Source: a virus
DNA: 64,000 nucleotides
IMG/VR virus record: IMGVR_UViG_3300025141_017118
Location: 38,121 to 102,120 of that record
Reading direction: 5' to 3' (one strand)
The notes beneath the pieces were generated by a model. It saw nothing but the letters and a program-made list of their open reading frames with translations, had not been told where the DNA came from and searched no databases. This document shows, piece after piece, positions 1-64,000 of this stretch (position 1 is its first letter; every line of letters starts with the position of its first letter). Made by a program: the position numbers and the translations under genes.

Positions 1-901
1 TCATCTTGGCTGCAAAGTAAGATTCACCCTGCATGTCAAAAGATGCTGTCACATAGCGTGTATTACCGGTGTGCCCATTAATGAACATAACAAACCCGTC
101 ATCAGGTAAGTTAACATTCTTCGTGTCAGGTGCCGCCAGGGCGTTGGTGTTGCCCGCTTTCCTAACAAGACCAACAGGACCACCAACATTATTGTTGCTA
201 GCAACTGTAGGTGTGGAAATAATATTTACCTGGCCCGGGCCCTTTGCACCTGATAGTGTAAGAGTAACACCACTCGCTGCCATAAGAATACCACGCAAGA
301 TCGGCTTACTTCCGGTCACATGAGCGGCGCCTGTGCCCCAGCCGGTGTTGCCGATGCTGGGTATAATTCCGGAGTCCGAAAATATGGATGATTCTCTCAT
401 CTCGGCCCCGGTGAGGCCATTGGAGCCTGAGCTCATAAAACAACCAAAGAGGTATGTTCTACCGGTAGAAGCATCCGCTACGCCTGTAGCAGAAGCCAGA
501 GCATGAGGGTTGTTCCCTAACTGGCCGTCGGCCTGGACCAATTGTCCTCCGACAACAAAACCGGCATTGTTAACCCTTCCTGTATTATTACCTGTTGTCA
601 CACGGCGTTTGCCATCACCGGCGCCAAGAACACGTAGATATGTACCGGCAGAGCGATTTGCTAGCCATTGTCTCATGGCCATGGGGCCAAATGTTCGATC
701 TGACTTCCCTGTTGCAATATCTCCAAACCGTTCTACGAACTGTGTAAAATTAGCTACCGTGACAGGCACGAATGCAGGCCCGGTTCGGGAGGGACCGACA
801 ACGGCTGCAGGAACTCCTGTGGGCGACTCTACGGGAGAGCCACCTGTGAGGTCAATTTCGGAGGCTTTTACACCCGGTGATCCAAACGTTACGTTAGACA
901 T
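1..901 (-). CDS. Tail sheath protein, second paralog (5' part; truncated by window edge)
   Basis: Not in the ORF track. ATG at 901 with AGGAG upstream and an open frame to position 1: MSNVTFGSPGVKASEIDLTG...PAAVVGPSRTGPAFVPVTVANFTQFVERFG...TYLRVLGAG. This matches the N-terminus of the adjacent sheath (FKSPGFYPREVD...GPAFIPVTVASLDDFIKTFG...TYMRVLGAG). Confidence 0.88.
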   Translation of the reverse strand, partial: MSNVTFGSPGVKASEIDLTGGSPVESPTGVPAAVVGPSRTGPAFVPVTVANFTQFVERFGDIATGKSDRTFGPMAMRQWLANRSAGTYLRVLGAGDGKRRVTTGNNTGRVNNAGFVVGGQLVQADGQLGNNPHALASATGVADASTGRTYLFGCFMSSGSNGLTGAEMRESSIFSDSGIIPSIGNTGWGTGAAHVTGSKPILRGILMAASGVTLTLSGAKGPGQVNIISTPTVASNNNVGGPVGLVRKAGNTNALAAPDTKNVNLPDDGFVMFINGHTGNTRYVTASFDMQGESYFAAKM

Positions 902-929
902 TCTCTAAACTCCTATTTCTATCTTTTAC

Positions 930-937
930 ATATGTAT
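930..937 (-). promoter_or_regulatory. Candidate late promoter element (ATACATAT)
   Basis: Matches the recurring MTANWTAW motif, ~29 nt upstream of the sheath-2 start. Confidence 0.4.
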
Positions 938-940
938 TCA

Positions 941-3900
941 TTACTGGAAGGTAACCCCTGCTTGATCAATAATGAAGTCCATGGCAATAAACTCTACGCT
1001 TCGCGTCGGTACCACAATAATTCTACCATTGAGGCGGTGATTTAAACGATCCGACTCTGTGTTGTTAGTGTCATCCATTACCACGCGGAACCTCTCAATG
1101 CCTTGTGCGGCCTGAATGGATGCAAGTATTGGTGTGACATTTGATACAAATCTTGAACGTACAGCAGGCGTATTTTGTTCAAATAACAACCTTCTGGCCA
1201 CATTAATTATCTGTCTCTTAAGCTCAAGTAACATTCTACGAACGTTAACCCTGTCTAGGGCCGACGGCGTGGCTTGTAGGTTTTTCTGTCCGAAGATAAC
1301 AAACCCTGGATTATTATTTGATCCCGCCGTTGGTAAGGTTGCAATGGGGTTGATACGACCTTCGTAAAGTGTATCGCGATCCGATGCAGCCAATCTTAGC
1401 GTGGTGTTAGATACACTTGCTAGTGACCCTCTAGAAAAGCCTGCAGGAGCAAACCATGGGCTTTGCATTCTGTCATTTAATCCTAACGCGCCCAATACAG
1501 CAGTTGATGCCGGCTGGCGAACTATCCTTCCGGTCTGGGGGTCAGCTGCAAAGACATCCGGGAAATATGTAGCAACATAATTGTTGTCTATATTTTTCAT
1601 TTCCAGCTCTAGGGTAGTTTGTTTTACCTGAGGTCTTTCGACTGAGTCTGCATATAGCCTACGACCATTTTCATCATACCCGGGAATATCCATTATATAG
1701 ATGGCTAGCCCATACTCTCTGACCAGGTCACTTACAGTATCAGTAACAAGATCACTTCGTATACCCGGTACCGCCAGGATATTAATCATCGACTGGTACT
1801 TATTTGTCATTATACGAGATGCAAAGTTATATGCCGTTATATTCTGGTTTTTATTTCCGGTACCCGCAGGATTTGTTGTTCCATTTGTCTGCGTTCCCAG
1901 TCCAGTATCGCTATAGTCAGTAGCAGCTTTACCTCCGGAAAGGTCCGCGGAGGAAGCACGATCATTCATGAAAAATTGATCTTTATCCAGAATATTCAGG
2001 CCGTCGAAACCACCATAGAAAATATTCGTGAACTTTGCATATGAACTAAATCTATTCCACACCGCAGAAGATGTTGCAAACAGCGTAGCGAACGTTATTC
2101 TACTAAGGCCGGTTGCATTAGGATCAAGGATAGTCCCGTCCGTTGTACTTACCACCCCATTTCGAATGTACGCGGCTTCTTTCATCTCAGTTTTGAGTGC
2201 GCCTGTTAAGAATGATATATGCCCAGCAGTATCCAGTTGGGTCCTTAGAGCGACGCGTGACAATGAAAACTTGTTATTATTGAAGACGTCTGCGCCCGTA
2301 CCCGTAACCAAGGTATCCATTTTTTTGATACCCACAAACTTCGTATAGGCATCCACAATTCGATTAAGCGTTGCCCCCGCGTTGGGTTGTAAGACTGTAT
2401 TATTCAGCCCGGTTTCAACCTGCGAAGAAGATGCAACTAGTAAAGTATTTTGAACCCCCCAATAAAGGTTTTTATTGGCACGCTCATCAGCACCAGCCTG
2501 GCCAACCCATGTAGGATTGTCTTGAAGCGCGCCCTTTGTGCACTTAAACCTAAATGGTAGTGGAGGTACAATTCCAAATCGTAACCTGCGTGCGATTGAC
2601 CTAGTTGTTGAAGCCCCATCATCTGGATCGGCGCTAGCGCCCATGGCGCCACTAGACCAGAGTCGTGGTAGTTTGTTCGCGGTCTCGGCTCCGTCTAGAT
2701 TTGTTTGGCCAAGGGCAACACCATTATAACTCAACACAGAACCTGAAAGGTCTGTCAACGAGTTTGTGGTTTTTAAAGTTGGTACTCCCCGGAAACCAAA
2801 TACACCAGCAGACTCTGGAACGTCACCATTCTTAAGTTGCTTACTTAACTGAACCCTTACATACGCGGACTTGACTGGCCACTGTCCTGTGACAATAATG
2901 TTTTTCTCATCCTCATACTCGGAGTCAAAATTAACCTTGTACTTGATGTCACCTATTCTTTTTCCGACATAATTTGAACTTCGCGGGTCTAAATTACACT
3001 CCGTAAAGGATTCTAAGATCACTCTTTTCTTATCCGTATCCGTAAATTTACGAATCTCCACATCAAATGAAGGATAAGGATATGAAGGATCAGCAGATTT
3101 CCTTAGATTACTAATTGATGCCTTAAACTTATCATTTGCATGAGCTCCGTCATCTAAAGCCTCGAGGTAAAATAGGTCCCACTCTGTTCCAGCGTAAGGT
3201 TGCGAAATAAACATTGTTGTGCGTGGTGACGTATACCTAGCATCAAACCTTCCATATGCCTGCAGAAACTCTGAAGGAGATATTTCACCACTAGTATTAC
3301 TATGGGCCTTACTCCCCGAACAAAGTGCAACCGAACCGGTAATAGGGCTTAGCCTACAAATATTATGATCTACTGGCCAGTGTGCATAAAGAAGGTGAGA
3401 TTCCTCCTGAAACTTGAGAGGATCAGTATTAAGAACATTTGAAAGGTAGTTGATGTTTGAAGGATCAAGGGACGCAGTTAGAACTCTTAAGCCGGTAAGG
3501 CCTGAAGGCGCTGTTCCAAAATTCTGTGTAGAACTAGAAATAACTAGTTTGAAACCCTTTCTTGTCCCTTCTCTATTGATAAAGCTTGAACCGGCCGTGG
3601 TGAAATCACCAAAGGGTGTTGCCTGATCGCCATAGGCCGCGTCGGTCCAGTTTCTTCCGCTGGTGGGGCCACCAACATTTGGCTGGGGATATCTAGACGT
3701 TCCGGCAAAGGCGCCGTTATCACCATCTAGAAGCTGTAGCCTGGTTCCCGTAGCTACCAAAATCATAGCTCTCGTTAGAACCAGACCGCTAGCGGATTTT
3801 TGAGAGTGAGCAGCTTCCTGCAAGTTTGCTAAAACGCTAACTGGAAAACTATCATTCTGAGTAAACATTGGAAACCCAATGCCCTCTTGTGAACCTGATA

Positions 3901-4354
3901 TCTCATGAAGCGCGTTGATAAATGTAACGGCACCTACTGCGCCTCCTGGGACGGAGGAGTTAAATGCCGGAGCACCTGGAACGGAGCTGGCCTTGCCAGA
4001 AATCTCAGAACCGGATAACCTGAACCCAGCGTTCCTAACGGTTCCCTGTCGAGCTGTAGTAAGAAAATCTGCAGCCGAATTATTGGAACCAGCGCCTAAA
4101 ACTCTCATGTAGGTGCACGCTTGTTGCGTCTTCAAGTACTCTGCCAGGGCATAAGGCCCCGCCATGTGTTGGTTTAAATCACCGAAAGTCTTAATAAAAT
4201 CATCAAGACTGGCCACGGTGACTGGAATAAATGCGGGGCCCCGCTGGGCAACACCAATCACACCTGCGGGTGTGCCTTGCGGTGATGTTGTCGGAAGCCC
4301 TATATCAACTTCGCGGGGATAAAAACCCGGGGATTTAAATGTTTGCTCAGCCAT
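941..4354 (-). CDS. Tail sheath protein (T4 gp18-like), 1137 aa with large insertion domains
   Basis: N-terminal SPG..PREVD/GPAF motif; C-terminal sheath signature PWFAPAGFSRG, INPI, IFGQKNLQ...SALDRVNVRRML, P.RSVEFIAMDF; AAGGAG SD. Confidence 0.95.
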   Translation of the reverse strand: MAEQTFKSPGFYPREVDIGLPTTSPQGTPAGVIGVAQRGPAFIPVTVASLDDFIKTFGDLNQHMAGPYALAEYLKTQQACTYMRVLGAGSNNSAADFLTTARQGTVRNAGFRLSGSEISGKASSVPGAPAFNSSVPGGAVGAVTFINALHEISGSQEGIGFPMFTQNDSFPVSVLANLQEAAHSQKSASGLVLTRAMILVATGTRLQLLDGDNGAFAGTSRYPQPNVGGPTSGRNWTDAAYGDQATPFGDFTTAGSSFINREGTRKGFKLVISSSTQNFGTAPSGLTGLRVLTASLDPSNINYLSNVLNTDPLKFQEESHLLYAHWPVDHNICRLSPITGSVALCSGSKAHSNTSGEISPSEFLQAYGRFDARYTSPRTTMFISQPYAGTEWDLFYLEALDDGAHANDKFKASISNLRKSADPSYPYPSFDVEIRKFTDTDKKRVILESFTECNLDPRSSNYVGKRIGDIKYKVNFDSEYEDEKNIIVTGQWPVKSAYVRVQLSKQLKNGDVPESAGVFGFRGVPTLKTTNSLTDLSGSVLSYNGVALGQTNLDGAETANKLPRLWSSGAMGASADPDDGASTTRSIARRLRFGIVPPLPFRFKCTKGALQDNPTWVGQAGADERANKNLYWGVQNTLLVASSSQVETGLNNTVLQPNAGATLNRIVDAYTKFVGIKKMDTLVTGTGADVFNNNKFSLSRVALRTQLDTAGHISFLTGALKTEMKEAAYIRNGVVSTTDGTILDPNATGLSRITFATLFATSSAVWNRFSSYAKFTNIFYGGFDGLNILDKDQFFMNDRASSADLSGGKAATDYSDTGLGTQTNGTTNPAGTGNKNQNITAYNFASRIMTNKYQSMINILAVPGIRSDLVTDTVSDLVREYGLAIYIMDIPGYDENGRRLYADSVERPQVKQTTLELEMKNIDNNYVATYFPDVFAADPQTGRIVRQPASTAVLGALGLNDRMQSPWFAPAGFSRGSLASVSNTTLRLAASDRDTLYEGRINPIATLPTAGSNNNPGFVIFGQKNLQATPSALDRVNVRRMLLELKRQIINVARRLLFEQNTPAVRSRFVSNVTPILASIQAAQGIERFRVVMDDTNNTESDRLNHRLNGRIIVVPTRSVEFIAMDFIIDQAGVTFQ

Positions 4355-4388
4355 TCACTAGTCTCCTTGGACTTAACTCTTTACTGAA

Positions 4389-4396
4389 ATAAGTAT
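4389..4396 (-). promoter_or_regulatory. Candidate late promoter element (ATACTTAT)
   Basis: Recurring motif ~35 nt upstream of the sheath-1 start. Confidence 0.45.
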
Positions 4397-4442
4397 AACG
4401 TCCATAACTTAAAATACCGACCCTTATCGCCGAATATTGTGT

Positions 4443-5795
4443 TTACATATCTAAATTTTCTAAAAACTCAAAATCAGTGTTAATTTTCCCAGTATTGGGA
4501 TCCTTAAAAATTGTTTCTCCCTTGCGTGTAGATGCTCGTGCCTTCAACGGATCCTTGTACTTTTTACCGGTAAACGGATCAGTCAAAATTTTAGGAGAGG
4601 ATACTAAACTTTTGCCGGCAACTGCACCTCCCACATTCACTGTCTTATGATTATTCACGGCGACGCCCTTTTTCAAGTTTGCATCGAAAGATGATGCTAT
4701 GGCGTGACCACCACCTATTGCATCTGCAGGATAGTCACTATCCCACTCGTCTAAATCATCTAAAATATATTTTGATGGATCACCACTTGGTGGGCCATTT
4801 ACTACCGTCTGCTGCAAGTCATTTTTATTTTCTATAATTTCAAATACAACGTCTGGAGAAGTAGTAAACGACCTGAATGGTACCGGGGCACCGGTAAAAT
4901 CAGGATTGATAATATACCCTGGAACTTCTGCATTGAAACTATACCTAACAAGCCTCTCGTTGTCGGCAAAGTCATCAAAATTTGTAGCAGATGTTATATC
5001 GGCATTCACATAGGCGACAAACCAATATCCTTTATCACTCTCTATGCGAAATGTACGCTGATTATTATCCTGGTATGAACTCATTAATGCCATCATCATT
5101 TCATTCATCTGTTGTGTATACTGGGCCCAGAAAGTCACTTCATAAGTAACAGTAAAAAACTTCGTAGGCGGAATAGTGATAATTTCATAAATATTTCGCC
5201 CAATATTATTGCGTAGAAGCTGGCCCTGGCGGGCCCTTAAACCAACTACCGGTTGGCGGCGGCGGGTGCCCACGGTCCCAGGCTTTGTGCTATAGGACTG
5301 TATCGAACCTGATGCCGCTGTATACATTCCGGGATCACGAAGAACATGTGTGGGACTTGCAACATTATCCTGATTTTTTAGACCATCCTTGTTTAATATG
5401 CGTTGATAGTTCACATCATCTTTGCTCAAACGCTTCTTAATTACCATAGGTGCATTCTGTCCTGGCATTGAGCCCTTCGTAGAATCTTGGGTAACTGTCG
5501 TTCTCATCATTGATATTAAGGGAAGAATAAGCGCGCCACTATTGTCACGGAGCGGGCGCTTTCTACGGAGTATAGCAAATCTCTCACCAGTAGCAAAAAT
5601 AACCGGGATCCTCCGGGTATCTTTTTGAAGCTTATAAAAGAATGGAATCTCCTCATTAAAAAGATTAAAAAATGCCCTATCGATATCTTCAATGGTACAT
5701 GAGGGTAAACTAAAGTCATCAGGAACATTAGTTCCCTCTAGGCCGGTGGGAACAGATACGTCGTCTGATATTGTTTTTGTATACCTGGTTGACAT
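4443..5795 (-). CDS. Putative tail completion/terminator protein (T4 gp15-like)
   Basis: Position between neck genes and sheath; motifs IPVIFATGERF, LILPLISMMRT, VTYEVTFWAQYTQQMNEM resemble tail-terminator family proteins. Confidence 0.6.
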   Translation of the reverse strand: MSTRYTKTISDDVSVPTGLEGTNVPDDFSLPSCTIEDIDRAFFNLFNEEIPFFYKLQKDTRRIPVIFATGERFAILRRKRPLRDNSGALILPLISMMRTTVTQDSTKGSMPGQNAPMVIKKRLSKDDVNYQRILNKDGLKNQDNVASPTHVLRDPGMYTAASGSIQSYSTKPGTVGTRRRQPVVGLRARQGQLLRNNIGRNIYEIITIPPTKFFTVTYEVTFWAQYTQQMNEMMMALMSSYQDNNQRTFRIESDKGYWFVAYVNADITSATNFDDFADNERLVRYSFNAEVPGYIINPDFTGAPVPFRSFTTSPDVVFEIIENKNDLQQTVVNGPPSGDPSKYILDDLDEWDSDYPADAIGGGHAIASSFDANLKKGVAVNNHKTVNVGGAVAGKSLVSSPKILTDPFTGKKYKDPLKARASTRKGETIFKDPNTGKINTDFEFLENLDM

Positions 5796-5805
5796 TTCTT
5801 ATCTC

Positions 5806-6489
5806 CTAGGAGTCCGAGTAGAATGCAGAATCGATCGTGCCTATCTCATTCTCGCTTCCGGTTCCGCCTTTCTCTGAAACTTCTGCAGGACCGCTTATTG
5901 GTTTAGTTAATACGTCTTTCTTTTGTAATGATCGAACATCACCTGTTGGGCCTTCTGCATTTTCGGCAAATCCACGTTGCTGGATAAACGTCTCTTGCAC
6001 TGCGTCCTTCTCAGAATACTCTTCGCCTAATGGCCCTATAGGATTCTTATCAATCTGTCCAATCCTGGCCTGTTTGCCTATTATTTTTATTCCAGTTGTA
6101 TGCTCAATTTGCCCATATATCTGGCTCTGTTCTAGGACAGACGTAATCTCAAAAAAAGTTGTTCCATAACTAAAATAATCACCCGCCTCTATTAATAATT
6201 CTTTATCTATCATGTCACGATACTGAATGTAAGCAGTTATAGAGTAATAATACTCCATACCAAACTCATTAGTTCGTACATCGGACTCTTCCCATTCAAC
6301 GCTTGAATCAATTTCTGTTGGTGGATCAAAAACCTTGTCTATAGATTCTTCATAGATATCATGAATAGCAGACAGGTCTTCTCTGGCCTTATAGAAATAG
6401 ATCTTTTGACCGATTACATCCTTTATCAGTTCTTTATTTGTGTCCGCGATAAAGTCAATTTCGCGTGGTGTTATAAACAGTCTTGCCAC
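5806..6489 (-). CDS. Putative neck/head-closure protein (T4 gp14-like)
   Basis: GTG start; GQKIYFY...DIYEE...F.PP.EI...FG...GDYF..G..FFEI pattern; sits between the gp13-like and gp15-like genes. Confidence 0.6.
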   Translation of the reverse strand: MARLFITPREIDFIADTNKELIKDVIGQKIYFYKAREDLSAIHDIYEESIDKVFDPPTEIDSSVEWEESDVRTNEFGMEYYYSITAYIQYRDMIDKELLIEAGDYFSYGTTFFEITSVLEQSQIYGQIEHTTGIKIIGKQARIGQIDKNPIGPLGEEYSEKDAVQETFIQQRGFAENAEGPTGDVRSLQKKDVLTKPISGPAEVSEKGGTGSENEIGTIDSAFYSDS

Positions 6490-6499
6490 TACCTACCCC

Positions 6500-7696
6500 T
6501 TATCCCATAATAATTGCTTTACCATTTGGAACTGGAATATTTCTTAATATTCTCGTCATAGCCTCAGACTGATCCGCCTGCTTTGAAATGAGGTTTCCAT
6601 ACGTCATTCCTTCTAAAGTTTCTCTCAGGCTTGTCTTTAACGCTTCTTTTTCTTCCCGACCACCGGATACTAAATCATCACCATTTAGGGTTAGATCAGC
6701 ATTGGGTATGGGGATTGTAGAAAACTTTGATCTTACAAGACCTAAAAGCTCCTTACAACATGCTAGTGTATATTGACGGATCCACTGTCGTCCTATGCTG
6801 TTTATCTTGTCAAATGCAAGATTGCCATATGGAATATTTGATAAATTACTTACCCCATATATGCTTGAATCTTTAAACGCCGGCCGAAAGGGATCGTTAG
6901 TAAATCCAACCCTTATCCATAGCTTTCTAGGATCATCATGTGTTGGTTTAGGGTATAACCTTATTTGGGTACCAAAAGTGCGAAATGAATAGTTCGAACG
7001 CCTCACACGATTAGATAGATCCAACTGGCCCGCCCTTAAGACATCTTCAAATACCGGCAGAACATAAAATACTGTCTCTGGTGTAAATGACTCAAAGCTA
7101 AATTCGTTGTTCAGGTAATTAATTGCCGATGTTGTATCAAAAAACCTATATGCGGCCTGGGGACTAAAATGGAAGACCTCCATTATCTTAAGTCGGCTTC
7201 TCCTGTTGGAGGGTTGTGAATTGAATATATTGTTTCCATCACCATCCACCAAGTCTTCATAGATATCATAGTCTTGGATATTTTTCTTTAGTGAAATAGA
7301 GCCAGAGATAGTATCATAAGATCCTCCTATGGAAGCCTCACTAGCATATGGCTCTGCCTGCCTGTTAAGGAACTCCATTGTTTCCCTAGGGAGCATACTT
7401 TCATATCCGTGTGGACCAATATTAAAGGAACCTGATACGGAACTACCCGTAGGAAACCCCATCAGATTCATCAAATTGGATTCCGCCTGGTACCTATTGA
7501 TAACTGCCCCATATTCCATTAGGGACTCTTCAAAGCATGCCCAGATCTGTTTTTTCGTTAATTCAACCGATAAAATATCATCGCCCAGCTTTCTCTTTAC
7601 ATAGACGACCATAGAATCGGCCTCTGTCTGGAAAGCTGCGTCTGCGTTAAAAAAACCAAAAGGCGTCGGGTTTAGTGTGTTCGCAAAAGTCGGCAC
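6500..7696 (-). CDS. Putative neck/head-tail adaptor protein (T4 gp13-like)
   Basis: RKLG...SVELTKKQI, WIRQYTLA.CKELLG.VRSKF..IP.....LNG.DL...G.EE motifs typical of gp13-like neck proteins; GTG start with GGGAG. Confidence 0.7.
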   Translation of the reverse strand: MPTFANTLNPTPFGFFNADAAFQTEADSMVVYVKRKLGDDILSVELTKKQIWACFEESLMEYGAVINRYQAESNLMNLMGFPTGSSVSGSFNIGPHGYESMLPRETMEFLNRQAEPYASEASIGGSYDTISGSISLKKNIQDYDIYEDLVDGDGNNIFNSQPSNRRSRLKIMEVFHFSPQAAYRFFDTTSAINYLNNEFSFESFTPETVFYVLPVFEDVLRAGQLDLSNRVRRSNYSFRTFGTQIRLYPKPTHDDPRKLWIRVGFTNDPFRPAFKDSSIYGVSNLSNIPYGNLAFDKINSIGRQWIRQYTLACCKELLGLVRSKFSTIPIPNADLTLNGDDLVSGGREEKEALKTSLRETLEGMTYGNLISKQADQSEAMTRILRNIPVPNGKAIIMG

Positions 7697-7737
7697 GAAT
7701 ATTCTCCCTAACTAGAATTCAAACAAAGCTCAGTGTT

Positions 7738-7745
7738 ATAAATAG
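7738..7745 (-). promoter_or_regulatory. Candidate late promoter element (CTATTTAT)
   Basis: Recurring motif between the 7790-7823 terminator and the neck gene start (~42 nt upstream). Confidence 0.45.
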
Positions 7746-7789
7746 GCAAGTGATCTGTTGATTACTTGAACGAAATATATTTGTTGTAT

Positions 7790-7823
7790 AAAAAACAGAA
7801 GGGGCCCCATGAGGGGCCCCTTC
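7790..7823 (-). terminator. Rho-independent terminator
   Basis: Minus strand reads GAAGGGGCCCC-TCAT-GGGGCCCCTTC followed by TGTTTTTT, just downstream of the 170-aa gene. Confidence 0.85.
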
Positions 7824-7851
7824 CTTAAACTTTAAAAAATATTATTAAATT

Positions 7852-8364
7852 CTATTGCGGGCCCGGACCACCAGTTGCAATTCGATGTGATCCAGTCAGG
7901 CTATAGCAAAAATACCTACGACCATCGCTTACAACCTTAAGGCAGTCGCCTTCACTGTTTCCTAACTGAATACGCTGGCCAGCAAGGACACCCCCCGGGG
8001 CGGATTGTGAGCCGGATGCCCAATAAAATAAGTCAAGGATCGCATCGCTGGTTGATCCAGAAATGACATTGCACCCTGACTTTCCTTTTTGGGCAACACC
8101 ACCCCCCGACTTGCGGGAACCACCTGCTCTAAAATAAAACTCCTGACCGGTAGCTGATGCTACCGCTGGTAGTCTTGCCATGGCACCCGTGCCTGTGTTC
8201 TGACCACCATCACCTGTGCCTGATAGTATCGTAAACGCAGTGCATGATCCTGTCGTCCCACCATTGATTTGTGACGTCCTTAACTTTGGACTGTGTTCTA
8301 ACTCAAAACCACGTCCTCGGGACTGAACGAGGCCTTTGTCATTCGTAATAGTAACCTTAGGCAT
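7852..8364 (-). CDS. Small Gly/Ser-rich putative virion (head decoration/fibre) protein
   Basis: AAGGAG SD, own terminator, located between capsid and neck genes; 6 [ST]G[ST] motifs in 170 aa. Function is inferred. Confidence 0.5.
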   Translation of the reverse strand: MPKVTITNDKGLVQSRGRGFELEHSPKLRTSQINGGTTGSCTAFTILSGTGDGGQNTGTGAMARLPAVASATGQEFYFRAGGSRKSGGGVAQKGKSGCNVISGSTSDAILDLFYWASGSQSAPGGVLAGQRIQLGNSEGDCLKVVSDGRRYFCYSLTGSHRIATGGPGPQ

Positions 8365-8594
8365 GATCTCTCCTTGAAAATATTTTATGCGATTTTAAGC
8401 TATCGACAAAATGGGTTGTTTTTGATTTGCGCCTGATCATATATATCAGAATATGTATGAAAAAACTATGGCTTAAACATTTTTTTTAAATTCTATTAAT
8501 TAAAGTCTATGGTACCAATGCTGAAGGCGAATGGGACGTCGATGTGGTGATATTATCATTATCTATTATCGACTCTAGGTGTGACCTGTGTTGC

Positions 8595-8927
8595 CTATCC
8601 AAAAGCCTTAAGCGCCCATACAAATATACCCATAGCAACCTGGATACCTGCAAACATCGTTATTGCTTTTGTCTTGAATGTCTTAAGGCTTGCTACTTCA
8701 CTTAACAATTCTTTTAGTTGTGTGGGTGAACAAACATCATCGATTTTTTCTTTCCACACCTTAAGTTCATCCACCTTGTCTTCCCTGACTTGCATTTTCG
8801 CAATTTCTTGTTTGACATTCTGAAGTTCTGTCTTTAATCCGTCAATGCCGTCTGATAGCGTCTCTAGTTCTTTTAAGACTAGACGTGAATATTCATTCCA
8901 GCCGTTTTGATTAGTGTGTGGTACCAT
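8595..8927 (-). CDS. Coiled-coil protein with C-terminal transmembrane helix (holin/XhlA-like?)
   Basis: The track ORF starts at 8948, but ATG 8927 (MVPHTN...) has GGAG upstream. Heptad-like helix LETLSDGIDGLKTELQNVKQEI; hydrophobic tail AITMFAGIQVAMGIFVWAL. Confidence 0.6.
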   Translation of the reverse strand: MVPHTNQNGWNEYSRLVLKELETLSDGIDGLKTELQNVKQEIAKMQVREDKVDELKVWKEKIDDVCSPTQLKELLSEVASLKTFKTKAITMFAGIQVAMGIFVWALKAFG

Positions 8928-8931
8928 TTTA

Positions 8932-9468
8932 TTACTCCGGGATCTCAAGTAATTGTTTTAACCGACTTACGCTGAGGGCTCTTTTAGAGATAGAATTTAT
9001 ATTCTTATAGTCGCCTCTTCTTTTCAAAGTCATACTATGAATGTCTTCAAGGCATGATAACATTATTGCATTCACAGTTACATCCCAAGCGATCCCTGAA
9101 ACACCTATGATTTGTTTGGCTTCATTTGTCCTGGGTACTAGCTTTACATAGTGTACGCTATGATCTGTTTTTACAAAATAACTTACAACATCGCCCGCTA
9201 GTGCTTTTTCGTGATTTTCTAATGACTCATTTTTTACATTCGGACAATCAAATAAATCACAAAGATTTTTGGCACCTGGACTGATGAATCCATTTCCGCG
9301 TTGTGATACAACAACATGCTCTTTCGTTATTGACCACATAGTTACCGGAACGGGAAATGTATCAAAGAATTCTTCGAATAGCTTCATGTCTTTTTTGAGC
9401 TGCTGATCTCTATCACTCAACTCATTTACCAGCTCATGAAGCCTATTAAAGTTTTTCTTATTTTTCAC
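8932..9468 (-). CDS. Stand-alone PAS-domain protein
   Basis: GTG at 9468 is 7 nt after AGGAG; the track start at 9570 runs up to the terminator. Coiled coil, then LFEEFFDTFPVPV...HEKALAG...VKLVP..NEAKQIIGVSGIAWDVT, the classic PAS C-terminal strand ending in DVT. Confidence 0.75.
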   Translation of the reverse strand: MKNKKNFNRLHELVNELSDRDQQLKKDMKLFEEFFDTFPVPVTMWSITKEHVVVSQRGNGFISPGAKNLCDLFDCPNVKNESLENHEKALAGDVVSYFVKTDHSVHYVKLVPRTNEAKQIIGVSGIAWDVTVNAIMLSCLEDIHSMTLKRRGDYKNINSISKRALSVSRLKQLLEIPE

Positions 9469-9506
9469 CCTAGGGCTCCTGTGTTGAAAGATGTTGAAAG
9501 ACAAAA

Positions 9507-9514
9507 ATAAATAT
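9507..9514 (-). promoter_or_regulatory. Candidate late promoter element (ATATTTAT)
   Basis: Recurring motif between the capsid terminator and the PAS gene start. Confidence 0.45.
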
Positions 9515-9568
9515 AAGACTAAGCATGCTTCAACCACAAAAAACGGATAAAGTATACTCAAATTTAAC

Positions 9569-9604
9569 AAAAAAAAAGGGGATACCCATATGGGTATCCC
9601 CTTT
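9569..9604 (-). terminator. Rho-independent terminator after the major capsid gene
   Basis: Perfect 30-bp palindrome AAAGGGGATACCCAT|ATGGGTATCCCCTTT (9575-9604) with a T9 run on the minus strand, ~20 nt after the MCP stop. Confidence 0.9.
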
Positions 9605-9623
9605 CGAACTAACCTAATCTATA

Positions 9624-11582
9624 TTAGATAATGTTCAAGTCGAGCACTGTAACAGTACCGTAGAAGTCGGAACGAACCATCTTCTTACCGTAGCGAGTCA
9701 TGACACCCTTACGCGGGGTGAAGTCATCTGGCTGGAAGATAGTCGGCGTTACGATGAGAGGCACATACGGAGCGTAGACATAGCCTGTCTCCAGATAGCT
9801 ACCACCCTTGTATCCAACAAGAACCTTATTCCGTGGGAAGTAAGGATCCTTGTAGACCGTAAAGCGATTGCTAAGTGTACCAATCTTCTCAGCGCCGAGT
9901 GACATCGGAGCACTTACCTGGCCTTCACCATCAAGGGTGTAGGACGGACGGTAAAGAACCGAAGCCTCAAGAATCGTTGCAATATCGGGTGAAACCACGA
10001 CAAAGTTTGCCGAGCCACGCAATGTTAAGCGGTGAATCTCATTAGCGACATCAATGATTGTCTCAGTAAGGGTCTCATACCACTCGCGGACTGTACCGGT
10101 GAAGGCCGGTCCAGGAGCCAATGTATCAGACTTGCTGACCTCAGTACCTGTCTCACGATTGACAAACTTACCAGGGGCACGTGACCAGTAGCGACGTGTC
10201 TTAGCTTGTACCAGAAGATCATTAAGAACCTCACGGTCAATCTCTAGAGCAATCTGCTCTGAAAGGATTTGAGTAAGCTCAACCTCAGCATCTAAACTAT
10301 GGTATGCATTCAAGTCCTGAGCAAGTTCTGGTGACCATCGTGCACGCAACTTACGTGTAACGGCGGTAACAGCAACAGACTCAATCTTGATATCAATCTC
10401 AGGAATAACCGGAGAAGGAGTAGCACCAAAATTAGACTCAAACGAAGGAATCGTAAGAGTTGAACCATCAGCATCCACATCGAGTGTAGAAGCAATTGGA
10501 GCACTTATGTTGAGCTGCTGAAGGCTGGTTACGAACGAGCTATCCTGTACAGTACCAGTAACAACTGCCATGAAACAAGCATTTGCAGTGGCCTTTGTAA
10601 CCATAGGATCAGCAGTAAAGACGCCGGCCGTGAATGTACCAAGCTGGTTCAAACGACGGATATTGACGATATTCTGACCACCCTGCATTGTCTGTGGTAC
10701 CACACCAACACCTGCAGAACTTGGTGAGTTCTGTGATGTTACACCTGGAACGACTGGGCCTGTATTAAGAGCCCACTCCTGAACCTGTGTAAGATCGTAT
10801 TGAGCGAATGCCGAACTACCCAACGCAAAGAATACAGCCTGGAATCGACCATCGTTAGATTGATTTGGGTCACCTTCAATAAGTGTTGTAACCTGCGGGT
10901 CAAACTGAATAAGCTTGCCATCAGTACCGGTAGCAACAAGAAGGCCACCATCCTGAATTGTGGTACCGCCAACATTACCAACGGAACCAGAAGCAAGGAT
11001 CTTCACCGGTGCAGTCTCAGCACCGACCACACCATTTAGTGCGGAGCCACTGTGTACCTTTGTGAAGCCCTGACCTACAAGATCATAAAGACCACCGGCA
11101 CCCAATGAACCAGAACGAATTCCCTTACCTGCGGGGTTATTATAAATGGAAGAACCGGATGCATATACCTCAACCTTATCACTAATGGTTGTATCAGAAG
11201 TATATGACTCACGGGAACCATATGTGTAATCCAAGTAGAAAAGCAGGCCAGAAGGCAAGCTCATCGGCTGGATGGAAACGAGCTCGTTAGCAACGAGACC
11301 GCCAAAGACCCGACGAACGATCGGGAAAGCAATATTTGTGAAGCCCTGCAAGTCACCGGAGCGAGCACCTAAGCCCCCACCAGTACCTACTGAATTTGCT
11401 TCACGAAGAAGTTGTCCTGCTTGGTTCTCCAATAGACGTGACATGTTCTCACGATGAGTGCCGTCCATGCCTCTCAGGAGTCCCGTACGAGACCACTTCT
11501 CCACAAGCCGACGGTTTTGCGTACCCAAGTGACGGGAACGAATACCTTCAGTCAGCGATTCAAGTGAAAAAGATTTTGACAT
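9624..11582 (-). CDS. Major capsid protein (T4 gp23-like) with large insertion domain
   Basis: FPIVRRVF...LVSIQPM..PSGLLFYL, V.A.TRKLRARWSPELAQDLNAYHSLDAEVEL..ILS.QI.LEIDRE, YAPYVPL, F.PRKGVMTRYG; AGGAG SD. Confidence 0.96.
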   Translation of the reverse strand: MSKSFSLESLTEGIRSRHLGTQNRRLVEKWSRTGLLRGMDGTHRENMSRLLENQAGQLLREANSVGTGGGLGARSGDLQGFTNIAFPIVRRVFGGLVANELVSIQPMSLPSGLLFYLDYTYGSRESYTSDTTISDKVEVYASGSSIYNNPAGKGIRSGSLGAGGLYDLVGQGFTKVHSGSALNGVVGAETAPVKILASGSVGNVGGTTIQDGGLLVATGTDGKLIQFDPQVTTLIEGDPNQSNDGRFQAVFFALGSSAFAQYDLTQVQEWALNTGPVVPGVTSQNSPSSAGVGVVPQTMQGGQNIVNIRRLNQLGTFTAGVFTADPMVTKATANACFMAVVTGTVQDSSFVTSLQQLNISAPIASTLDVDADGSTLTIPSFESNFGATPSPVIPEIDIKIESVAVTAVTRKLRARWSPELAQDLNAYHSLDAEVELTQILSEQIALEIDREVLNDLLVQAKTRRYWSRAPGKFVNRETGTEVSKSDTLAPGPAFTGTVREWYETLTETIIDVANEIHRLTLRGSANFVVVSPDIATILEASVLYRPSYTLDGEGQVSAPMSLGAEKIGTLSNRFTVYKDPYFPRNKVLVGYKGGSYLETGYVYAPYVPLIVTPTIFQPDDFTPRKGVMTRYGKKMVRSDFYGTVTVLDLNII

Positions 11583-11606
11583 TTTATTCTCCTATAAAAA
11601 ATAATT

Positions 11607-13358
11607 TTACTTTTTGTTGTCAATTCCTGCAAGGACTGCCCAGCGATCTGTCTCACCCGATTTCTTTGCCGAAGCGGCGGAGCGGGTTGATCTGGAAGAT
11701 GAACCGAGTAGCTTGCGTCCCTCACGAAGAGTACCTCTCTTCTTTAGGGATGTTGTTAAGCTCTTATAGAGCAGTTTTGCCTCGCGGAGCGTCTTGGCAT
11801 TATCTAAAGCCTCGACAATAGCTCTTTGCTGCTTGGATGATAAATTTCTATTTTGCATAAGCTTATTGACATAAAGAAGCTTAGCATTAAAGAGATTCAT
11901 TTCAGTTAACTGATTTTTGAGTGCAACGACTGCTCTCTTATATTCCTTTAACTGGTTTCCTGTTTTACGTACGGCCTTTCGACCACGTCCTTTTCTTGTT
12001 CTTGCACGAGATTCAGCAATTCGCTGTGCACGTCGACGGCGGAGGTTGCGGCGACGGCGTGATTCGACTGTTACCTCGGTTTCCGATACGGGACCGAGCT
12101 CATCAGCCAAAGCGTTTAAAAGATCTTCTTCGCTGACATCAACAAGGACATCACCTAAATCTTCTCCACCGTGATCCAGGCTTGGATCAGCATCCTTTGC
12201 CTCTTCTTGCTCACGAAGGCGTCTCATATGACGAAGAGCACGACGTAAAGAAGCTTCATCTAACTCATAAACCTCTTCCTCAGTCTCCTCTTCAACATCT
12301 ACAACCTCTTCATCTTCATCAGCAGCTAGCTCAATAGACACATCAAGGTCATCAACGTTAACCTCATCAGTATCTTCGACGCCTAAGACATCAAGATCAT
12401 CGTCAGTAAGCATAAGATCAAGTTCACCCAGATCCATCTGCTCATCTTCAACGTCAATCTCTTCCTCTTCAACGTCCTCTGCACCAGCCATGCTGACAAC
12501 AACATCAAGGTCGTCAACGCTAACCTCCTCAGTATCTTCGACACCGAGTGTTTCTAAATCCTCATCAGAAAGTACAACATCTAACTCATCAAGAGTTTCC
12601 TCTTGATCAGCTTGATCGGCTGCATCTAACTGCTCGAACAATCTATCAAATAGTGATTCTGCATGTCGCCTTGACATTTTTTTCATCTCCTTTATTACCT
12701 CATTAAATCTCGAGCGAACATTATTTTTATTTTGCGCTCTTTTTGTAAATATTACGTGATCTCGTAAACTGATTGCTTCTTTTAACAATTGTGTGTAATG
12801 TTTACGGGCAGACTCTCGTAGGGTCACATCATTTTTATTAATATTTGCCCACTCAAGAAGCCTATTAAACCTTTTAACTCTTATAGCCAAATCGTTTACA
12901 CGATTATCAATTGCCCTCTCACCCAACAACGCTGGATTTTTTATAAACATTGCAAGAGCCCGGGCAGACTCCGTATTGAGACTCATCAAGTCATCTTCCT
13001 GATCCGTTGAATACATTAGATCATCATCTTCTGTACCAATATAAGAAGACTCATCATCAGTCTCATATTCATCCTCAGCCTGGGTTATATCACCGGACGA
13101 AAGAGCGATGGTTGCGTCACCTTGTACGTCAATATCAATAGTAGGACTATCAATATCTGAATCTTCAAGTGAATCCATTACGGAATCCATCCCTATGTCG
13201 TCATTCTCAGTATCTTCAATATCGTCTATAAGCTCTTGTTCAATCAACATTCGAATTCGAGGTGTTATAGATTCCAAAATTTTATTTTTCGCATTTTGCT
13301 CAGCAACTTTTCTTAATTGCCTTGCGTCTGCGATGGCTTCATCAAATAATGTTGTCAT
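11607..13358 (-). CDS. Prohead core/scaffolding protein (very acidic, with basic segment)
   Basis: Directly upstream of MCP; LFDEAIADARQLRKVAEQNAK and EMNLFNAKLLY.NKL...RWAVLAGI motifs; D/E-rich middle. ATG 13358 has GGAG (track start 13370). Confidence 0.75.
   Translation of the reverse strand: MTTLFDEAIADARQLRKVAEQNAKNKILESITPRIRMLIEQELIDDIEDTENDDIGMDSVMDSLEDSDIDSPTIDIDVQGDATIALSSGDITQAEDEYETDDESSYIGTEDDDLMYSTDQEDDLMSLNTESARALAMFIKNPALLGERAIDNRVNDLAIRVKRFNRLLEWANINKNDVTLRESARKHYTQLLKEAISLRDHVIFTKRAQNKNNVRSRFNEVIKEMKKMSRRHAESLFDRLFEQLDAADQADQEETLDELDVVLSDEDLETLGVEDTEEVSVDDLDVVVSMAGAEDVEEEEIDVEDEQMDLGELDLMLTDDDLDVLGVEDTDEVNVDDLDVSIELAADEDEEVVDVEEETEEEVYELDEASLRRALRHMRRLREQEEAKDADPSLDHGGEDLGDVLVDVSEEDLLNALADELGPVSETEVTVESRRRRNLRRRRAQRIAESRARTRKGRGRKAVRKTGNQLKEYKRAVVALKNQLTEMNLFNAKLLYVNKLMQNRNLSSKQQRAIVEALDNAKTLREAKLLYKSLTTSLKKRGTLREGRKLLGSSSRSTRSAASAKKSGETDRWAVLAGIDNKK
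12336..12593 (-). repeat. Diverged internal duplication in the scaffold gene (2 x ~96 bp, 162-bp period)
   Basis: LDELDVVLSDEDLETLGVEDTEEVSVDDLDV versus LGELDLMLTDDDLDVLGVEDTDEVNVDDLDV; shared DNA tcagtatcttcgac and acatcaaggtc. Confidence 0.8.
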
Positions 13359-13382
13359 TATTAACTCCAAACATGCTACCTC

Positions 13383-13390
13383 TTAAATAT
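13383..13390 (-). promoter_or_regulatory. Candidate late promoter element (ATATTTAA)
   Basis: Recurring motif ~25 nt upstream of the scaffold-MCP unit. Confidence 0.45.
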
Positions 13391-13400
13391 ACGGCTGTAC

Positions 13401-13625
13401 TCATTTCTTTCCCTTAATTTTGTGCGCCACATTGGTCTTATGTCTCATTTTGGCAGCATGCTTTTTTCTTCTTCGCTTTGTACCCTTTGATTCATGAAAT
13501 GATCTGTCTTTAACTTCTTTGACAATACCTTCCTCTTTGCACTTACGAGTAAATTTTCGTAACAATTGTTCAAAGGTACGTATTTTTCCCCCCATGTGTA
13601 CACTAACGTTGGTCGGCTTAGACAA
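13401..13625 (-). CDS. rpsU: Phage-encoded 30S ribosomal protein bS21
   Basis: 74 aa, very basic; FEQLLRKFTRKCKEEGIVKEVKDRSFHESKGTKRRRKK aligns with the bS21 pattern (ALRRFKR.C...G...E.R.REFYEKP..RKR); TTG start after GAGG. Confidence 0.85.
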   Translation of the reverse strand: MSKPTNVSVHMGGKIRTFEQLLRKFTRKCKEEGIVKEVKDRSFHESKGTKRRRKKHAAKMRHKTNVAHKIKGKK

Positions 13626-13627
13626 AA

Positions 13628-14236
13628 TTACCTCTTTTTACCGGTAGATTCAATGCTTGCCAGCGAATCAATATAATCTTGTGTTGCCTGAACTTTTGCA
13701 ATTGCAATCTCATCATCGTCTAAAATATCCTGTAATGTGTATGCTCCAATTTCATCATGTGTGGGAAATTCGGGATCGGGAGGGCGGTGGGCATAGCCCT
13801 GCAGGGTGCCCGTCTTCTTTGCTGGTCTTTCATCATATGCCGCCTGCTGTGTAAATCCCCCAGTAGAAACTCCTCTCTTTTTATATAATGAAGGAATGGG
13901 TGATATGCCGTTCATCGTTGCTATAACCTCACTAATTTTAAGGTTTCCAGCAACAAAGTAAAACGGGTCGGTACCATTAGCCGCTAAGTAGTCGGTGGGC
14001 ATATAATCCATGTTCGCCTTTGTTACGACTGCCATGTCATCATCTAACAGGTCAACCTCATCATCTTCGTATATATCTGGTTCCACATAAGGATAAGACG
14101 ATGCGGATATACGGGGATCATGAAACTTTGAAACCATTGTGCCGTACCCTAAGTCGGAACGAGCATCGGAAAAAAGAGGAGAATGAGAAGGTGTAGTCCC
14201 TTTTATATCTGTCTTCGCTTTTTGAAAGGGTGGCAT
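13628..14236 (-). CDS. Hypothetical protein in head module
   Basis: 202-aa ORF, co-oriented and tightly packed; no recognised domain. Confidence 0.6.
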   Translation of the reverse strand: MPPFQKAKTDIKGTTPSHSPLFSDARSDLGYGTMVSKFHDPRISASSYPYVEPDIYEDDEVDLLDDDMAVVTKANMDYMPTDYLAANGTDPFYFVAGNLKISEVIATMNGISPIPSLYKKRGVSTGGFTQQAAYDERPAKKTGTLQGYAHRPPDPEFPTHDEIGAYTLQDILDDDEIAIAKVQATQDYIDSLASIESTGKKR

Positions 14237-14251
14237 CTAAAGTATTCCGAC

Positions 14252-15064
14252 CTAAAGTATTGTGGTGTTGGCCACTGTATAAGAAGACTTACCCATAGCA
14301 AGAGACGGCATAGTGATACTGCTTTGTGCTTTTCCTGGGTTTGACGGGAAGCCCTGGATATTCCATGATCCAGGTGATGTTTCTACCAAAAGGTTATAGG
14401 GGCTGCCATATTGTGCATCTCGAATGGATTCAGCAGGTGATAAAACATTATCACCACCCATCACCTTTTCATATTGGGATATGAAATAGGCGGTCACCCC
14501 TGCGTTTTTTCCAAAAATATGTCGCGAGCCCCAGGCGGCGCCGGCGGGTACATCGTAACCGCTAGTTGTTCCTTCAGGTAATGCAGGGTTTGGAACAAAA
14601 GGGATGATGGGAGGCAGCGAAACGTTTTTCGCTTGTGAGATGCCCCCACCCAGGGCGGCGGCGGGATCTTTATCTTCGGCCCACACCCCAGGAGGTGTAA
14701 GAGCTGGATCACCATCAAAAACAATCAGTGACATATCTTTTTTATTAGTGCCAGCTATTCTAGGGGGTCCAAACCGGGGATTAAAATAAGGTAAACCCCA
14801 ATAATCTGCTTTATAGTTGGGTGCCTCTGTGCCCAAGGGAGTTATTGCCGGAGCATTATTCATAACATGATTAACCCAATATACGGTTACATAATCATTA
14901 TCCGGAGCATCTAATGCAACATCCAGACCGGTGCCGTCATTGATGAACCCGTTAGGGCCATAGGGAAATCCATGATAAAACAGTCGCTGTGTATTGGACG
15001 TTGTACCACGCGTTGACCAGGTGTCTACTGCGGCCGGAACGTTGATCTTTGTATAGTTGGACAT
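14252..15064 (-). CDS. Pro/Gly-rich putative head protein, paralog of 15098..15640
   Basis: Shares [FY]VPNP, G[DE]N[VT]LSP and L[AT]MGKS motifs with the neighbouring gene. Confidence 0.6.
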   Translation of the reverse strand: MSNYTKINVPAAVDTWSTRGTTSNTQRLFYHGFPYGPNGFINDGTGLDVALDAPDNDYVTVYWVNHVMNNAPAITPLGTEAPNYKADYWGLPYFNPRFGPPRIAGTNKKDMSLIVFDGDPALTPPGVWAEDKDPAAALGGGISQAKNVSLPPIIPFVPNPALPEGTTSGYDVPAGAAWGSRHIFGKNAGVTAYFISQYEKVMGGDNVLSPAESIRDAQYGSPYNLLVETSPGSWNIQGFPSNPGKAQSSITMPSLAMGKSSYTVANTTIL

Positions 15065-15097
15065 AATCGTTAGATCCCCCTACAGGCTGGCGGTACG

Positions 15098-15640
15098 CTA
15101 TGCAATAACATCAGTATAAGACTTACCCATAGTCAATACTTCACCCAATGTCTGGGCCCTTATGTCTTTCGTGGTTTTTCGCGGGCTGAGTGTGTTTTCA
15201 CCTACAAATGGGGTCTTGTTTGGAGGGGGAGCATTATCACCTGACATAAAATCCGCAGGAGGTGCCGGTACTTTATTTGGATCCACACCATTTCCTTCAC
15301 CAGGAGATACAGGATTAGGAACGTATGCGTTTGCCGGATCACCGGGCTTGGCGTATTTGAAGCCAGCAAGATCAAGCGACTTCATTTCCTCACCCTCATT
15401 ACCCAGGAACTTTGTCCATACTGGCTTGTCAAACTGGAAACCATTCTCCACCTTACCAGATATAACCGCCTCGTATATCGCTACAGCCGCTGTGTCGGTG
15501 TAATTTTCTGCTCCATACATTGGACTGCCCGGAAAGCACGCAGTTAACAAGTTGGAATCAGAGGTAGAATAACCAGCAACTGTTCCTAGGCTTTGGTTTG
15601 TTTTGGTTGGCATGTCCACCATATTTTGTTTTTTTGACAT
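15098..15640 (-). CDS. Pro/Gly-rich putative head protein, paralog of 14252..15064
   Basis: GGAG SD; YVPNP, GENTLSP and LTMGKS motifs. Confidence 0.6.
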   Translation of the reverse strand: MSKKQNMVDMPTKTNQSLGTVAGYSTSDSNLLTACFPGSPMYGAENYTDTAAVAIYEAVISGKVENGFQFDKPVWTKFLGNEGEEMKSLDLAGFKYAKPGDPANAYVPNPVSPGEGNGVDPNKVPAPPADFMSGDNAPPPNKTPFVGENTLSPRKTTKDIRAQTLGEVLTMGKSYTDVIA

Positions 15641-15679
15641 CTTTAGTCTCCAAAATTTTGCATGTTAATCATGCATGTA

Positions 15680-15961
15680 TTACTTAAGTCTCTTAATTAC
15701 TCTAGCACGTAACTTTCTTTTAACTTCATTAACTCGCTTAAGGCTCTTGCGCAGGCGTGATTCCTTTATCTTAAGTGCCTTCATCCAATCCACATCTTGT
15801 TCAATGGTGCCTGCCATTTCATCAGCATCGACCTCATCAGTCTTTGCAGCAGCTTTTTCTACGCTCTCTTCACCAAGCTCTAATGATTCTAACATTTTTC
15901 TACGTTCTCTAAGAACCAGCTTCTTTAATAAAGCTGGAGTTAATTTTTTTACCTTCGCCAT
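15680..15961 (-). CDS. Small charged putative prohead core protein
   Basis: AAGGAG SD; helical; several L/I-x-E sites (LRE, IKE) as in T4-type core proteins. Confidence 0.55.
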   Translation of the reverse strand: MAKVKKLTPALLKKLVLRERRKMLESLELGEESVEKAAAKTDEVDADEMAGTIEQDVDWMKALKIKESRLRKSLKRVNEVKRKLRARVIKRLK

Positions 15962-16029
15962 TGTGTATCTCCTTTTAAATGAGGCATATTAATATTTATT
16001 ACGAAATTTTGTTTTTATCAGCAACAATG

Positions 16030-16476
16030 TCATCTAATTTTTTTTTCTGCAAATGCTAGGTCTGCCCAATTAGTGGCCGACTCACCAAAAAGATCCATGG
16101 GATCAGCAGAAGCAGCTGCGCGGGTGGCAGAATCTGCCATGCCCAATTGGGACCCTCCCCTCTCAGCGTCAATCTGTTCTTGCAACGTACCCATTGCCGT
16201 ATCTGCAAAAATAGAAGCCATGACAGGATCTGCTGTTAATGTATTAACTGTCTGGTGCACACGCTCTTCATGCTTTTCCTGCTTGCTTCCAAATGTTATA
16301 TGGTCCAGTGCAGGTCTCGAATTAATTATTGATTTTTTTTGTGTTTTCTTGCGAGGCTTTCCTCTTTTATTCGACTCATTCACTAAGTCAGAGCCGCCAG
16401 CTAATCCCTCCGCTAGAATCTCAACCAAACACTCTTTAACTATTCCCTTAAGTTTTTCTCTAGATAACCTTGCCAT
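16030..16476 (-). CDS. Putative prohead core protein
   Basis: ATG 16476 (MARLSREKLKGIVKECLVEILAE) follows the protease stop by 5 nt; the track start of 16494 overlaps the protease gene. Confidence 0.55.
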   Translation of the reverse strand: MARLSREKLKGIVKECLVEILAEGLAGGSDLVNESNKRGKPRKKTQKKSIINSRPALDHITFGSKQEKHEERVHQTVNTLTADPVMASIFADTAMGTLQEQIDAERGGSQLGMADSATRAAASADPMDLFGESATNWADLAFAEKKIR

Positions 16477-16481
16477 TATTT

Positions 16482-17090
16482 TTACTCGTCCCAATCCAGT
16501 ATATCATTAAAAACCCTATCAACCCTATCGCTTTTGTTAAAGTATGTCTTTAACTGTTTGCTGGATAATTCTTTTCCTTCTGACATCATAAAAGCACCGG
16601 GGGTGGAGGGTTCGGAGACAAAGTCCCAGCATATTAACTGAAAATCATCTTGTACCACATCATAATCGCCATCCCTGCGTGTGCTTCCTACCCCCCTAGA
16701 CGAGATACCCAGGGTTACCCCGGACTCTACTAAGCTTTGAAGAATTTTCCCACAAGGTGTATCAAGCAGCTCTACATTTCCATAACATACATCACCGTCC
16801 ATCCATGCTTCTCTCACAATATGAGAAACATTTTTTAATTCAACAACTGAGGAGTCTGGGTGATCACATTCACCTAGTGCACGGTTCTCTCGAATAAACT
16901 TTTGATAATTTCTTACTTCTCTCTCTAAAATAGGCAGAGGATAAATACGTCCGTTTTGATTTAAGGTATCAGCTTTTTGTAACACCCCCTTAAGGATAAC
17001 TTTTCCATTATTTGTATCTCGTGACTCTTTTATCATATCCTCGGAATATTCAAAGGGTCTCCAGTCTGAAAGTACTTTTAGTTTACTCAT
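16482..17090 (-). CDS. Prohead core protease (T4 gp21-like, peptidase S77)
   Basis: NQNGRIYP, ALGECDHP, LGISSRGVGS and DFVSEPSTPGA motifs. Confidence 0.95.
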   Translation of the reverse strand: MSKLKVLSDWRPFEYSEDMIKESRDTNNGKVILKGVLQKADTLNQNGRIYPLPILEREVRNYQKFIRENRALGECDHPDSSVVELKNVSHIVREAWMDGDVCYGNVELLDTPCGKILQSLVESGVTLGISSRGVGSTRRDGDYDVVQDDFQLICWDFVSEPSTPGAFMMSEGKELSSKQLKTYFNKSDRVDRVFNDILDWDE

Positions 17091-17094
17091 TAAA

Positions 17095-17955
17095 CTACTC
17101 CTCTTCTAAAAGCGTTTGTTTTAGACGGCTTATCGTCAATAGTTTTGTAACCGTGGCATCGGTTATATTTTTAATATCAACTGCCAATATCTTTGACTTG
17201 ACATCATTGACCTTTTCATTCAAAATCGAATTACTAGTTTTTCTCATGAACTGATCGATTTCTTGTAATGTGTCACTCTTAATACTGTTAAATACCTTTC
17301 CTAAAGAGCTATGTGAGCCCTCATTTAACGCATATTCTCTTATAATCCTGGTTTGCTCAGAGTTCAATGTACTGTAATATTTCTTATTAAATTTCTCTGT
17401 CATTAATCGTACGGTAAGTGTATCAATACGTCCAGAGATATCACGTTCCGTTGTATCGTTCATTGCGTGGTCAGGGACCACGGGACTTTCACTTAATAAT
17501 CTTTTGCATACGCCATCTTCATACTCTGCAATCCTGCCAATGTCTTTGCTTCCTGCTCTCCAGTCGTTGAGCAACGTTTGGATAGTAGCATAGTCTCGAT
17601 AGTTGGAAACTCTTCTATTATAAAAATTACTTTCGTTAATAAGATGATTAATTTCCTTGATCAACAATGACTTTTGCTTTCTAAGCTCTTGCTTGTCAAA
17701 TTTGGTCGATGCCTTTTTTGATTCCATGATTATACGATTAGCAATAACAGGATTCTCTACACGAGTGCGGACCAGGGAATTAAACAATCTAAACTCTTTG
17801 TACAGTTCAGTGCCTGGCCGGAAGTGCCTGCGGATCAACGATAAGATAGTATTACCTCTCTTCACGTCAGATGCAACAATTGACTCAGACATTGCCTGAA
17901 CCAATTGTTCAAAGATTATTCCTATATTTCTTTTTTTATTATGTGTCTTATTCAT
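17095..17955 (-). CDS. Hypothetical head-assembly protein between portal and protease
   Basis: Likely start MNKTHNKKRNIGIIFE at 17955, overlapping the portal stop (track start 17976); helical, with several L-x-E sites. Confidence 0.6.
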   Translation of the reverse strand: MNKTHNKKRNIGIIFEQLVQAMSESIVASDVKRGNTILSLIRRHFRPGTELYKEFRLFNSLVRTRVENPVIANRIIMESKKASTKFDKQELRKQKSLLIKEINHLINESNFYNRRVSNYRDYATIQTLLNDWRAGSKDIGRIAEYEDGVCKRLLSESPVVPDHAMNDTTERDISGRIDTLTVRLMTEKFNKKYYSTLNSEQTRIIREYALNEGSHSSLGKVFNSIKSDTLQEIDQFMRKTSNSILNEKVNDVKSKILAVDIKNITDATVTKLLTISRLKQTLLEEE

Positions 17956-19939
17956 CGAGATCATTCTCCAAAACAATATCGAGTGACATTACTGTCTCCT
18001 CTTTCTCTTCCGATAACAAGCCGTCCTTTTTAATACTTATGGCATTCGACAAGTTATTTAAAATTGTTTGGACTTCATTTGTCATCTTTGTGTTGGTGTC
18101 TATTTTCTTATCCAAGAAATCATCCATAAATGCCTCACTATTTTCGCCTAAAGGGTTGTTAAAGAAATCTTTATCAAAAGGACGATTTAGCGTGTCCTGT
18201 GTTCGTGCACGCTTGCCCACTGCTGTCATTTTTGCAAAATCCGGCATATGAGTTTTTGAAGCACCAGCAGTAGTTGTGCGGCGCTTCTCTATTGGTTCAT
18301 TGAAAACATTTCGAATTTGATTATGTGCCTTTTGAGGGGCATCATCATCGTTCATTGACATTGCGGGAATCTCATCTAGATCATCTAGATCCTCCAGCCC
18401 CTCACCTGAATCGCTTGTTCCGGGTAAGGCTGTCAACAGCTTTTCTTCATCCTTTATGTCGGCCGCAAATAGACCACCTTCCTCATCTCCACCGGCTTCA
18501 TCTCCTCCGGTGTCACCAGCAGCGGGCTCAGCAGCTGCCGTTGCCTCAGTTGCTGCCGTTTCCAGCTCAGCGTCGCGGACCTTGTCTTCTTCCTTGCCTT
18601 TCTCAATCTCTTCTATATCATAGTTGGTAAGTCCCATTACATTCTTTCGAATCCATCGACGATCAACTAGACCTTCTGGGGCAGTACCTGCAATTTCAAA
18701 CTTGGTACGTATTAACTCAAGCTTTTGTTGCTGTGCGATTGATGAAGGGTTAGATAGTTTAAGATCAAAATCGACCAAATCATCACCCTCATAGCCATGA
18801 CAAAATAAATGAATCATAGCTAGTTTATTAAGCTCAGCAATCACGGTCTTTTGAATTCGTTGAATCGTTCTAGAAAAGCGAATATCCTCCTGTGCAAGAG
18901 TTGCCTTAGCACCGACCTCTTCATCATATCCCAGATATGCTCTAGGTATCTTTAGGGCCGCGAAGAGCTTTTTTTGGATATACTCTACATCTTCTATGGC
19001 AGCCGTATTCTGGCCACCTGCTAGAGTATCAATCCTGGTTCCAGACTCGCCGCCACGTACTGGTAAAAAATAATCTTCATCAACAGACAACGGGTTGTAT
19101 CTTAAATCTACCTGGCCTGTTGATTTATCAATTACCTGGTTTCTTTTTAGTGATGTCTGTGCTTGCTCAAGGTATTCGCCCACGTTTTCCGGAGGAACAT
19201 TTCCTACATCAATATAAAATACCCTACGCTCAGGCGCGCGGATTACGCGATAGACCAGCATCGCATCTTCTATTAAAATAAGCTGGCGCCAAATTCTCCT
19301 CGAAGACTCTAGTACTGACGATCCGTATGGTAGGAATGCATCATTACCTAAGAGCCTAAAGTGGGATATTTGCCAGTTTTCTAAGACTGTATTTCCCTGT
19401 GTGAGCCACCTAAATCGCACGGCAGACGGATTGTTAGGATCAAAGCCCTCTTCACGCTCTATCTCTGAAATTGCTATAGGAAATGCGTTGATGACTCCGT
19501 ACTCCGGAGAAACATCATTGAACAGAAAGAAGTCACCATACTTGCATAAGTTTCTTATCCACATGCATAAATTAAACTCGATGTTTAAAGTATCATAAAA
19601 AAGTTCATCTAATATCTCCTGGACCATCCTATTCTCAGAATAAATGTGTAACATCCTACCCCGATCATCCGGGGATGCAGTCTCTTCCGCATATATGTCT
19701 AATGCAGACGCAATCTCCGGTGTGGCCTCCATTTCACTAAAGTCACTGTATCGTGACATTCTATCGAATGCACCGTATGCGCTTAACGTACTATTGTAAA
19801 CGTCACTATGCGCCCTTCTAAATATTTCCAGGGCGGTGGATGCCATTGGTTCATTAAAGTTTCTAACTTTTCTTTTAACGATTGGGCCTGCCCTGAATAA
19901 CTGGGTCAGTCTCTGAAATAGTGATTGTTTTCTAGCCAT
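17948..19939 (-). CDS. Portal protein (T4 gp20-like) with acidic C-terminal extension
   Basis: LIEDAMLVYRVIRAPERRVFYIDVGNVP, EDYFLPVRGG..GTRIDTLAGG, DVEYIQKKLFAALKIP. Confidence 0.96.
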   Translation of the reverse strand: MARKQSLFQRLTQLFRAGPIVKRKVRNFNEPMASTALEIFRRAHSDVYNSTLSAYGAFDRMSRYSDFSEMEATPEIASALDIYAEETASPDDRGRMLHIYSENRMVQEILDELFYDTLNIEFNLCMWIRNLCKYGDFFLFNDVSPEYGVINAFPIAISEIEREEGFDPNNPSAVRFRWLTQGNTVLENWQISHFRLLGNDAFLPYGSSVLESSRRIWRQLILIEDAMLVYRVIRAPERRVFYIDVGNVPPENVGEYLEQAQTSLKRNQVIDKSTGQVDLRYNPLSVDEDYFLPVRGGESGTRIDTLAGGQNTAAIEDVEYIQKKLFAALKIPRAYLGYDEEVGAKATLAQEDIRFSRTIQRIQKTVIAELNKLAMIHLFCHGYEGDDLVDFDLKLSNPSSIAQQQKLELIRTKFEIAGTAPEGLVDRRWIRKNVMGLTNYDIEEIEKGKEEDKVRDAELETAATEATAAAEPAAGDTGGDEAGGDEEGGLFAADIKDEEKLLTALPGTSDSGEGLEDLDDLDEIPAMSMNDDDAPQKAHNQIRNVFNEPIEKRRTTTAGASKTHMPDFAKMTAVGKRARTQDTLNRPFDKDFFNNPLGENSEAFMDDFLDKKIDTNTKMTNEVQTILNNLSNAISIKKDGLLSEEKEETVMSLDIVLENDLDE

Positions 19940-19997
19940 CTTTAACCTTTTCGTGCTCTTAATATCATTTTAATTAAATTCATAATTTTGAATTGTA

Positions 19998-21335
19998 CTA
20001 TATTTCCGCCGCATGTGTATTATATCCTTTTGATCGGAGGAATTTCGCCAGTGAGTGTGTTTGACCCTCTTTTGTTAACGGTATCGGTACCTTATAATAT
20101 AATATCGTACGTGCGTGGTGGAAAAGCGCAGTGCGCGACTTTCGCGGGCTTATAGGACACGCCACGGGCATGCCCTCACCCTCTGCTATCACGGTCAAGT
20201 CAGGTAGAAACATAAATTCCTCAAAAAAATTATCGTCCCATGGTACACGGTCCATGCGGAGGAGATGGAACGGGCGTGGCCAATCAGGCCATTGCCTCTT
20301 AAACGTTGTCTTCCCGTTTTCAGTTTTTAACTCAACACAACATGCGGTTCCCCTAAATATAAATTTTTGATCATCAACAGCATCACGAAAGTATCCTGTG
20401 CCGTGTTGATAGTCAAAATACCGGCGATTCAAAGTATAAAATGATGTAGATATGCGGTGAATCTCCTTATGGTATAGCCCTATAGAAGCTGGTGACATTT
20501 CTGCCAGCGAATGAATGTTAATGACGATATCGATCGCCTTTGATTCTATCTTAGGGATATCATGGGCGCCTATAAACCAGACCCCGGGATTATCATCACC
20601 GGTGGCCAGTAATGTATCTTTGTCTATCGTGTCCAGATCCCTATTGTCCATATAGCTGTGTATCTTCTCACCAGGTAAGGTTTTAGGTAAGTAATTACTA
20701 GAAACAACTAAAGACTCAGGAAGATCACACGCCACATAACAGATCAGCGGATTGGCTTTCTTTAATATGTATCCCATTCTACCCCATCCCGAACCTAGGT
20801 CTAATACCGTAGTTCGCTCAGATAATATATGAGGAGCACATCCTATAATTGACAGCACACTCCACATTGATAAGACGTGATCCCATGTTAATAAAACACC
20901 CTTGTACTTAAAAGAATCGGTTGTTGGGTATGCATCAATTTGTGTTACAGTGTCAGCATGTGGTAGTGTACAACACAAGTCGTACAATGACATTACTGAT
21001 TTTTTCCAAGCAGGTGTGTTAGGCTTATCCGTGAGTATACCTTCACGGAGGGACTGATATTGTTTAACCTTATAAATAGAGTCAACCAGGTTTTTGTAAT
21101 AAATGTTATAAACATCGGAGCTTGAGGGTCGCATCGAATAATGTGAATTAATGTTCAACGAGGGGACATCAACAATTTGTTGTGGCGTCATATTTTCAAT
21201 ATAAGGTTTTATCTTTTCCGTAGGTGACCACTGATCGTTGCGAAAGGGTTCTCTTGCGTTTAGGGCATCGGCCTTCATAGTGGTATAGAGCTCCATGATG
21301 CTACTCTTACCTATCTCGTCACGCATGCGTCTCAC
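19998..21335 (-). CDS. Putative sugar O-methyltransferase (NanM-like, class I SAM-dependent)
   Basis: VLDLGSGWGRMGY (SAM motif I), YVACDLPESLVVSSNYL and IDIVINIHSLAEM, the pattern of the NanM-like 'putative sugar O-methyltransferase' family. Confidence 0.7.
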   Translation of the reverse strand: MRRMRDEIGKSSIMELYTTMKADALNAREPFRNDQWSPTEKIKPYIENMTPQQIVDVPSLNINSHYSMRPSSSDVYNIYYKNLVDSIYKVKQYQSLREGILTDKPNTPAWKKSVMSLYDLCCTLPHADTVTQIDAYPTTDSFKYKGVLLTWDHVLSMWSVLSIIGCAPHILSERTTVLDLGSGWGRMGYILKKANPLICYVACDLPESLVVSSNYLPKTLPGEKIHSYMDNRDLDTIDKDTLLATGDDNPGVWFIGAHDIPKIESKAIDIVINIHSLAEMSPASIGLYHKEIHRISTSFYTLNRRYFDYQHGTGYFRDAVDDQKFIFRGTACCVELKTENGKTTFKRQWPDWPRPFHLLRMDRVPWDDNFFEEFMFLPDLTVIAEGEGMPVACPISPRKSRTALFHHARTILYYKVPIPLTKEGQTHSLAKFLRSKGYNTHAAEI

Positions 21336-21453
21336 CTCACCACACTATAAATGTATTTACAAGTATATTTCGCCAGCATGTTTTTTATACTGAAAACTTG
21401 GAGAAAGTTTAAACAAGAGTTATAGGGACCAGCCGGTATTACCATAATATAAT

Positions 21454-23052
21454 TTAAAGCAGCCATGACATATCACCATAAACTGGATGAATTGAACCTG
21501 ACGTTTCAGGTAAACTATTCATGACGATTGGTCGCCGGGGATCCATTCGCCTATGAACAAATGGACTGCGAGGTGATATATTGTCATTTTTGTTATTAAC
21601 CCCAAACCCATCTAGCATAGCCTTATTAAGATCTGAGGTATTCTTACTATAGTAGACATTCGTGTCATATAACCACACACCTATCGCCAACGCCATAACT
21701 AGATCATCATTTTTACCTTTCATTGCCTGGGCCTTAGAACCCTTCCAAATAAATGTTTTCATCTCTTCGTAAAGGCGTGATGAATAAAGCTTAATCTGTT
21801 TGTTTCTAATTACCTCTTCCAATTTTGTCAATATCTGATTTCTGCTTTGGCCAGAAGTTGTAAACCCGATTTTGTGTAAATTAGAGTCTGAGGTGTACAT
21901 GCTGGCAAACTTGTCCTTGGGGTTTTTGTAATAAAGGTTCGGATAGTTCAGTTCTGATAGTTTCATCACAACAGCGTAGCCGTACGTATTATTTTCCGGA
22001 CATAATAATGCATTATTGTATCTTTTGGCCGCCTCATTTAATAGTATTGCAAATTGATCCGGGGGTACTTTTCCCTTATACTCTGCGACGACCTCCGACT
22101 CATTAACATCTATTACATGAAATGTTGAATAATCAGCAGCATCACCCCTTGCAACATCAGCCGATATTACATAGTCATGCTCAGTGAGTGAGTATTTCCA
22201 CACCCACACACCCATGTCAGGACCCCATCGTTCTAGAGGTTGACGAACTGATGTCCTTATAAAATCTAAATCCTCTGCACCTAGATAGGTCTCTCCAGAA
22301 GCGGCAAAATCGCACAAGAGCTCTTGTGCGATTTGCTTTTGGCTCATATTCTTAGTTTCAGTCTCAAACCACTCGTCATCTCTCTCCGGATGTACGTCCC
22401 AAGGAAGCTTTATAGGATTAAACTCATTCTCGCCAGCTTCGGCTTTTACATATAGATCATAGTATTGGCCACCGACACCATTAGGGGTTGAAAGCACGAT
22501 GGCGCGACCACCTGTTGACAGCGTAGGATAGAGGCCCATCCACAACTCATCAAAGTTTCTGACAAATGCGGCCTCATCGACGATTAGTAATGTTAGAGCT
22601 TCTGAACGACCTGCATCATCCGAAGTAGGAATAGCCTTGATTTGAGAACCATTGCTGAATTCTATACTTTGCTTATTATTTGAAACAATTTCAGGAAGAA
22701 TAATCCACGGAGGCAAGTTCCTTAGAGCAACTTTCACTTTTTTAATAAAATTCATTGCAACGCTGAGCTTTGTTGCAATAACTAAGACATTTTTATCTTT
22801 ATAAAAAATTGTTTGCCAGACGGCATATGCAGCGCTTAACGTTGATATCCCTAGCTGCCTGGACTTTAAGATAATATTAAAGCGATTCTCAACGAATTGT
22901 TCCACACATTCATCTTGAAACTTGTATGTGTCAAATGACACGAGGCCCTTAGTTGGATGTTGAATCTTTACGTACTTATTTAAAAAATAGGTTGGATCCT
23001 TACCACACTTTACTATTTCTTTTATCTGTCGTTGTTTGTTGTTGGGTGCCAT
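21454..23052 (-). CDS. terL: Terminase large subunit (T4 gp17-like)
   Basis: Walker A ILKSRQLGIST, Walker B LLIVDEAAF, STPNG, nuclease ISADVARG and DDLVMA. Confidence 0.96.
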   Translation of the reverse strand: MAPNNKQRQIKEIVKCGKDPTYFLNKYVKIQHPTKGLVSFDTYKFQDECVEQFVENRFNIILKSRQLGISTLSAAYAVWQTIFYKDKNVLVIATKLSVAMNFIKKVKVALRNLPPWIILPEIVSNNKQSIEFSNGSQIKAIPTSDDAGRSEALTLLIVDEAAFVRNFDELWMGLYPTLSTGGRAIVLSTPNGVGGQYYDLYVKAEAGENEFNPIKLPWDVHPERDDEWFETETKNMSQKQIAQELLCDFAASGETYLGAEDLDFIRTSVRQPLERWGPDMGVWVWKYSLTEHDYVISADVARGDAADYSTFHVIDVNESEVVAEYKGKVPPDQFAILLNEAAKRYNNALLCPENNTYGYAVVMKLSELNYPNLYYKNPKDKFASMYTSDSNLHKIGFTTSGQSRNQILTKLEEVIRNKQIKLYSSRLYEEMKTFIWKGSKAQAMKGKNDDLVMALAIGVWLYDTNVYYSKNTSDLNKAMLDGFGVNNKNDNISPRSPFVHRRMDPRRPIVMNSLPETSGSIHPVYGDMSWLL

Positions 23053-23426
23053 TAAACATCAACTTGCACATCCACAAAACGTCGATAGCATGCAATCTTT
23101 CGAGGTGAATTTGACGTGGCCTGTACTAACTCTAAATCATCTCTTGATGAAAGCTCATTAATTTTTAATGTGTTATCTGTTATGTCACGAAAGTCTTTCT
23201 TTAAATTGCTAAGTTTATTTTTTAGTCTCGCAATAGACTCTTCGGCAACAAGGTTGACCTGATCTCTCATACTTCTTTCGCACGCAAAATAAACCATGGT
23301 ACTAAATTTTAACGAAAGAACGTCACCCTGTAGTGTGCCTGTTACGGTCGAAGTTCCTCCGCCACTTTTTCCAAACGTTGTGTTTAAAAGATTCCCTAAT
23401 ATGTTAACGTCATTTGTGCTTAGCAT
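23052..23426 (-). CDS. Hypothetical protein, translationally coupled to terminase
   Basis: AAGGAG SD; its stop overlaps the terminase ATG (TAATG). Confidence 0.65.
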   Translation of the reverse strand: MLSTNDVNILGNLLNTTFGKSGGGTSTVTGTLQGDVLSLKFSTMVYFACERSMRDQVNLVAEESIARLKNKLSNLKKDFRDITDNTLKINELSSRDDLELVQATSNSPRKIACYRRFVDVQVDV

Positions 23427-23447
23427 TTATTGCTCCTTACTGGTATA

Positions 23448-23455
23448 ATAATTAT
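23448..23455 (-). promoter_or_regulatory. Candidate late promoter element (ATAATTAT)
   Basis: Recurring motif ~22 nt upstream of the unit leading into terminase. Confidence 0.4.
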
Positions 23456-23463
23456 GCCTATCT

Positions 23464-23763
23464 TTATATATCTGCTATATAGCTGTACTGTTCTTTTCTC
23501 TTTTTGACTAAAGTATCAATCCGTTCCTGAGCCGGCCGCCAGCCCTCTTTCCATTTCTCACGGTTGGGCTCGGCAAAATATGATGAACAAATTGAACAAC
23601 ACCCAAACTCTCTAAACTTAATTATATCTCCCTGATCCCTCATTAAATACTCACATATAGGGCAGCACAGAGGTACTGGATATTCGCTTACTGCGGGTGA
23701 TACGATAAAAATGTCTTTCTTTTTTACCACTACTCTTTTGTCATTGCTGTCTTCTTTATTCAT
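23464..23763 (-). CDS. Small putative zinc-finger protein
   Basis: CPIC...CSIC cysteine pairs; overlaps the SbcDC stop. Confidence 0.6.
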   Translation of the reverse strand: MNKEDSNDKRVVVKKKDIFIVSPAVSEYPVPLCCPICEYLMRDQGDIIKFREFGCCSICSSYFAEPNREKWKEGWRPAQERIDTLVKKRKEQYSYIADI

Positions 23764-26700
23764 AAAGCACCCTAGTGTCAGTTTTTACTTTTGTAATATC
23801 TAGTACGTTATCAACGGCATCTTTTACGGCATCAACATGTGAAATTACCAATATATTTTTAAACCAGCGTTTTAGTGACCTAAGCAGACGGTTACACGCC
23901 TCAACGTTCATTTCATCCAAAGCACCAAATCCCTCATCGATCACCAGCAAGTCAGTTTTTGGTAGGGATGATATATTAATTAGCGCCACCCGGATTGCTA
24001 ATGAAGCAATCATTTTCTCCATTCCCGAACCACATTCTATTATTCGCCGAGAATCACCATAATTTATATAGATGTCCATCGCATTTGTGGATGGATCTCC
24101 TTCTAGTTCCACAGTAAACCCTACAACGTCCTGAAGAATTTTTGATATTTCACTATTGATGACAGGTAATTGATTTGTCATTATCTGGAGGGGGATCCCC
24201 TTTTTTGAGACTGCATTCATAAAAAGTTCATAAACTCTCCACTTTGACATTAGCCCCTTGTATTTGTCTTGTTCCTCTTTAAGCTTTTCAACATCGGACG
24301 TCAATAAGCCAATCGACTCTGATAGTTGCATTCTTCTGGAGTCTAGCTTATTAATTTTGTCTGTTAACTCGTTAATAACGCATTTTAATTCATTAATCTC
24401 ATGTGCATCATCGTCCGATGATACCCTAGTCGACATGTCATTTAACGTTATAATACCATCATCAATATTTTTTAAAAGCGTTGATGATCCTGTTTGTAGT
24501 TCATGTAATGAAACCGCGTGTTCCGATTGTTCAATTCTCAACTGTGCTTGCTGAGCTAGTATATCATCATATTTTGTAATCTTTACCTGGAGATTTTCTA
24601 GTGCGTATTTCTTAAGTGACCCTTTTGTGACTTTTACACTTTCAGATATTGTTGAAATTAGCTCCGCCTGGGATTCAAGTAGCTTTTTATTTTTGTGTGA
24701 ATCTTCAATAAACTTGCATGTGGGAAACATATCCCCACATGGCACATCCTGTAATTTTTTTACAGACTTTTGCTGGTTCTTTAAAAGCGTACGCTCCTTC
24801 TCTAGACTATGTTGTAAGTTAACCAGTGATCTTTCTAGATTTTGTTGTTCTTCAAGCTGCATCTTTAAATCATCAATGGGAAACTGATTTTTAAGATCTT
24901 TAATCTTACTAAGTTTAAGACTTATTTCGTTAGCTTCACTTTCTTTCTCTGCTATCTTTTTTAAAAGCTTTTTTCTCTCAAACTGCGCTGATTCTATCTT
25001 TTCCTTATGGCGATCAATGTCGGCATCGGTAATGAGATCCTTGTTTTTGTTGGTCGCTAGTGAGATGTTAAGCTCTTGTAGCCGGAGCCGGAACTTACTT
25101 AATGCTGTATCAACCTCGTTTCTATCAATTTCCTTTTGTTTTTGAGATGTTTGTTTCTCTAAGATTGCAACATCCCATTCACGATCAGGAGCATCTTTTA
25201 TTAGTGACTTAATAGATGATGAATTTTCCTTTGCTAGGTTAAATAAACTCTCGAATATATTGAGATCTAAAAAAGATGATAAAATTCGCTTCCTCTCGGT
25301 CGCACGATGCTTTATAAAGGAATTCATCTCTCCCTGGCTAGCCAGGGATGTTAGTAAAAAATCCTCCGACGTACCTACCAACTTCCTAATAACCTTTTCT
25401 GATTCTCGGCGTTGTTCTTCTGATACGTCTTGGATGACATTTCCTTCATCATCCACCCTCAAAACATTTAAGTGGGTTACTGCATGGAGCAATCCCTTTC
25501 TAGTCTCATGTTTGACAGACTGCCTTTCTATCTGGTAATTTTGGCCATTTACACAAATCGTAACTCGCCCTAGACAGTATCCCTTTCGAGAATTGATGAT
25601 GTGTAAATTTTTGATAGGGCCACGATCAGTTGTGTTATAAAGGGTATACATGATGGCACCGGGGATTGATGACTTTCCACTTCGATTTTTCCCAAATATA
25701 CCTGTGATGCCTCCCAGTTTTTGAAAATTAATCCTATTTCCCTTGCCATATGCAAAAATATTATCAAACTCTAGGTTGCGAATAGACCATTTGATATTTC
25801 GTGAGGTATCATCATGTGCCAGCTGAGTCATGCAGTCGGTTGTAAGATCTTCTAACTTCTCCCAAACTTCATCATCTAAATCTAGGTGCTTGTAATAATC
25901 CCTCATTAACTTGATATGTGTTTTTGAGTCCCTTAAATTTTCACTGGCCAGGTTTGTTCCGTCAGTATTTATAAATGATGGAACAAGATCACCTTCATGT
26001 TTATAAACTATCTCACTAGCATTTTTGAACTCTTTAAGGGCTGCATGTAGTTGTTTGATCTCAATCTGGGGTATGGGTGAATGACTTCTTACTCTAAAGC
26101 GTGATCCATCCGGACCGGCTTCGGCATTATCAAGGGTCGATTGAATATCACCGGTCCAGTCAATCGTTATAAAGGGCTTTGTATGTTTAACTTCATAAAA
26201 CGTACTTTTAAAGTTATCCTTGTCCTCAATTTCCCAAAATAAGAACCCCTTTCCCGGGGTCTCACCATAATTCTGTTGTATGGTGGATCCAGGATATGCT
26301 ATTCGCTTATCGGGATCCAGATATTGAAGCTTGTGAATATCACCTAGAAATGCAAAATCATACTCTTTGAAAAACTGGATGTCGATGTCACCCTCGATAT
26401 CCCATTCTATGTCAGTCTTGGATCCCCATACACCTCCATGGTATAATGCAATATTAACTTCACCCGCTGTGGGTTTGACATCTTTCCACCCTTCCTCATC
26501 AAAACAGGAAAATACACACCAGTTATATCCGGGGACTCCCGTAGGGTATGTGCCTGACTTTTTATAAAGATGAAGATTGGGATCATCAATTGCGGCAACT
26601 ATTGGTGATATCGCGTCCTGCCTATCTTTATTCAAGATTAGTCCATCATGGTTACCCAGGATGACATGTGTGGGCGCTATGCTAGCTAATGATGTGAACC

Positions 26701-26896
26701 ACCATCTTAAGACATCAATTAACTCAGGCGATATCCCCTGGGTTTTGGAGTGAACAATATCACCACCTACATAAATCACGTCTGGTTTAAGCTTAACTGC
26801 TTGCTTGAATAAATCCTTGAAGGATTCCCGATATTCATCATGTCTTGTTAAGCCTCTAAAATGTATGTCGGCTATGTGTAAGCATTTAAAATTCAT
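23756..26896 (-). CDS. Fused SbcD/Mre11 nuclease - SbcC/Rad50 ATPase (T4 gp47+gp46-like)
   Basis: N-terminal phosphoesterase motifs HIADIH, GGDIVH, GNHD, LGDIH; then Walker A GKNRSGKSS, long coiled coil, signature GSGMEK, Walker B LLVIDEGFG and H-loop VISH, all in one frame. Confidence 0.93.
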   Translation of the reverse strand: MNFKCLHIADIHFRGLTRHDEYRESFKDLFKQAVKLKPDVIYVGGDIVHSKTQGISPELIDVLRWWFTSLASIAPTHVILGNHDGLILNKDRQDAISPIVAAIDDPNLHLYKKSGTYPTGVPGYNWCVFSCFDEEGWKDVKPTAGEVNIALYHGGVWGSKTDIEWDIEGDIDIQFFKEYDFAFLGDIHKLQYLDPDKRIAYPGSTIQQNYGETPGKGFLFWEIEDKDNFKSTFYEVKHTKPFITIDWTGDIQSTLDNAEAGPDGSRFRVRSHSPIPQIEIKQLHAALKEFKNASEIVYKHEGDLVPSFINTDGTNLASENLRDSKTHIKLMRDYYKHLDLDDEVWEKLEDLTTDCMTQLAHDDTSRNIKWSIRNLEFDNIFAYGKGNRINFQKLGGITGIFGKNRSGKSSIPGAIMYTLYNTTDRGPIKNLHIINSRKGYCLGRVTICVNGQNYQIERQSVKHETRKGLLHAVTHLNVLRVDDEGNVIQDVSEEQRRESEKVIRKLVGTSEDFLLTSLASQGEMNSFIKHRATERKRILSSFLDLNIFESLFNLAKENSSSIKSLIKDAPDREWDVAILEKQTSQKQKEIDRNEVDTALSKFRLRLQELNISLATNKNKDLITDADIDRHKEKIESAQFERKKLLKKIAEKESEANEISLKLSKIKDLKNQFPIDDLKMQLEEQQNLERSLVNLQHSLEKERTLLKNQQKSVKKLQDVPCGDMFPTCKFIEDSHKNKKLLESQAELISTISESVKVTKGSLKKYALENLQVKITKYDDILAQQAQLRIEQSEHAVSLHELQTGSSTLLKNIDDGIITLNDMSTRVSSDDDAHEINELKCVINELTDKINKLDSRRMQLSESIGLLTSDVEKLKEEQDKYKGLMSKWRVYELFMNAVSKKGIPLQIMTNQLPVINSEISKILQDVVGFTVELEGDPSTNAMDIYINYGDSRRIIECGSGMEKMIASLAIRVALINISSLPKTDLLVIDEGFGALDEMNVEACNRLLRSLKRWFKNILVISHVDAVKDAVDNVLDITKVKTDTRVLYE

Positions 26897-26900
26897 GGTA

Positions 26901-27869
26901 TTATATTAACGATCCACTTTTTATGCCACCAATGAGATGATATAGCCTGTCTTTATCACACCATAGTTGGGAATTCTCTTTTAGCATTTTGAACGTTCCA
27001 CATGGCATCGCACCCACGTCTTCGTATTCATGCTCACCAAGCATACGAACATTAATTCCGTATGAGTATAATAGCTTGGCAATTTTATGACTCTTTATTT
27101 TAACGTCAGAATCGAGCGCCAACAAAACAGGCGTTTGATTTTTAATAATTTTTTTGAATAAAATGTAAGACTCAGTTAAACTAGAGCCTAATAAACATGT
27201 CGAATTATAGTTGGACTTAACTAAATCCATAGGGCCCTCGACCAAAGTAATCTCTTGATTCCATCGTATATTAATTTCATTAAAAATAATATCTTTTTTG
27301 GGTACGGAAGGGTTTAAGTATTTTCTTGTTTGCGTGGCATCTATCGCCCTCGCCACGTAATAATTTAGAGAACCCTCTTCATCGAAAGAAGGTATTATTA
27401 GCCTACGTCGAAATCTTCCAGTAGTACATGTGCCTAACTTAAAATACCACATCTCTTTTTCACTTATGCCTCGAGAACGAGCATAAGAGATCACGGCCTG
27501 CACATCCGGATCAATACCTTGTAGCTGTTGAGATAGCAACGTAAACCCTTTAGGGATCTTCACATCAATGGGTGATGTGTCAGAAGTTATTATAGATTTA
27601 TCAAATTTTTTCCCAAGTATATCATGATGATATTGGGCTAATGATTGTGGAAAAAATTTCTTAAGGATTGATTGTATGCTTCTGCCTCTAAAGTCGCAGA
27701 CCCAACAGTGAAAATGATCATTATCTAGACGAATTACCAGTTTCTTCTTATTGCCAGACTGCTTATTACAGCTTGGGCACTTGAAGGCATAATTTATACC
27801 ATCCCCTGATTTCTGAGGAGTACCCAGGGTCATGCTCAAAAATCTAAGCTTAGCCTTAATAAAATTCAT
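26901..27869 (-). CDS. DNA primase (DnaG/T4 gp61-like)
   Basis: Zn finger CPSC...HCWVC; TOPRIM LVEGPMD and ALDSD. ATG 27869 is preferred to the track's 27905. Confidence 0.88.
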   Translation of the reverse strand: MNFIKAKLRFLSMTLGTPQKSGDGINYAFKCPSCNKQSGNKKKLVIRLDNDHFHCWVCDFRGRSIQSILKKFFPQSLAQYHHDILGKKFDKSIITSDTSPIDVKIPKGFTLLSQQLQGIDPDVQAVISYARSRGISEKEMWYFKLGTCTTGRFRRRLIIPSFDEEGSLNYYVARAIDATQTRKYLNPSVPKKDIIFNEINIRWNQEITLVEGPMDLVKSNYNSTCLLGSSLTESYILFKKIIKNQTPVLLALDSDVKIKSHKIAKLLYSYGINVRMLGEHEYEDVGAMPCGTFKMLKENSQLWCDKDRLYHLIGGIKSGSLI

Positions 27870-27914
27870 CAATTTAAATTTAATTAAAAAGAGCCGAATG
27901 TTCAACTAAAACAT

Positions 27915-28478
27915 TCAGGGCAACTTTAGGCCTGATTTTGTAATGACGTATGCATCTGCCATGTCGTATGCACATGGGTCTAAAAGTTCGAATCCCTTTC
28001 GGGGGCCTGACTTTAAGATCTTTATTGGCCACGGATATGTTATGCCTAGTGTAGTAAGATCTTTATCAACCCACTCAAATATTTGCTGTTTCGTGGGGGC
28101 ACCACCCTTGCTTTTACGGACTAGTTTGATGCCTAGTCCCTTCCTTGCAGCATTAACATTAATATGCACTGGTTCTACCCCAAAAGTCTCATATGAAATT
28201 AATGAAACCACACCGTTGAAGCGTGCGAGGGTTGAAAGTGTTTGAGCTGATGAAAATCCCCTTCGAAAGGACTGTAGATTTTCTTCTATATACACACGAT
28301 TAAACTTATATTGTTTTGATAATTCATCAATTTTTTGTCTAACGGTATCAGCCTTACGATAAAATCCCTTAATTTTTGATAGTTCTATTGCGCCCATATC
28401 CACAAACTCATGTTTGTCGTTAAAGACTGACCATCCTGTACATGCGGTCGAAACATCTAGACCTAGAATAAAATTCAT
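27915..28478 (-). CDS. RuvC-like Holliday junction resolvase
   Basis: ILGLDVSTACTG, VYIEE and DMADAY acidic catalytic motifs of the RNase H/RuvC fold. Confidence 0.85.
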   Translation of the reverse strand: MNFILGLDVSTACTGWSVFNDKHEFVDMGAIELSKIKGFYRKADTVRQKIDELSKQYKFNRVYIEENLQSFRRGFSSAQTLSTLARFNGVVSLISYETFGVEPVHINVNAARKGLGIKLVRKSKGGAPTKQQIFEWVDKDLTTLGITYPWPIKILKSGPRKGFELLDPCAYDMADAYVITKSGLKLP

Positions 28479-31198
28479 TAAAAATCTATCTTAATTCTAA
28501 ACATATAATGATCATCATCTCTCTTTACAGCCGGCTGTGCGAGATTTGTCCTTGCTAAAACATTTAAATTGTCATCATGAAAGTTTAGGCCGGTTATATA
28601 AACAAAGTCTTTTGCTGTTTCATTTGCATAATCAGTTGGTGCCAGTTTTCGGTATGTAGGATTGGATGATGAATTAATCATTCCTTTGTTGCAAGGCACC
28701 ATTATTTCCAAGATGTGTATATTTCTTTCACCCTGAAAGAATGTGTGAAAGCCGCGGCGTGCAAAGTCTTTGAGATGAGGTGACAAGATCACCGGCGCGC
28801 CCTCATTATATAATAGCGAACCTACACAGTTCCACACCGCGGGTGGGGTTGCAGAATCAGCGCGGTAAAGACCACCTTTTTCATTGTCACGCAACGTCAT
28901 CTCCAGTGTATTAATCCACTTTGCGGTTCTAGTTAGTTTAGTTGTTCCCAATGTTCCCCTCACCTTAAAAGATCCAGGTTTTATCCTGTCACCATAAAAC
29001 AGGTTAGGTACATTAAAAAATACACATGAAGGGGAAGATGTATCTGCAGTCTGTGATGGAATAGCCGGCCATATATCTTTATTCACCTTCGTAAGGTTGC
29101 CATCTTCTACAATTCCCATATAAAATGGAGTTACACCATGTAATTCATTGTACATAGACTTGGCAACCGTCGATGACATTCCCCCTAAGAGATCAATAGC
29201 TTCCAGCTGTGCACTAACTGTGGCTTGATAGTTTGGGTTAAGATAGATAAAGTCTGATAGATTTATATATGAGAGATCCATATGGCCCAAGCCGTTCGTA
29301 TATTTGTCTAGCGCAGAGCCACTCTGAGGCGTCAAGAGTAAGGTTGAATTATATATGGGGTCGTATTTAGACGTAGGGGGTGAATACGTTCCGGTCAACA
29401 GTAAGACAAAGTTCGGCCGAAAAAGGCCGTTGTCACAAGGAAGGACTGTCAAATTACGCTTATTAACAATCTTCCCGTTTGCCGCCGTATCACCACCCAG
29501 AATGAAACTTAACGTAAATTTATTAAAACCTTCACCATCTGGCATGACAACGGCAGGGTTACGTTTAGGCGTTTGAAGCTTGTATAATCGTGGCCACTCT
29601 CCACGAACAAACTCACGTACGAAGTTCTCCAGATTAATATCATGAATATTTGTAATGGAGCTCATCCTAGAATTAATAGGGTTTATTGTTCTTCCATACC
29701 CGTCTGTATAGTTGAAGGGATCTTCTAGTATTTTTCTATTCCTTGAATCTTTTACAAAGAAAGGAGGGAGATAAAACATAAGCTCGGGATTGGTAGCAGA
29801 AGAAAGCTCGGCAGGGGCATCATGACTTTGTGTTACAACTGCCCTAGGGCCGTTTGCATATGCGTCTTTAATATCATCAGAACTTAAATGTTTTTTATAG
29901 ATTCGGACCTCATGAACTTCAGCATTCAGTGGGTGTTGCAGGCTTACGTTGGAGGGATCAGATGTATAATTTGTATCCGGATCCGGACTTAGTCCCTCTC
30001 GTGTTGCGATCGTAGTATTAAAAAATCTTGAAATCTCGCTATTATCTGATCCTCTATTTCCACCTTCATAAAAATTTCCAACAAAGAGAGCATCAGGATT
30101 TCTCAAATGACTTTTTGCTCCATGAGGATCGGGAATTGTTTCCAGAGTCGGCAAAATAACATTACTCTGTGTCACCACAAACGACGCATCTTTCTTACCA
30201 TCTATATAAAATGAGCCCGTCCCTGCATTTACATTTTTTCCTCCCCATGTTAGCGCGACATGGTGCCAATGATTAAACTTAAGGGAGTTATCACTTGACA
30301 AAAACACTAGAGCCTGATCCGGGGATCCTGCGGGTCGTTCATCATTTGCTATTGTAAGATCCACCGATGAGGGAGGGATGGTCGCAGACTGGCTTAACTG
30401 AAGTAGTATCCTATAGCCATCCGGATTATTTCTTACATCTACACTACTTCCGGTTACTAGCGATACCGCATAGCAGGATGACATATGCATAATGGTTCCT
30501 GCGTGAAATTCACCTCTTTTAGTAGAAGTGATCCCATCCAACTTATTGTACCGGGGATTGATCCAAAAGCTAAAGCCAAACTTGTCACGTTGTGGACGAT
30601 AGGGAGCGTCAAACCTTGTTGCCTGCTTTGTTGGATCGCCATCGACTGATCTTGTGGGTGCAGGATATATTAACGCTGAGTCTGAGGGCACGTTTGACGC
30701 CGTGAAAAAATTAAGACAATTATAATTGTTATATGCCCATTGAACATCCGGGTACGGGACCTTGTAGTCTTTAAATGTCACATTCCTTGCGTTTAGCTTA
30801 AAAGAACTACTTATAGAAGTAAGAGGGGTTGAAATATTTCGTGTAAGAATCTTATATTGATGCTTCCTCTCACTGATTGGAGCCTTGCCTATCACACCCC
30901 AATAAAACAATACCTCCTCGGTCAGATTAGTTTTGGATGGAGTCTCCCCCTCTGCCTCTTTTTTTGCAACGAATAACTGCTTTGCAGCCTCGAATATATT
31001 TGTTACAGGACTTGATCCTACAGGACCTTCTGCGCCGTAAGTCACATCAGTTGTCTTTTCCGTGGCAGATCTTTCAACATAGACCGGGATGGCCCCGGAA
31101 ACTATACCACGCTCAGATGTCCACTCAAAAGAACGGCTTACATAAGTCGTTAATGATGAATTATCAAAATTTTCTTTCCCAAGACGGATGATAGCCAT
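28478..31198 (-). CDS. Tail/baseplate structural protein with LamG (concanavalin A-like) domain
   Basis: FSFWINP, WHHVALTW, FYIDG, EVRIY LamG motifs; C-terminus homologous to that of 31229..32491. Confidence 0.65.
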   Translation of the reverse strand: MAIIRLGKENFDNSSLTTYVSRSFEWTSERGIVSGAIPVYVERSATEKTTDVTYGAEGPVGSSPVTNIFEAAKQLFVAKKEAEGETPSKTNLTEEVLFYWGVIGKAPISERKHQYKILTRNISTPLTSISSSFKLNARNVTFKDYKVPYPDVQWAYNNYNCLNFFTASNVPSDSALIYPAPTRSVDGDPTKQATRFDAPYRPQRDKFGFSFWINPRYNKLDGITSTKRGEFHAGTIMHMSSCYAVSLVTGSSVDVRNNPDGYRILLQLSQSATIPPSSVDLTIANDERPAGSPDQALVFLSSDNSLKFNHWHHVALTWGGKNVNAGTGSFYIDGKKDASFVVTQSNVILPTLETIPDPHGAKSHLRNPDALFVGNFYEGGNRGSDNSEISRFFNTTIATREGLSPDPDTNYTSDPSNVSLQHPLNAEVHEVRIYKKHLSSDDIKDAYANGPRAVVTQSHDAPAELSSATNPELMFYLPPFFVKDSRNRKILEDPFNYTDGYGRTINPINSRMSSITNIHDINLENFVREFVRGEWPRLYKLQTPKRNPAVVMPDGEGFNKFTLSFILGGDTAANGKIVNKRNLTVLPCDNGLFRPNFVLLLTGTYSPPTSKYDPIYNSTLLLTPQSGSALDKYTNGLGHMDLSYINLSDFIYLNPNYQATVSAQLEAIDLLGGMSSTVAKSMYNELHGVTPFYMGIVEDGNLTKVNKDIWPAIPSQTADTSSPSCVFFNVPNLFYGDRIKPGSFKVRGTLGTTKLTRTAKWINTLEMTLRDNEKGGLYRADSATPPAVWNCVGSLLYNEGAPVILSPHLKDFARRGFHTFFQGERNIHILEIMVPCNKGMINSSSNPTYRKLAPTDYANETAKDFVYITGLNFHDDNLNVLARTNLAQPAVKRDDDHYMFRIKIDF

Positions 31199-31228
31199 GT
31201 CACCTATCTTCTCCCATGGCCTACCCCA

Positions 31229-32491
31229 CTAAAAGTCTAGTCTGACTCTAAAAGAGATATCTCTTTCGTCATTTTTCTCTATGGGGCGTGAAAACTTTGC
31301 AACAGCCAGTAGATCCCCTGCAGCATCATACAACCCTATACCCGTTGGCATCGTAAATGTACGCTGTACATTCTCTTGACCATCTTCTATCACCACTATC
31401 CTGTTTGAACTATCAGTGAATGTTGGATTGGAAGAATAATTAAATTCGTTTGCGGGCGCCCGGCAGAAAATTAATGTAGAATTAATGTTCGTCTGATTTT
31501 GAAATGTCATTGCCGTTAATGTACCAGATTGAAATCTGGTTGATGCAAAATAATCAACAATATCATCAATGGATGCGGATACTAATAGGTCTGGTACTAG
31601 CTTTGCCTTGGAGTTACCATATCCGGTCGCACCCAAGACAACCTTCCCCGCAGGAATTGTTGCGCCGTTATACGTGTGTGATGTTGCCATAGCTGATATT
31701 GTTCCGGACATTTGTTGTGATCCAGAAAAGACTTTGTCAATATCAAGAACTGCGATGCCTTTATCATAGAATACAAGGCCCACCTTATTTGATGTATTAG
31801 AAGCATCTACCAGGGTACCCCACTCCCCACCATAAGCTACACGAGCTTTATTTGCGGCGGCACCCAAATCTGTAATTATCTTTGAGCCCGTTATGCTAGT
31901 AATGTGCACATTATCCTGTCCACCGGCTGCTATGGCGGGACCAGAGTAATCTTCATCTTTATGACAATACGCACCGGTAGCATAAATACGCATACCTAAT
32001 GTCTCTCTCTTTAGCTTGTCTCTAGAGAAGAGCCTCTTTACAGAAAAGAATAATGCATTATTGATAACGTCGGTCGCTGAAGTCGATGTGAGCGGCGCGG
32101 CGAATGATAACCCAGCATCACCACGAAGCAACTGTGCAAATTGTCGGTAAACATTTATTTTTTCTCTCATCATCAAAGACTCAGAGGGAAATAATATTTT
32201 GCCGGCAGAGTCGATGCTGGATGATGAATTCATGACAACAGATGAACTGATATAAAGACCTACAGTCATATCCATCGTTGGGTTTGCGGTCTGTAAAGTA
32301 AAATCCTGGTCAAATATAGTTTGGAAAAGAGAGGATGTCACACCTGGCCCAATTCCACCGGTAACAAAGACCTGGTATTTCTTGCGTGTAGATGAACCGG
32401 ATATATCTGACTGTGGAAAATCTACTAACTGATTTAAGACTGACCTTGAACTTTTAATATCAGCCGATGATAACTCTTTATAGTTTGCCAT
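31229..32491 (-). CDS. Tail/baseplate structural protein
   Basis: C-terminal NYSSNPTF...TGIGLYDAAGDLLAVAKFSRPIEK...FRVRLDF; structural-module context. Confidence 0.6.
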   Translation of the reverse strand: MANYKELSSADIKSSRSVLNQLVDFPQSDISGSSTRKKYQVFVTGGIGPGVTSSLFQTIFDQDFTLQTANPTMDMTVGLYISSSVVMNSSSSIDSAGKILFPSESLMMREKINVYRQFAQLLRGDAGLSFAAPLTSTSATDVINNALFFSVKRLFSRDKLKRETLGMRIYATGAYCHKDEDYSGPAIAAGGQDNVHITSITGSKIITDLGAAANKARVAYGGEWGTLVDASNTSNKVGLVFYDKGIAVLDIDKVFSGSQQMSGTISAMATSHTYNGATIPAGKVVLGATGYGNSKAKLVPDLLVSASIDDIVDYFASTRFQSGTLTAMTFQNQTNINSTLIFCRAPANEFNYSSNPTFTDSSNRIVVIEDGQENVQRTFTMPTGIGLYDAAGDLLAVAKFSRPIEKNDERDISFRVRLDF

Positions 32492-32502
32492 TTAAATTCC
32501 TA

Positions 32503-33219
32503 TTAACTCTTCGATATCTGTACTTCAAGTGTCTTTTGCGCGCCTGAAGCTGTTCCTGTGACCTGTATATATGTTGTAATAATCTCCTTATTTGAAGTAT
32601 TACCAAAGGTTGTATACTGGGCATCAGTTATTGATCTTGTTTGAATTTGTAATGTTAGCCTGGATCCTCTTTTCGATGTTGTCTCGTTGTCCCTAGTAAG
32701 CAAATAAGTTGCCATCTGGTCCTGGTCCAAGCTCTGTGGGGGTACAAGCCTACCCTTTTTCGCTAGTTTGATAAACTGATCATTACATGTAACAATAAAT
32801 GACTGATCAGTCAATTCGGGATCAATAATATTTTCATTCTTAATATCTTGTTCCCATGTAACCGACTTTGTATTTGAAGTGCCTATTTGGCCTCTAGTCA
32901 TTGCCAATTGATCGGATGTTGTACTCAATGATAGACTTGGTAATCGAATGAGTGTAGGATTACTAACGCCCAATAATTTATGACTAATCGCTAAATTAGC
33001 GTGGGTTTGTGCTTCCATGACAGGTGTATTTTTTATTATCTTCTCTTTTCCCACAGTTCTGCCAAATTGCTTAACAATGGTATAGTCTACCTCTTCGTCC
33101 GTGAAAGCAAACTTTACTATGGAAAAAGATCCATCATTTCTCGACAACGCCTGTCGACCCTTATCCGTTAAAACTGCATCAACGATTATATTATTTGTTG
33201 ACTGATCAAGAAAGCCCAT
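32503..33219 (-). CDS. Tail/baseplate structural protein
   Basis: AGGAG SD; N-terminal MGFLD....IVDAVLTDKGRQALS......IVKFAFTD, similar to 43515..44912. Confidence 0.6.
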   Translation of the reverse strand: MGFLDQSTNNIIVDAVLTDKGRQALSRNDGSFSIVKFAFTDEEVDYTIVKQFGRTVGKEKIIKNTPVMEAQTHANLAISHKLLGVSNPTLIRLPSLSLSTTSDQLAMTRGQIGTSNTKSVTWEQDIKNENIIDPELTDQSFIVTCNDQFIKLAKKGRLVPPQSLDQDQMATYLLTRDNETTSKRGSRLTLQIQTRSITDAQYTTFGNTSNKEIITTYIQVTGTASGAQKTLEVQISKS

Positions 33220-33239
33220 TCAATTCTCCTATCATGATG

Positions 33240-33247
33240 ATAAATAG
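33240..33247 (-). promoter_or_regulatory. Candidate late promoter element (CTATTTAT)
   Basis: Recurring motif ~21 nt upstream of 33219. Confidence 0.45.
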
Positions 33248-33295
33248 TAACTCACATAATATTTTCATAAACTTATTTTTACATAAAAAAATATC

Positions 33296-35320
33296 TCATG
33301 ATCTCAAGTCGTGTATTTTAATGGGTATTACCCTTGTTTTCTGTAAATCTAAGTTTGTTACTTGCATTAAGTATTGTGGTCCTTTTGTTAATTCCGCACC
33401 TTCTTCAGCATCGTTACCCGGATCTTCACCTAATCCACTACTATTAAATAGAACATGACGCAAGTCGGTTACACCATTCATGAGTTGTAACTGCCTAGGG
33501 CTTAAGGAAAGAAGAATTCCTCCTTCAGCGGGAGGGGAGCATTTGATTAAGTCTTCAGTTACGTTAACATTCTCCCCGGTAAACTCACTATATTTTTTTA
33601 TGTAAAGATTCGGGTACGCTTTCGGCGCGCCGGAAGGCGAAACTAGCCTCACTACTAGTTCATTCTTATACTCATCAAACTTCACTACAAATTGTTGTGA
33701 ATAGGGTGATGAATTTCCATGAGCGTCAATTGCAACAATTGCATATATGAATTTCGATTTTTTGGTAAATTCTAAATCAGTGAATAGCGTCTTTGGCCAT
33801 GGCATTTTTTCACGCAATGACGATCTAATAAACTCATTGCGAGGGAATGGTTTAATTGCATCGTTAAAATCATATTCTCTAATCAGCTGAAATGGATGCC
33901 AAAATTTCTCCCTACGAAATACTTGAAAATACTTTACATCTCTCTCAGGTGTAACAGGAAAATCCCACTCTATGTTTAATAGGTTACTACCATAATCCCA
34001 GATAAACCTGATCGTTGAAGGTGCGGATGGTGCTCCGGTGACCTCCCTGGGATCTGTTGTTACCGTCTTAATTGAGCCTGGTTTTGATGCCCATAGGTAT
34101 TTTACCAAATAAGTTCCGCCGCTCTCCGGGTCTGGCAGTAGTGTTGAAAATATAGCAACAGAGCGAATTGCATATTCATAAGTGGCTCCGCACCTTATTC
34201 TAGAGTCTAGGCCCTGGGTTGTGTTAGGATTTCCAAAGACGATGGTTTTTCTTCGAACTCTCTCACCAGTCGCTAGCTTTTCAAACTTCTCACAAATATA
34301 TCCTATATGCTCTATACTTGTTGAAATACTTGAGTTTCCAGAAACATGTTCAACATCAAAAATTCTTCCCCTTTGATTGGCCAATTCCTCCACGTCCAAA
34401 TTAATTTCATAATCATGATAACCCGGGGCAGTCTCGGCTTTTGATCGAACGTCGGTCTGTATCTTGAATGATGTCTTCAAATCCCTGGAGATTGCAGCTG
34501 AAAATGGGGCGTTTGCCATGCTACTGCCTGCCATCATGATGTCGCCCATAAACTTTGCATTTATTTGTGTATACAAATTAACACTGGCCAGGTCTTCATA
34601 CATATTCTCACCGGCCCGTATATTAAGATCTGAGTCTAAATAACTGGTGCCCCCCTTGTCAATCTCTTGAAGTGCTGCCCAGGCCATGTCAAAATATGTT
34701 GCACTTATTCCGGCAGATTGATCAAAACCCTCTACTAACGGCTCTCCAAAGTTACCGCCTTGTTTTACCGATGAGGCATTAATATATTTTGATGATATAT
34801 TGGTAAAACTGCCTCCCATTATTCTCTGTAGTTCCTTCACCTCTCTAGCCATTTGTAGGGCTAAGTTATTAGGCTGTAGTGCTACAGAAACAAACTGATT
34901 ATTGGGTGTAGTCCCTACGGATGAGTCATCTAACATATTTCCCATATGTGCACGAATCAATTGTTCATAATTCTCAGCTTCAGCGATAGTTGACAAACTC
35001 TTTGTCTGGTTCCAGGGCGCGTTGGAAGTAATAGTGGGCTTAGAAAAACTAAGCTGAATATATCTTGGGACCTGTGTTTTAACACTATACATGTACGAAT
35101 TCTCTGACATTAAAGGTGATGGTGAATATGCACCGTCACCATTTGAGAATGCGTTTATAATCTTATCTTCCTCTTCTAAGAGAACACTGTATCCTGAAAA
35201 ATTTTCTGACTCATCCGGTGTAAAGAAACTGTATACAAATTTCATTGTTACGTCCGTAGGGGGAGGTAACATGCAAAAATTAACAGGTAAAGAAGGGGTG
35301 GTGATTTTTGTTTGAAACAT
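33296..35320 (-). CDS. Large putative virion protein with fibronectin type III-like domain(s)
   Basis: PSAP...LNIEWDFP...YFQVFRR...FTD...FIYAIVAIDAHGNSSPYS; AGGAG SD. Confidence 0.6.
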   Translation of the reverse strand: MFQTKITTPSLPVNFCMLPPPTDVTMKFVYSFFTPDESENFSGYSVLLEEEDKIINAFSNGDGAYSPSPLMSENSYMYSVKTQVPRYIQLSFSKPTITSNAPWNQTKSLSTIAEAENYEQLIRAHMGNMLDDSSVGTTPNNQFVSVALQPNNLALQMAREVKELQRIMGGSFTNISSKYINASSVKQGGNFGEPLVEGFDQSAGISATYFDMAWAALQEIDKGGTSYLDSDLNIRAGENMYEDLASVNLYTQINAKFMGDIMMAGSSMANAPFSAAISRDLKTSFKIQTDVRSKAETAPGYHDYEINLDVEELANQRGRIFDVEHVSGNSSISTSIEHIGYICEKFEKLATGERVRRKTIVFGNPNTTQGLDSRIRCGATYEYAIRSVAIFSTLLPDPESGGTYLVKYLWASKPGSIKTVTTDPREVTGAPSAPSTIRFIWDYGSNLLNIEWDFPVTPERDVKYFQVFRREKFWHPFQLIREYDFNDAIKPFPRNEFIRSSLREKMPWPKTLFTDLEFTKKSKFIYAIVAIDAHGNSSPYSQQFVVKFDEYKNELVVRLVSPSGAPKAYPNLYIKKYSEFTGENVNVTEDLIKCSPPAEGGILLSLSPRQLQLMNGVTDLRHVLFNSSGLGEDPGNDAEEGAELTKGPQYLMQVTNLDLQKTRVIPIKIHDLRS

Positions 35321-35332
35321 AAGTTAACTCTC

Positions 35333-38300
35333 CTACACGAGCTCTATATAACAATAGTATTGATCAAAAGAAACTATTTCTTCAGTCGTAATTGGATAAA
35401 GCGACTCGGCTTCATTACCATAATTAGGCATCTGTACTTGCGCGCCCTGGTTTAACAAGTACATACCACCTGCCGCCGTTCCCGTTATTGCGCCCATCCC
35501 TTGTAGCGTCTCGATTGTATCTTGAGGAGTATTTACTAAATCTATTCTCCACCGATCAATATCAATTGGTATTAAGAATGTCCTGTCAAATACCAAGGGA
35601 ACCTGATGCTTGAGAGTATAAGTCTTTTTCAAAAACGGCATGCCGGCTATCATCCTAAACATTCTCACCTCGGCCTCATTTATCATACCGGCATTTATTT
35701 CATTTGTCAAATCAGCCACGGTCTTTACACGAAAGTGTGTACCAGTGCCGTCTGGAAGTGATCCTCCAGGTGCGTTGACACCGGGTTCAACCATATCCAC
35801 CGGCAATAACTTCCCGGTGGATAGATATTTCTTATCCTCAGCACTAAATGTAGCATATGCATCAGTTAAGTACTTAAGCCCAAGTTCTGATATCCATACA
35901 TCATTTAATGAAGAATACTTGCTTGGCATAAAAACACCTTCATCAAATCGGACGCCAAACCCTGTACGGTAATAAAGTTTTAACAATCTATCCCGAAAAT
36001 GATTCAAGAGCATCCCCCTGATCTCTCTCTTATTCTGAAATGTGCCAGGCTGACCGCCAAGTCGAGCATATGGGCCCTCTGTAGCCTGCTTGTGATTGGG
36101 TGTACCCCCCCAGTATCCCTGCTCAACAACCGATTTAAATTGTCGACCGGAGGGGGTGAAACAACCCTCCCAGTCAGGCTCATCTTGAACTGCATACGGA
36201 CGCAAGGTGGGATCTCGCCGTTCGGCAAGGACCTTTCCTAAATGCTCAAACTCTCCCTGTGCCATTGGCGCTTCACCAGGTGATGCCGGCATTTCGGGGA
36301 GAGCAATTTGTCCGGTTGCAGACGATAGGTAGTAGGAAAAATTATATGGTAAAAAGACACACATATCATATGAGAAACGTTGGGTCTCAAATACAATTTC
36401 ATCATAGAGCATTGATTTTCTAACAACATTTACTCGAATGACCGTTGACTGGGATTCATCGGCAAGATTATTTTTTGCAGCAAGATCTGTACCCACTAAC
36501 TCCTGACTGCTATGATTTTGTTGGGCATCACGTAACTGTTCAATCAGGCCGGGTGGTATACCCACTGCAAGTACTTTTACGTTTCCGCCCCGGGGGAACT
36601 CAAGTTCAGGGTCGCTATAAAGCATATGCATTGCCCATGAATTTTGACCAAAATATGGGGCGCCTTGGCCAAGGGAGGGTGACTTAAGATCATGCTCGCC
36701 ATTGACATATTCATCCGGGCTAAACCAGCGATATGGATCATTTTCGAATGTATATTGTGGATTATGGCCGATGAGCGGGGTTCGTAGGCCTTGAGAACCT
36801 AAAATAGACGAACGATATGCCAGGTTTTCTCGTGTGATTCCCTTATACACATCTTTTTCAAAATCTTGTTGCTCAGACAGCCTATAAGAAGCATATGAGG
36901 AAACTTCATCTGGCTTAGTCTCAAGAAAGCTTTCATACGTAGTTCCTATATCACACAAGTCTTTGGCATATTTTTCTAATATACTCAAGCCCATATTGCC
37001 GGCATCAACCTCACTAAACATTAGTTCAAAAGGCGCATTAAGTTCTGACCACCCACGGTGGTCTGCAGTTATGTTGGCAATTGTTATGGCGGCTTTTTTA
37101 CCCCCGTTAATCTTTTCTTCCGATAATATGCCTGCCGACTCATCCATGGATGTAGAGCCAGCGCTAGAGTACCCTGTAAGATTTTCCTGTGTAAAGAACT
37201 CTCCATTCTCGAACCAAAACAAATCAGGATTAGGTGACTCACGGCCTGTTCGAACCCTACGAATATAGTCTATATAAAGTGCTAGTTGCCTTGCTAACTC
37301 TGGGTTGCAATAGTAGACGTGGTGTTCTTGTTCACCCGCTAGATCCCAATATTGATCCAGTGCTTCCTGGGCCCATGAGGTAACTGGGGAGTGAGCTCCT
37401 AATACGTCTAAAAACATCTCAAAAACCAGATATAATAAGGCATTCTCATCTAGGCCGTGCCACCGGGTGCACTTTGCAGCACCGGTTATTGTATTTGATT
37501 GCCCATTGAAAGCACCTGCACCTTGTGCTAAACTGTCCCATGTATCAGATGTGTCGGGACCGGCCAGGATTAAATTTGCCCCAAATTGCGCACTAAAAAC
37601 GGTACCGGCGTTCACACTAGAATACCAAGCTTTAGTATCTAGATCAGTAGCTAGGGGCTGGGGCTTGTTTATAGAATTGGCATTTGCAGCGCGTTGTTGA
37701 AGGTATAAGCATGCATCAATTATTACGTCAAATATATTTACATCATCGGAATCATCTGTACCGGCACCGGAGACTGCTTGTATTAGCTTGGTCCGGATAT
37801 TTGTGTATGTCACATTTGTTAACAGTTGTGTAGCCACAACTTTATCAAGTTTATATGCCGGCGTACCCTGAAAAACTACAATCGGTTCGGTTATCTTCAA
37901 AGACTCATCAGCATAGTGGTTCGCTGCAACATCTTTCATATAACCAGCATACAGTTCGGAATCTTTTATGGACGGATCACCCACTTGACCACTTATAATC
38001 TCGGCCAACATGTTGGCTACAATCCCAACCTTTGAAGAACTTGAATCAACGGGAATAATTTTTCCACTTGAGTCTACAAGCGCGTATGGCGCATCCCATG
38101 AATTTAGTCCAGTAACACCGACGTTTGAAACATTGGGATGCAATCGATACCATTCAAGTTGATCATCTCCGTCTTGAGCGCGCTTTGCGAGACGTTTATC
38201 TCTACGTGCTAACAACAATTGAAACAACATAGACTTTGCGTTGGAGTCATTTGTTTCTGATCTTGTGTAGGCTACCCTAAATGCCTCTGTCATGTACACC

Positions 38301-40843
38301 GCGTGCATCCCGGTCACGGTGCTCGGGTCGTAGATCCACTTACGCCACATTTTAGTCTCATCATTACTGTCCCAATAGGGGCCCGCGGTGGCATCCTGAC
38401 TTACACCATCCATCTTTGTCAGAATTTTTGTGGATATTTGTCCCAGAATATAGGAATATACAGACACAGGGTGCAATTCATTATCCCATGTGTCAGCTAA
38501 AGGAATTTCGGCAGAGGAAGGATGATCTTTAGTTTGTTGACTGGATACCATATCAAGGAGATACCTACAACACTGTGATGCATTGCTTATGGAACCCTTT
38601 AAGTCCTTAGCAAATCCCGGAAATAATTTATAGGTCTCAAAAAGTTTAACAGGGTCACCGGTAGACGGATTATTTCCCACCGGCCCGACCAAAGTGTCAA
38701 CCATAAAATCACCGCCGCTTGTTAAGGTAGCTGCGGATCCAGGAGTATCTAGATTGAATGACTTAAAGTCCGGGCCCTCAAAGGACATGACACCATTAAA
38801 GTCACCGGCTAATACATTTTGATCACCATTATCAATGGTTATAAATTCTGCGGGCCGATTATAATCACCCTGTGATACCCCTGAAATCTTCCACGTACTG
38901 CTATTGCCGTCGTAGTGTACCTTGAGGCCCTTACCCTGTTGGGTGGTACCGTACAATATCGGATCAAATGTACCAAAAATATCCTTAAAAATATCTACGA
39001 TATTCACATTATTTTGATCTAGGCTCAAGACTTTTGCCATATCAAAAGATGATGGGCCACCCTGTAGTTTTGAGAAAAAGCCAATCCCTGCAGACACTGA
39101 TAGTTCTTTACCTAACAACGTAGCATAATGACATAGTTTCATACCTGAGCTTGCATACATAAAATTGGAGTCCAGCTGGGCTTGAAATACGGCTTCTTGG
39201 TTAATATTTGAATAGGGAGCACCAAACCTTATCAGCGGTTCCTTCTGTTTAAACCCTAGTTGGGGAAGTGTTAAAATAGGGGATCCCCAATTACTTCCCA
39301 TTGAACCAGGAAAACTTGGATCTAGCGAAAATGTTGATTGAGGCGGTTGTGGGATCATTAATCCTAAAATTTTTCTATGATACTGCCAGCTTCCTACCTC
39401 ACATATGCGAATCAATTCTTCAATAATTTTTGCATACGCCTTTGTCGCTGAAAAATTTGCCCAGCTGTTCGAAGCATAGTCGTATTGACCAAAGTATCCC
39501 AAAAAATTACCGATGTGTGGTTGGAACTTTACATTGCCATAAACAAAAGGTGTTGGGGCATCGGGCCCTGCGGTTCCCCACCAGCCGGGAATATTATTTT
39601 CTTGTGCCGGATTTGGGAACCCGGCATCACCCTCAGTTACATACTTTGAATAAAATACATTGTTATAATCTTCTATATCATGATCAGCAACCACACTTTT
39701 AAATAACAACGATTTCTTTGCATGTTGCATCATGTTATATAGTTCGATATGTGACTTTAGGTCTGACTTTAGAGTATTTACCTTATATGTCAGAGTATCG
39801 CGCAGTTCCTTGGCTAACCCAGGTGCGGTTTGTGCCTCTTCAATCTTTGCGACACATTCCCTAGCAGCCTGTATTCTTACAAATGATTGTTTAAAGCGTA
39901 GATCCACAACATCTTTTACTGGTTGTGTAAATCCCAATGCACTGTTTACCTTCTTATCAGTGTCAGCATCAATCATAGTGGCCGGTTTCCAGTCTAACAG
40001 CGCAATGATTGATGGTCGACCGGGGGAAAACTCGGGCCGAATTATTTCTTTGTCGTCCAGAATACCACCTCCAGGATCAACTATTCCTGGCTCACCTAGG
40101 TGAATGTCAATAGCTCCCTCCGAAATGGAATTATCACCTATCATAATAGCGTCATTTTCTATATCGATATTAACAGGTACTTCTTGGAATGCAAAACCGC
40201 CGCCCATGGGATTGTTACCCATGGACATATTTTCGCCGGACATCCCAGCTCCGGCTATACCGAGCTGTTTATCTTTAGAAAAATCAGTCTGATTTTCTGC
40301 CGGTCCATCCATACTAATGCCACCGGCGATTTGGGCACCTCCCTGGCCCCCTAAGGCCCCCGAAAAGCTCTTAGAAGACTTTTGTGATTGAAAGTCTCGT
40401 TGTGACGGTGGGTAATTAGGCGGAACTGAAGACTCTTGTGTTAGTTCTTCCTGCATCATAGGAGGCTCGTCATTTTCTGGGGACTCTATATATGCAGTTA
40501 ATTCCGTGGCCTGGCCTGCGCCTGAGGCATTGGCATCTGACGTTTCATAGGACTTATAATCATTATTCTCCGGGTTGGGTGAAATATTCATGATCGGAAC
40601 ATCATTAACATTCGATCCCGCGTCTGCCATGGGACCTGTGTCGGCTTCGTTGGACTGTCTTTGTTCTTCTTTTAGCACTTCGATCTTTAGTGCAGTATTA
40701 TCCTGAACATTTTCTTCGGCTGCATTTTCTACTACAACATCCGCTGCCGGCGAGTTCTCCGCGTCTGTTGAGTTATATCCATCATTACCAGTGGCACCTG
40801 GAACATTTTGACCTACCATGCCTTTTGCTAACTTAAAGCTCAT
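35333..40843 (-). CDS. Very large hypothetical protein (1836 aa), probably virion-associated
   Basis: Uninterrupted 5.5-kb ORF in the baseplate module; acidic low-complexity N-terminus; no recognised domain. Confidence 0.65.
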   Translation of the reverse strand: MSFKLAKGMVGQNVPGATGNDGYNSTDAENSPAADVVVENAAEENVQDNTALKIEVLKEEQRQSNEADTGPMADAGSNVNDVPIMNISPNPENNDYKSYETSDANASGAGQATELTAYIESPENDEPPMMQEELTQESSVPPNYPPSQRDFQSQKSSKSFSGALGGQGGAQIAGGISMDGPAENQTDFSKDKQLGIAGAGMSGENMSMGNNPMGGGFAFQEVPVNIDIENDAIMIGDNSISEGAIDIHLGEPGIVDPGGGILDDKEIIRPEFSPGRPSIIALLDWKPATMIDADTDKKVNSALGFTQPVKDVVDLRFKQSFVRIQAARECVAKIEEAQTAPGLAKELRDTLTYKVNTLKSDLKSHIELYNMMQHAKKSLLFKSVVADHDIEDYNNVFYSKYVTEGDAGFPNPAQENNIPGWWGTAGPDAPTPFVYGNVKFQPHIGNFLGYFGQYDYASNSWANFSATKAYAKIIEELIRICEVGSWQYHRKILGLMIPQPPQSTFSLDPSFPGSMGSNWGSPILTLPQLGFKQKEPLIRFGAPYSNINQEAVFQAQLDSNFMYASSGMKLCHYATLLGKELSVSAGIGFFSKLQGGPSSFDMAKVLSLDQNNVNIVDIFKDIFGTFDPILYGTTQQGKGLKVHYDGNSSTWKISGVSQGDYNRPAEFITIDNGDQNVLAGDFNGVMSFEGPDFKSFNLDTPGSAATLTSGGDFMVDTLVGPVGNNPSTGDPVKLFETYKLFPGFAKDLKGSISNASQCCRYLLDMVSSQQTKDHPSSAEIPLADTWDNELHPVSVYSYILGQISTKILTKMDGVSQDATAGPYWDSNDETKMWRKWIYDPSTVTGMHAVYMTEAFRVAYTRSETNDSNAKSMLFQLLLARRDKRLAKRAQDGDDQLEWYRLHPNVSNVGVTGLNSWDAPYALVDSSGKIIPVDSSSSKVGIVANMLAEIISGQVGDPSIKDSELYAGYMKDVAANHYADESLKITEPIVVFQGTPAYKLDKVVATQLLTNVTYTNIRTKLIQAVSGAGTDDSDDVNIFDVIIDACLYLQQRAANANSINKPQPLATDLDTKAWYSSVNAGTVFSAQFGANLILAGPDTSDTWDSLAQGAGAFNGQSNTITGAAKCTRWHGLDENALLYLVFEMFLDVLGAHSPVTSWAQEALDQYWDLAGEQEHHVYYCNPELARQLALYIDYIRRVRTGRESPNPDLFWFENGEFFTQENLTGYSSAGSTSMDESAGILSEEKINGGKKAAITIANITADHRGWSELNAPFELMFSEVDAGNMGLSILEKYAKDLCDIGTTYESFLETKPDEVSSYASYRLSEQQDFEKDVYKGITRENLAYRSSILGSQGLRTPLIGHNPQYTFENDPYRWFSPDEYVNGEHDLKSPSLGQGAPYFGQNSWAMHMLYSDPELEFPRGGNVKVLAVGIPPGLIEQLRDAQQNHSSQELVGTDLAAKNNLADESQSTVIRVNVVRKSMLYDEIVFETQRFSYDMCVFLPYNFSYYLSSATGQIALPEMPASPGEAPMAQGEFEHLGKVLAERRDPTLRPYAVQDEPDWEGCFTPSGRQFKSVVEQGYWGGTPNHKQATEGPYARLGGQPGTFQNKREIRGMLLNHFRDRLLKLYYRTGFGVRFDEGVFMPSKYSSLNDVWISELGLKYLTDAYATFSAEDKKYLSTGKLLPVDMVEPGVNAPGGSLPDGTGTHFRVKTVADLTNEINAGMINEAEVRMFRMIAGMPFLKKTYTLKHQVPLVFDRTFLIPIDIDRWRIDLVNTPQDTIETLQGMGAITGTAAGGMYLLNQGAQVQMPNYGNEAESLYPITTEEIVSFDQYYCYIELV

Positions 40844-40846
40844 GCC

Positions 40847-43510
40847 TTATATCTCCATAGGATCTAAATTCATCCCGGTAATCACGGAAACATCATCCGA
40901 AATATTTCCAAATTTAAAATTATTCAACACGGGAATAATATTGTAAACCTTTCTTCCAATAGCACCAGACAACTTTTTGTCAATAAAGCTGTATGTATTA
41001 CCTGGAGAGAATGTATGAAGGGTACCCACCGGTGCTGACAATCCTTTATACGTACAAAAGATTAGAAAATGATCAATATTTCTTGCATCACCACGCTCCA
41101 CTGACCATGATAAGACGGTATTCCCTCTGTCAATAGACGACATAGGCTTTGATAATGTTGGGCCCTGCTTTTTAGTTCCATTGGAAATATGTGTGCGTAT
41201 AGTTGATGTTTTGCCCTGTATAAATTCATTTGAGTCAAAGAGTATCGATGACTTTAAAGTCTTGTCCAGTATTCTTTCGGGGGGTGTTGTTGAGGTTTTT
41301 AAAGTGACTGGATTTTGAAATTTCCGAAAGTCTTTTTCAAAATTTGCAAGTGTTTGACCATCCTTCTCGTCCTCGACTAATCCTTTAAATAACGTCATTG
41401 GTGAACGTCTTAAAACAGTAACCTCATATCTATATGTCACGCCAGGGTCTGGATCGGCTATTCCCAGCCTATCCCTAACTTCAGGAGTGTCGCTAAAAGT
41501 ACCTGCCGGCACAACACCAAAATTATCCTTTATACCGGTTTCCATGTTAATGCGTACAACTAAAAAAGATATTAAATCTAAGTACTCCTGGCGATTTGTC
41601 TTAATATTTTCTAGAAAGTCAGTAGAAGCACCCGAGTTTTGTAGCTTACTTACTAACGACTCTAAACCAGCATCTAGATCTCCTGCCTGTTGACTGGCAT
41701 TTAAATCCATCGCGACGAGCTTAGTATTTCCGACACCTCTCTCTTTAATATTCTTGATCTCAAAACGTATCGATGCATCGATACGTGCATGTTCATGTTC
41801 CACAAAAGCATTGGATAAGATATGATCACCCATTAATGTTATTAATTTTAACTGATATACATATTTTCTTCCTATCAAGGCATCATGATCTAAAAATGTG
41901 TTTGTTTCAAGCCCGGTGCCACGGCACTCCTGAATTTGGTTTTTAACATCACCTACTATTCTATCTTTCAACATTCCTAATCTAGGATTTGTCATTCCAG
42001 TCACATCTTTTGCAATAACGTAACATGAGACAGCAGGGGTTTGAAGCAAATCAACCTCAATCTCTACACCCTCCTCAACACTCCTGGCACACATAACAGC
42101 TCTTGTCTCCTGGATGGATACTTTAGAAACACGATTTATTTGGCTTCTCCGTGGAACTGATACGGCAGATGCTATTTCCTGCCCATATAAAGAGGAGTTC
42201 ATTGAGATGGCCCTATATAATATCGGAGAATCTGAGTTGTTATTGTCAGTAAACTCATAACTGCCATCACGAACTGTCATAGACTTTTTTAAGACCCGTG
42301 TGTAGGTAGAAGCTGCAGGGTTTAATGTACTTATTGATTTCTTAAAGACTAAAATCTCGCTAGCAGCGAGATCATTCTGTCTTACCTGGACGCGTGTAAC
42401 ACCTGGAGAAATGCTTTTAACCATTAGCAATGGAGGTGATTGCGGTCTCCTAAAGTTGCCTAGTTTATCTTGCATTTCTACGCTAGTTTTAATAGCTTGC
42501 GCTATAGAACCATTTTTCCTGCGTAGAAAAAATTGGAAAAAAAGACTTGACGACTCGTAAATTGCACTTTTTGGAACTGTAACATCACAGACAAATGGAA
42601 CAAATTGTGGAATGACCATTTGGGCACCTGAAGGGTGTGAAGCCTGATTTTTTCTTGTTATGGCGGTTTTTCTTATGTCATTAGAAATAGCATTTCTTGC
42701 TGGTAAGAAATCTGTGTTCAATTGAGAATTTAAGAATGGCTTGACCGGTATTGGACGATTATTATACTTTTCTAGGGTGTGAAATGTTGATATATCCGAA
42801 CGGGTGTCGGCCGACCGTGTACCATCAAAGGAATACTCTGGTGTGTCTACTGGAAACGAAAAGTCAAAAATAGATATTGGGTCCGTATGTTCACGATAAA
42901 TAAGTTGATAGTATTTATTTTCTAAGCCTGTGGTACTGAACACTTCTGTATAATAACCCGGGTCGGTCATACTGGTGAATAATTGCCACTGTTTCGGGTC
43001 ATCAGCATGCGTCATCTCTTTTATTAGCATTTTTGAAGGACGCAAATTTTTGGAAGGTATTTTGGGATCATTTGATGATAGGCCTCCCACCTTGCTATAA
43101 TAAGGTAAGGATACTTTTGGAGCCAGATATAGGCCGTCCGGACCAAAATTTTTCATACCAGCACTATTTGAGACTAGTGTAGTCATATCAAATGAAACAT
43201 TAGTAACATGCGAGTCGGTATCTCTATCAGGAATCTTTCGCCTCCGGCGGGCCATCGTCTTAATCCCATTAATAAAGCCTGTCCTGCTATTTTGAGGCTG
43301 AGGACTTCTTAGTGGTTGTGACGGATCACTAGTGTATATGTCCAGGCTAATTTCCTGTGTCTTTTGTACCAATGCAGAAAAAGGGTTAACCCATAGCTCC
43401 ATCCTTAATACGGCAACATCATTGTTCTCGGCAATAATATACATGTTATCATTTTTAATTTCAACCAGAGCACTTACGCGCTTTTTTCCGCTTTTTCCCA
43501 TTGTTAACAT
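40847..43510 (-). CDS. Large putative virion protein with repeated Fn3/Ig-like domains
   Basis: Repeated F.D......Y.Y patterns (YEFTD..ILYRA, TFLD..KYVYQL, TFSD..TYRYEV, SFID..VYNI). ATG 43510 follows GGAGG (track start 43525). Confidence 0.6.
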   Translation of the reverse strand: MLTMGKSGKKRVSALVEIKNDNMYIIAENNDVAVLRMELWVNPFSALVQKTQEISLDIYTSDPSQPLRSPQPQNSRTGFINGIKTMARRRRKIPDRDTDSHVTNVSFDMTTLVSNSAGMKNFGPDGLYLAPKVSLPYYSKVGGLSSNDPKIPSKNLRPSKMLIKEMTHADDPKQWQLFTSMTDPGYYTEVFSTTGLENKYYQLIYREHTDPISIFDFSFPVDTPEYSFDGTRSADTRSDISTFHTLEKYNNRPIPVKPFLNSQLNTDFLPARNAISNDIRKTAITRKNQASHPSGAQMVIPQFVPFVCDVTVPKSAIYESSSLFFQFFLRRKNGSIAQAIKTSVEMQDKLGNFRRPQSPPLLMVKSISPGVTRVQVRQNDLAASEILVFKKSISTLNPAASTYTRVLKKSMTVRDGSYEFTDNNNSDSPILYRAISMNSSLYGQEIASAVSVPRRSQINRVSKVSIQETRAVMCARSVEEGVEIEVDLLQTPAVSCYVIAKDVTGMTNPRLGMLKDRIVGDVKNQIQECRGTGLETNTFLDHDALIGRKYVYQLKLITLMGDHILSNAFVEHEHARIDASIRFEIKNIKERGVGNTKLVAMDLNASQQAGDLDAGLESLVSKLQNSGASTDFLENIKTNRQEYLDLISFLVVRINMETGIKDNFGVVPAGTFSDTPEVRDRLGIADPDPGVTYRYEVTVLRRSPMTLFKGLVEDEKDGQTLANFEKDFRKFQNPVTLKTSTTPPERILDKTLKSSILFDSNEFIQGKTSTIRTHISNGTKKQGPTLSKPMSSIDRGNTVLSWSVERGDARNIDHFLIFCTYKGLSAPVGTLHTFSPGNTYSFIDKKLSGAIGRKVYNIIPVLNNFKFGNISDDVSVITGMNLDPMEI

Positions 43511-43514
43511 ATCA

Positions 43515-44912
43515 TTACCCTCCAATCTCGTTGATGTCGTTGCCCGTATCCAAAACTGTTACAGTAAAAATATTACAAAAACGCATTGCCGGATCCTTTT
43601 CTGGATCTACCTGATACATTTTGCCCACAAAAAATATTCGTGTGTTTCTTATAAAGCTATGATCCTCTACAAGGGGAGAGTAAAATGATTCTCGAAACTC
43701 ACCATAGTCGACTGTACTAAGCTTTTTAAGTTTTCCATCTTCTGAAACCTCAAAGAACTGTATAACCATATTATTTTCGGCAGAGGTCTCGGGCGATTTT
43801 ATGAGTGCTGATGGTTGTTTATAGCCATTTAAAGAAGACATAATGTGAATTGAATCGGCCTTAAAAGGATCAGTTGTTTGTGCATTTTTCCAGATTCTCT
43901 CATATGGAAACATAAAGACTTGTCTCGCAGCAGTATAGTCGTTGATTCCCAGCTCATCATATGCATAAAAATCAGCGGCCGCTATTCGAAAAAGATCCAT
44001 AAACTCCGGATCATCATGGGGTTTAACACCGGTTGCTGGATCTGGTTGATTTAGCATCCATTGGGTATACATCCCCCCGCCCTCCCAAAAGGGATGATTA
44101 CTAACATCTTCTGTTTTCGAAATCATCTTAAAGGCTTGATGTGCATTGATTGTTTTTAAGTTTGCACCTGTCTTTATAAAGGGAAGAATCTTAGGCATGC
44201 TGGCGCCGGGAGTGAGTTTATTAATCGGCGGAAGAAAGTCAAAATTGGGTTCATGTTCCCATTTCCAATCCTCATAAATGGGCGTTACGGTATTGAGCTG
44301 GCGTATGGAAAAATTCCAGTCATTATCAATTTTTGGTGCAATATCTGTCACATCAAAAGAAATACTATTATTGAGCGCTCCATTTACACTTAAGACAAAG
44401 TTTTTTGGACCATTAAACGGATCATTAGTAGCTATGGTATTTTGCTCATTAAAATTCTCAACGAATCTCTTTACGAATGCTTCTCCAACGTCAATGGATG
44501 ACAAACCAAGATCCATATCTTGGATACCCCAGAGATCGTCATCGCCATTGGCTAAAGTGTCAGGAGAATCCTCACTTATAAACACGTTCCCTACGTTTTC
44601 GTTACCATATACACCTTTTTCATCATTTGCCTTCATCGGTGTAGTCAACTTAAGACGGCCGTTGAAATCCACCTCAGGTGTAATTAAATCCTGATATCGA
44701 TTGGACGCTTCAAAATAAATCCTATCCCCAGCATCGTCTGCATATAATTTTGTGGCAGAGCCCGTTATAGATCCTGACGTGTTATAAAATGCATGCCTGT
44801 CTGTAAAGGTTACATATTTTATTTGCATTCTTCCCGAAGATGACTGTCGACGGGCTTCACTACTAATTAGGGTATCCAGTATCCTTGTCTTATTGTCTAA
44901 TATTCCTGCCAT
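43515..44912 (-). CDS. Tail/baseplate structural protein
   Basis: N-terminus MAGILDNKTRILDTLIS.EARRQ.....IKYVTFTD resembles 32503..33219. Confidence 0.55.
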   Translation of the reverse strand: MAGILDNKTRILDTLISSEARRQSSSGRMQIKYVTFTDRHAFYNTSGSITGSATKLYADDAGDRIYFEASNRYQDLITPEVDFNGRLKLTTPMKANDEKGVYGNENVGNVFISEDSPDTLANGDDDLWGIQDMDLGLSSIDVGEAFVKRFVENFNEQNTIATNDPFNGPKNFVLSVNGALNNSISFDVTDIAPKIDNDWNFSIRQLNTVTPIYEDWKWEHEPNFDFLPPINKLTPGASMPKILPFIKTGANLKTINAHQAFKMISKTEDVSNHPFWEGGGMYTQWMLNQPDPATGVKPHDDPEFMDLFRIAAADFYAYDELGINDYTAARQVFMFPYERIWKNAQTTDPFKADSIHIMSSLNGYKQPSALIKSPETSAENNMVIQFFEVSEDGKLKKLSTVDYGEFRESFYSPLVEDHSFIRNTRIFFVGKMYQVDPEKDPAMRFCNIFTVTVLDTGNDINEIGG

Positions 44913-44945
44913 TCTTTATACCCCTATAGTCCATCTCCACAATAA

Positions 44946-47900
44946 CTATTCAATTCTTATCGCCTCAATCCTAGAAGGATTGCCTGTTCGGTCAACCGCA
45001 TGGCCATCAAAATATGGAAGTGATGATGTAAAAAACTTACTTAAGTTCTGTGACGTTGTCTGGTCAGCATCAATTATATTATTAGAGCTGTCAACAAACA
45101 TGACTTTTACAGGGCCATCTTCTACACTCGATACCCCTCTATTATTCGGATCTTTTACAAAAAATCTTGTATCACGTCGTTGTTCCAGCATATCCCTAAA
45201 TTGACCATAATGATCATAACGAAAAACAGCGCTGGAATTAAATTTATTAATTGATGCTATACCATACCTGAATCCCTGTGAATCAACAAATCTTTCGTTT
45301 TTTACCCACCTGGTTGACCTTGCACCAGTCGAGTCGATTACATCGACCAGTTTGTGTTTATATCCCACCTTAAATAACACTGATTTTATCTGATCATAGT
45401 GCTGCATTCCCAGCAACAGTGATCGATCTTCAGTAGCGCTTAATACTAACGTCATAGATTCATCAGTCACACGTGTAGGTGTATTTGCATAAGGGAATGG
45501 TAATGATGCACTAGATGCGACGATGGTAAGATCACGGCTGGCGAAGTTCCTGAGTGCTCCGGATGGAAATATTACAGGTCCCCTGCCTCTTCGCATCGTC
45601 CTTCCTGAAAGTGTTTCTATGTCGGGGCCTCCCTGCTTAATATAATCTGTAATGCTGGGCATCATAGAATCATAATACCTCTCAGTATCGTCTACTATCT
45701 TAAATCCTCTTAATAAAGAGCCAGTAATTCCTTGTGTACCGGCAGCAGTAGAACCTCGTAGCCCGCGGACGTGATCACTAATTGGTGGTATTGTGTACCC
45801 CAGACCGGTCTTAAAAAATCTACCAGCGCATATGCTGTCAATAAATGAACCACTAAATGAAGAAACAGGTTCTACATCAAACTGATCTACAATTGGATTG
45901 TCATAATGTAACGCCTCATGTATCGCATTACTAGTCAGGGGCTGGTTACTTTCTGACTCTTTGGGCAATGATTGCTTAAGTAGACTACCAAATAATGTTA
46001 CTTTACTGGGACCGGGAGCCATATTTGACGCATATAAGTCTGCTATTGCTTTTTCGCCTGTGCTGTCAAAGCTAAATCCAGGTTGTTGTTGTGATACAAA
46101 ACCAAAAACCAATCTGTCTTTTGGCATTAAAATGTAAGGGCTAGTCCTCTGGAGATCCGTCCATGGCTGTAGCATTGGTTCGTTGAGGGGGTTTGAGGCA
46201 AATGCCTCAAATTTACTACCACTAGGGACTGCACCCGGTATGGGTGCAACCATACTCCTTCCGCTGGCGTTTCCAAATAAATCTCTACCCCCATCGGGGT
46301 TTCCGTACCAAAAATAGTCAGATGTGGGGGATGGATCTCTAGTTCTTGAGGCATACGGAGCATTTGTCCATATACCAGGAGAGGTTACTGCCTTCTCCAA
46401 CCTAAATGAACCGGTAACACCATCCTGTCCGGATTTTTCCTTTAAGATCAGATCTCTTTTTTTCCAATAGGGTAATGCATCTATATCTACGCTCGAGCCA
46501 GCAACTGCAATGCTTCCGAAAGCAACTAGCTCCTTGTGCCTAGACACAGGAAACGGTCCATTAGGCACTGATAACACCGTGTTAGTGCCCTCTGTCTCAA
46601 GATACTGTAACATCCTACCGGACGTGATGGAGTTATTTAGGGACGTGCCAAACTGATTTAAAATAAAAAAGTTAGATGTTGATGTCGCATTTAAAAGTGA
46701 ACCAATAGGGTATGTGCCTACCGTCCCCGACCACTCGAAAACCATTTTTTCTAATAGAAATGGGTGGGTAAGATATTTTGACATATCAAGTAATTGTGAA
46801 CCAGTCGCATCAAACTTACTTGCCTGCGGAAATCCTGCATAATTTGTTGGCATACCTGAAGTTTCTGCAGTTCTATCATAGGGAATAGATCCAAACGCAA
46901 TTCCCATAACCTGGTTTCCAAAAGCGACCATTGACCCTGTTCGGACCATATTTCTTTCATTAGCGTAATCTACATTGCTACCTGATGTCAGGTCTCCTAT
47001 AGCCTCCCATCGCCTATTATTCCAGTTAAAGTATGCAATCCCTGAATTTACTCCAGCAGCATAACCAGAAGCATTGGGTAATGTACCGGTCGACCATGTG
47101 ATCTTTGTATCTTCCAGCGGGTCTAGGTTTATCACTATTTGTGTCTTATCAGCTAGCCGTGCATCAAACCCGGGCAATATATTGGGATCAGTGCCTGTTT
47201 GATAAAATGATGATGCCGCATCTAGGTACACGCGTGTTTCATCAAAAGGACTTATTGATTGACTTGGTATGTTATTTTGATTTATCTGAATTAGTGCATC
47301 AGAGACACCAGGAATAAGACCTCTCACCCCTGTTAGCGACGACGTAAGATAAGAGACTGAGTTTATGGTATCAAATAATGGATAATCCTTATTAAGCATT
47401 ATTGGGTACTGCACTGTCGTTGTTGAATTTGTACCGGAAAATGCCAGAGTCAGCCGGTCATCAAATGGATCTGTAAATGTCCCTAAAAAGTCTTTATCAC
47501 CCGTCCTTGCGATTGTGGGGTATTTGCCTAGTGCATTATCCTTTTTATTCAGTTGGACCCTAGGGGGCAGGTTTGTGGGGCCTGAGATGTATCCAGGGCG
47601 GAGCGTTTTATTATATATTGCCTTAATTTCTTCATCGGTTAACCGAACGCCCCACATTGCAAATTCCGCCAACTGTCCATCAAGCTCGGAATCAGGTGTA
47701 GGCCAGGCACCAATATATAAAGCGCCTGATGAATCAGGTTGCATACCATCATAACTAGATGAACTTGAATAATCCTCCATGTCCACTGTCACGCCATTCA
47801 CAAATAATGACATCCCTACATATGCAGAGGGCCCTCCCCGGCCGTCATATGTTACAACAATATGATTCCACTTTTGGTTATAATCGCTAGGAGATACAGC

Positions 47901-48410
47901 AGCGGCGCTTCGTATTTGTTGCGATGAGGTATTGGCCTGGTCACGGATACTAAATACAAATTTTTGATCAACACCATGGTATAAAAGATATTCCCAGCCT
48001 ATGCCACTATCTTTAGCAAACAAGTAATGTGGTTCGCCGGCTTCGATATTATCAAAGTTTACCCACAGACTAATTGAAAATGGTTTATCAGAACCAACAT
48101 ACGGAGTGCCGCCACTTGCAATGTGGCTAAATGATAAAAGCGCGCTCGTCACATCTGCGCTTCTGCCGGCAGAATCATTAAATGTTGCTGCTGGAACGTT
48201 GGCGCCGTATTCACCTAATGCCACCATAGAGGCGGGTACCGTCCCATTATACGTTATTGATAATGAATGTGGGCCTTCATCAATAGGTGCAAGGGGTGTC
48301 ATATGTGCCCATATAACTAATTGATCAGAGCACCTCTGTGAGTACACATGTCCACTATAAGAAAATGTGCTATTTAAGTCGTATACACCAGTTTTATTTG
48401 CGGTAGCCAT
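44946..48410 (-). CDS. Tail/baseplate protein with N-terminal LamG domain
   Basis: FSISLWVN, WNHIVVTYDG, LFVNG, LYIGA, DGQLAEFAMW...LT.EEI..IY. ATG 48410 overlaps the upstream stop (TAATG); track start 48422. Confidence 0.7.
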   Translation of the reverse strand: MATANKTGVYDLNSTFSYSGHVYSQRCSDQLVIWAHMTPLAPIDEGPHSLSITYNGTVPASMVALGEYGANVPAATFNDSAGRSADVTSALLSFSHIASGGTPYVGSDKPFSISLWVNFDNIEAGEPHYLFAKDSGIGWEYLLYHGVDQKFVFSIRDQANTSSQQIRSAAAVSPSDYNQKWNHIVVTYDGRGGPSAYVGMSLFVNGVTVDMEDYSSSSSYDGMQPDSSGALYIGAWPTPDSELDGQLAEFAMWGVRLTDEEIKAIYNKTLRPGYISGPTNLPPRVQLNKKDNALGKYPTIARTGDKDFLGTFTDPFDDRLTLAFSGTNSTTTVQYPIMLNKDYPLFDTINSVSYLTSSLTGVRGLIPGVSDALIQINQNNIPSQSISPFDETRVYLDAASSFYQTGTDPNILPGFDARLADKTQIVINLDPLEDTKITWSTGTLPNASGYAAGVNSGIAYFNWNNRRWEAIGDLTSGSNVDYANERNMVRTGSMVAFGNQVMGIAFGSIPYDRTAETSGMPTNYAGFPQASKFDATGSQLLDMSKYLTHPFLLEKMVFEWSGTVGTYPIGSLLNATSTSNFFILNQFGTSLNNSITSGRMLQYLETEGTNTVLSVPNGPFPVSRHKELVAFGSIAVAGSSVDIDALPYWKKRDLILKEKSGQDGVTGSFRLEKAVTSPGIWTNAPYASRTRDPSPTSDYFWYGNPDGGRDLFGNASGRSMVAPIPGAVPSGSKFEAFASNPLNEPMLQPWTDLQRTSPYILMPKDRLVFGFVSQQQPGFSFDSTGEKAIADLYASNMAPGPSKVTLFGSLLKQSLPKESESNQPLTSNAIHEALHYDNPIVDQFDVEPVSSFSGSFIDSICAGRFFKTGLGYTIPPISDHVRGLRGSTAAGTQGITGSLLRGFKIVDDTERYYDSMMPSITDYIKQGGPDIETLSGRTMRRGRGPVIFPSGALRNFASRDLTIVASSASLPFPYANTPTRVTDESMTLVLSATEDRSLLLGMQHYDQIKSVLFKVGYKHKLVDVIDSTGARSTRWVKNERFVDSQGFRYGIASINKFNSSAVFRYDHYGQFRDMLEQRRDTRFFVKDPNNRGVSSVEDGPVKVMFVDSSNNIIDADQTTSQNLSKFFTSSLPYFDGHAVDRTGNPSRIEAIRIE

Positions 48411-49342
48411 TACTTTAACCATCCCCCAAATGCTAGTGAATCTGTACCCTCTGGATTATGACCATATGTGAAACCAGCAGTCGACGACTTGTGATCAAAC
48501 GGAAGCAGACTATTTTCACTAGAACCCGTCAATTGATATAACACTTCTTTCATTTCGAAATCATGATCTCCATAGTCTGCCCACTTATATTCTTTTTTTG
48601 ATATGTCAACAAAGGGCGTGAATTTCCCTAGTCTAAAATCAATATTTCCGGGTAAGGGTAAAGAAGATGTAAGAAATACATTCTGACTATCGAAAAATGG
48701 TACCGTCACAGGAGCTTCATTTTTTCCATTATAAATAAACTGACTTATTTTTGTGTTATTACGCAACGTCAGTGTATACATAGAAGAGATTGATGCCTTA
48801 ATAGTATGTGGATAAAACTTTGAACCGCTAAGCTGTCCCTGGAGATCACCGCGGCGGTCGATAAACCTTCGAATAGTCAACGGTTCGATCACACCATCCA
48901 TTTGCCCATCTTGTACTAGTGACGTATAAAAAACGGGGTTGGGATAAGAAGGAATTGAACCAGCCGTCATATCACGTAATGTCGAGCCTGAAGAGTAGCC
49001 CACCTGATCAACAAAGGGAGTCTCTTCATTAAACTCATATGACTGGCCATGGATTGTTTGCAACAGGCCATGGGAGACCCGGGATTCTAGAGCACTTGGT
49101 GAACCCAAGCTAGATGGGATTCCAAGTGCCGTATCCGGAAGGGCATCATCAAAAAACTTGTTAGGATCGCCATAACTTCCAGACTGGCGTAATACAATAG
49201 AATCTTCACTCCATATCTGCGGAACGTTGGCTGAATAAAATGTGTGCTTAACCTGTGTTATCGATACGCCCTGACGAAACATAGAAATTGTGCCACTTAA
49301 GGTGGCTTGCATTGTTTTTCTAGTCTTTCTATTAGAGCTCAT
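48410..49342 (-). CDS. Putative virion structural protein
   Basis: 310-aa ORF coupled to the LamG gene; repeated PF.D motifs and 5 [ST]G[ST] motifs. Confidence 0.55.
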   Translation of the reverse strand: MSSNRKTRKTMQATLSGTISMFRQGVSITQVKHTFYSANVPQIWSEDSIVLRQSGSYGDPNKFFDDALPDTALGIPSSLGSPSALESRVSHGLLQTIHGQSYEFNEETPFVDQVGYSSGSTLRDMTAGSIPSYPNPVFYTSLVQDGQMDGVIEPLTIRRFIDRRGDLQGQLSGSKFYPHTIKASISSMYTLTLRNNTKISQFIYNGKNEAPVTVPFFDSQNVFLTSSLPLPGNIDFRLGKFTPFVDISKKEYKWADYGDHDFEMKEVLYQLTGSSENSLLPFDHKSSTAGFTYGHNPEGTDSLAFGGWLK

Positions 49343-49349
49343 CTTCTAA

Positions 49350-52300
49350 CTAATCCTTCTTTATAACAGCAATTATAAGTGAGGGTGCCGGTTGGGGATT
49401 TGTGTCTGTTTTATTTGATATCAAGTTTTCAACACTTGAGGATTTTGCCGTAGTTCCCCACTGGGGCGTCTCGTTGTTTTCGCCACCACCACTATTATTG
49501 TCTGATGGTTTTGACTGATTGCCCTTTCCAGGAAAACCTGAGCTGGCATTGACCGATGACTTTAAGCCTGGCAAATTCGTACTATGGGGCGTATCAGCTT
49601 TTTCGGGACGATCTCTAGACGCACGAAGTGAAAAGGGAACGTTAACGTCCTGCCAGTCATATCTAAATTTCGCGCGTTCTAACATATGTGACTCTATTAT
49701 AAAATTAACGCCTAGAAAATTTGTTCTAGAAGGAACTAATCTGTCTATTAAAATTCCTATTGTGTCGTCGAACCATTTAAAGAATTCAAAAAACTCTTTT
49801 ATTTTTATCCTACGTGTTAATCGATTAAAGTAAATGTCTCGAAGACGTCTTAGGTCTGGGTATGTCTCCGAATATAATAATTCCGGAGCACCAATGATGT
49901 TATTGAAAATATCTAAATTAGAAAACATTGTGATGATATCTTCATTCAACGCCTGCACTAGAGAATTCTCAACAGAAAATCTGACATCGTCTTCTGGACG
50001 GATTGATTTTCGTGGTTCATAAACCGGTGCTATCTTACCCCCCAATTCTTCAACATTTTTTATACTTTGAAAACTTCGTATGCGAATCTTATTGTCCGAG
50101 GAACGCTCATCAAACCGCGGATCAATATAGCTATAAGAAAACCTTTCAGGCTTTATTACTCTTTTAGATTTTTCAAAACCAGTAAATGTTGCGCCGCCTT
50201 TTCCAAAAGTTTGTGAAAAATCAGTCAAGTACAACATTCCTTCTTCATTTGAATTAGTAACCGGCTGATCCATTGTTGTGTCAAGCCTTAATCTTTGCCA
50301 TGAGCCGGTGGTCGTAAACGTAAAATTAAAATTGCTAAAGGGATCTCTTACACCCGTCGACTTAAAGTCTCGGGTGTGTGTAATAACATCAGCCTTCTCT
50401 AAAGCTTTAGACCAAAATCTCACTCTGCTAACTTTTCCTGTAAACATCGTCTGGCGTATCTGATCATTTACGGATGCATCTGGATATGAAGCATTAAGGA
50501 AATTGTTATAACTGTTGTTAATGCTTTGTGAGCCAATACAGATAAATGACCCGCTTGTATTAATGACACTTACGTTTTGAAGAACATTTAGTGCTGGATT
50601 ACTCTCGCTAACGAAGCTGCTAGTCATGTGTAATGCGGCGATATCACCATAATTTTGACGTGATGCATTAAGAAAATATGATGAACTTGTCCATGAGTTC
50701 ATCTGATCATTTCTCCTTCTGCCGAATGAGATATGCCACTTATTTCCGTCAAAAATATTGACTCCAGTTAAGTTAAGTTCAAATGGCCTGTTTGTTGAAG
50801 GCTGATTGCCACCGGCATCTACCATACCCATAAGTCTTAATGAAGCCGTAGTAGGAGATCTTCCTGAAAATATTGATGATGTTAAAGCTAATAAGTTAAA
50901 TACGACTTTTGGAGATGCATGATCACTACCGGTTATATGAATCCTTGCTAACGACTGTGTTCCTGGATGAATCATATTTCCGGTCAGAGGAGAATATTTA
51001 TACAGTCCCTCAAATGCCCATGAACCAGATGTTAATAAGCCATCATCAGGCTCTGGTGACATACCATATGTGTACCCTTTAGAGATTAAGTCAGAGGTCT
51101 TAACGAATGAAGTGGCCTTGGGTTTTGGATATCCCAATGAGGGCCCCGCATAACGTGATGAAGACAGAAATGCTGACTGAAAGAACGGGTAGTCAGGTGA
51201 AATTCCGGTATTAGGATCCGGTGTTCCGGCGCCGTGAGGATCTTTTTTCAGTGCGAATGTTCCAGTCATAGTTCCACTGAATGATGCCATGGATGAGACC
51301 TCGGTTTTATAACGCCTGTCTTGATCAATGGTCAGGGTTTTGGGTCCACCGAACTCCCTAAACCTAAAATTTGAATCTGGATCTAGGCCAGTGGCTCGAA
51401 TTAATGCCTTTATACCATGTACCGTGCCTTTGCTGTTGACAATTTCATGCATATTAACAAGAATTCGTCTCCATATTTGCCCCTGAATATGCTTCAGGCT
51501 TTTATGGGGCAATTGCTCTTTTACTGTAAGGTTCTCACCCTCAAACATCTGTTTTATGCTAGCATTTGAGTAAAAAGATGGTAATGTAAACCCATGTAAA
51601 TCACCTAATTGTGGTAAGAAATGATCTGCAATCCCTTTTGTTTCTATATAGTCTGGATGAACTAGTTCACCAAAGTGATCTAGATACATTTTAATCTCAT
51701 CAAAAAACTTTGCCCACATTAACGATAAGATAGAAATAATTTGAGGCGAGGACATCTTTCCCCCACCAGGAAAATCAGAAGATCCAGATGAAAATAGCTG
51801 CCCAACACCACCATCATAATCTGATAGCCCTTCAGCAAACTGGGCCTCAAGTAGATAATGCTCAGGAATTAAGTTTGTAATAAGATTTGGGTTATTAGTA
51901 TCATAGTCGCTTGCAGATGATAGTAATTCCATGTTGAGATTTATTATGCTACTATCAAAAGGAAAAAGAATGGGATTAACACCAGGCAACTCAAGCCGAA
52001 GAGGCATTTTTAAACCGCCACTGTACCTGAGACGTTCTTTAAAGTTTTTTACCTCTGCGTGCAATCCATGCCCGGAAGAGTCTAGGACTAGGGGAGCTAT
52101 CGAACTTTGCGCTTTGCCGGGAATTGTTCCAGATGGCTCATTAAACTTATAATATGCCTTCAGACTATCTTGTGCAAATACATTTCTTATCTGAAACTCT
52201 TTCTGTTGGGCCGGTGATCTTAATCCATTGAATATTCTAAGCTCATCTAAGGCGCCTGAAAATGTTTGTCTTGGCTCAAAATAGCTAAGTGTTCCATCAC

Positions 52301-53195
52301 CCTTGGCACCCGACATGTGTAGCGTTCCACTTCCTATGATTAGTGGGGCGAAGGTGTATCCCAAAGAACCCATCTCACTAGACATCGTTGAAGTCGCTAT
52401 TAAGTTTCCGCTTTGATAAAGCTCTATTTCATGGTACCCAGGATTTCTGTTAAACGTTACACAAACATTCCGAAATCCTCCCTTCTGTAACTTCATTGAA
52501 CTAGTAATAACGTGATTCGTCCCGGACGACATCAAGGCAAAGAATGTACACTCTTCCGTACTTTCACTTGGGTTTAGTCCAATTGTAAATCCTGTATTCG
52601 TACCTGACAACCTCTGAAGTAATACAGAGCCAGAATTGAATTCTTTCGCTAGCGCGACAGAAAATTCGATTGTTGTAGTCGAATCACCAGGGCCCAGAAT
52701 CGTACCTCCACTCCTGTCTTTAGACAGACTAGGCTTATAGGCTCCTGCCTTATCAGATATCTGTATATAAGTTCCTTCATGTGATAGCGCATCATATGAA
52801 CCAGAGAAATGCAAAAATCCCCTTCTCTTTGGAAATCTATCATATACATGTTTTTCAAATCCAGTAAGTGAATCGAAAAAACTACTTATCTCATCAGTGT
52901 TGCCATCAAATGGGAAGTTATTAATAATTCTGTCAAATGCAACATTTACTTTTGACTCAGCAGAATTAAAGAATGTGTGATTTTCGAATTGTGAAAAGTC
53001 AACGTTCAGTTGCTGTGTTGATTTGATCCCAGTAAGACCGGGCGTATCATAATGAAATGAAGAGGTACCGATAATGGTACCGGTCAATATTGCAGCGTAC
53101 TTATTTGAAGAAATCGAACTATCGAATGCTATCTTTTTAACAACTGCCGGTGAAAATAGCGATGTCTTACTAAAAAATGGGCGATTTTTTTTCAT
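49350..53195 (-). CDS. Baseplate wedge-like protein (P2 gpI/T4 gp7-like segment) with two LamG-like domains
   Basis: FLPQLG...WRRIL......SKGTVHGIKALIRATG (gpI-like); FSGALDELRIF and WHISFGR...FTGKVSRVRFW (LamG-like). Confidence 0.65.
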   Translation of the reverse strand: MKKNRPFFSKTSLFSPAVVKKIAFDSSISSNKYAAILTGTIIGTSSFHYDTPGLTGIKSTQQLNVDFSQFENHTFFNSAESKVNVAFDRIINNFPFDGNTDEISSFFDSLTGFEKHVYDRFPKRRGFLHFSGSYDALSHEGTYIQISDKAGAYKPSLSKDRSGGTILGPGDSTTTIEFSVALAKEFNSGSVLLQRLSGTNTGFTIGLNPSESTEECTFFALMSSGTNHVITSSMKLQKGGFRNVCVTFNRNPGYHEIELYQSGNLIATSTMSSEMGSLGYTFAPLIIGSGTLHMSGAKGDGTLSYFEPRQTFSGALDELRIFNGLRSPAQQKEFQIRNVFAQDSLKAYYKFNEPSGTIPGKAQSSIAPLVLDSSGHGLHAEVKNFKERLRYSGGLKMPLRLELPGVNPILFPFDSSIINLNMELLSSASDYDTNNPNLITNLIPEHYLLEAQFAEGLSDYDGGVGQLFSSGSSDFPGGGKMSSPQIISILSLMWAKFFDEIKMYLDHFGELVHPDYIETKGIADHFLPQLGDLHGFTLPSFYSNASIKQMFEGENLTVKEQLPHKSLKHIQGQIWRRILVNMHEIVNSKGTVHGIKALIRATGLDPDSNFRFREFGGPKTLTIDQDRRYKTEVSSMASFSGTMTGTFALKKDPHGAGTPDPNTGISPDYPFFQSAFLSSSRYAGPSLGYPKPKATSFVKTSDLISKGYTYGMSPEPDDGLLTSGSWAFEGLYKYSPLTGNMIHPGTQSLARIHITGSDHASPKVVFNLLALTSSIFSGRSPTTASLRLMGMVDAGGNQPSTNRPFELNLTGVNIFDGNKWHISFGRRRNDQMNSWTSSSYFLNASRQNYGDIAALHMTSSFVSESNPALNVLQNVSVINTSGSFICIGSQSINNSYNNFLNASYPDASVNDQIRQTMFTGKVSRVRFWSKALEKADVITHTRDFKSTGVRDPFSNFNFTFTTTGSWQRLRLDTTMDQPVTNSNEEGMLYLTDFSQTFGKGGATFTGFEKSKRVIKPERFSYSYIDPRFDERSSDNKIRIRSFQSIKNVEELGGKIAPVYEPRKSIRPEDDVRFSVENSLVQALNEDIITMFSNLDIFNNIIGAPELLYSETYPDLRRLRDIYFNRLTRRIKIKEFFEFFKWFDDTIGILIDRLVPSRTNFLGVNFIIESHMLERAKFRYDWQDVNVPFSLRASRDRPEKADTPHSTNLPGLKSSVNASSGFPGKGNQSKPSDNNSGGGENNETPQWGTTAKSSSVENLISNKTDTNPQPAPSLIIAVIKKD

Positions 53196-53199
53196 GAAC

Positions 53200-54795
53200 T
53201 TATTCGTTTACCCTAAATCTTAAATTTTCTGCGCGTAATATTATCTCGCTTCCACGATCTACAACCGAAAACTCTAGAGTGTAATCCTGTCCCGGCGGGA
53301 GGGAGTCCATATACATGTCAAATGACATACCTTGAGAATCACTTGATAGTCTAGTACCATTATTCCCTTTTGTGAATGGGATTATAATTTCACCACTATT
53401 AATATTGATGGCGCGCCAGTATACCTCTTCAAGAATTATACTCTTTAACCTGTAGGGTAGTTTGTAAGGTTTTTCGTTACGCTTAAACTCTCTTGCAAAG
53501 ATCCTGAATGTTGTCCGTTCCGTCACATCATATACTGCCTTTGCATTCAAAACAGTAAATTGAAGATCACGTGGGACATCTACAAAGCTTGTGCGTGGGT
53601 TTGCCTTTATAGTTAAGCTGCCTGTATAATACCCTTGCTTTCGATCAATTGATGACCAATATTCCTCCAGAGTTAAAGAACCACTGGCTGCTGCAAAATT
53701 AGACACTGTATCAGTGCCTATAACGACTGACGATTCTGCAAATGGTATTGCAAATGATGCCGAATATACACCGGTCACGTAGTTATATGATTCTGAAGTG
53801 TCGCCATTATACCATAGAGTTCCTGCCTGGTGTTGCGATGCACTCATCGTCTTCTTAAATGAGCCTGTACGTAATGTTAGGAGCATACAATTAGTACCTG
53901 TAACTGGTGTTAATGCGGTACCAGAAAGTATATTTGCGGGTGAACTTCGATGAAAATTATTTAAAAATAGTGATCCTGTAATATCAAAATAAAAATTCTG
54001 GTGATGATCAACAACTGCATTGTCATATGAAACATTCAGTCGTGGGCGTAGTCTCCTGTTTCTTACATGCCGACTTGCAAACCTCTTGACAAATCTTGTT
54101 TTTTCGTCTCTTTCTTCTGAGCCTGTATATGACAATCTCCAACCGCAATCAGGCAAAATACCAGCGAGGGTCGCCGACACTATTGTCGTAACATCCATCT
54201 TTAGATTTTCCGTGCCATTCTTAAAGTATTGTTTTACGCCTAGGCCCCTTAAAGAGGATCCGTCGTTTAAGTTTCCGGAAACTATAATGTCTAAGTTCGT
54301 AGGATATCCAGCCGATGTAGCGGTATGATCAATATTCCCTTGTGAATCTGCACCAGATAAATACCATGGGCTCACTGTTGAGTTGGCCACTGAGGCAGTT
54401 ATAAAGTTTGCTCTATCCAAGTCCGAAAATGATGCCACGTCCCTGCCAATACCTTCATCAAATGATTGCGAAAGGGGGAAGAGAATTAAACTAAAGTTAG
54501 AAGGAACAACCTGGCCTCCCATTATATCAAATAACTCAAGCTCACACTTGAATGCCGAGCTACCTAAATTAAGTTCGCTATTCTTTAGCTTGTTTATTCT
54601 ATCAAAGTCAAACTTTATTAATGCGCGAGAAAGCTCATTTGTTGTTGTAGTTCCGCTCAGAATAGATTCATCCCACAACCGAAATATATCAAGAGTTGAT
54701 GCATACCCAGTGTTCGCATCTGAAGCACTAAAATTGCTATTGATTATTTTGTTTGTAATGTATGTGTCTTTACTGGCAGTTAAAATAAAATACAT
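53200..54795 (-). CDS. Baseplate-associated protein with DNRLRE/CBM96-like domain
   Basis: ASKDTYI...SRALIKFD...CELELF...PLSQSFDEG...RFASR.....PRLNVSYD pattern. Confidence 0.55.
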   Translation of the reverse strand: MYFILTASKDTYITNKIINSNFSASDANTGYASTLDIFRLWDESILSGTTTTNELSRALIKFDFDRINKLKNSELNLGSSAFKCELELFDIMGGQVVPSNFSLILFPLSQSFDEGIGRDVASFSDLDRANFITASVANSTVSPWYLSGADSQGNIDHTATSAGYPTNLDIIVSGNLNDGSSLRGLGVKQYFKNGTENLKMDVTTIVSATLAGILPDCGWRLSYTGSEERDEKTRFVKRFASRHVRNRRLRPRLNVSYDNAVVDHHQNFYFDITGSLFLNNFHRSSPANILSGTALTPVTGTNCMLLTLRTGSFKKTMSASQHQAGTLWYNGDTSESYNYVTGVYSASFAIPFAESSVVIGTDTVSNFAAASGSLTLEEYWSSIDRKQGYYTGSLTIKANPRTSFVDVPRDLQFTVLNAKAVYDVTERTTFRIFAREFKRNEKPYKLPYRLKSIILEEVYWRAININSGEIIIPFTKGNNGTRLSSDSQGMSFDMYMDSLPPGQDYTLEFSVVDRGSEIILRAENLRFRVNE

Positions 54796-54802
54796 TGTTC
54801 AC

Positions 54803-56662
54803 CTATGATGCATGCCCAATAATATCAAAATCAGGATATTTCATTTCAAATATTGCGCCAGAGGGGGGGATTATAAGGCCCCTTCGACTGTTGCTCTTAA
54901 TATCGAATGAATAGTCACTATACCTACGATCCTCATTATCCTTATATAAATTAAAGACAACGGGTTGTTTAGCTAGTGCTATAACACCCTCAGTGTTGAT
55001 AATAATATTTGTTATGTCCGCGTTTATTATTGGTTGCCCTATTTGAAAATTCTCAAGTGACATAAGTTCTGTCAAATTATTGATCACCCCTTGAATGACT
55101 GCATTTTTGTTTGCCGTGGGGTGGGTTACGATAAAAAACTCTATCCCAATATTTATTACCGGTGCATCAACAATATCAACGGCATCAGAAATAAGGCGAA
55201 ATTCGTTTAGATATTTTCTAAGGTTTTTCTTTAATGCGTCAGGTGCTATAATTAGATTTGCATCTGAATCCATGCAGATGAGATGCATTATCGCAGCCAT
55301 AGGATTATTGGGATTATTTGAAATTGAAGCGCGGTAAACTCTTCCATAGTTCGCTGGCATGGTGTACACTCTTGCTAAAAGATCTTGTGCACTGACAATC
55401 CTCGACTGCATCTGTTTCATTGCCGGCACTTTCGCCTTTAATTCCTCTAGTGTAGGTGCTTCCGTACCGCCACCCGTAGGCGACGAATTTGTGACCTCTA
55501 TCGTCTGTCTTAACATTTCGACCTCAGATGCAGATAACTTTCCAGGAAAGCGTATGTTCAACACGTTAATGGATTCTATTGAGTTAACTGCCAGGTTGTG
55601 AGAAATACCTCCCCCATGCCGATATCTTACAGAAATTACAGTATTTTTTGGAGCTATACCCAGTGTTTGTGTCCCTAAAATGTCATTGGGATCTATTGAG
55701 AATCGAGGAAATGTTTTCTTTCCATAAAGAGGTAATGATAACTCACTAGGATCTGGTATTATGTCATTGTCTAAGACGTTTTCATCTCCAGAACCAAATT
55801 GTATTGAGGTTAGCCTTGTTGATGGATCTACCAAATTTAAAAACCTATATGGCGCTGGAATTATCTCCATATGGGTTTCAACCAGGTGATTATCATCATC
55901 TAAGTTTGGTGTACCACCAAATACAACATTCTGCGTTAACGATGAGACCTCATAATACTTGTTTCTATTAGCATCACTTACCTCCATTATCTCAGTAATA
56001 TCCGTATTTGACAGTGTTATCTGTCTAAATGGTTCATGAATGTCTGATATTATAAATTGTTCTGTTGTCTCTTCACCAGAAACAATCGTTCCCTCTAGAG
56101 ATACTATATAATAGAATGGGTTTGCGGCACCTGTGGCATTTACACTAGACACAAAAATTTCAACACTGGCCAATAGCTCATCTGCTGGGGACGTCTTCGT
56201 AAAGTCCAGTTCTTCTATCAGATTATATATGACGCCGGAAGATGAACTAAACGTCGTGCCCAAGCCTATTATCGGTAAAAATCTTCTATCAGGAACACTT
56301 TCACCCTGCACTGTCGTAGCTGGAACCTTTATAGACACTTTCATGGTTCCCACCGCAGGTGACACTGTTGTAATGGGTACCCCGGCTTCTCGTAAGTGAC
56401 GAAGGATATTTACATGTTCGATTGCAGTAGATGGAAAAAGCTCATTGAACTGATGGTCTAAATAAAATGACATTGAATCGCCAATAAACGCAGCCATATC
56501 AACGAATAGGCCCCCTAATGAGGCCTCAGAAAAATCCTGAATCTTGTCAGGAAAATACGTCCGTGCATAGGATATAAGTTCTTTTCGAAATGAATCAAAG
56601 TCTCTTGCGAGGTATGACTTGTTTCTTACTTTCTTTAATTGTTTCTGTATATCTTTTGGCAT
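54803..56662 (-). CDS. Baseplate wedge subunit (T4 gp6 / P2 gpJ-like)
   Basis: RDFDSFRKELI.Y....FP....DF.E.SLG...DM.AF.GD..SFYLD, IQFGSG, GGTEAPTLEELK...Q.RIVS.QD. Confidence 0.88.
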   Translation of the reverse strand: MPKDIQKQLKKVRNKSYLARDFDSFRKELISYARTYFPDKIQDFSEASLGGLFVDMAAFIGDSMSFYLDHQFNELFPSTAIEHVNILRHLREAGVPITTVSPAVGTMKVSIKVPATTVQGESVPDRRFLPIIGLGTTFSSSSGVIYNLIEELDFTKTSPADELLASVEIFVSSVNATGAANPFYYIVSLEGTIVSGEETTEQFIISDIHEPFRQITLSNTDITEIMEVSDANRNKYYEVSSLTQNVVFGGTPNLDDDNHLVETHMEIIPAPYRFLNLVDPSTRLTSIQFGSGDENVLDNDIIPDPSELSLPLYGKKTFPRFSIDPNDILGTQTLGIAPKNTVISVRYRHGGGISHNLAVNSIESINVLNIRFPGKLSASEVEMLRQTIEVTNSSPTGGGTEAPTLEELKAKVPAMKQMQSRIVSAQDLLARVYTMPANYGRVYRASISNNPNNPMAAIMHLICMDSDANLIIAPDALKKNLRKYLNEFRLISDAVDIVDAPVINIGIEFFIVTHPTANKNAVIQGVINNLTELMSLENFQIGQPIINADITNIIINTEGVIALAKQPVVFNLYKDNEDRRYSDYSFDIKSNSRRGLIIPPSGAIFEMKYPDFDIIGHAS

Positions 56663-56664
56663 GT

Positions 56665-57159
56665 TTATCCTATAGTATCTATGATTACCTCAATCGCGCC
56701 TGTTTCATCACCATAGCCCTCAACGGTAAATGTAACCTGGACACCGATTTGAATCACCTGCTGGTCTTCATCGGGGCCACGTCGAAATGTTGAAAAGCCA
56801 GATAAGTTTACATATGGCATATATTTTGCTACGGCGTTAGATATTTGTGTCATTGCCCGGGCATCCGTATCAGAGTTTGTAAGCTCTGTGCTCAACCACT
56901 TTAGATTTCCACCGAAATCATACAGCCCTAATCTCTCACCCCAGTTTGTTAGAATTAAATTTCGTAAATTATCCGACACTTGCCTAAACAAGGTCGTATG
57001 CATCTGAAATAAGCCTTGTTCATTCCCAAATTCCACCGGAGTCTTTATCCCAATTGGAACAACATCGATTGCAGTAGTAACACCGACTTCTTCATTAATA
57101 TACTCAGCCATGTCCTGGCCTACTGACTTAAAGTCGTATGTCTTTTGGATCTGTTTCAT
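56665..57159 (-). CDS. Baseplate gp25-like (sheath initiator) protein
   Basis: QVSDNLRNLILTNWGERLGLYDFGGNL...I..AVAKYMPYV; adjacent to the gp6-like wedge. Confidence 0.88.
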   Translation of the reverse strand: MKQIQKTYDFKSVGQDMAEYINEEVGVTTAIDVVPIGIKTPVEFGNEQGLFQMHTTLFRQVSDNLRNLILTNWGERLGLYDFGGNLKWLSTELTNSDTDARAMTQISNAVAKYMPYVNLSGFSTFRRGPDEDQQVIQIGVQVTFTVEGYGDETGAIEVIIDTIG

Positions 57160-57184
57160 CTATCTTTTACTCCAGCACACATGG

Positions 57185-57192
57185 ATAAATAT
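57185..57192 (-). promoter_or_regulatory. Candidate late promoter element (ATATTTAT)
   Basis: Recurring motif ~26 nt upstream of the gp25-like gene heading the baseplate unit. Confidence 0.45.
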
Positions 57193-57272
57193 GTCCGTGA
57201 TTAATTCTATACTGAAGTAAATTATAAGATAATTACAAAAATAATATATGGTGTTTATCAGGTTGGTGAAAA

Positions 57273-58529
57273 CTAGTCGGCAGGAGCTGGCATAATTGTG
57301 GGTTGAACAAACCCAAAACGAATGTCTACGACAGGTGTAACAGCTATGCACCACCTAAGTATCGCTCGTGACATAGCATTATCCGCGGCTGTGGATGTCT
57401 TAAAAGATCCAGGCCCTATTGATAGTGGTCCTACGTATGGTGGTGGAATTTTTGGTGGAACACTAAAAATCATATTGCTACCCTGGGTCATTTTGGATAG
57501 GAGATGGGTCTCTACATCTGACTGAATTGCATTCAGAAGCTTAACATGCCATGCACGAATGGTGCTAACATACGTACTGATGTCTGCGTCTGAAAGCGTT
57601 CGAGCACCGTTAGCATCTACAGCAGATTCCCATGTTGTTATCGTCTCTCTCTCCGTCTCGGTAGCTCCCCCGGCCTGATATAATCCTAGGCTCTTTAAAA
57701 TTTCTTCTACCTTTGTTGACAAGGGTGCAACAAAGCCCATGGGCTTAAATGGTTGGAGACCATATGCTATTTTAAGCTCCGGAAAAACTGTTTCTTGAAT
57801 TGCCAAAACCCACCTCGTCTCAAGTACTTCCATCGTGGTAGGATATGCCTCACCATTCATATCAGCACCTGCCGATTGATGATGATGGGGCTCAGCATCT
57901 ATAAAATCATAAAGTGGGGGTGTTGATGAATCACCGGAAGGTACAGTGCCACCAGCCTTGATAATACTGTCACTTACTACCTTATTAATATCTTCAAAGA
58001 TTACTTCAGAATTAAAGTCAGAAGAGCCAGAAACTGCGTCGCCTATTATTGGCCCAGCAAGCTTCATAAGCTCTATATAATCAATGACATCTGTATTTTT
58101 CTGGACTGCGGTTTCATATATACCGCGGATTGCCTTGTAAAGAGGCAAGTTTAATATTGACTCAAGAGGTATTTTACCTACAGATGGTGGCTCAATCTGA
58201 TTGTCGTCTGCATCAAATTTTTCAGTTGCCCAATACGCAGAGATAAAAGGCGACGTAGCACCGGTAACTGCTGACGCCCTGGTCAACAAATATGCTAACA
58301 CTGGACCATATGTGCCGGGATCAGCTGCAACCTGAGCATCTTGTATTGTTAGGATACCACTTACATAATTTATAGAATCCTCGGAATCAGGATTATAAAA
58401 GTGGTTTAAGTTTTTTGCTACAAGATTTACATACTGTTTCCTAAAGCTAGGATCAGGTCCATAAGCATTAGAAAAAACTGGGTTCGAATCATCTTGAATT
58501 AAAGATAAAAGATCGGGAAGAGACGACAT
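57273..58529 (-). CDS. Hypothetical protein in baseplate module
   Basis: 418-aa ORF between the hub/spike and gp25-like genes. Confidence 0.6.
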   Translation of the reverse strand: MSSLPDLLSLIQDDSNPVFSNAYGPDPSFRKQYVNLVAKNLNHFYNPDSEDSINYVSGILTIQDAQVAADPGTYGPVLAYLLTRASAVTGATSPFISAYWATEKFDADDNQIEPPSVGKIPLESILNLPLYKAIRGIYETAVQKNTDVIDYIELMKLAGPIIGDAVSGSSDFNSEVIFEDINKVVSDSIIKAGGTVPSGDSSTPPLYDFIDAEPHHHQSAGADMNGEAYPTTMEVLETRWVLAIQETVFPELKIAYGLQPFKPMGFVAPLSTKVEEILKSLGLYQAGGATETERETITTWESAVDANGARTLSDADISTYVSTIRAWHVKLLNAIQSDVETHLLSKMTQGSNMIFSVPPKIPPPYVGPLSIGPGSFKTSTAADNAMSRAILRWCIAVTPVVDIRFGFVQPTIMPAPAD

Positions 58530-58537
58530 GATAAAAA

Positions 58538-60172
58538 TTAACCGCCCTTGTCAGAGATATATCCCACCTTGCTTAAAAATTTGGGCAATTTAGATTTCAA
58601 GGTTGAACATGCCTTATTTAAGGGTTGAACTGGACTTCCGTGGCTGTCGACGGATACACCGGCCGTAGAACAAAATTCCAGGAGCATGTCATGTAAAGCC
58701 TTACCCAACACCAATGGCTCGGTGGCCGACTTTTGTGGATCACCTAAATATATTTGGTCATCTCTACCATCACCTATTAATATTTTCTTGGCATCAATAC
58801 CCAAAGTACCATCACTTAGTAGTGTTATAACACACTGGCTATCACCTGGTGTGCCTTCTTTTACAATTCGAACGCTTCCGGACTTTCGGCCGATTATCCT
58901 AACCTCGTCCGACTTTGTAACAACAAAAGGTTTAAAGCCGGCTTCCAGGGCGCTTCCGGCCCAGTCACCTTCAGGGTATGCCAAACCAAAGCGCTGATCG
59001 CCGTCAAGTTTCATTGAAATATTAATTCTGCTCAGATCATACTCAAAATCCGGATCGCCTTCTCTAGGATTTGCTGAGATATTGCTGGGGCCGGATTGTT
59101 GAGGATTTAATGGCGCAAAATTTATAGGATTTTTCTCGGTCTCATCATATCCTCTAAAGTTTGAACTCTTTCCGGCGGAAGTGCCAACCTCCTGGCCACG
59201 TCCGGCTACAATGTCTATAGCACCGGTTGATAAGGCGTCTTCGAGTTGCCACTTAGAGGGGGGTGAAGCACCTTCATCAGTTATCGTGCTGTTTAGCTCC
59301 GTGGGGAGTTGGCCCTGTCTTAAAATTGAGCCAGGTGTACCGGGGGTAGCATTTGATAAATTTGCCACTTCAGGAATATAAAACATAGCCTTGTTGCTAG
59401 CTAGCGAATTCTCATCACTACCTGCATAGGGCACCCCTTTAAATTTATCAATTTGTGGAGCGGATGCTTCGTCGGCCGCGCTGTAACCACGGGATTGGCC
59501 CAAACAGATAAGTGTGTTATTGGAACCTTGCAAAGTGAGATCGCCCGGGCGGGGTGTGAAACGAGGGACAGACTCAAAAGTTGTTGCTCTGGATGCCAAA
59601 GAGCCGGTGAATATTTGATCATACCGTTCGACCGGGGAAACGGGCATTGAACTTTGTGTATTTCCCCCATTTGGAAATTCATGAAACTTTGGATAGGGTG
59701 GTTCCATCTTTACGTTCGATTCCATCATCTGGCGATCTAAATGAGTATAATTTATATCATCAACAAAGTTCGGGGCGTGAACCCTGCATACCCAGTACGC
59801 AATATCATTAATGTTATTGGGATCCGGATCAAATATCCACACAATTTCCCCAGCTTTGATGGGAAGCATAAGGTGGGGCGGAAACATAGGATATACACAC
59901 ATCATGTCGCTTGTTAGACGTGCGGCCGCACCCTCAGTAATCTGCACAAGCAAAGAGTTTCTCGGGGCTGCGTCAAATATTTCCTCATTTGATGTCCTGT
60001 CACGATATGATAATCGCCTTGCTGGGCTGAGTGCTGACGGATCATACATCACCTCACACACGACTGCCTTCGTAAATATTAGCGAAGGTACACCATCTGC
60101 GGGTGAGGGATTTTCCCTAAGGGCTACCTGCCCTAGAAAAGCCCCCACAGGATCTTGTGCAAAGATAGACAC
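58538..60172 (-). CDS. Putative baseplate hub/central spike protein (gp5/gpV-like)
   Basis: N-terminal YP.FP....P..GE.VW (OB-fold-like), PGDLTLQG..N..I.LG, C-terminal IYLG....EPLVLG..L...L; GTG start. Confidence 0.55.
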   Translation of the reverse strand: MSIFAQDPVGAFLGQVALRENPSPADGVPSLIFTKAVVCEVMYDPSALSPARRLSYRDRTSNEEIFDAAPRNSLLVQITEGAAARLTSDMMCVYPMFPPHLMLPIKAGEIVWIFDPDPNNINDIAYWVCRVHAPNFVDDINYTHLDRQMMESNVKMEPPYPKFHEFPNGGNTQSSMPVSPVERYDQIFTGSLASRATTFESVPRFTPRPGDLTLQGSNNTLICLGQSRGYSAADEASAPQIDKFKGVPYAGSDENSLASNKAMFYIPEVANLSNATPGTPGSILRQGQLPTELNSTITDEGASPPSKWQLEDALSTGAIDIVAGRGQEVGTSAGKSSNFRGYDETEKNPINFAPLNPQQSGPSNISANPREGDPDFEYDLSRINISMKLDGDQRFGLAYPEGDWAGSALEAGFKPFVVTKSDEVRIIGRKSGSVRIVKEGTPGDSQCVITLLSDGTLGIDAKKILIGDGRDDQIYLGDPQKSATEPLVLGKALHDMLLEFCSTAGVSVDSHGSPVQPLNKACSTLKSKLPKFLSKVGYISDKGG

Positions 60173-60174
60173 TA

Positions 60175-60552
60175 TTAGTCACCATTAATCTTTGAAAAAA
60201 TATCATCTGGATCAACTTTTGTGGCGCGCTCCTCGGATTTGTTTATGAGCTCTGCCAGCTTAAGGATCTGCTCATTGGAGCGACTCATTCTCTCCAAATA
60301 CTTTGCCAAGGTAGGTCCTAACGTTATGTGTTCAGTGGTGCCTTGTTGCATCTGTTTAAATGCGCTGGTGAATAGCATTCCGGCATTTTCCCTATCTGTA
60401 ACTGCATTATGGTAAATCTCTTTCCACAGCATCTTCTTTTTGTCTTCGCTTGACTCAATCGAATCAAGCAAATCTGCGAACCCATCAATTTTAGAATTTA
60501 TATCAGAAAACTTATCAAGCATGGACGAAATTTTTTCTATATTATCACTCAT
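60175..60552 (-). CDS. Helical protein, candidate terminase small subunit (T4 gp16-like)
   Basis: LAKYLERMSRSNEQILKLAELI resembles the T4 gp16 oligomerisation helix as I recall it (LMGQMTTTNREILKL); suitable size. Confidence 0.35.
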   Translation of the reverse strand: MSDNIEKISSMLDKFSDINSKIDGFADLLDSIESSEDKKKMLWKEIYHNAVTDRENAGMLFTSAFKQMQQGTTEHITLGPTLAKYLERMSRSNEQILKLAELINKSEERATKVDPDDIFSKINGD

Positions 60553-61274
60553 TTATCCTCTCTTAATTTTTCTTTGATTATTTCTTTATAGTGTTTTCTA
60601 ATGGACGCCATGGCGACTGACAATTGTTTTGGGCTTAGGCCCGATATGTCTCTTACATAAACAAATATTGCTCTTTTATTCAAGAAATCAAGCTCATCGA
60701 TATTCTTAAATACCGTATCTATAGCATTAATACACCTGACTTCTTTCTCGCCCCTTACACGCCCTGCAATCACCTCCAATATATTATATATCTCTTGACG
60801 AAAACCACGATTTATTAAAATTTCGTCAGGAGGTGGGGAAAAATCAAAGTTTGATAAAATTTGTAGATCAATTTTTGACATAGAATCAACATCGCTTAAG
60901 CTAGTATGGCGGTATGACGTCTTTTTTAGCTTTCTCGTATGCATAATGAGCCAGTTTTTTGCAACAACGTTGAAATAAGAAAAAGCCTTTGTACCGCGGC
61001 TTGGATCCCATTTATTGAGCGTCTCGTATAAAAAGCTAACACAATCATTTTTTAGATCCTGATAGCTTTCCATTGGGGTTATAAACCCATATACAAATAT
61101 CAAGTTCTCAGACAGTTTATCAAAGGCAGGCAAAATATGCTCAACATATAACTTCTCTTTTTCTTCTCTAGATTCACAGTTCTGATAGTTTTGAATTGAC
61201 TCTTGTGTCTGAGGGCTGAAGTATAAGTTTGACTTTCCCTTTTTTCTTTTTATTTTTTTAATCTTCTTTGTCAA
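60549..61274 (-). CDS. Phage sigma factor for late transcription (T4 gp55-like)
   Basis: DLKNDCVSFLYETLNKWDPSRGTKAFSYFNVVAKNWLI matches sigma region 2 (FDP....F.[SA]YF...A.N); N-terminal NLYF motif. Confidence 0.7.
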   Translation of the reverse strand: MTKKIKKIKRKKGKSNLYFSPQTQESIQNYQNCESREEKEKLYVEHILPAFDKLSENLIFVYGFITPMESYQDLKNDCVSFLYETLNKWDPSRGTKAFSYFNVVAKNWLIMHTRKLKKTSYRHTSLSDVDSMSKIDLQILSNFDFSPPPDEILINRGFRQEIYNILEVIAGRVRGEKEVRCINAIDTVFKNIDELDFLNKRAIFVYVRDISGLSPKQLSVAMASIRKHYKEIIKEKLREDK

Positions 61275-61276
61275 AT

Positions 61277-61579
61277 CTATTCCTCAGTTTCCTCATTTTC
61301 ATCTTCGTCTATTTTTTCTGGCTTGTTGACCAATATATTAGCAATATAGAGTACTGAGTCTTGACAGCCCTTTACATCTTTTAAAACCTGTCTTATTTCA
61401 GCACTATCATAAAATAGTGGTGTCTGTAAGATTTTAGAGATTGATGCATATCTCTCATCTAATACGTCTAAAGACTCCTCAATCGCATCTTCTACCTTTA
61501 TTATAATAAGTGCAAACTTTATTAAAAAATAAACTGTTATTGTCAGAAGAAACAATAATATAACTGTAAGTACCCACAA
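61277..61579 (-). CDS. Small protein with N-terminal transmembrane helix
   Basis: WVLTVILLFLLTITVYFLIKFALIII hydrophobic stretch followed by a helical soluble part. Confidence 0.6.
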   Translation of the reverse strand: MWVLTVILLFLLTITVYFLIKFALIIIKVEDAIEESLDVLDERYASISKILQTPLFYDSAEIRQVLKDVKGCQDSVLYIANILVNKPEKIDEDENEETEE

Positions 61580-61585
61580 AATTGC

Positions 61586-62749
61586 TTACTCCAAATAGTG
61601 CCCTATGGTCTCTTCATAGTTTGCGTTTATTGCTTCTTGCTTATACAGGGGTACAAGCTTTTCCTTAAGATCTTCAGCCCACTTGGTAGGTGCTGAATTG
61701 CCTTTATAAAACTTTCTCAATCTTTTCTTCGCGTCATCTTCGCGCGGTTCAGCCCACCTGGAACCCTTTATAAAGATAACATTGTCGATACGTGTTGGAT
61801 CAATATCAACCATATCATATTCTACCCCTATAAACTTTCCCTTTCCGAGGAAGTCTAGATGTCCAGACCACGAAGTAGCAATAACGGGTAGGCCGGAACA
61901 TGTTGCCTCAAGTAGAGGAAGACCGTAACCCTCACCCCTTGTTAGCGATACTAGCGCCTTTATCTTGGGATGCCTATACAGGCTAGCCATTTCTTCTTGT
62001 GTCATCGTACCATGTAACAGATGGAATTTGGGATATTTTCCTGGACGGACCTCTTTTAAAACAGAGCTGAATGTATTCAACGTTACTTGCTTGTCTATCT
62101 TTGTGTTACGGCCGCTATTCGTCTTAAGGACAATACCTACGTCCTTATCATCCTTAAATTCTTCGCACAACCACTTAAGAGTATAAAACAGGTTCTTTCT
62201 ATCATTTTTAGGATTATTGCCTGTTAGTTGTCCTACCACTAAAAAGTTAAAATCCGTGCTTAATTCTAAATCAAGGGATTCTAATTCACCATCAACAATC
62301 TGTTCATAAATTGCCTCCGGGACAACATCTAAAGGCTTACTGACATATCCTGTGTTCTCAAGACAGCGCTTCGCGTGGGTGGAAGGAACAATAACATGAT
62401 CCATATCATTACATGCGTGGACCCAGCTGCCATTGCACCTGTCAGTCTCCACAACCGCTGACATTCCAATATTTGTTCTGGCTAGGTTGGGATCCCATTC
62501 ATTGGGTAGTTGAAGTTGTATGGAAACATCAAACCCTCCTTCAGGAGGGGGATTTGAACGGCGCATAATTTCACCAATCAAACCATTTTCAAGATCTGGA
62601 TTAACCATCCAGCTAGTCATTCCCCATGGAACAATACCAACGTGAAGATCTATATTTTTTTTAGTTAAAAGATATTTGAAAACCTGTCGTGAGTGGGTAC
62701 CATATCCTGAATAACTTAAAAGGGGCGCTCTTAAAATAACTTTTTTCAT
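61586..62749 (-). CDS. Glycosyltransferase, GT-B fold (GT4-like)
   Basis: SGYGTHSR N-terminal loop, RKNL, GEGYGLPLLEATCSGLPVIAT.WSGH.DF (EX7E motif). Confidence 0.92.
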   Translation of the reverse strand: MKKVILRAPLLSYSGYGTHSRQVFKYLLTKKNIDLHVGIVPWGMTSWMVNPDLENGLIGEIMRRSNPPPEGGFDVSIQLQLPNEWDPNLARTNIGMSAVVETDRCNGSWVHACNDMDHVIVPSTHAKRCLENTGYVSKPLDVVPEAIYEQIVDGELESLDLELSTDFNFLVVGQLTGNNPKNDRKNLFYTLKWLCEEFKDDKDVGIVLKTNSGRNTKIDKQVTLNTFSSVLKEVRPGKYPKFHLLHGTMTQEEMASLYRHPKIKALVSLTRGEGYGLPLLEATCSGLPVIATSWSGHLDFLGKGKFIGVEYDMVDIDPTRIDNVIFIKGSRWAEPREDDAKKRLRKFYKGNSAPTKWAEDLKEKLVPLYKQEAINANYEETIGHYLE

Positions 62750-62758
62750 TACTTTTTC

Positions 62759-64000
62759 CTATAGGGTTGTGCAGTTCCATGGCTCATATCTAGATCTCCA
62801 ATTTTCATGGAGCTCAGTCAAAGTCTCATCCCATCTGGTGACGACATCATTCAGATTAAATTCAGAGTCCACATACTCTAACACTTTTTTACTTAACTTT
62901 TCTCTTTCGTCAGGAGACAATTCATATAATTTCATTATCCCCTTTGCTGTCGTCTCATTTGAACAATAATCTTCATAGATATAGGGAACCTGTTGTGAGC
63001 CAACGAGACTCTTAAGCTCTACGGGAAGTGCAACGCCATTTTCCGTACCATCGCGGTGATCAACAACCTGTCTGGTAAGACCACCGGTTTGCACGGCAAT
63101 AATTGGGTTTCCTGTCTGCATAGACTCTAGGGTTGAAAGGCCGAAGCCTTCAGCATAACTTATTTGTATACATGTATCAGTGATGTTGTGAAGGAGATTC
63201 ATGTGATCAAAGGAGACCCTCTCGGTTGAAAATACAACATTATCCTTTATTCCCAACATCTCAACAGCGCTAAGCAGATTAGGGCCCTCTTGGTCCAGTG
63301 GATCTGTATGCATTAACAATGTAGCTTTTTTGTGGCCGTGCTGTTCTTCAAGCATATCAAGAAATAATTTCCATGATTCCAAGACATCATTCGGACGTTT
63401 TCGCCTGGCATTCCTATTAACCCATAATGCAACGAAATGGTCAAGTCGCTCTTTACCCAAAAACTGTTCTCTAAATTTCATTTTTTCGTGTGCCGGTAAT
63501 GGAAAAAACGTATCTTTGGGTAATGCATGTGGAATAAAATTTGTTCGCTCTGGTACTATTTCTTTACACATTCGGTATGTCAAGTGAGAATGACAATTAA
63601 TTAAATCTGTTGACTCATAGAGAACTTTATTAAATTCTGGAACGGGATAATTATCCCAAACATGCCAGTACGCAATGGGACATACCTGGTGGATTTCATC
63701 TTCCATCTCCCACAACCAAATAAAAAAGCGTGGATCCGTAAATATTAGTATTAAATCCGGGCGTTCGGTAGCTAGTGCCAGCCTAATCGTATCCCGATCA
63801 CCGAATCCATCAATTGGTTTAATAATAAAATCATCATTGACCACAACGGTTTCGTAATTATCATGTTTAATTGCAGCGCCGAATTGTCTTACGGTCCATT
63901 TTCCTGTCTTTATAAGACCCTCTGCAAGATATCTACTCTGACAACCGACACCAGACGTACATAGCGCGTGGTCTGACAATAACAATATTTTCTTCTTCAT
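62759..64000 (-). CDS. Glycosyltransferase, GT-B fold (GT4-like)
   Basis: ILLLSDH...SGVG, NRNARRK, AEGFGLSTLESMQTGNPIIA..TGG (EX7E motif); ATG at the last base of the window. Confidence 0.92.
   Translation of the reverse strand: MKKKILLLSDHALCTSGVGCQSRYLAEGLIKTGKWTVRQFGAAIKHDNYETVVVNDDFIIKPIDGFGDRDTIRLALATERPDLILIFTDPRFFIWLWEMEDEIHQVCPIAYWHVWDNYPVPEFNKVLYESTDLINCHSHLTYRMCKEIVPERTNFIPHALPKDTFFPLPAHEKMKFREQFLGKERLDHFVALWVNRNARRKRPNDVLESWKLFLDMLEEQHGHKKATLLMHTDPLDQEGPNLLSAVEMLGIKDNVVFSTERVSFDHMNLLHNITDTCIQISYAEGFGLSTLESMQTGNPIIAVQTGGLTRQVVDHRDGTENGVALPVELKSLVGSQQVPYIYEDYCSNETTAKGIMKLYELSPDEREKLSKKVLEYVDSEFNLNDVVTRWDETLTELHENWRSRYEPWNCTTL

Follow-up and report, generated by a model that had tools for sequence, protein, structure and literature searches.

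Excess of the tripeptide in outer virion proteins

The question raised by this locus is whether the tripeptide Ser/Thr-Gly-Ser/Thr ([ST]G[ST]), which recurs in the outer virion proteins of a phage that also encodes two glycosyltransferases (GTs), marks the sites at which the particle is glycosylated. The window (the whole stretch of 64,000 nucleotides analysed) is the structural half of an uncultured T4-like jumbo phage represented by a 72-kb contig; for relatives of 255–257 kb the completeness estimate is ~75%. A preliminary description had read the tripeptide as an acceptor sequon for a dense, possibly O-methylated glycan coat. A recount gave exactly its per-protein figures (a total of 67 over 6057 aa, 11.1 per 1000) and also confirmed the 7 [ST]A[ST] beside the 8 [ST]G[ST] of a 531-aa protein, the fraction of [ST]G dipeptides followed by S/T (8/14 in the major capsid protein (MCP), 8/13 in the 531-aa protein, 2/23 in an 1836-aa protein) and the count of 5 in a negative set, which comprises 4354 aa (given as ~4650 aa). 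The motif-bearing set had been picked post hoc, and the tests were redone without protein selection.

Among all 43 open reading frames of at least 100 aa, 90 sites were observed against 36.6 expected from within-protein shuffles (z 9.1), bearing out the claim that composition alone does not explain them. SGS ranked 1st of all 8000 tripeptides, TGS 26th and TGT 30th, and in a scan of [ST]x[ST] the sole enriched middle residue was Gly (2.46x). That the signal is an artefact of picking proteins rich in Ser, Thr and Gly is next to inconceivable and was rejected on the shuffle and scan results: a dipeptide excess does explain part of the signal (39.3 sites expected under a dipeptide-aware model, 19 under plain shuffles), but the 73 sites observed exceed even the higher expectation, no enrichment was seen for the permuted form G[ST]G (7 vs 9.3), and over 100 orthologues and eight other genomes show the excess as well. 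Neither N-x-S/T (75 vs 74.6 expected) nor the Bacteroidota sequon D[ST][AILVMT] (33 vs 27.9, z 1.0) is enriched in the window; the preliminary description had noted that the latter differs from the present motif.

With classes assigned by homology alone, outer virion proteins have 55 sites against 15.2 expected (z 10.3, reached by 0/2000 shuffles), inner virion and assembly proteins 1 against 2.5, and enzymes 4 against 2.8. Outer head, sheath, neck, baseplate and fibre proteins carry the motif 3–6x over chance, in this phage and in the whole clade. The 90 sites are encoded by 75 distinct 9-mers, and this diversity of codons indicates a feature acting at the protein level. BLAST among the motif-bearing proteins found no similarity except between sheath paralogues and in one C-terminal stretch; an excess shared by unrelated proteins of one genome points to a trans-acting cause, not to one shuffled domain. 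Flanking residues are hydrophobic at -1 in 55% and at +1 in 49% of sites, and the motif, best rendered hydrophobic-[S/T]-G-[S/T]-hydrophobic, is a selected short motif on outward-facing virion proteins.

These flanks also resemble strand-turn-strand junctions, and the neighbouring tripeptides [ST]GA (2.1x) and AG[ST] (1.7x) are enriched too, which fits a preference for small-Gly-small packing and counts against glycosylation. They are compatible with a clade-specific structural habit, a possible though rather unlikely explanation, in which small-Gly-small turns or caps follow a hydrophobic strand in beta-sandwich decoration and fibre domains. The motif would then be inherited and re-created by drift or by selection for folding or stability, and the GTs would act elsewhere, on the host envelope, host proteins or a small-molecule glycoside. 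Such a habit gives no reason for the restriction to outer proteins of unrelated sequence.

Head, neck and sheath proteins

The motif-bearing proteins of this region are as follows (sites observed vs expected).
941..4354, minus strand: tail sheath (1137 aa, Phage_sheath_1C), 7 sites vs 2.8, p 0.017
6500..7696, minus strand: neck or head-tail adaptor-like protein (398 aa, phrog_211), 3 sites vs 0.6
7852..8364, minus strand: Gly/Ser/Thr-rich protein (170 aa), 6 sites vs 1.2, p 0.001
9624..11582, minus strand: major capsid protein, gp23 type (652 aa, PF07068, E 3e-78), 8 sites vs 2.1

All sheath sites lie within residues 101–700, the non-core domains (7 vs 1.84), the termini having 0 vs 1.0, and 31 sheath orthologues have a mean of 6.3 sites against 2.5 expected. 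The neck protein has a mean of 2.7 against 0.6 in 46 orthologues, and for the 170-aa protein neither a family match nor an orthologue in related loci was found. In the MCP, 5/8 sites fall inside a lineage-specific insertion (residues 142–218). Of these, 157, 218 and 495 recur in 93–100% of 74 MCP orthologues and the others vary; Gly is the best-conserved motif position, invariant at these three sites, and three or four fixed sites account for most of the excess, a pattern that fits a structural role and counts against glycosylation. The MCP sites of the window phage are not shared with the MCPs of Flavobacterium phage immuto, Microcystis phage Mel-JY01, RM378 or T4, and the lack of enrichment in the immuto and Mel-JY01 MCPs likewise counts against glycosylation.

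Tail, fibre and baseplate proteins

Regarding the tail region, the following genes were considered.
28478..31198, minus strand: LamG-domain protein (906 aa, PF13385), 4 sites vs 1.6
31229..32491, minus strand: tail or fibre protein (420 aa), 5 sites vs 1.25, p 0.0085
33296..43525, minus strand: motif-poor block of three large proteins (674, 1836 and 892 aa)
43515..44912, minus strand: 465-aa protein, 2 sites vs 0.5
44946..48422, minus strand: LamG-domain protein (1158 aa, PF13385), 11 sites vs 3.3, p 0.001
48410..49342, minus strand: 310-aa protein, 5 sites vs 1.1
49350..53195, minus strand: LamG-domain protein (1281 aa, PF13385), 14 sites vs 3.6, p 0.0005
53200..54795, minus strand: baseplate-periphery protein (531 aa, weak DNRLRE-like N-terminus), 8 sites vs 1.3
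54803..56662, minus strand: baseplate J (gp6-like) protein (619 aa), the internal control, 0 sites vs 0.73

Homologues of the 906-aa and 465-aa proteins in the related genome G001 have 14 sites against 2.9 expected and 4 against 0.93, respectively, and those of the 420-aa protein (G001, G003–G006, immuto and Mel-JY01) have 4–7 against 0.8–1.6. Orthologues keep 5/11 sites of the 1158-aa protein at 34% identity and 4/5 of the 310-aa protein at 29% identity; for the 1281-aa protein, at 44% identity, 8–9 sites are kept and 4–6 are new. Baseplate J orthologues have 0–2 motifs in every relative examined.

The 531-aa protein consists of beta-sandwich domains in series (Foldseek matches to Ig, FN3 and CBM-like arrays), as a structural habit would have it. 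In its confident AF2 model (pLDDT 83, pTM 0.82), on the other hand, the eight sites fall in loops, at strand ends or starts, in a 2-residue hairpin, at helix-strand junctions and within a strand, mixed settings that do not make up a single structural idiom. Its 36 orthologues have a mean of 7.0 sites (range 3–12) spread over 39 alignment columns, and homologues at 26–28% identity have 6–10 sites against 0.65–2.2, only 1–4 of them at positions used in the window. Within the family the first S/T stays S/T in ~80% and Gly stays in ~71%, swapped mostly for Ser, which is unusual for a Gly-dependent turn. From these alignments, the number of motifs is held down to ~25% identity while most positions turn over, which also speaks against a structural habit.

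The three large proteins of the motif-poor block are probably fibre-like and in the same operon as the motif-bearing ones. They have 0, 2 and 0 sites against 1.0, 2.9 and 1.4 expected (674, 1836 and 892 aa, respectively; total 2 vs ~5.3), and [ST]G is followed by S/T in 0/10 cases in the 892-aa and 0/8 in the 674-aa protein. The 1836-aa protein is an orphan and the 892-aa protein has FN3-like leads only; G001 has no homologue of either and has one of the 674-aa protein at 29% identity. This block counts against glycosylation, and the motif-free FN3-like protein of the same phage counts against a structural habit. With counts of 3 to 14 sites per protein and these three proteins nearly without the motif, a "dense" coat, as first proposed, is not implied.

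Glycosyltransferase pair and methyltransferase

Both GT4-like enzymes and the NanM-like sugar O-methyltransferase named in the preliminary description were confirmed by family profiles.
61586..62749, minus strand: GT2, second GT4-type glycosyltransferase (387 aa, PF00534 34 bits vs cut-off 26.4)
62759..64000, minus strand: GT1, GT4-type Glycos_transf_1 (413 aa, EX7E motif, phrog_2170; PF00534 45 bits vs cut-off 26.4)
19998..21335, minus strand: NanM-type putative sugar O-methyltransferase (445 aa, TIGR04371 99.6 bits vs cut-off 44)

GT1, which itself has 0 motifs against 0.26 expected, has orthologues in more than 587 IMG/VR contigs. In the GT loci inspected (80 fetched out of the >587 matching contigs) a triad PD-(D/E)XK nuclease-GT1-GT2 recurs, GT2 always being directly downstream of GT1; the EGFGLPxLE motif of GT2 is conserved in 25 orthologues. 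In the near family the triad leads directly into late-sigma-like and baseplate genes. The two products are predicted to form a heterodimer: the modelled complex had an ipSAE of 0.89 vs 0.00 for the best of 3 controls, a score that might partly reflect solved GT-B heterocomplexes, with at least 96% of contacts agreeing between runs and a partner pLDDT of at least 92. The mark used for this score is reached by 58/80 solved complexes and 2/110 mismatched pairs.

The best full-length solved relative of GT1 is B736L of chlorovirus NY-2A (3OY2, E 8.8e-14), likewise the best for GT2 (E 1e-4). That this closest relative is a virus enzyme, from a group that glycosylates its own capsid (PMC9614988), counts for glycosylation. 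Sequence relatives also include the small-molecule enzymes BshA, MshA, TreT and sucrose-phosphate synthase, consistent with a target other than the virion, and GT4 family membership gives no hint of the acceptor, which counts against it.

The methyltransferase gene sits between the terminase and portal genes and has no homologue in 80 MCP-centred related loci nor in G001. Just outside the window the phage has genes encoding an NDP-sugar dehydrogenase, a DegT-type aminotransferase, a Gfo/Idh/MocA oxidoreductase and a KdsB-like cytidylyltransferase. These sugar-nucleotide genes and the methyltransferase are accessory in the window phage, and their not being clade-wide is a further point against glycosylation; for the O-methylated glycan of the preliminary description, the enzyme family holds and a general role in the clade does not.

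Distribution across genomes

The excess of [ST]G[ST] is a clade trait. Genome-wide motif scores are 1.78–2.71 in nine genomes with the triad, including cultured immuto and Mel-JY01, and 0.88–1.62 in nine without the GT pair, ranges that do not overlap; 5–12 ORFs reach p < 0.01 in 8/9 of the former (one in RM378) and 0–3 in the latter. The difference has a Mann-Whitney p of 4e-4, a statistic that ignores phylogeny. The co-occurrence of motif excess and GT pair is seen in 9/9 GT-pair genomes examined, but these all belong to one T4-like subclade, so it is one evolutionary event and not a replicated correlation; motif and pair are perhaps simply co-inherited, and this confounding by shared ancestry also speaks for a structural habit. 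RM378 (score 1.85), with the pair present and MCP and sheath at background, and LR756508, with a distant GT1 only and the motif near background, likewise count against glycosylation.

An Ig-like repeat consensus (ISGTP...ATGTITV) contributes part of the excess in immuto, and collagen-like G-X-Y repeats contribute part of that in Mel-JY01, again in keeping with a structural habit. Against this, no excess was found in T4, T5, crAss001, phiKZ, P-SSM2 or LR756511, which lack the pair, nor in the beta-sandwich-rich virion proteins of the first four (in T4, Hoc 0 vs 1.4, gp12 1 vs 2.0, gp34 and gp37 at expectation).

The motif could also be functional with a different reader or purpose (phosphorylation, acylation, other phage or host glycosylation, or direct binding of host polysaccharide or another ligand), which we consider improbable. 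The trans-acting signature (unrelated outer proteins, conserved number, turnover) is independent of the writer, and since immuto has at least five GT genes, with aminotransferases and a methyltransferase, and Mel-JY01 has GT-A-type genes, the initiating enzyme need not be GT1-GT2. However, the 72-kb contig showed neither a kinase nor any other candidate writer, and GT1-GT2 is the only sugar-related element common to every enriched genome.

DNA as a possible acceptor

That GT1-GT2 glycosylate phage DNA as in T-even phages, with the motif unrelated, is very improbable, although the pair always adjoins a PD-(D/E)XK nuclease, sits among replication genes in immuto, Mel-JY01 and RM378, and resembles T4 alpha-GT in being phage GT-B enzymes of T4-like genomes near DNA-metabolism genes; T4 alpha-GT also resembles B736L by HHpred (PMC6024577). 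Neither T4 alpha-GT nor beta-GT is among 50 PDB hits of the GT1 profile. DNA-glycan systems require a thymidylate-synthase-type hydroxylase or hydroxymethylase, or a C5-methyltransferase with a TET-like dioxygenase (Pyle et al., bioRxiv 10.1101/2023.12.21.572611; Lee et al., PMC13326640). Unlike in those systems, the thymidylate-synthase-family gene (PF00303; hydroxymethylase or 5hoC synthase) was not found in seven relatives with the GT pair (Mel-JY01, RM378, G001, G003, G004, G005 and G007, six of them complete genomes); a search for the TET/JBP family gave zero matches, as did its control. By LC-UV-MS, immuto virion DNA has normal dA, dC and dT with G replaced by fdPreQ1, and no glycosylated base was found (bioRxiv 10.1101/2023.04.13.536721), which refutes this reading for immuto. 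These seven genomes and the sugar-free immuto DNA make DNA an unlikely acceptor and weaken the case, foreseen in the preliminary description, that the GTs act on DNA.

Proposed explanation

The most likely reading, plausible but tentative, is that the tripeptide is an acceptor sequon for self-glycosylation of the virion by GT1-GT2. The trans-acting phage factor that reads the motif would be this conserved soluble GT4 pair, acting as a heterodimer in the cytoplasm and transferring a sugar from a nucleotide sugar to the motif Ser or Thr while the virion proteins fold or once they have folded. In the window phage the glycan may be elaborated with the products of its own sugar-nucleotide genes beyond the window, and the NanM-like enzyme might O-methylate it. 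The analysis establishes the excess, its outer restriction, its conservation with turnover of positions, its clade distribution, the family assignments of the GTs and the methyltransferase, and the conserved GT pair; action of the GTs on proteins, the motif as acceptor, the residue modified and the nature of the glycan are what we infer. If true, the tripeptide marks where the phage sugar-coats its own particle.

Comparison with known systems

The O-glycosylation of Bacteroidota, the likely host phylum for part of the clade, also uses a three-residue sequon, D-[S/T]-[A/I/L/V/M/T]; it works outside the cytoplasm, unlike the system proposed here, its sequon is unenriched in the window, and other hosts of the clade are a cyanobacterium (for Mel-JY01) and Rhodothermus (for RM378).

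GtfA-GtfB (Gtf1-Gtf2), the O-GlcNAc transferase complex for streptococcal and staphylococcal serine-rich-repeat adhesins, is encoded by tandem GT-B-fold genes and starts cytoplasmic Ser/Thr O-glycosylation of surface proteins. The GT1-GT2 genes are likewise tandem and their products predicted to bind. Unlike non-catalytic GtfB, GT2 retains an EX7E-like motif, the PDB hits of the GT1 profile do not include GtfA, and the GtfA-GtfB acceptors are long disordered Ser-rich repeats whereas the candidate sites here are isolated tripeptides in folded domains.

In chloroviruses the major capsid protein receives its glycans at non-canonical sites, from cytoplasmic enzymes that the virus itself encodes (PMC9614988), and B736L (PDB 3OY2/3OY7; PBCV-1 homologue A546L) is, like GT1 and GT2, a virus-encoded soluble GT-B enzyme. 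Chlorovirus capsid glycans are N-linked and chloroviruses are eukaryotic giant viruses, not tailed phages; B736L may not act on the capsid at all.

Mycobacteriophage virion glycosylation by phage GTs was reportedly described by Freeman et al. in Cell Host Microbe 31:1216 of 2023. By two other accounts, virions of Che8, Corndog and Myrna are O-glycosylated by phage-encoded GTs (PMC12619734, PMC13445384), and the glycans are reported to lie C-terminally on two proteins, the capsid subunit and the tail-tube subunit (PMC12619734). No match to GT1 was found in the genome of Che8, which as a whole scores 1.62 for the motif with only one ORF at p < 0.01. Unlike in those phages, for which these accounts describe no internal tripeptide sequon, the candidate sites here are internal and on at least 11 proteins of a T4-like myovirus. 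As in the mycobacteriophages, a phage would have its own capsid and tail proteins modified in the cytoplasm by soluble GTs that it encodes, in some cases together with a methyltransferase, and the proposed role is likewise the shielding of the particle surface.

Phage type and gene content

The window covers bases 3424-67423 of a 72.3-kb viral contig estimated by CheckV to represent ~20% of the genome, and all genes in the window are encoded on the minus strand. Profile matches identify the phage as a T4-like myovirus, since the gp23-type capsid protein, gp20-type portal, T4-type terminase, prohead protease, sheath, gp25 and Baseplate J were all present (PF07068, 3e-78; PF07230, 4.5e-76; PF03237, PF03420 and PF17482; PF04965 and PF04865 weakly).

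Features assigned by profile match (window coordinates)
941-4354, minus: sheath
9624-11582, minus: gp23-type capsid protein
16482-17090, minus: prohead protease
17948-19939, minus: gp20-type portal
21454-23052, minus: T4-type large terminase
23756-26896, minus: SbcD-SbcC fusion
54803-56662, minus: Baseplate-J-like protein
56665-57159, minus: gp25-like protein
61586-62749, minus: GT4-type glycosyltransferase GT2
62759-64000, minus: GT4-type glycosyltransferase GT1
Three LamG-domain proteins, minus
Primase, minus

The 1046-aa ORF at 23756-26896 (minus strand) combines an SbcD-type metallophosphoesterase (residues 4-188) with an SbcC/Rad50-type SMC ATPase; it is a gp47-gp46 fusion, with a full-length homologue in Microcystis phage Mel-JY01 (29% identity over 1091 aa). 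Two sheath paralogues of 1148 and 1137 aa lie in tandem (window 2-901 and 941-4354; contig 884-4327 and 4364-7777), sharing 32% identity across their first ~215 residues, and two sheath genes were also found in the related genome G001 and in locus L238. Directly after the capsid gene, at 9571-9623, a perfect GC-rich hairpin, GGGGATACCC-ATAT-GGGTATCCCC, is followed by nine T and has the appearance of a strong intrinsic terminator. No intergenic gap of the contig contains an exact copy of the T4 late promoter TATAAATA. GT1, the neck gene, a 238-aa gene and gp25 are each preceded, at a distance of 25-60 nt, by the sequence CTATTTAT (gaps including window 7697-7851, 33220-33295 and 57160-57272, and contig 67424-67492); it was given no weight, being short and AT-rich and so possibly due to chance in AT-rich DNA.

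Matches in PHROGs were lacking for 17 of 20 submitted proteins, and most tail proteins had none in Pfam. The nearest cultured relatives are Flavobacterium phage vB_FspM_immuto (47% identity in the major capsid protein, 33-40% in GT1) and Mel-JY01, with Rhodothermus phage RM378 more distant. In IMG/VR, close relatives are as long as 255-257 kb with completeness estimated at ~75%, which makes this a family of jumbo phages.

Excess of the tripeptide in outer virion proteins

The preliminary description had counted the tripeptide [ST]G[ST] by hand in selected proteins and proposed it as an acceptor sequon for a dense, possibly O-methylated glycan coat. Each of its counts was reproduced. Post-hoc choice of proteins was removed by scanning all 43 ORFs with within-protein shuffles as the expectation, and the enrichment held against these composition-preserving shuffles, with 90 motifs observed and 36.6 expected (z 9.1). 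Among all 8000 tripeptides SGS ranked 1st, TGS 26th and TGT 30th, and of the possible middle residues in [ST]x[ST] only Gly was enriched. Outer proteins, classed by homology alone, carry 55 motifs vs 15.2 expected (z 10.3), inner and assembly proteins 1 vs 2.5, and enzymes 4 vs 2.8. With a dipeptide-preserving expectation the excess shrinks yet remains clear (73 vs 39.3), and the permuted G[ST]G, the Bacteroidota sequon D[ST][AILVMT] and N-x-S/T were all at expectation. That the excess is an artefact can therefore be regarded as practically negligible.

The 90 sites derive from 75 distinct 9-mers with ordinary codon usage, which places the signal at the protein level and rules out a DNA motif as its cause. 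BLAST detected no mutual similarity among the motif-bearing proteins, ruling out, at BLAST sensitivity, a shuffled domain. The two flanks of the motif differ: upstream, hydrophobic residues are over-represented at -1 (55% vs a background of 32%), -2 and -4 and charged residues are depleted; downstream, hydrophobic residues are over-represented at +1 (49%). The hydrophobic-flanked form is enriched 6.5-fold (39 vs 6.0 expected).

Site positions, structure and conservation

All seven sheath sites fall within residues 101-700, outside the conserved N- and C-terminal core, and five of the eight capsid sites lie in a lineage-specific insertion (residues 142-218). The confident model of the 531-aa baseplate-periphery protein (53200-54795; pLDDT 83, pTM 0.82) is a string of beta-sandwich domains, in which the settings of the eight sites differ: two are in loops, one each at the end and at the start of a strand, one in a two-residue hairpin, one where a strand passes into a helix, one where a helix passes into a strand, and one inside a strand. 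For the capsid protein, AF2 with a 33-row alignment produced a poor model (mean pLDDT 49, pTM 0.41), in which residues 190-350 were moderately confident.

The motif is absent from some candidate outer proteins: three large proteins at 33296-43525 have 2 sites vs ~5.3 expected. One of them, the 1836-aa protein at 35333-40843 (minus strand), matched only itself in a search of 5.8 billion clustered proteins and had no usable match in the ESM Atlas, which gave only weak FN3 leads for another of the three, the 892-aa protein. Three contigs, of up to 139 kb, carry the 1836-aa protein, so that this phage has probably been assembled at greater length elsewhere.

Regarding conservation, 74 capsid orthologues (62-69% identity) have a mean of 5.1 motifs vs 2.1 expected, most of the excess coming from three or four near-fixed sites. 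For the 531-aa protein, 36 orthologues (36-72% identity) have 3-12 motifs each (mean 7, vs ~1.5 expected). The main sites persist in 50-65% of them; Ser frequently takes the place of Gly, the first position remains Ser/Thr in ~80%, and the motif occurs in at least one sequence at 39 alignment columns. Homologues at 26-28% identity, from four other complete genomes and Mel-JY01, still have 6-10 sites vs 0.65-2.2 expected, of which only 1-4 are at the positions seen in the window. The 310-aa protein (48410-49342) retains four of its five sites at 29% identity, and Baseplate J, portal, terminase and protease have 0-2 sites in every relative examined.

Such an excess, common to unrelated outer proteins, in mixed structural contexts, and with number conserved while positions turn over at deep divergence, argues for a trans-acting reader of the motif, as does the lack of motif excess in beta-sandwich-rich virion proteins outside the clade. 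These observations speak against a structural habit of the clade that has nothing to do with the glycosyltransferases; for such a habit speak the hydrophobic flanks, which fit strand-turn-strand junctions, and the enrichment of small-Gly-small tripeptides containing Ala, and it is judged unlikely, though to be taken seriously.

The glycosyltransferase pair and other sugar genes

GT1 (413 aa) and GT2 (387 aa) match CAZy GT4 and Pfam Glycos_transf_1 (retaining GT-B; 45 and 34 bits, respectively, vs a cut-off of 26.4), and both match phrog_2170. The EX7E motif of the C-terminal Rossmann domain has the consensus AEGFGLxTLES in 25 GT1 orthologues, and GT2 has an EX7E-type consensus, GEGFGLPxLEA, in 25 orthologues. 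The best solved full-length relative of GT1 is chlorovirus NY-2A B736L (E 8.8e-14), a virus GT4 enzyme whose own acceptor is not known (PMC9614988), and further sequence relatives are small-molecule or polysaccharide enzymes; membership of GT4 thus gives no acceptor.

Complex prediction for GT1 with GT2 scored 0.89, vs 0.00 for the best of three controls; of 80 solved complexes 58 attained that mark, as against 2 of 110 mismatched pairs. Contact agreement between runs was at least 96% and partner pLDDT at least 92. The model supports binding of GT1 to GT2, although the prediction may owe something to solved GT-B heterocomplexes.

Other sugar-related and neighbouring genes
19998-21335, minus: NanM-type putative sugar O-methyltransferase, 445 aa (TIGR04371, 99.6 bits vs a cut-off of 44)
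Contig, upstream of the GT genes, beyond the window: NDP-sugar dehydrogenase
Contig, upstream of the GT genes, beyond the window: Cas4-like PD-(D/E)XK nuclease
Contig, upstream of the GT genes, beyond the window: DegT/PseC-type aminotransferase
Contig, upstream of the GT genes, beyond the window: Gfo/Idh/MocA oxidoreductase
Contig, upstream of the GT genes, beyond the window: KdsB-like cytidylyltransferase

Of the five genes beyond the window, four encode sugar-nucleotide enzymes and one the nuclease. The NanM-like gene lies between the terminase and portal genes, a junction that is uninterrupted in the relatives examined, which suggests that it was inserted recently into the block of head genes. 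The Cas4-like nuclease, with a C-terminal Cys cluster (contig 68360-69181), lies immediately upstream of GT1-GT2, as it does in the related loci inspected (L177-L256), in immuto, in Mel-JY01 and probably in RM378. The triad of PD-(D/E)XK nuclease, GT1 and GT2 recurs in the GT loci inspected, of 80 fetched from >587 matching contigs, and in the near family it continues toward the baseplate operon.

The pair could alternatively act on phage DNA. The phage DNA-glycan pathways known so far depend either on a thymidylate-synthase-type enzyme or on a (C5-)methyltransferase with a TET-like dioxygenase (bioRxiv 10.1101/2023.12.21.572611; PMC13326640). PF00303 was absent from Mel-JY01, RM378, G001, G003, G004, G005 and G007, all relatives with the pair (the contig itself being ~20% of a genome); a search for TET/JBP (PF12851) gave no match, the control genomes likewise having none. 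Published LC-UV-MS of virion DNA from immuto_2-6A, a relative and not the phage of the window, showed the canonical dA, dC and dT, fdPreQ1 in place of G, and no base with a sugar attached (bioRxiv 10.1101/2023.04.13.536721). Glycosylation of DNA is accordingly rated very improbable, on account of the missing PF00303 genes and the sugar-free immuto DNA.

Distribution across genomes

Genome-wide ratios of observed to expected motifs were computed for ORFs of at least 150 aa.

Table. Motif ratio and presence of the GT1-GT2 pair
This contig: pair present, 2.42
G001: pair present, 1.89
G003: pair present, 1.78
G004: pair present, 1.82
G005: pair present, 1.92
G006: pair present, 1.87
immuto: pair present, 2.06
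Mel-JY01: pair present, 2.71 (partly collagen-like repeats)
RM378: pair present, 1.85
T4: without pair, 0.92
T5: without pair, 0.97
crAss001: without pair, 0.88
phiKZ: without pair, 1.19
P-SSM2: without pair, 1.25
TJE1: without pair, 1.24
Che8: without pair, 1.62
LR756511: without pair, 1.39
LR756508: without pair, distant GT1 only, 1.48

The co-occurrence of motif and glycosyltransferases, proposed for testing in the preliminary description, is borne out in that the ratios of genomes with and without the pair do not overlap (Mann-Whitney p 4e-4, uncorrected for relatedness), and is weakened in that all genomes with the pair belong to one T4-like subclade, so that it amounts in effect to one evolutionary event, confounded by ancestry. 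Significant ORFs in the enriched genomes are virion proteins or unassigned ORFs adjoining them; in immuto, the sheath has 11 sites and a 373-aa protein 13. Within the clade the link is imperfect: the capsid and sheath proteins of RM378 are at background, and enrichment is likewise lacking in the immuto and Mel-JY01 capsid proteins.

In Tetrasphaera phage TJE1, tested as an independent lineage, a distant homologue of GT1 (23% identity) belongs to a sugar cassette on the upstream side of the terminase gene; its genome was not enriched (1.24). An amino-acid habit of the host phylum is ruled out by the ratio of the Bacteroides phage crAss001 (0.88) and by the inclusion of cyanobacterium and Rhodothermus phages in the clade. 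Mel-JY01 (L090, 2-3049 and 9444-9983) encodes a 1016-aa collagen-like protein with G-X-Y repeats, in which X and Y are almost only Ser/Thr, giving 140 motif matches, and immuto (L081, 21979-23616) encodes a 546-aa protein with six Ig-like repeats carrying conserved ISGTP and ATGTITV; both inflate motif counts for reasons of their own.

Discussion

Taken together, the reading of the motif as the acceptor sequon of the phage GT pair draws on the excess, its restriction to outer proteins, its turnover and its confinement to the clade with the pair, and is countered by the ancestry of that clade, the motif-poor fibre-like proteins and the Ala variants; as a proposal from sequence it is possible, at slightly less than even chances. 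No sugar-related element other than the conserved soluble GT pair is shared by all enriched genomes, which makes the pair the best candidate for the writer; that the motif has a different reader or function is considered quite unlikely.

In the mechanism that the sequon reading would imply, a heterodimeric GT4 enzyme would recognise hydrophobic-[S/T]-G-[S/T] on folded outer virion proteins and write an O-glycan coat on the phage's own particle. That a very large aquatic T4-like clade (>587 IMG/VR contigs; hosts Flavobacterium, Microcystis and Rhodothermus) coats its virions in this way is put forward tentatively, with some doubt prevailing. If true, tailed phages would have their first described case of protein glycosylation directed by a sequon, which would bear on adsorption, aggregation, protease and grazer resistance and polysaccharide stickiness. 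It would also affect how phage 'auxiliary' sugar genes are interpreted, which are mostly attributed to modification of the host surface or of DNA. Should the motif be a sequon, glycosylation of the virion would be widespread among the abundant phages of marine and fresh waters. Two clade members, immuto and Mel-JY01, are in culture, with candidate sites known residue by residue, and for glyco-engineering of proteins in the cytoplasm a soluble enzyme with a defined sequon would be of practical use.

Regarding known systems, particle self-glycosylation is to our knowledge known experimentally only in a few actinobacteriophages, and we know of no phage with a known acceptor sequon; no [S/T]-G-[S/T] sequon in phages was described in the literature searched. 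Virion glycosylation by phage glycosyltransferases is established in mycobacteriophages (Freeman et al., 2023, as cited in PMC12619734 and PMC13445384). In the Che8 type the glycans are located, according to PMC12619734, at the C-terminal ends of capsid and tail-tube subunits, whereas in the window the candidate sites are internal and the tail-tube-like protein has none; a search of the complete Che8 genome with GT1 likewise found nothing. Within the Che8 capsid region, one 273-aa ORF (L118, 5051-5869), a putative capsid subunit and a single case, ends in ...FNKTGS, with the motif at the very C-terminus. GtfA-GtfB is a complex of two tandem GT-B proteins; GT1 and GT2 are tandem too, and according to the model they may bind each other. 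The pair differs in that neither GtfA nor GtfB was among the PDB profile matches of GT1 and GT2, and in that GT2 keeps an EX7E-like motif while the second subunit of GtfA-GtfB is non-catalytic. Animal viruses carry glycan shields in which the number of sequons is selected while their positions turn over, and selection of the same kind may act on the sequons proposed here.
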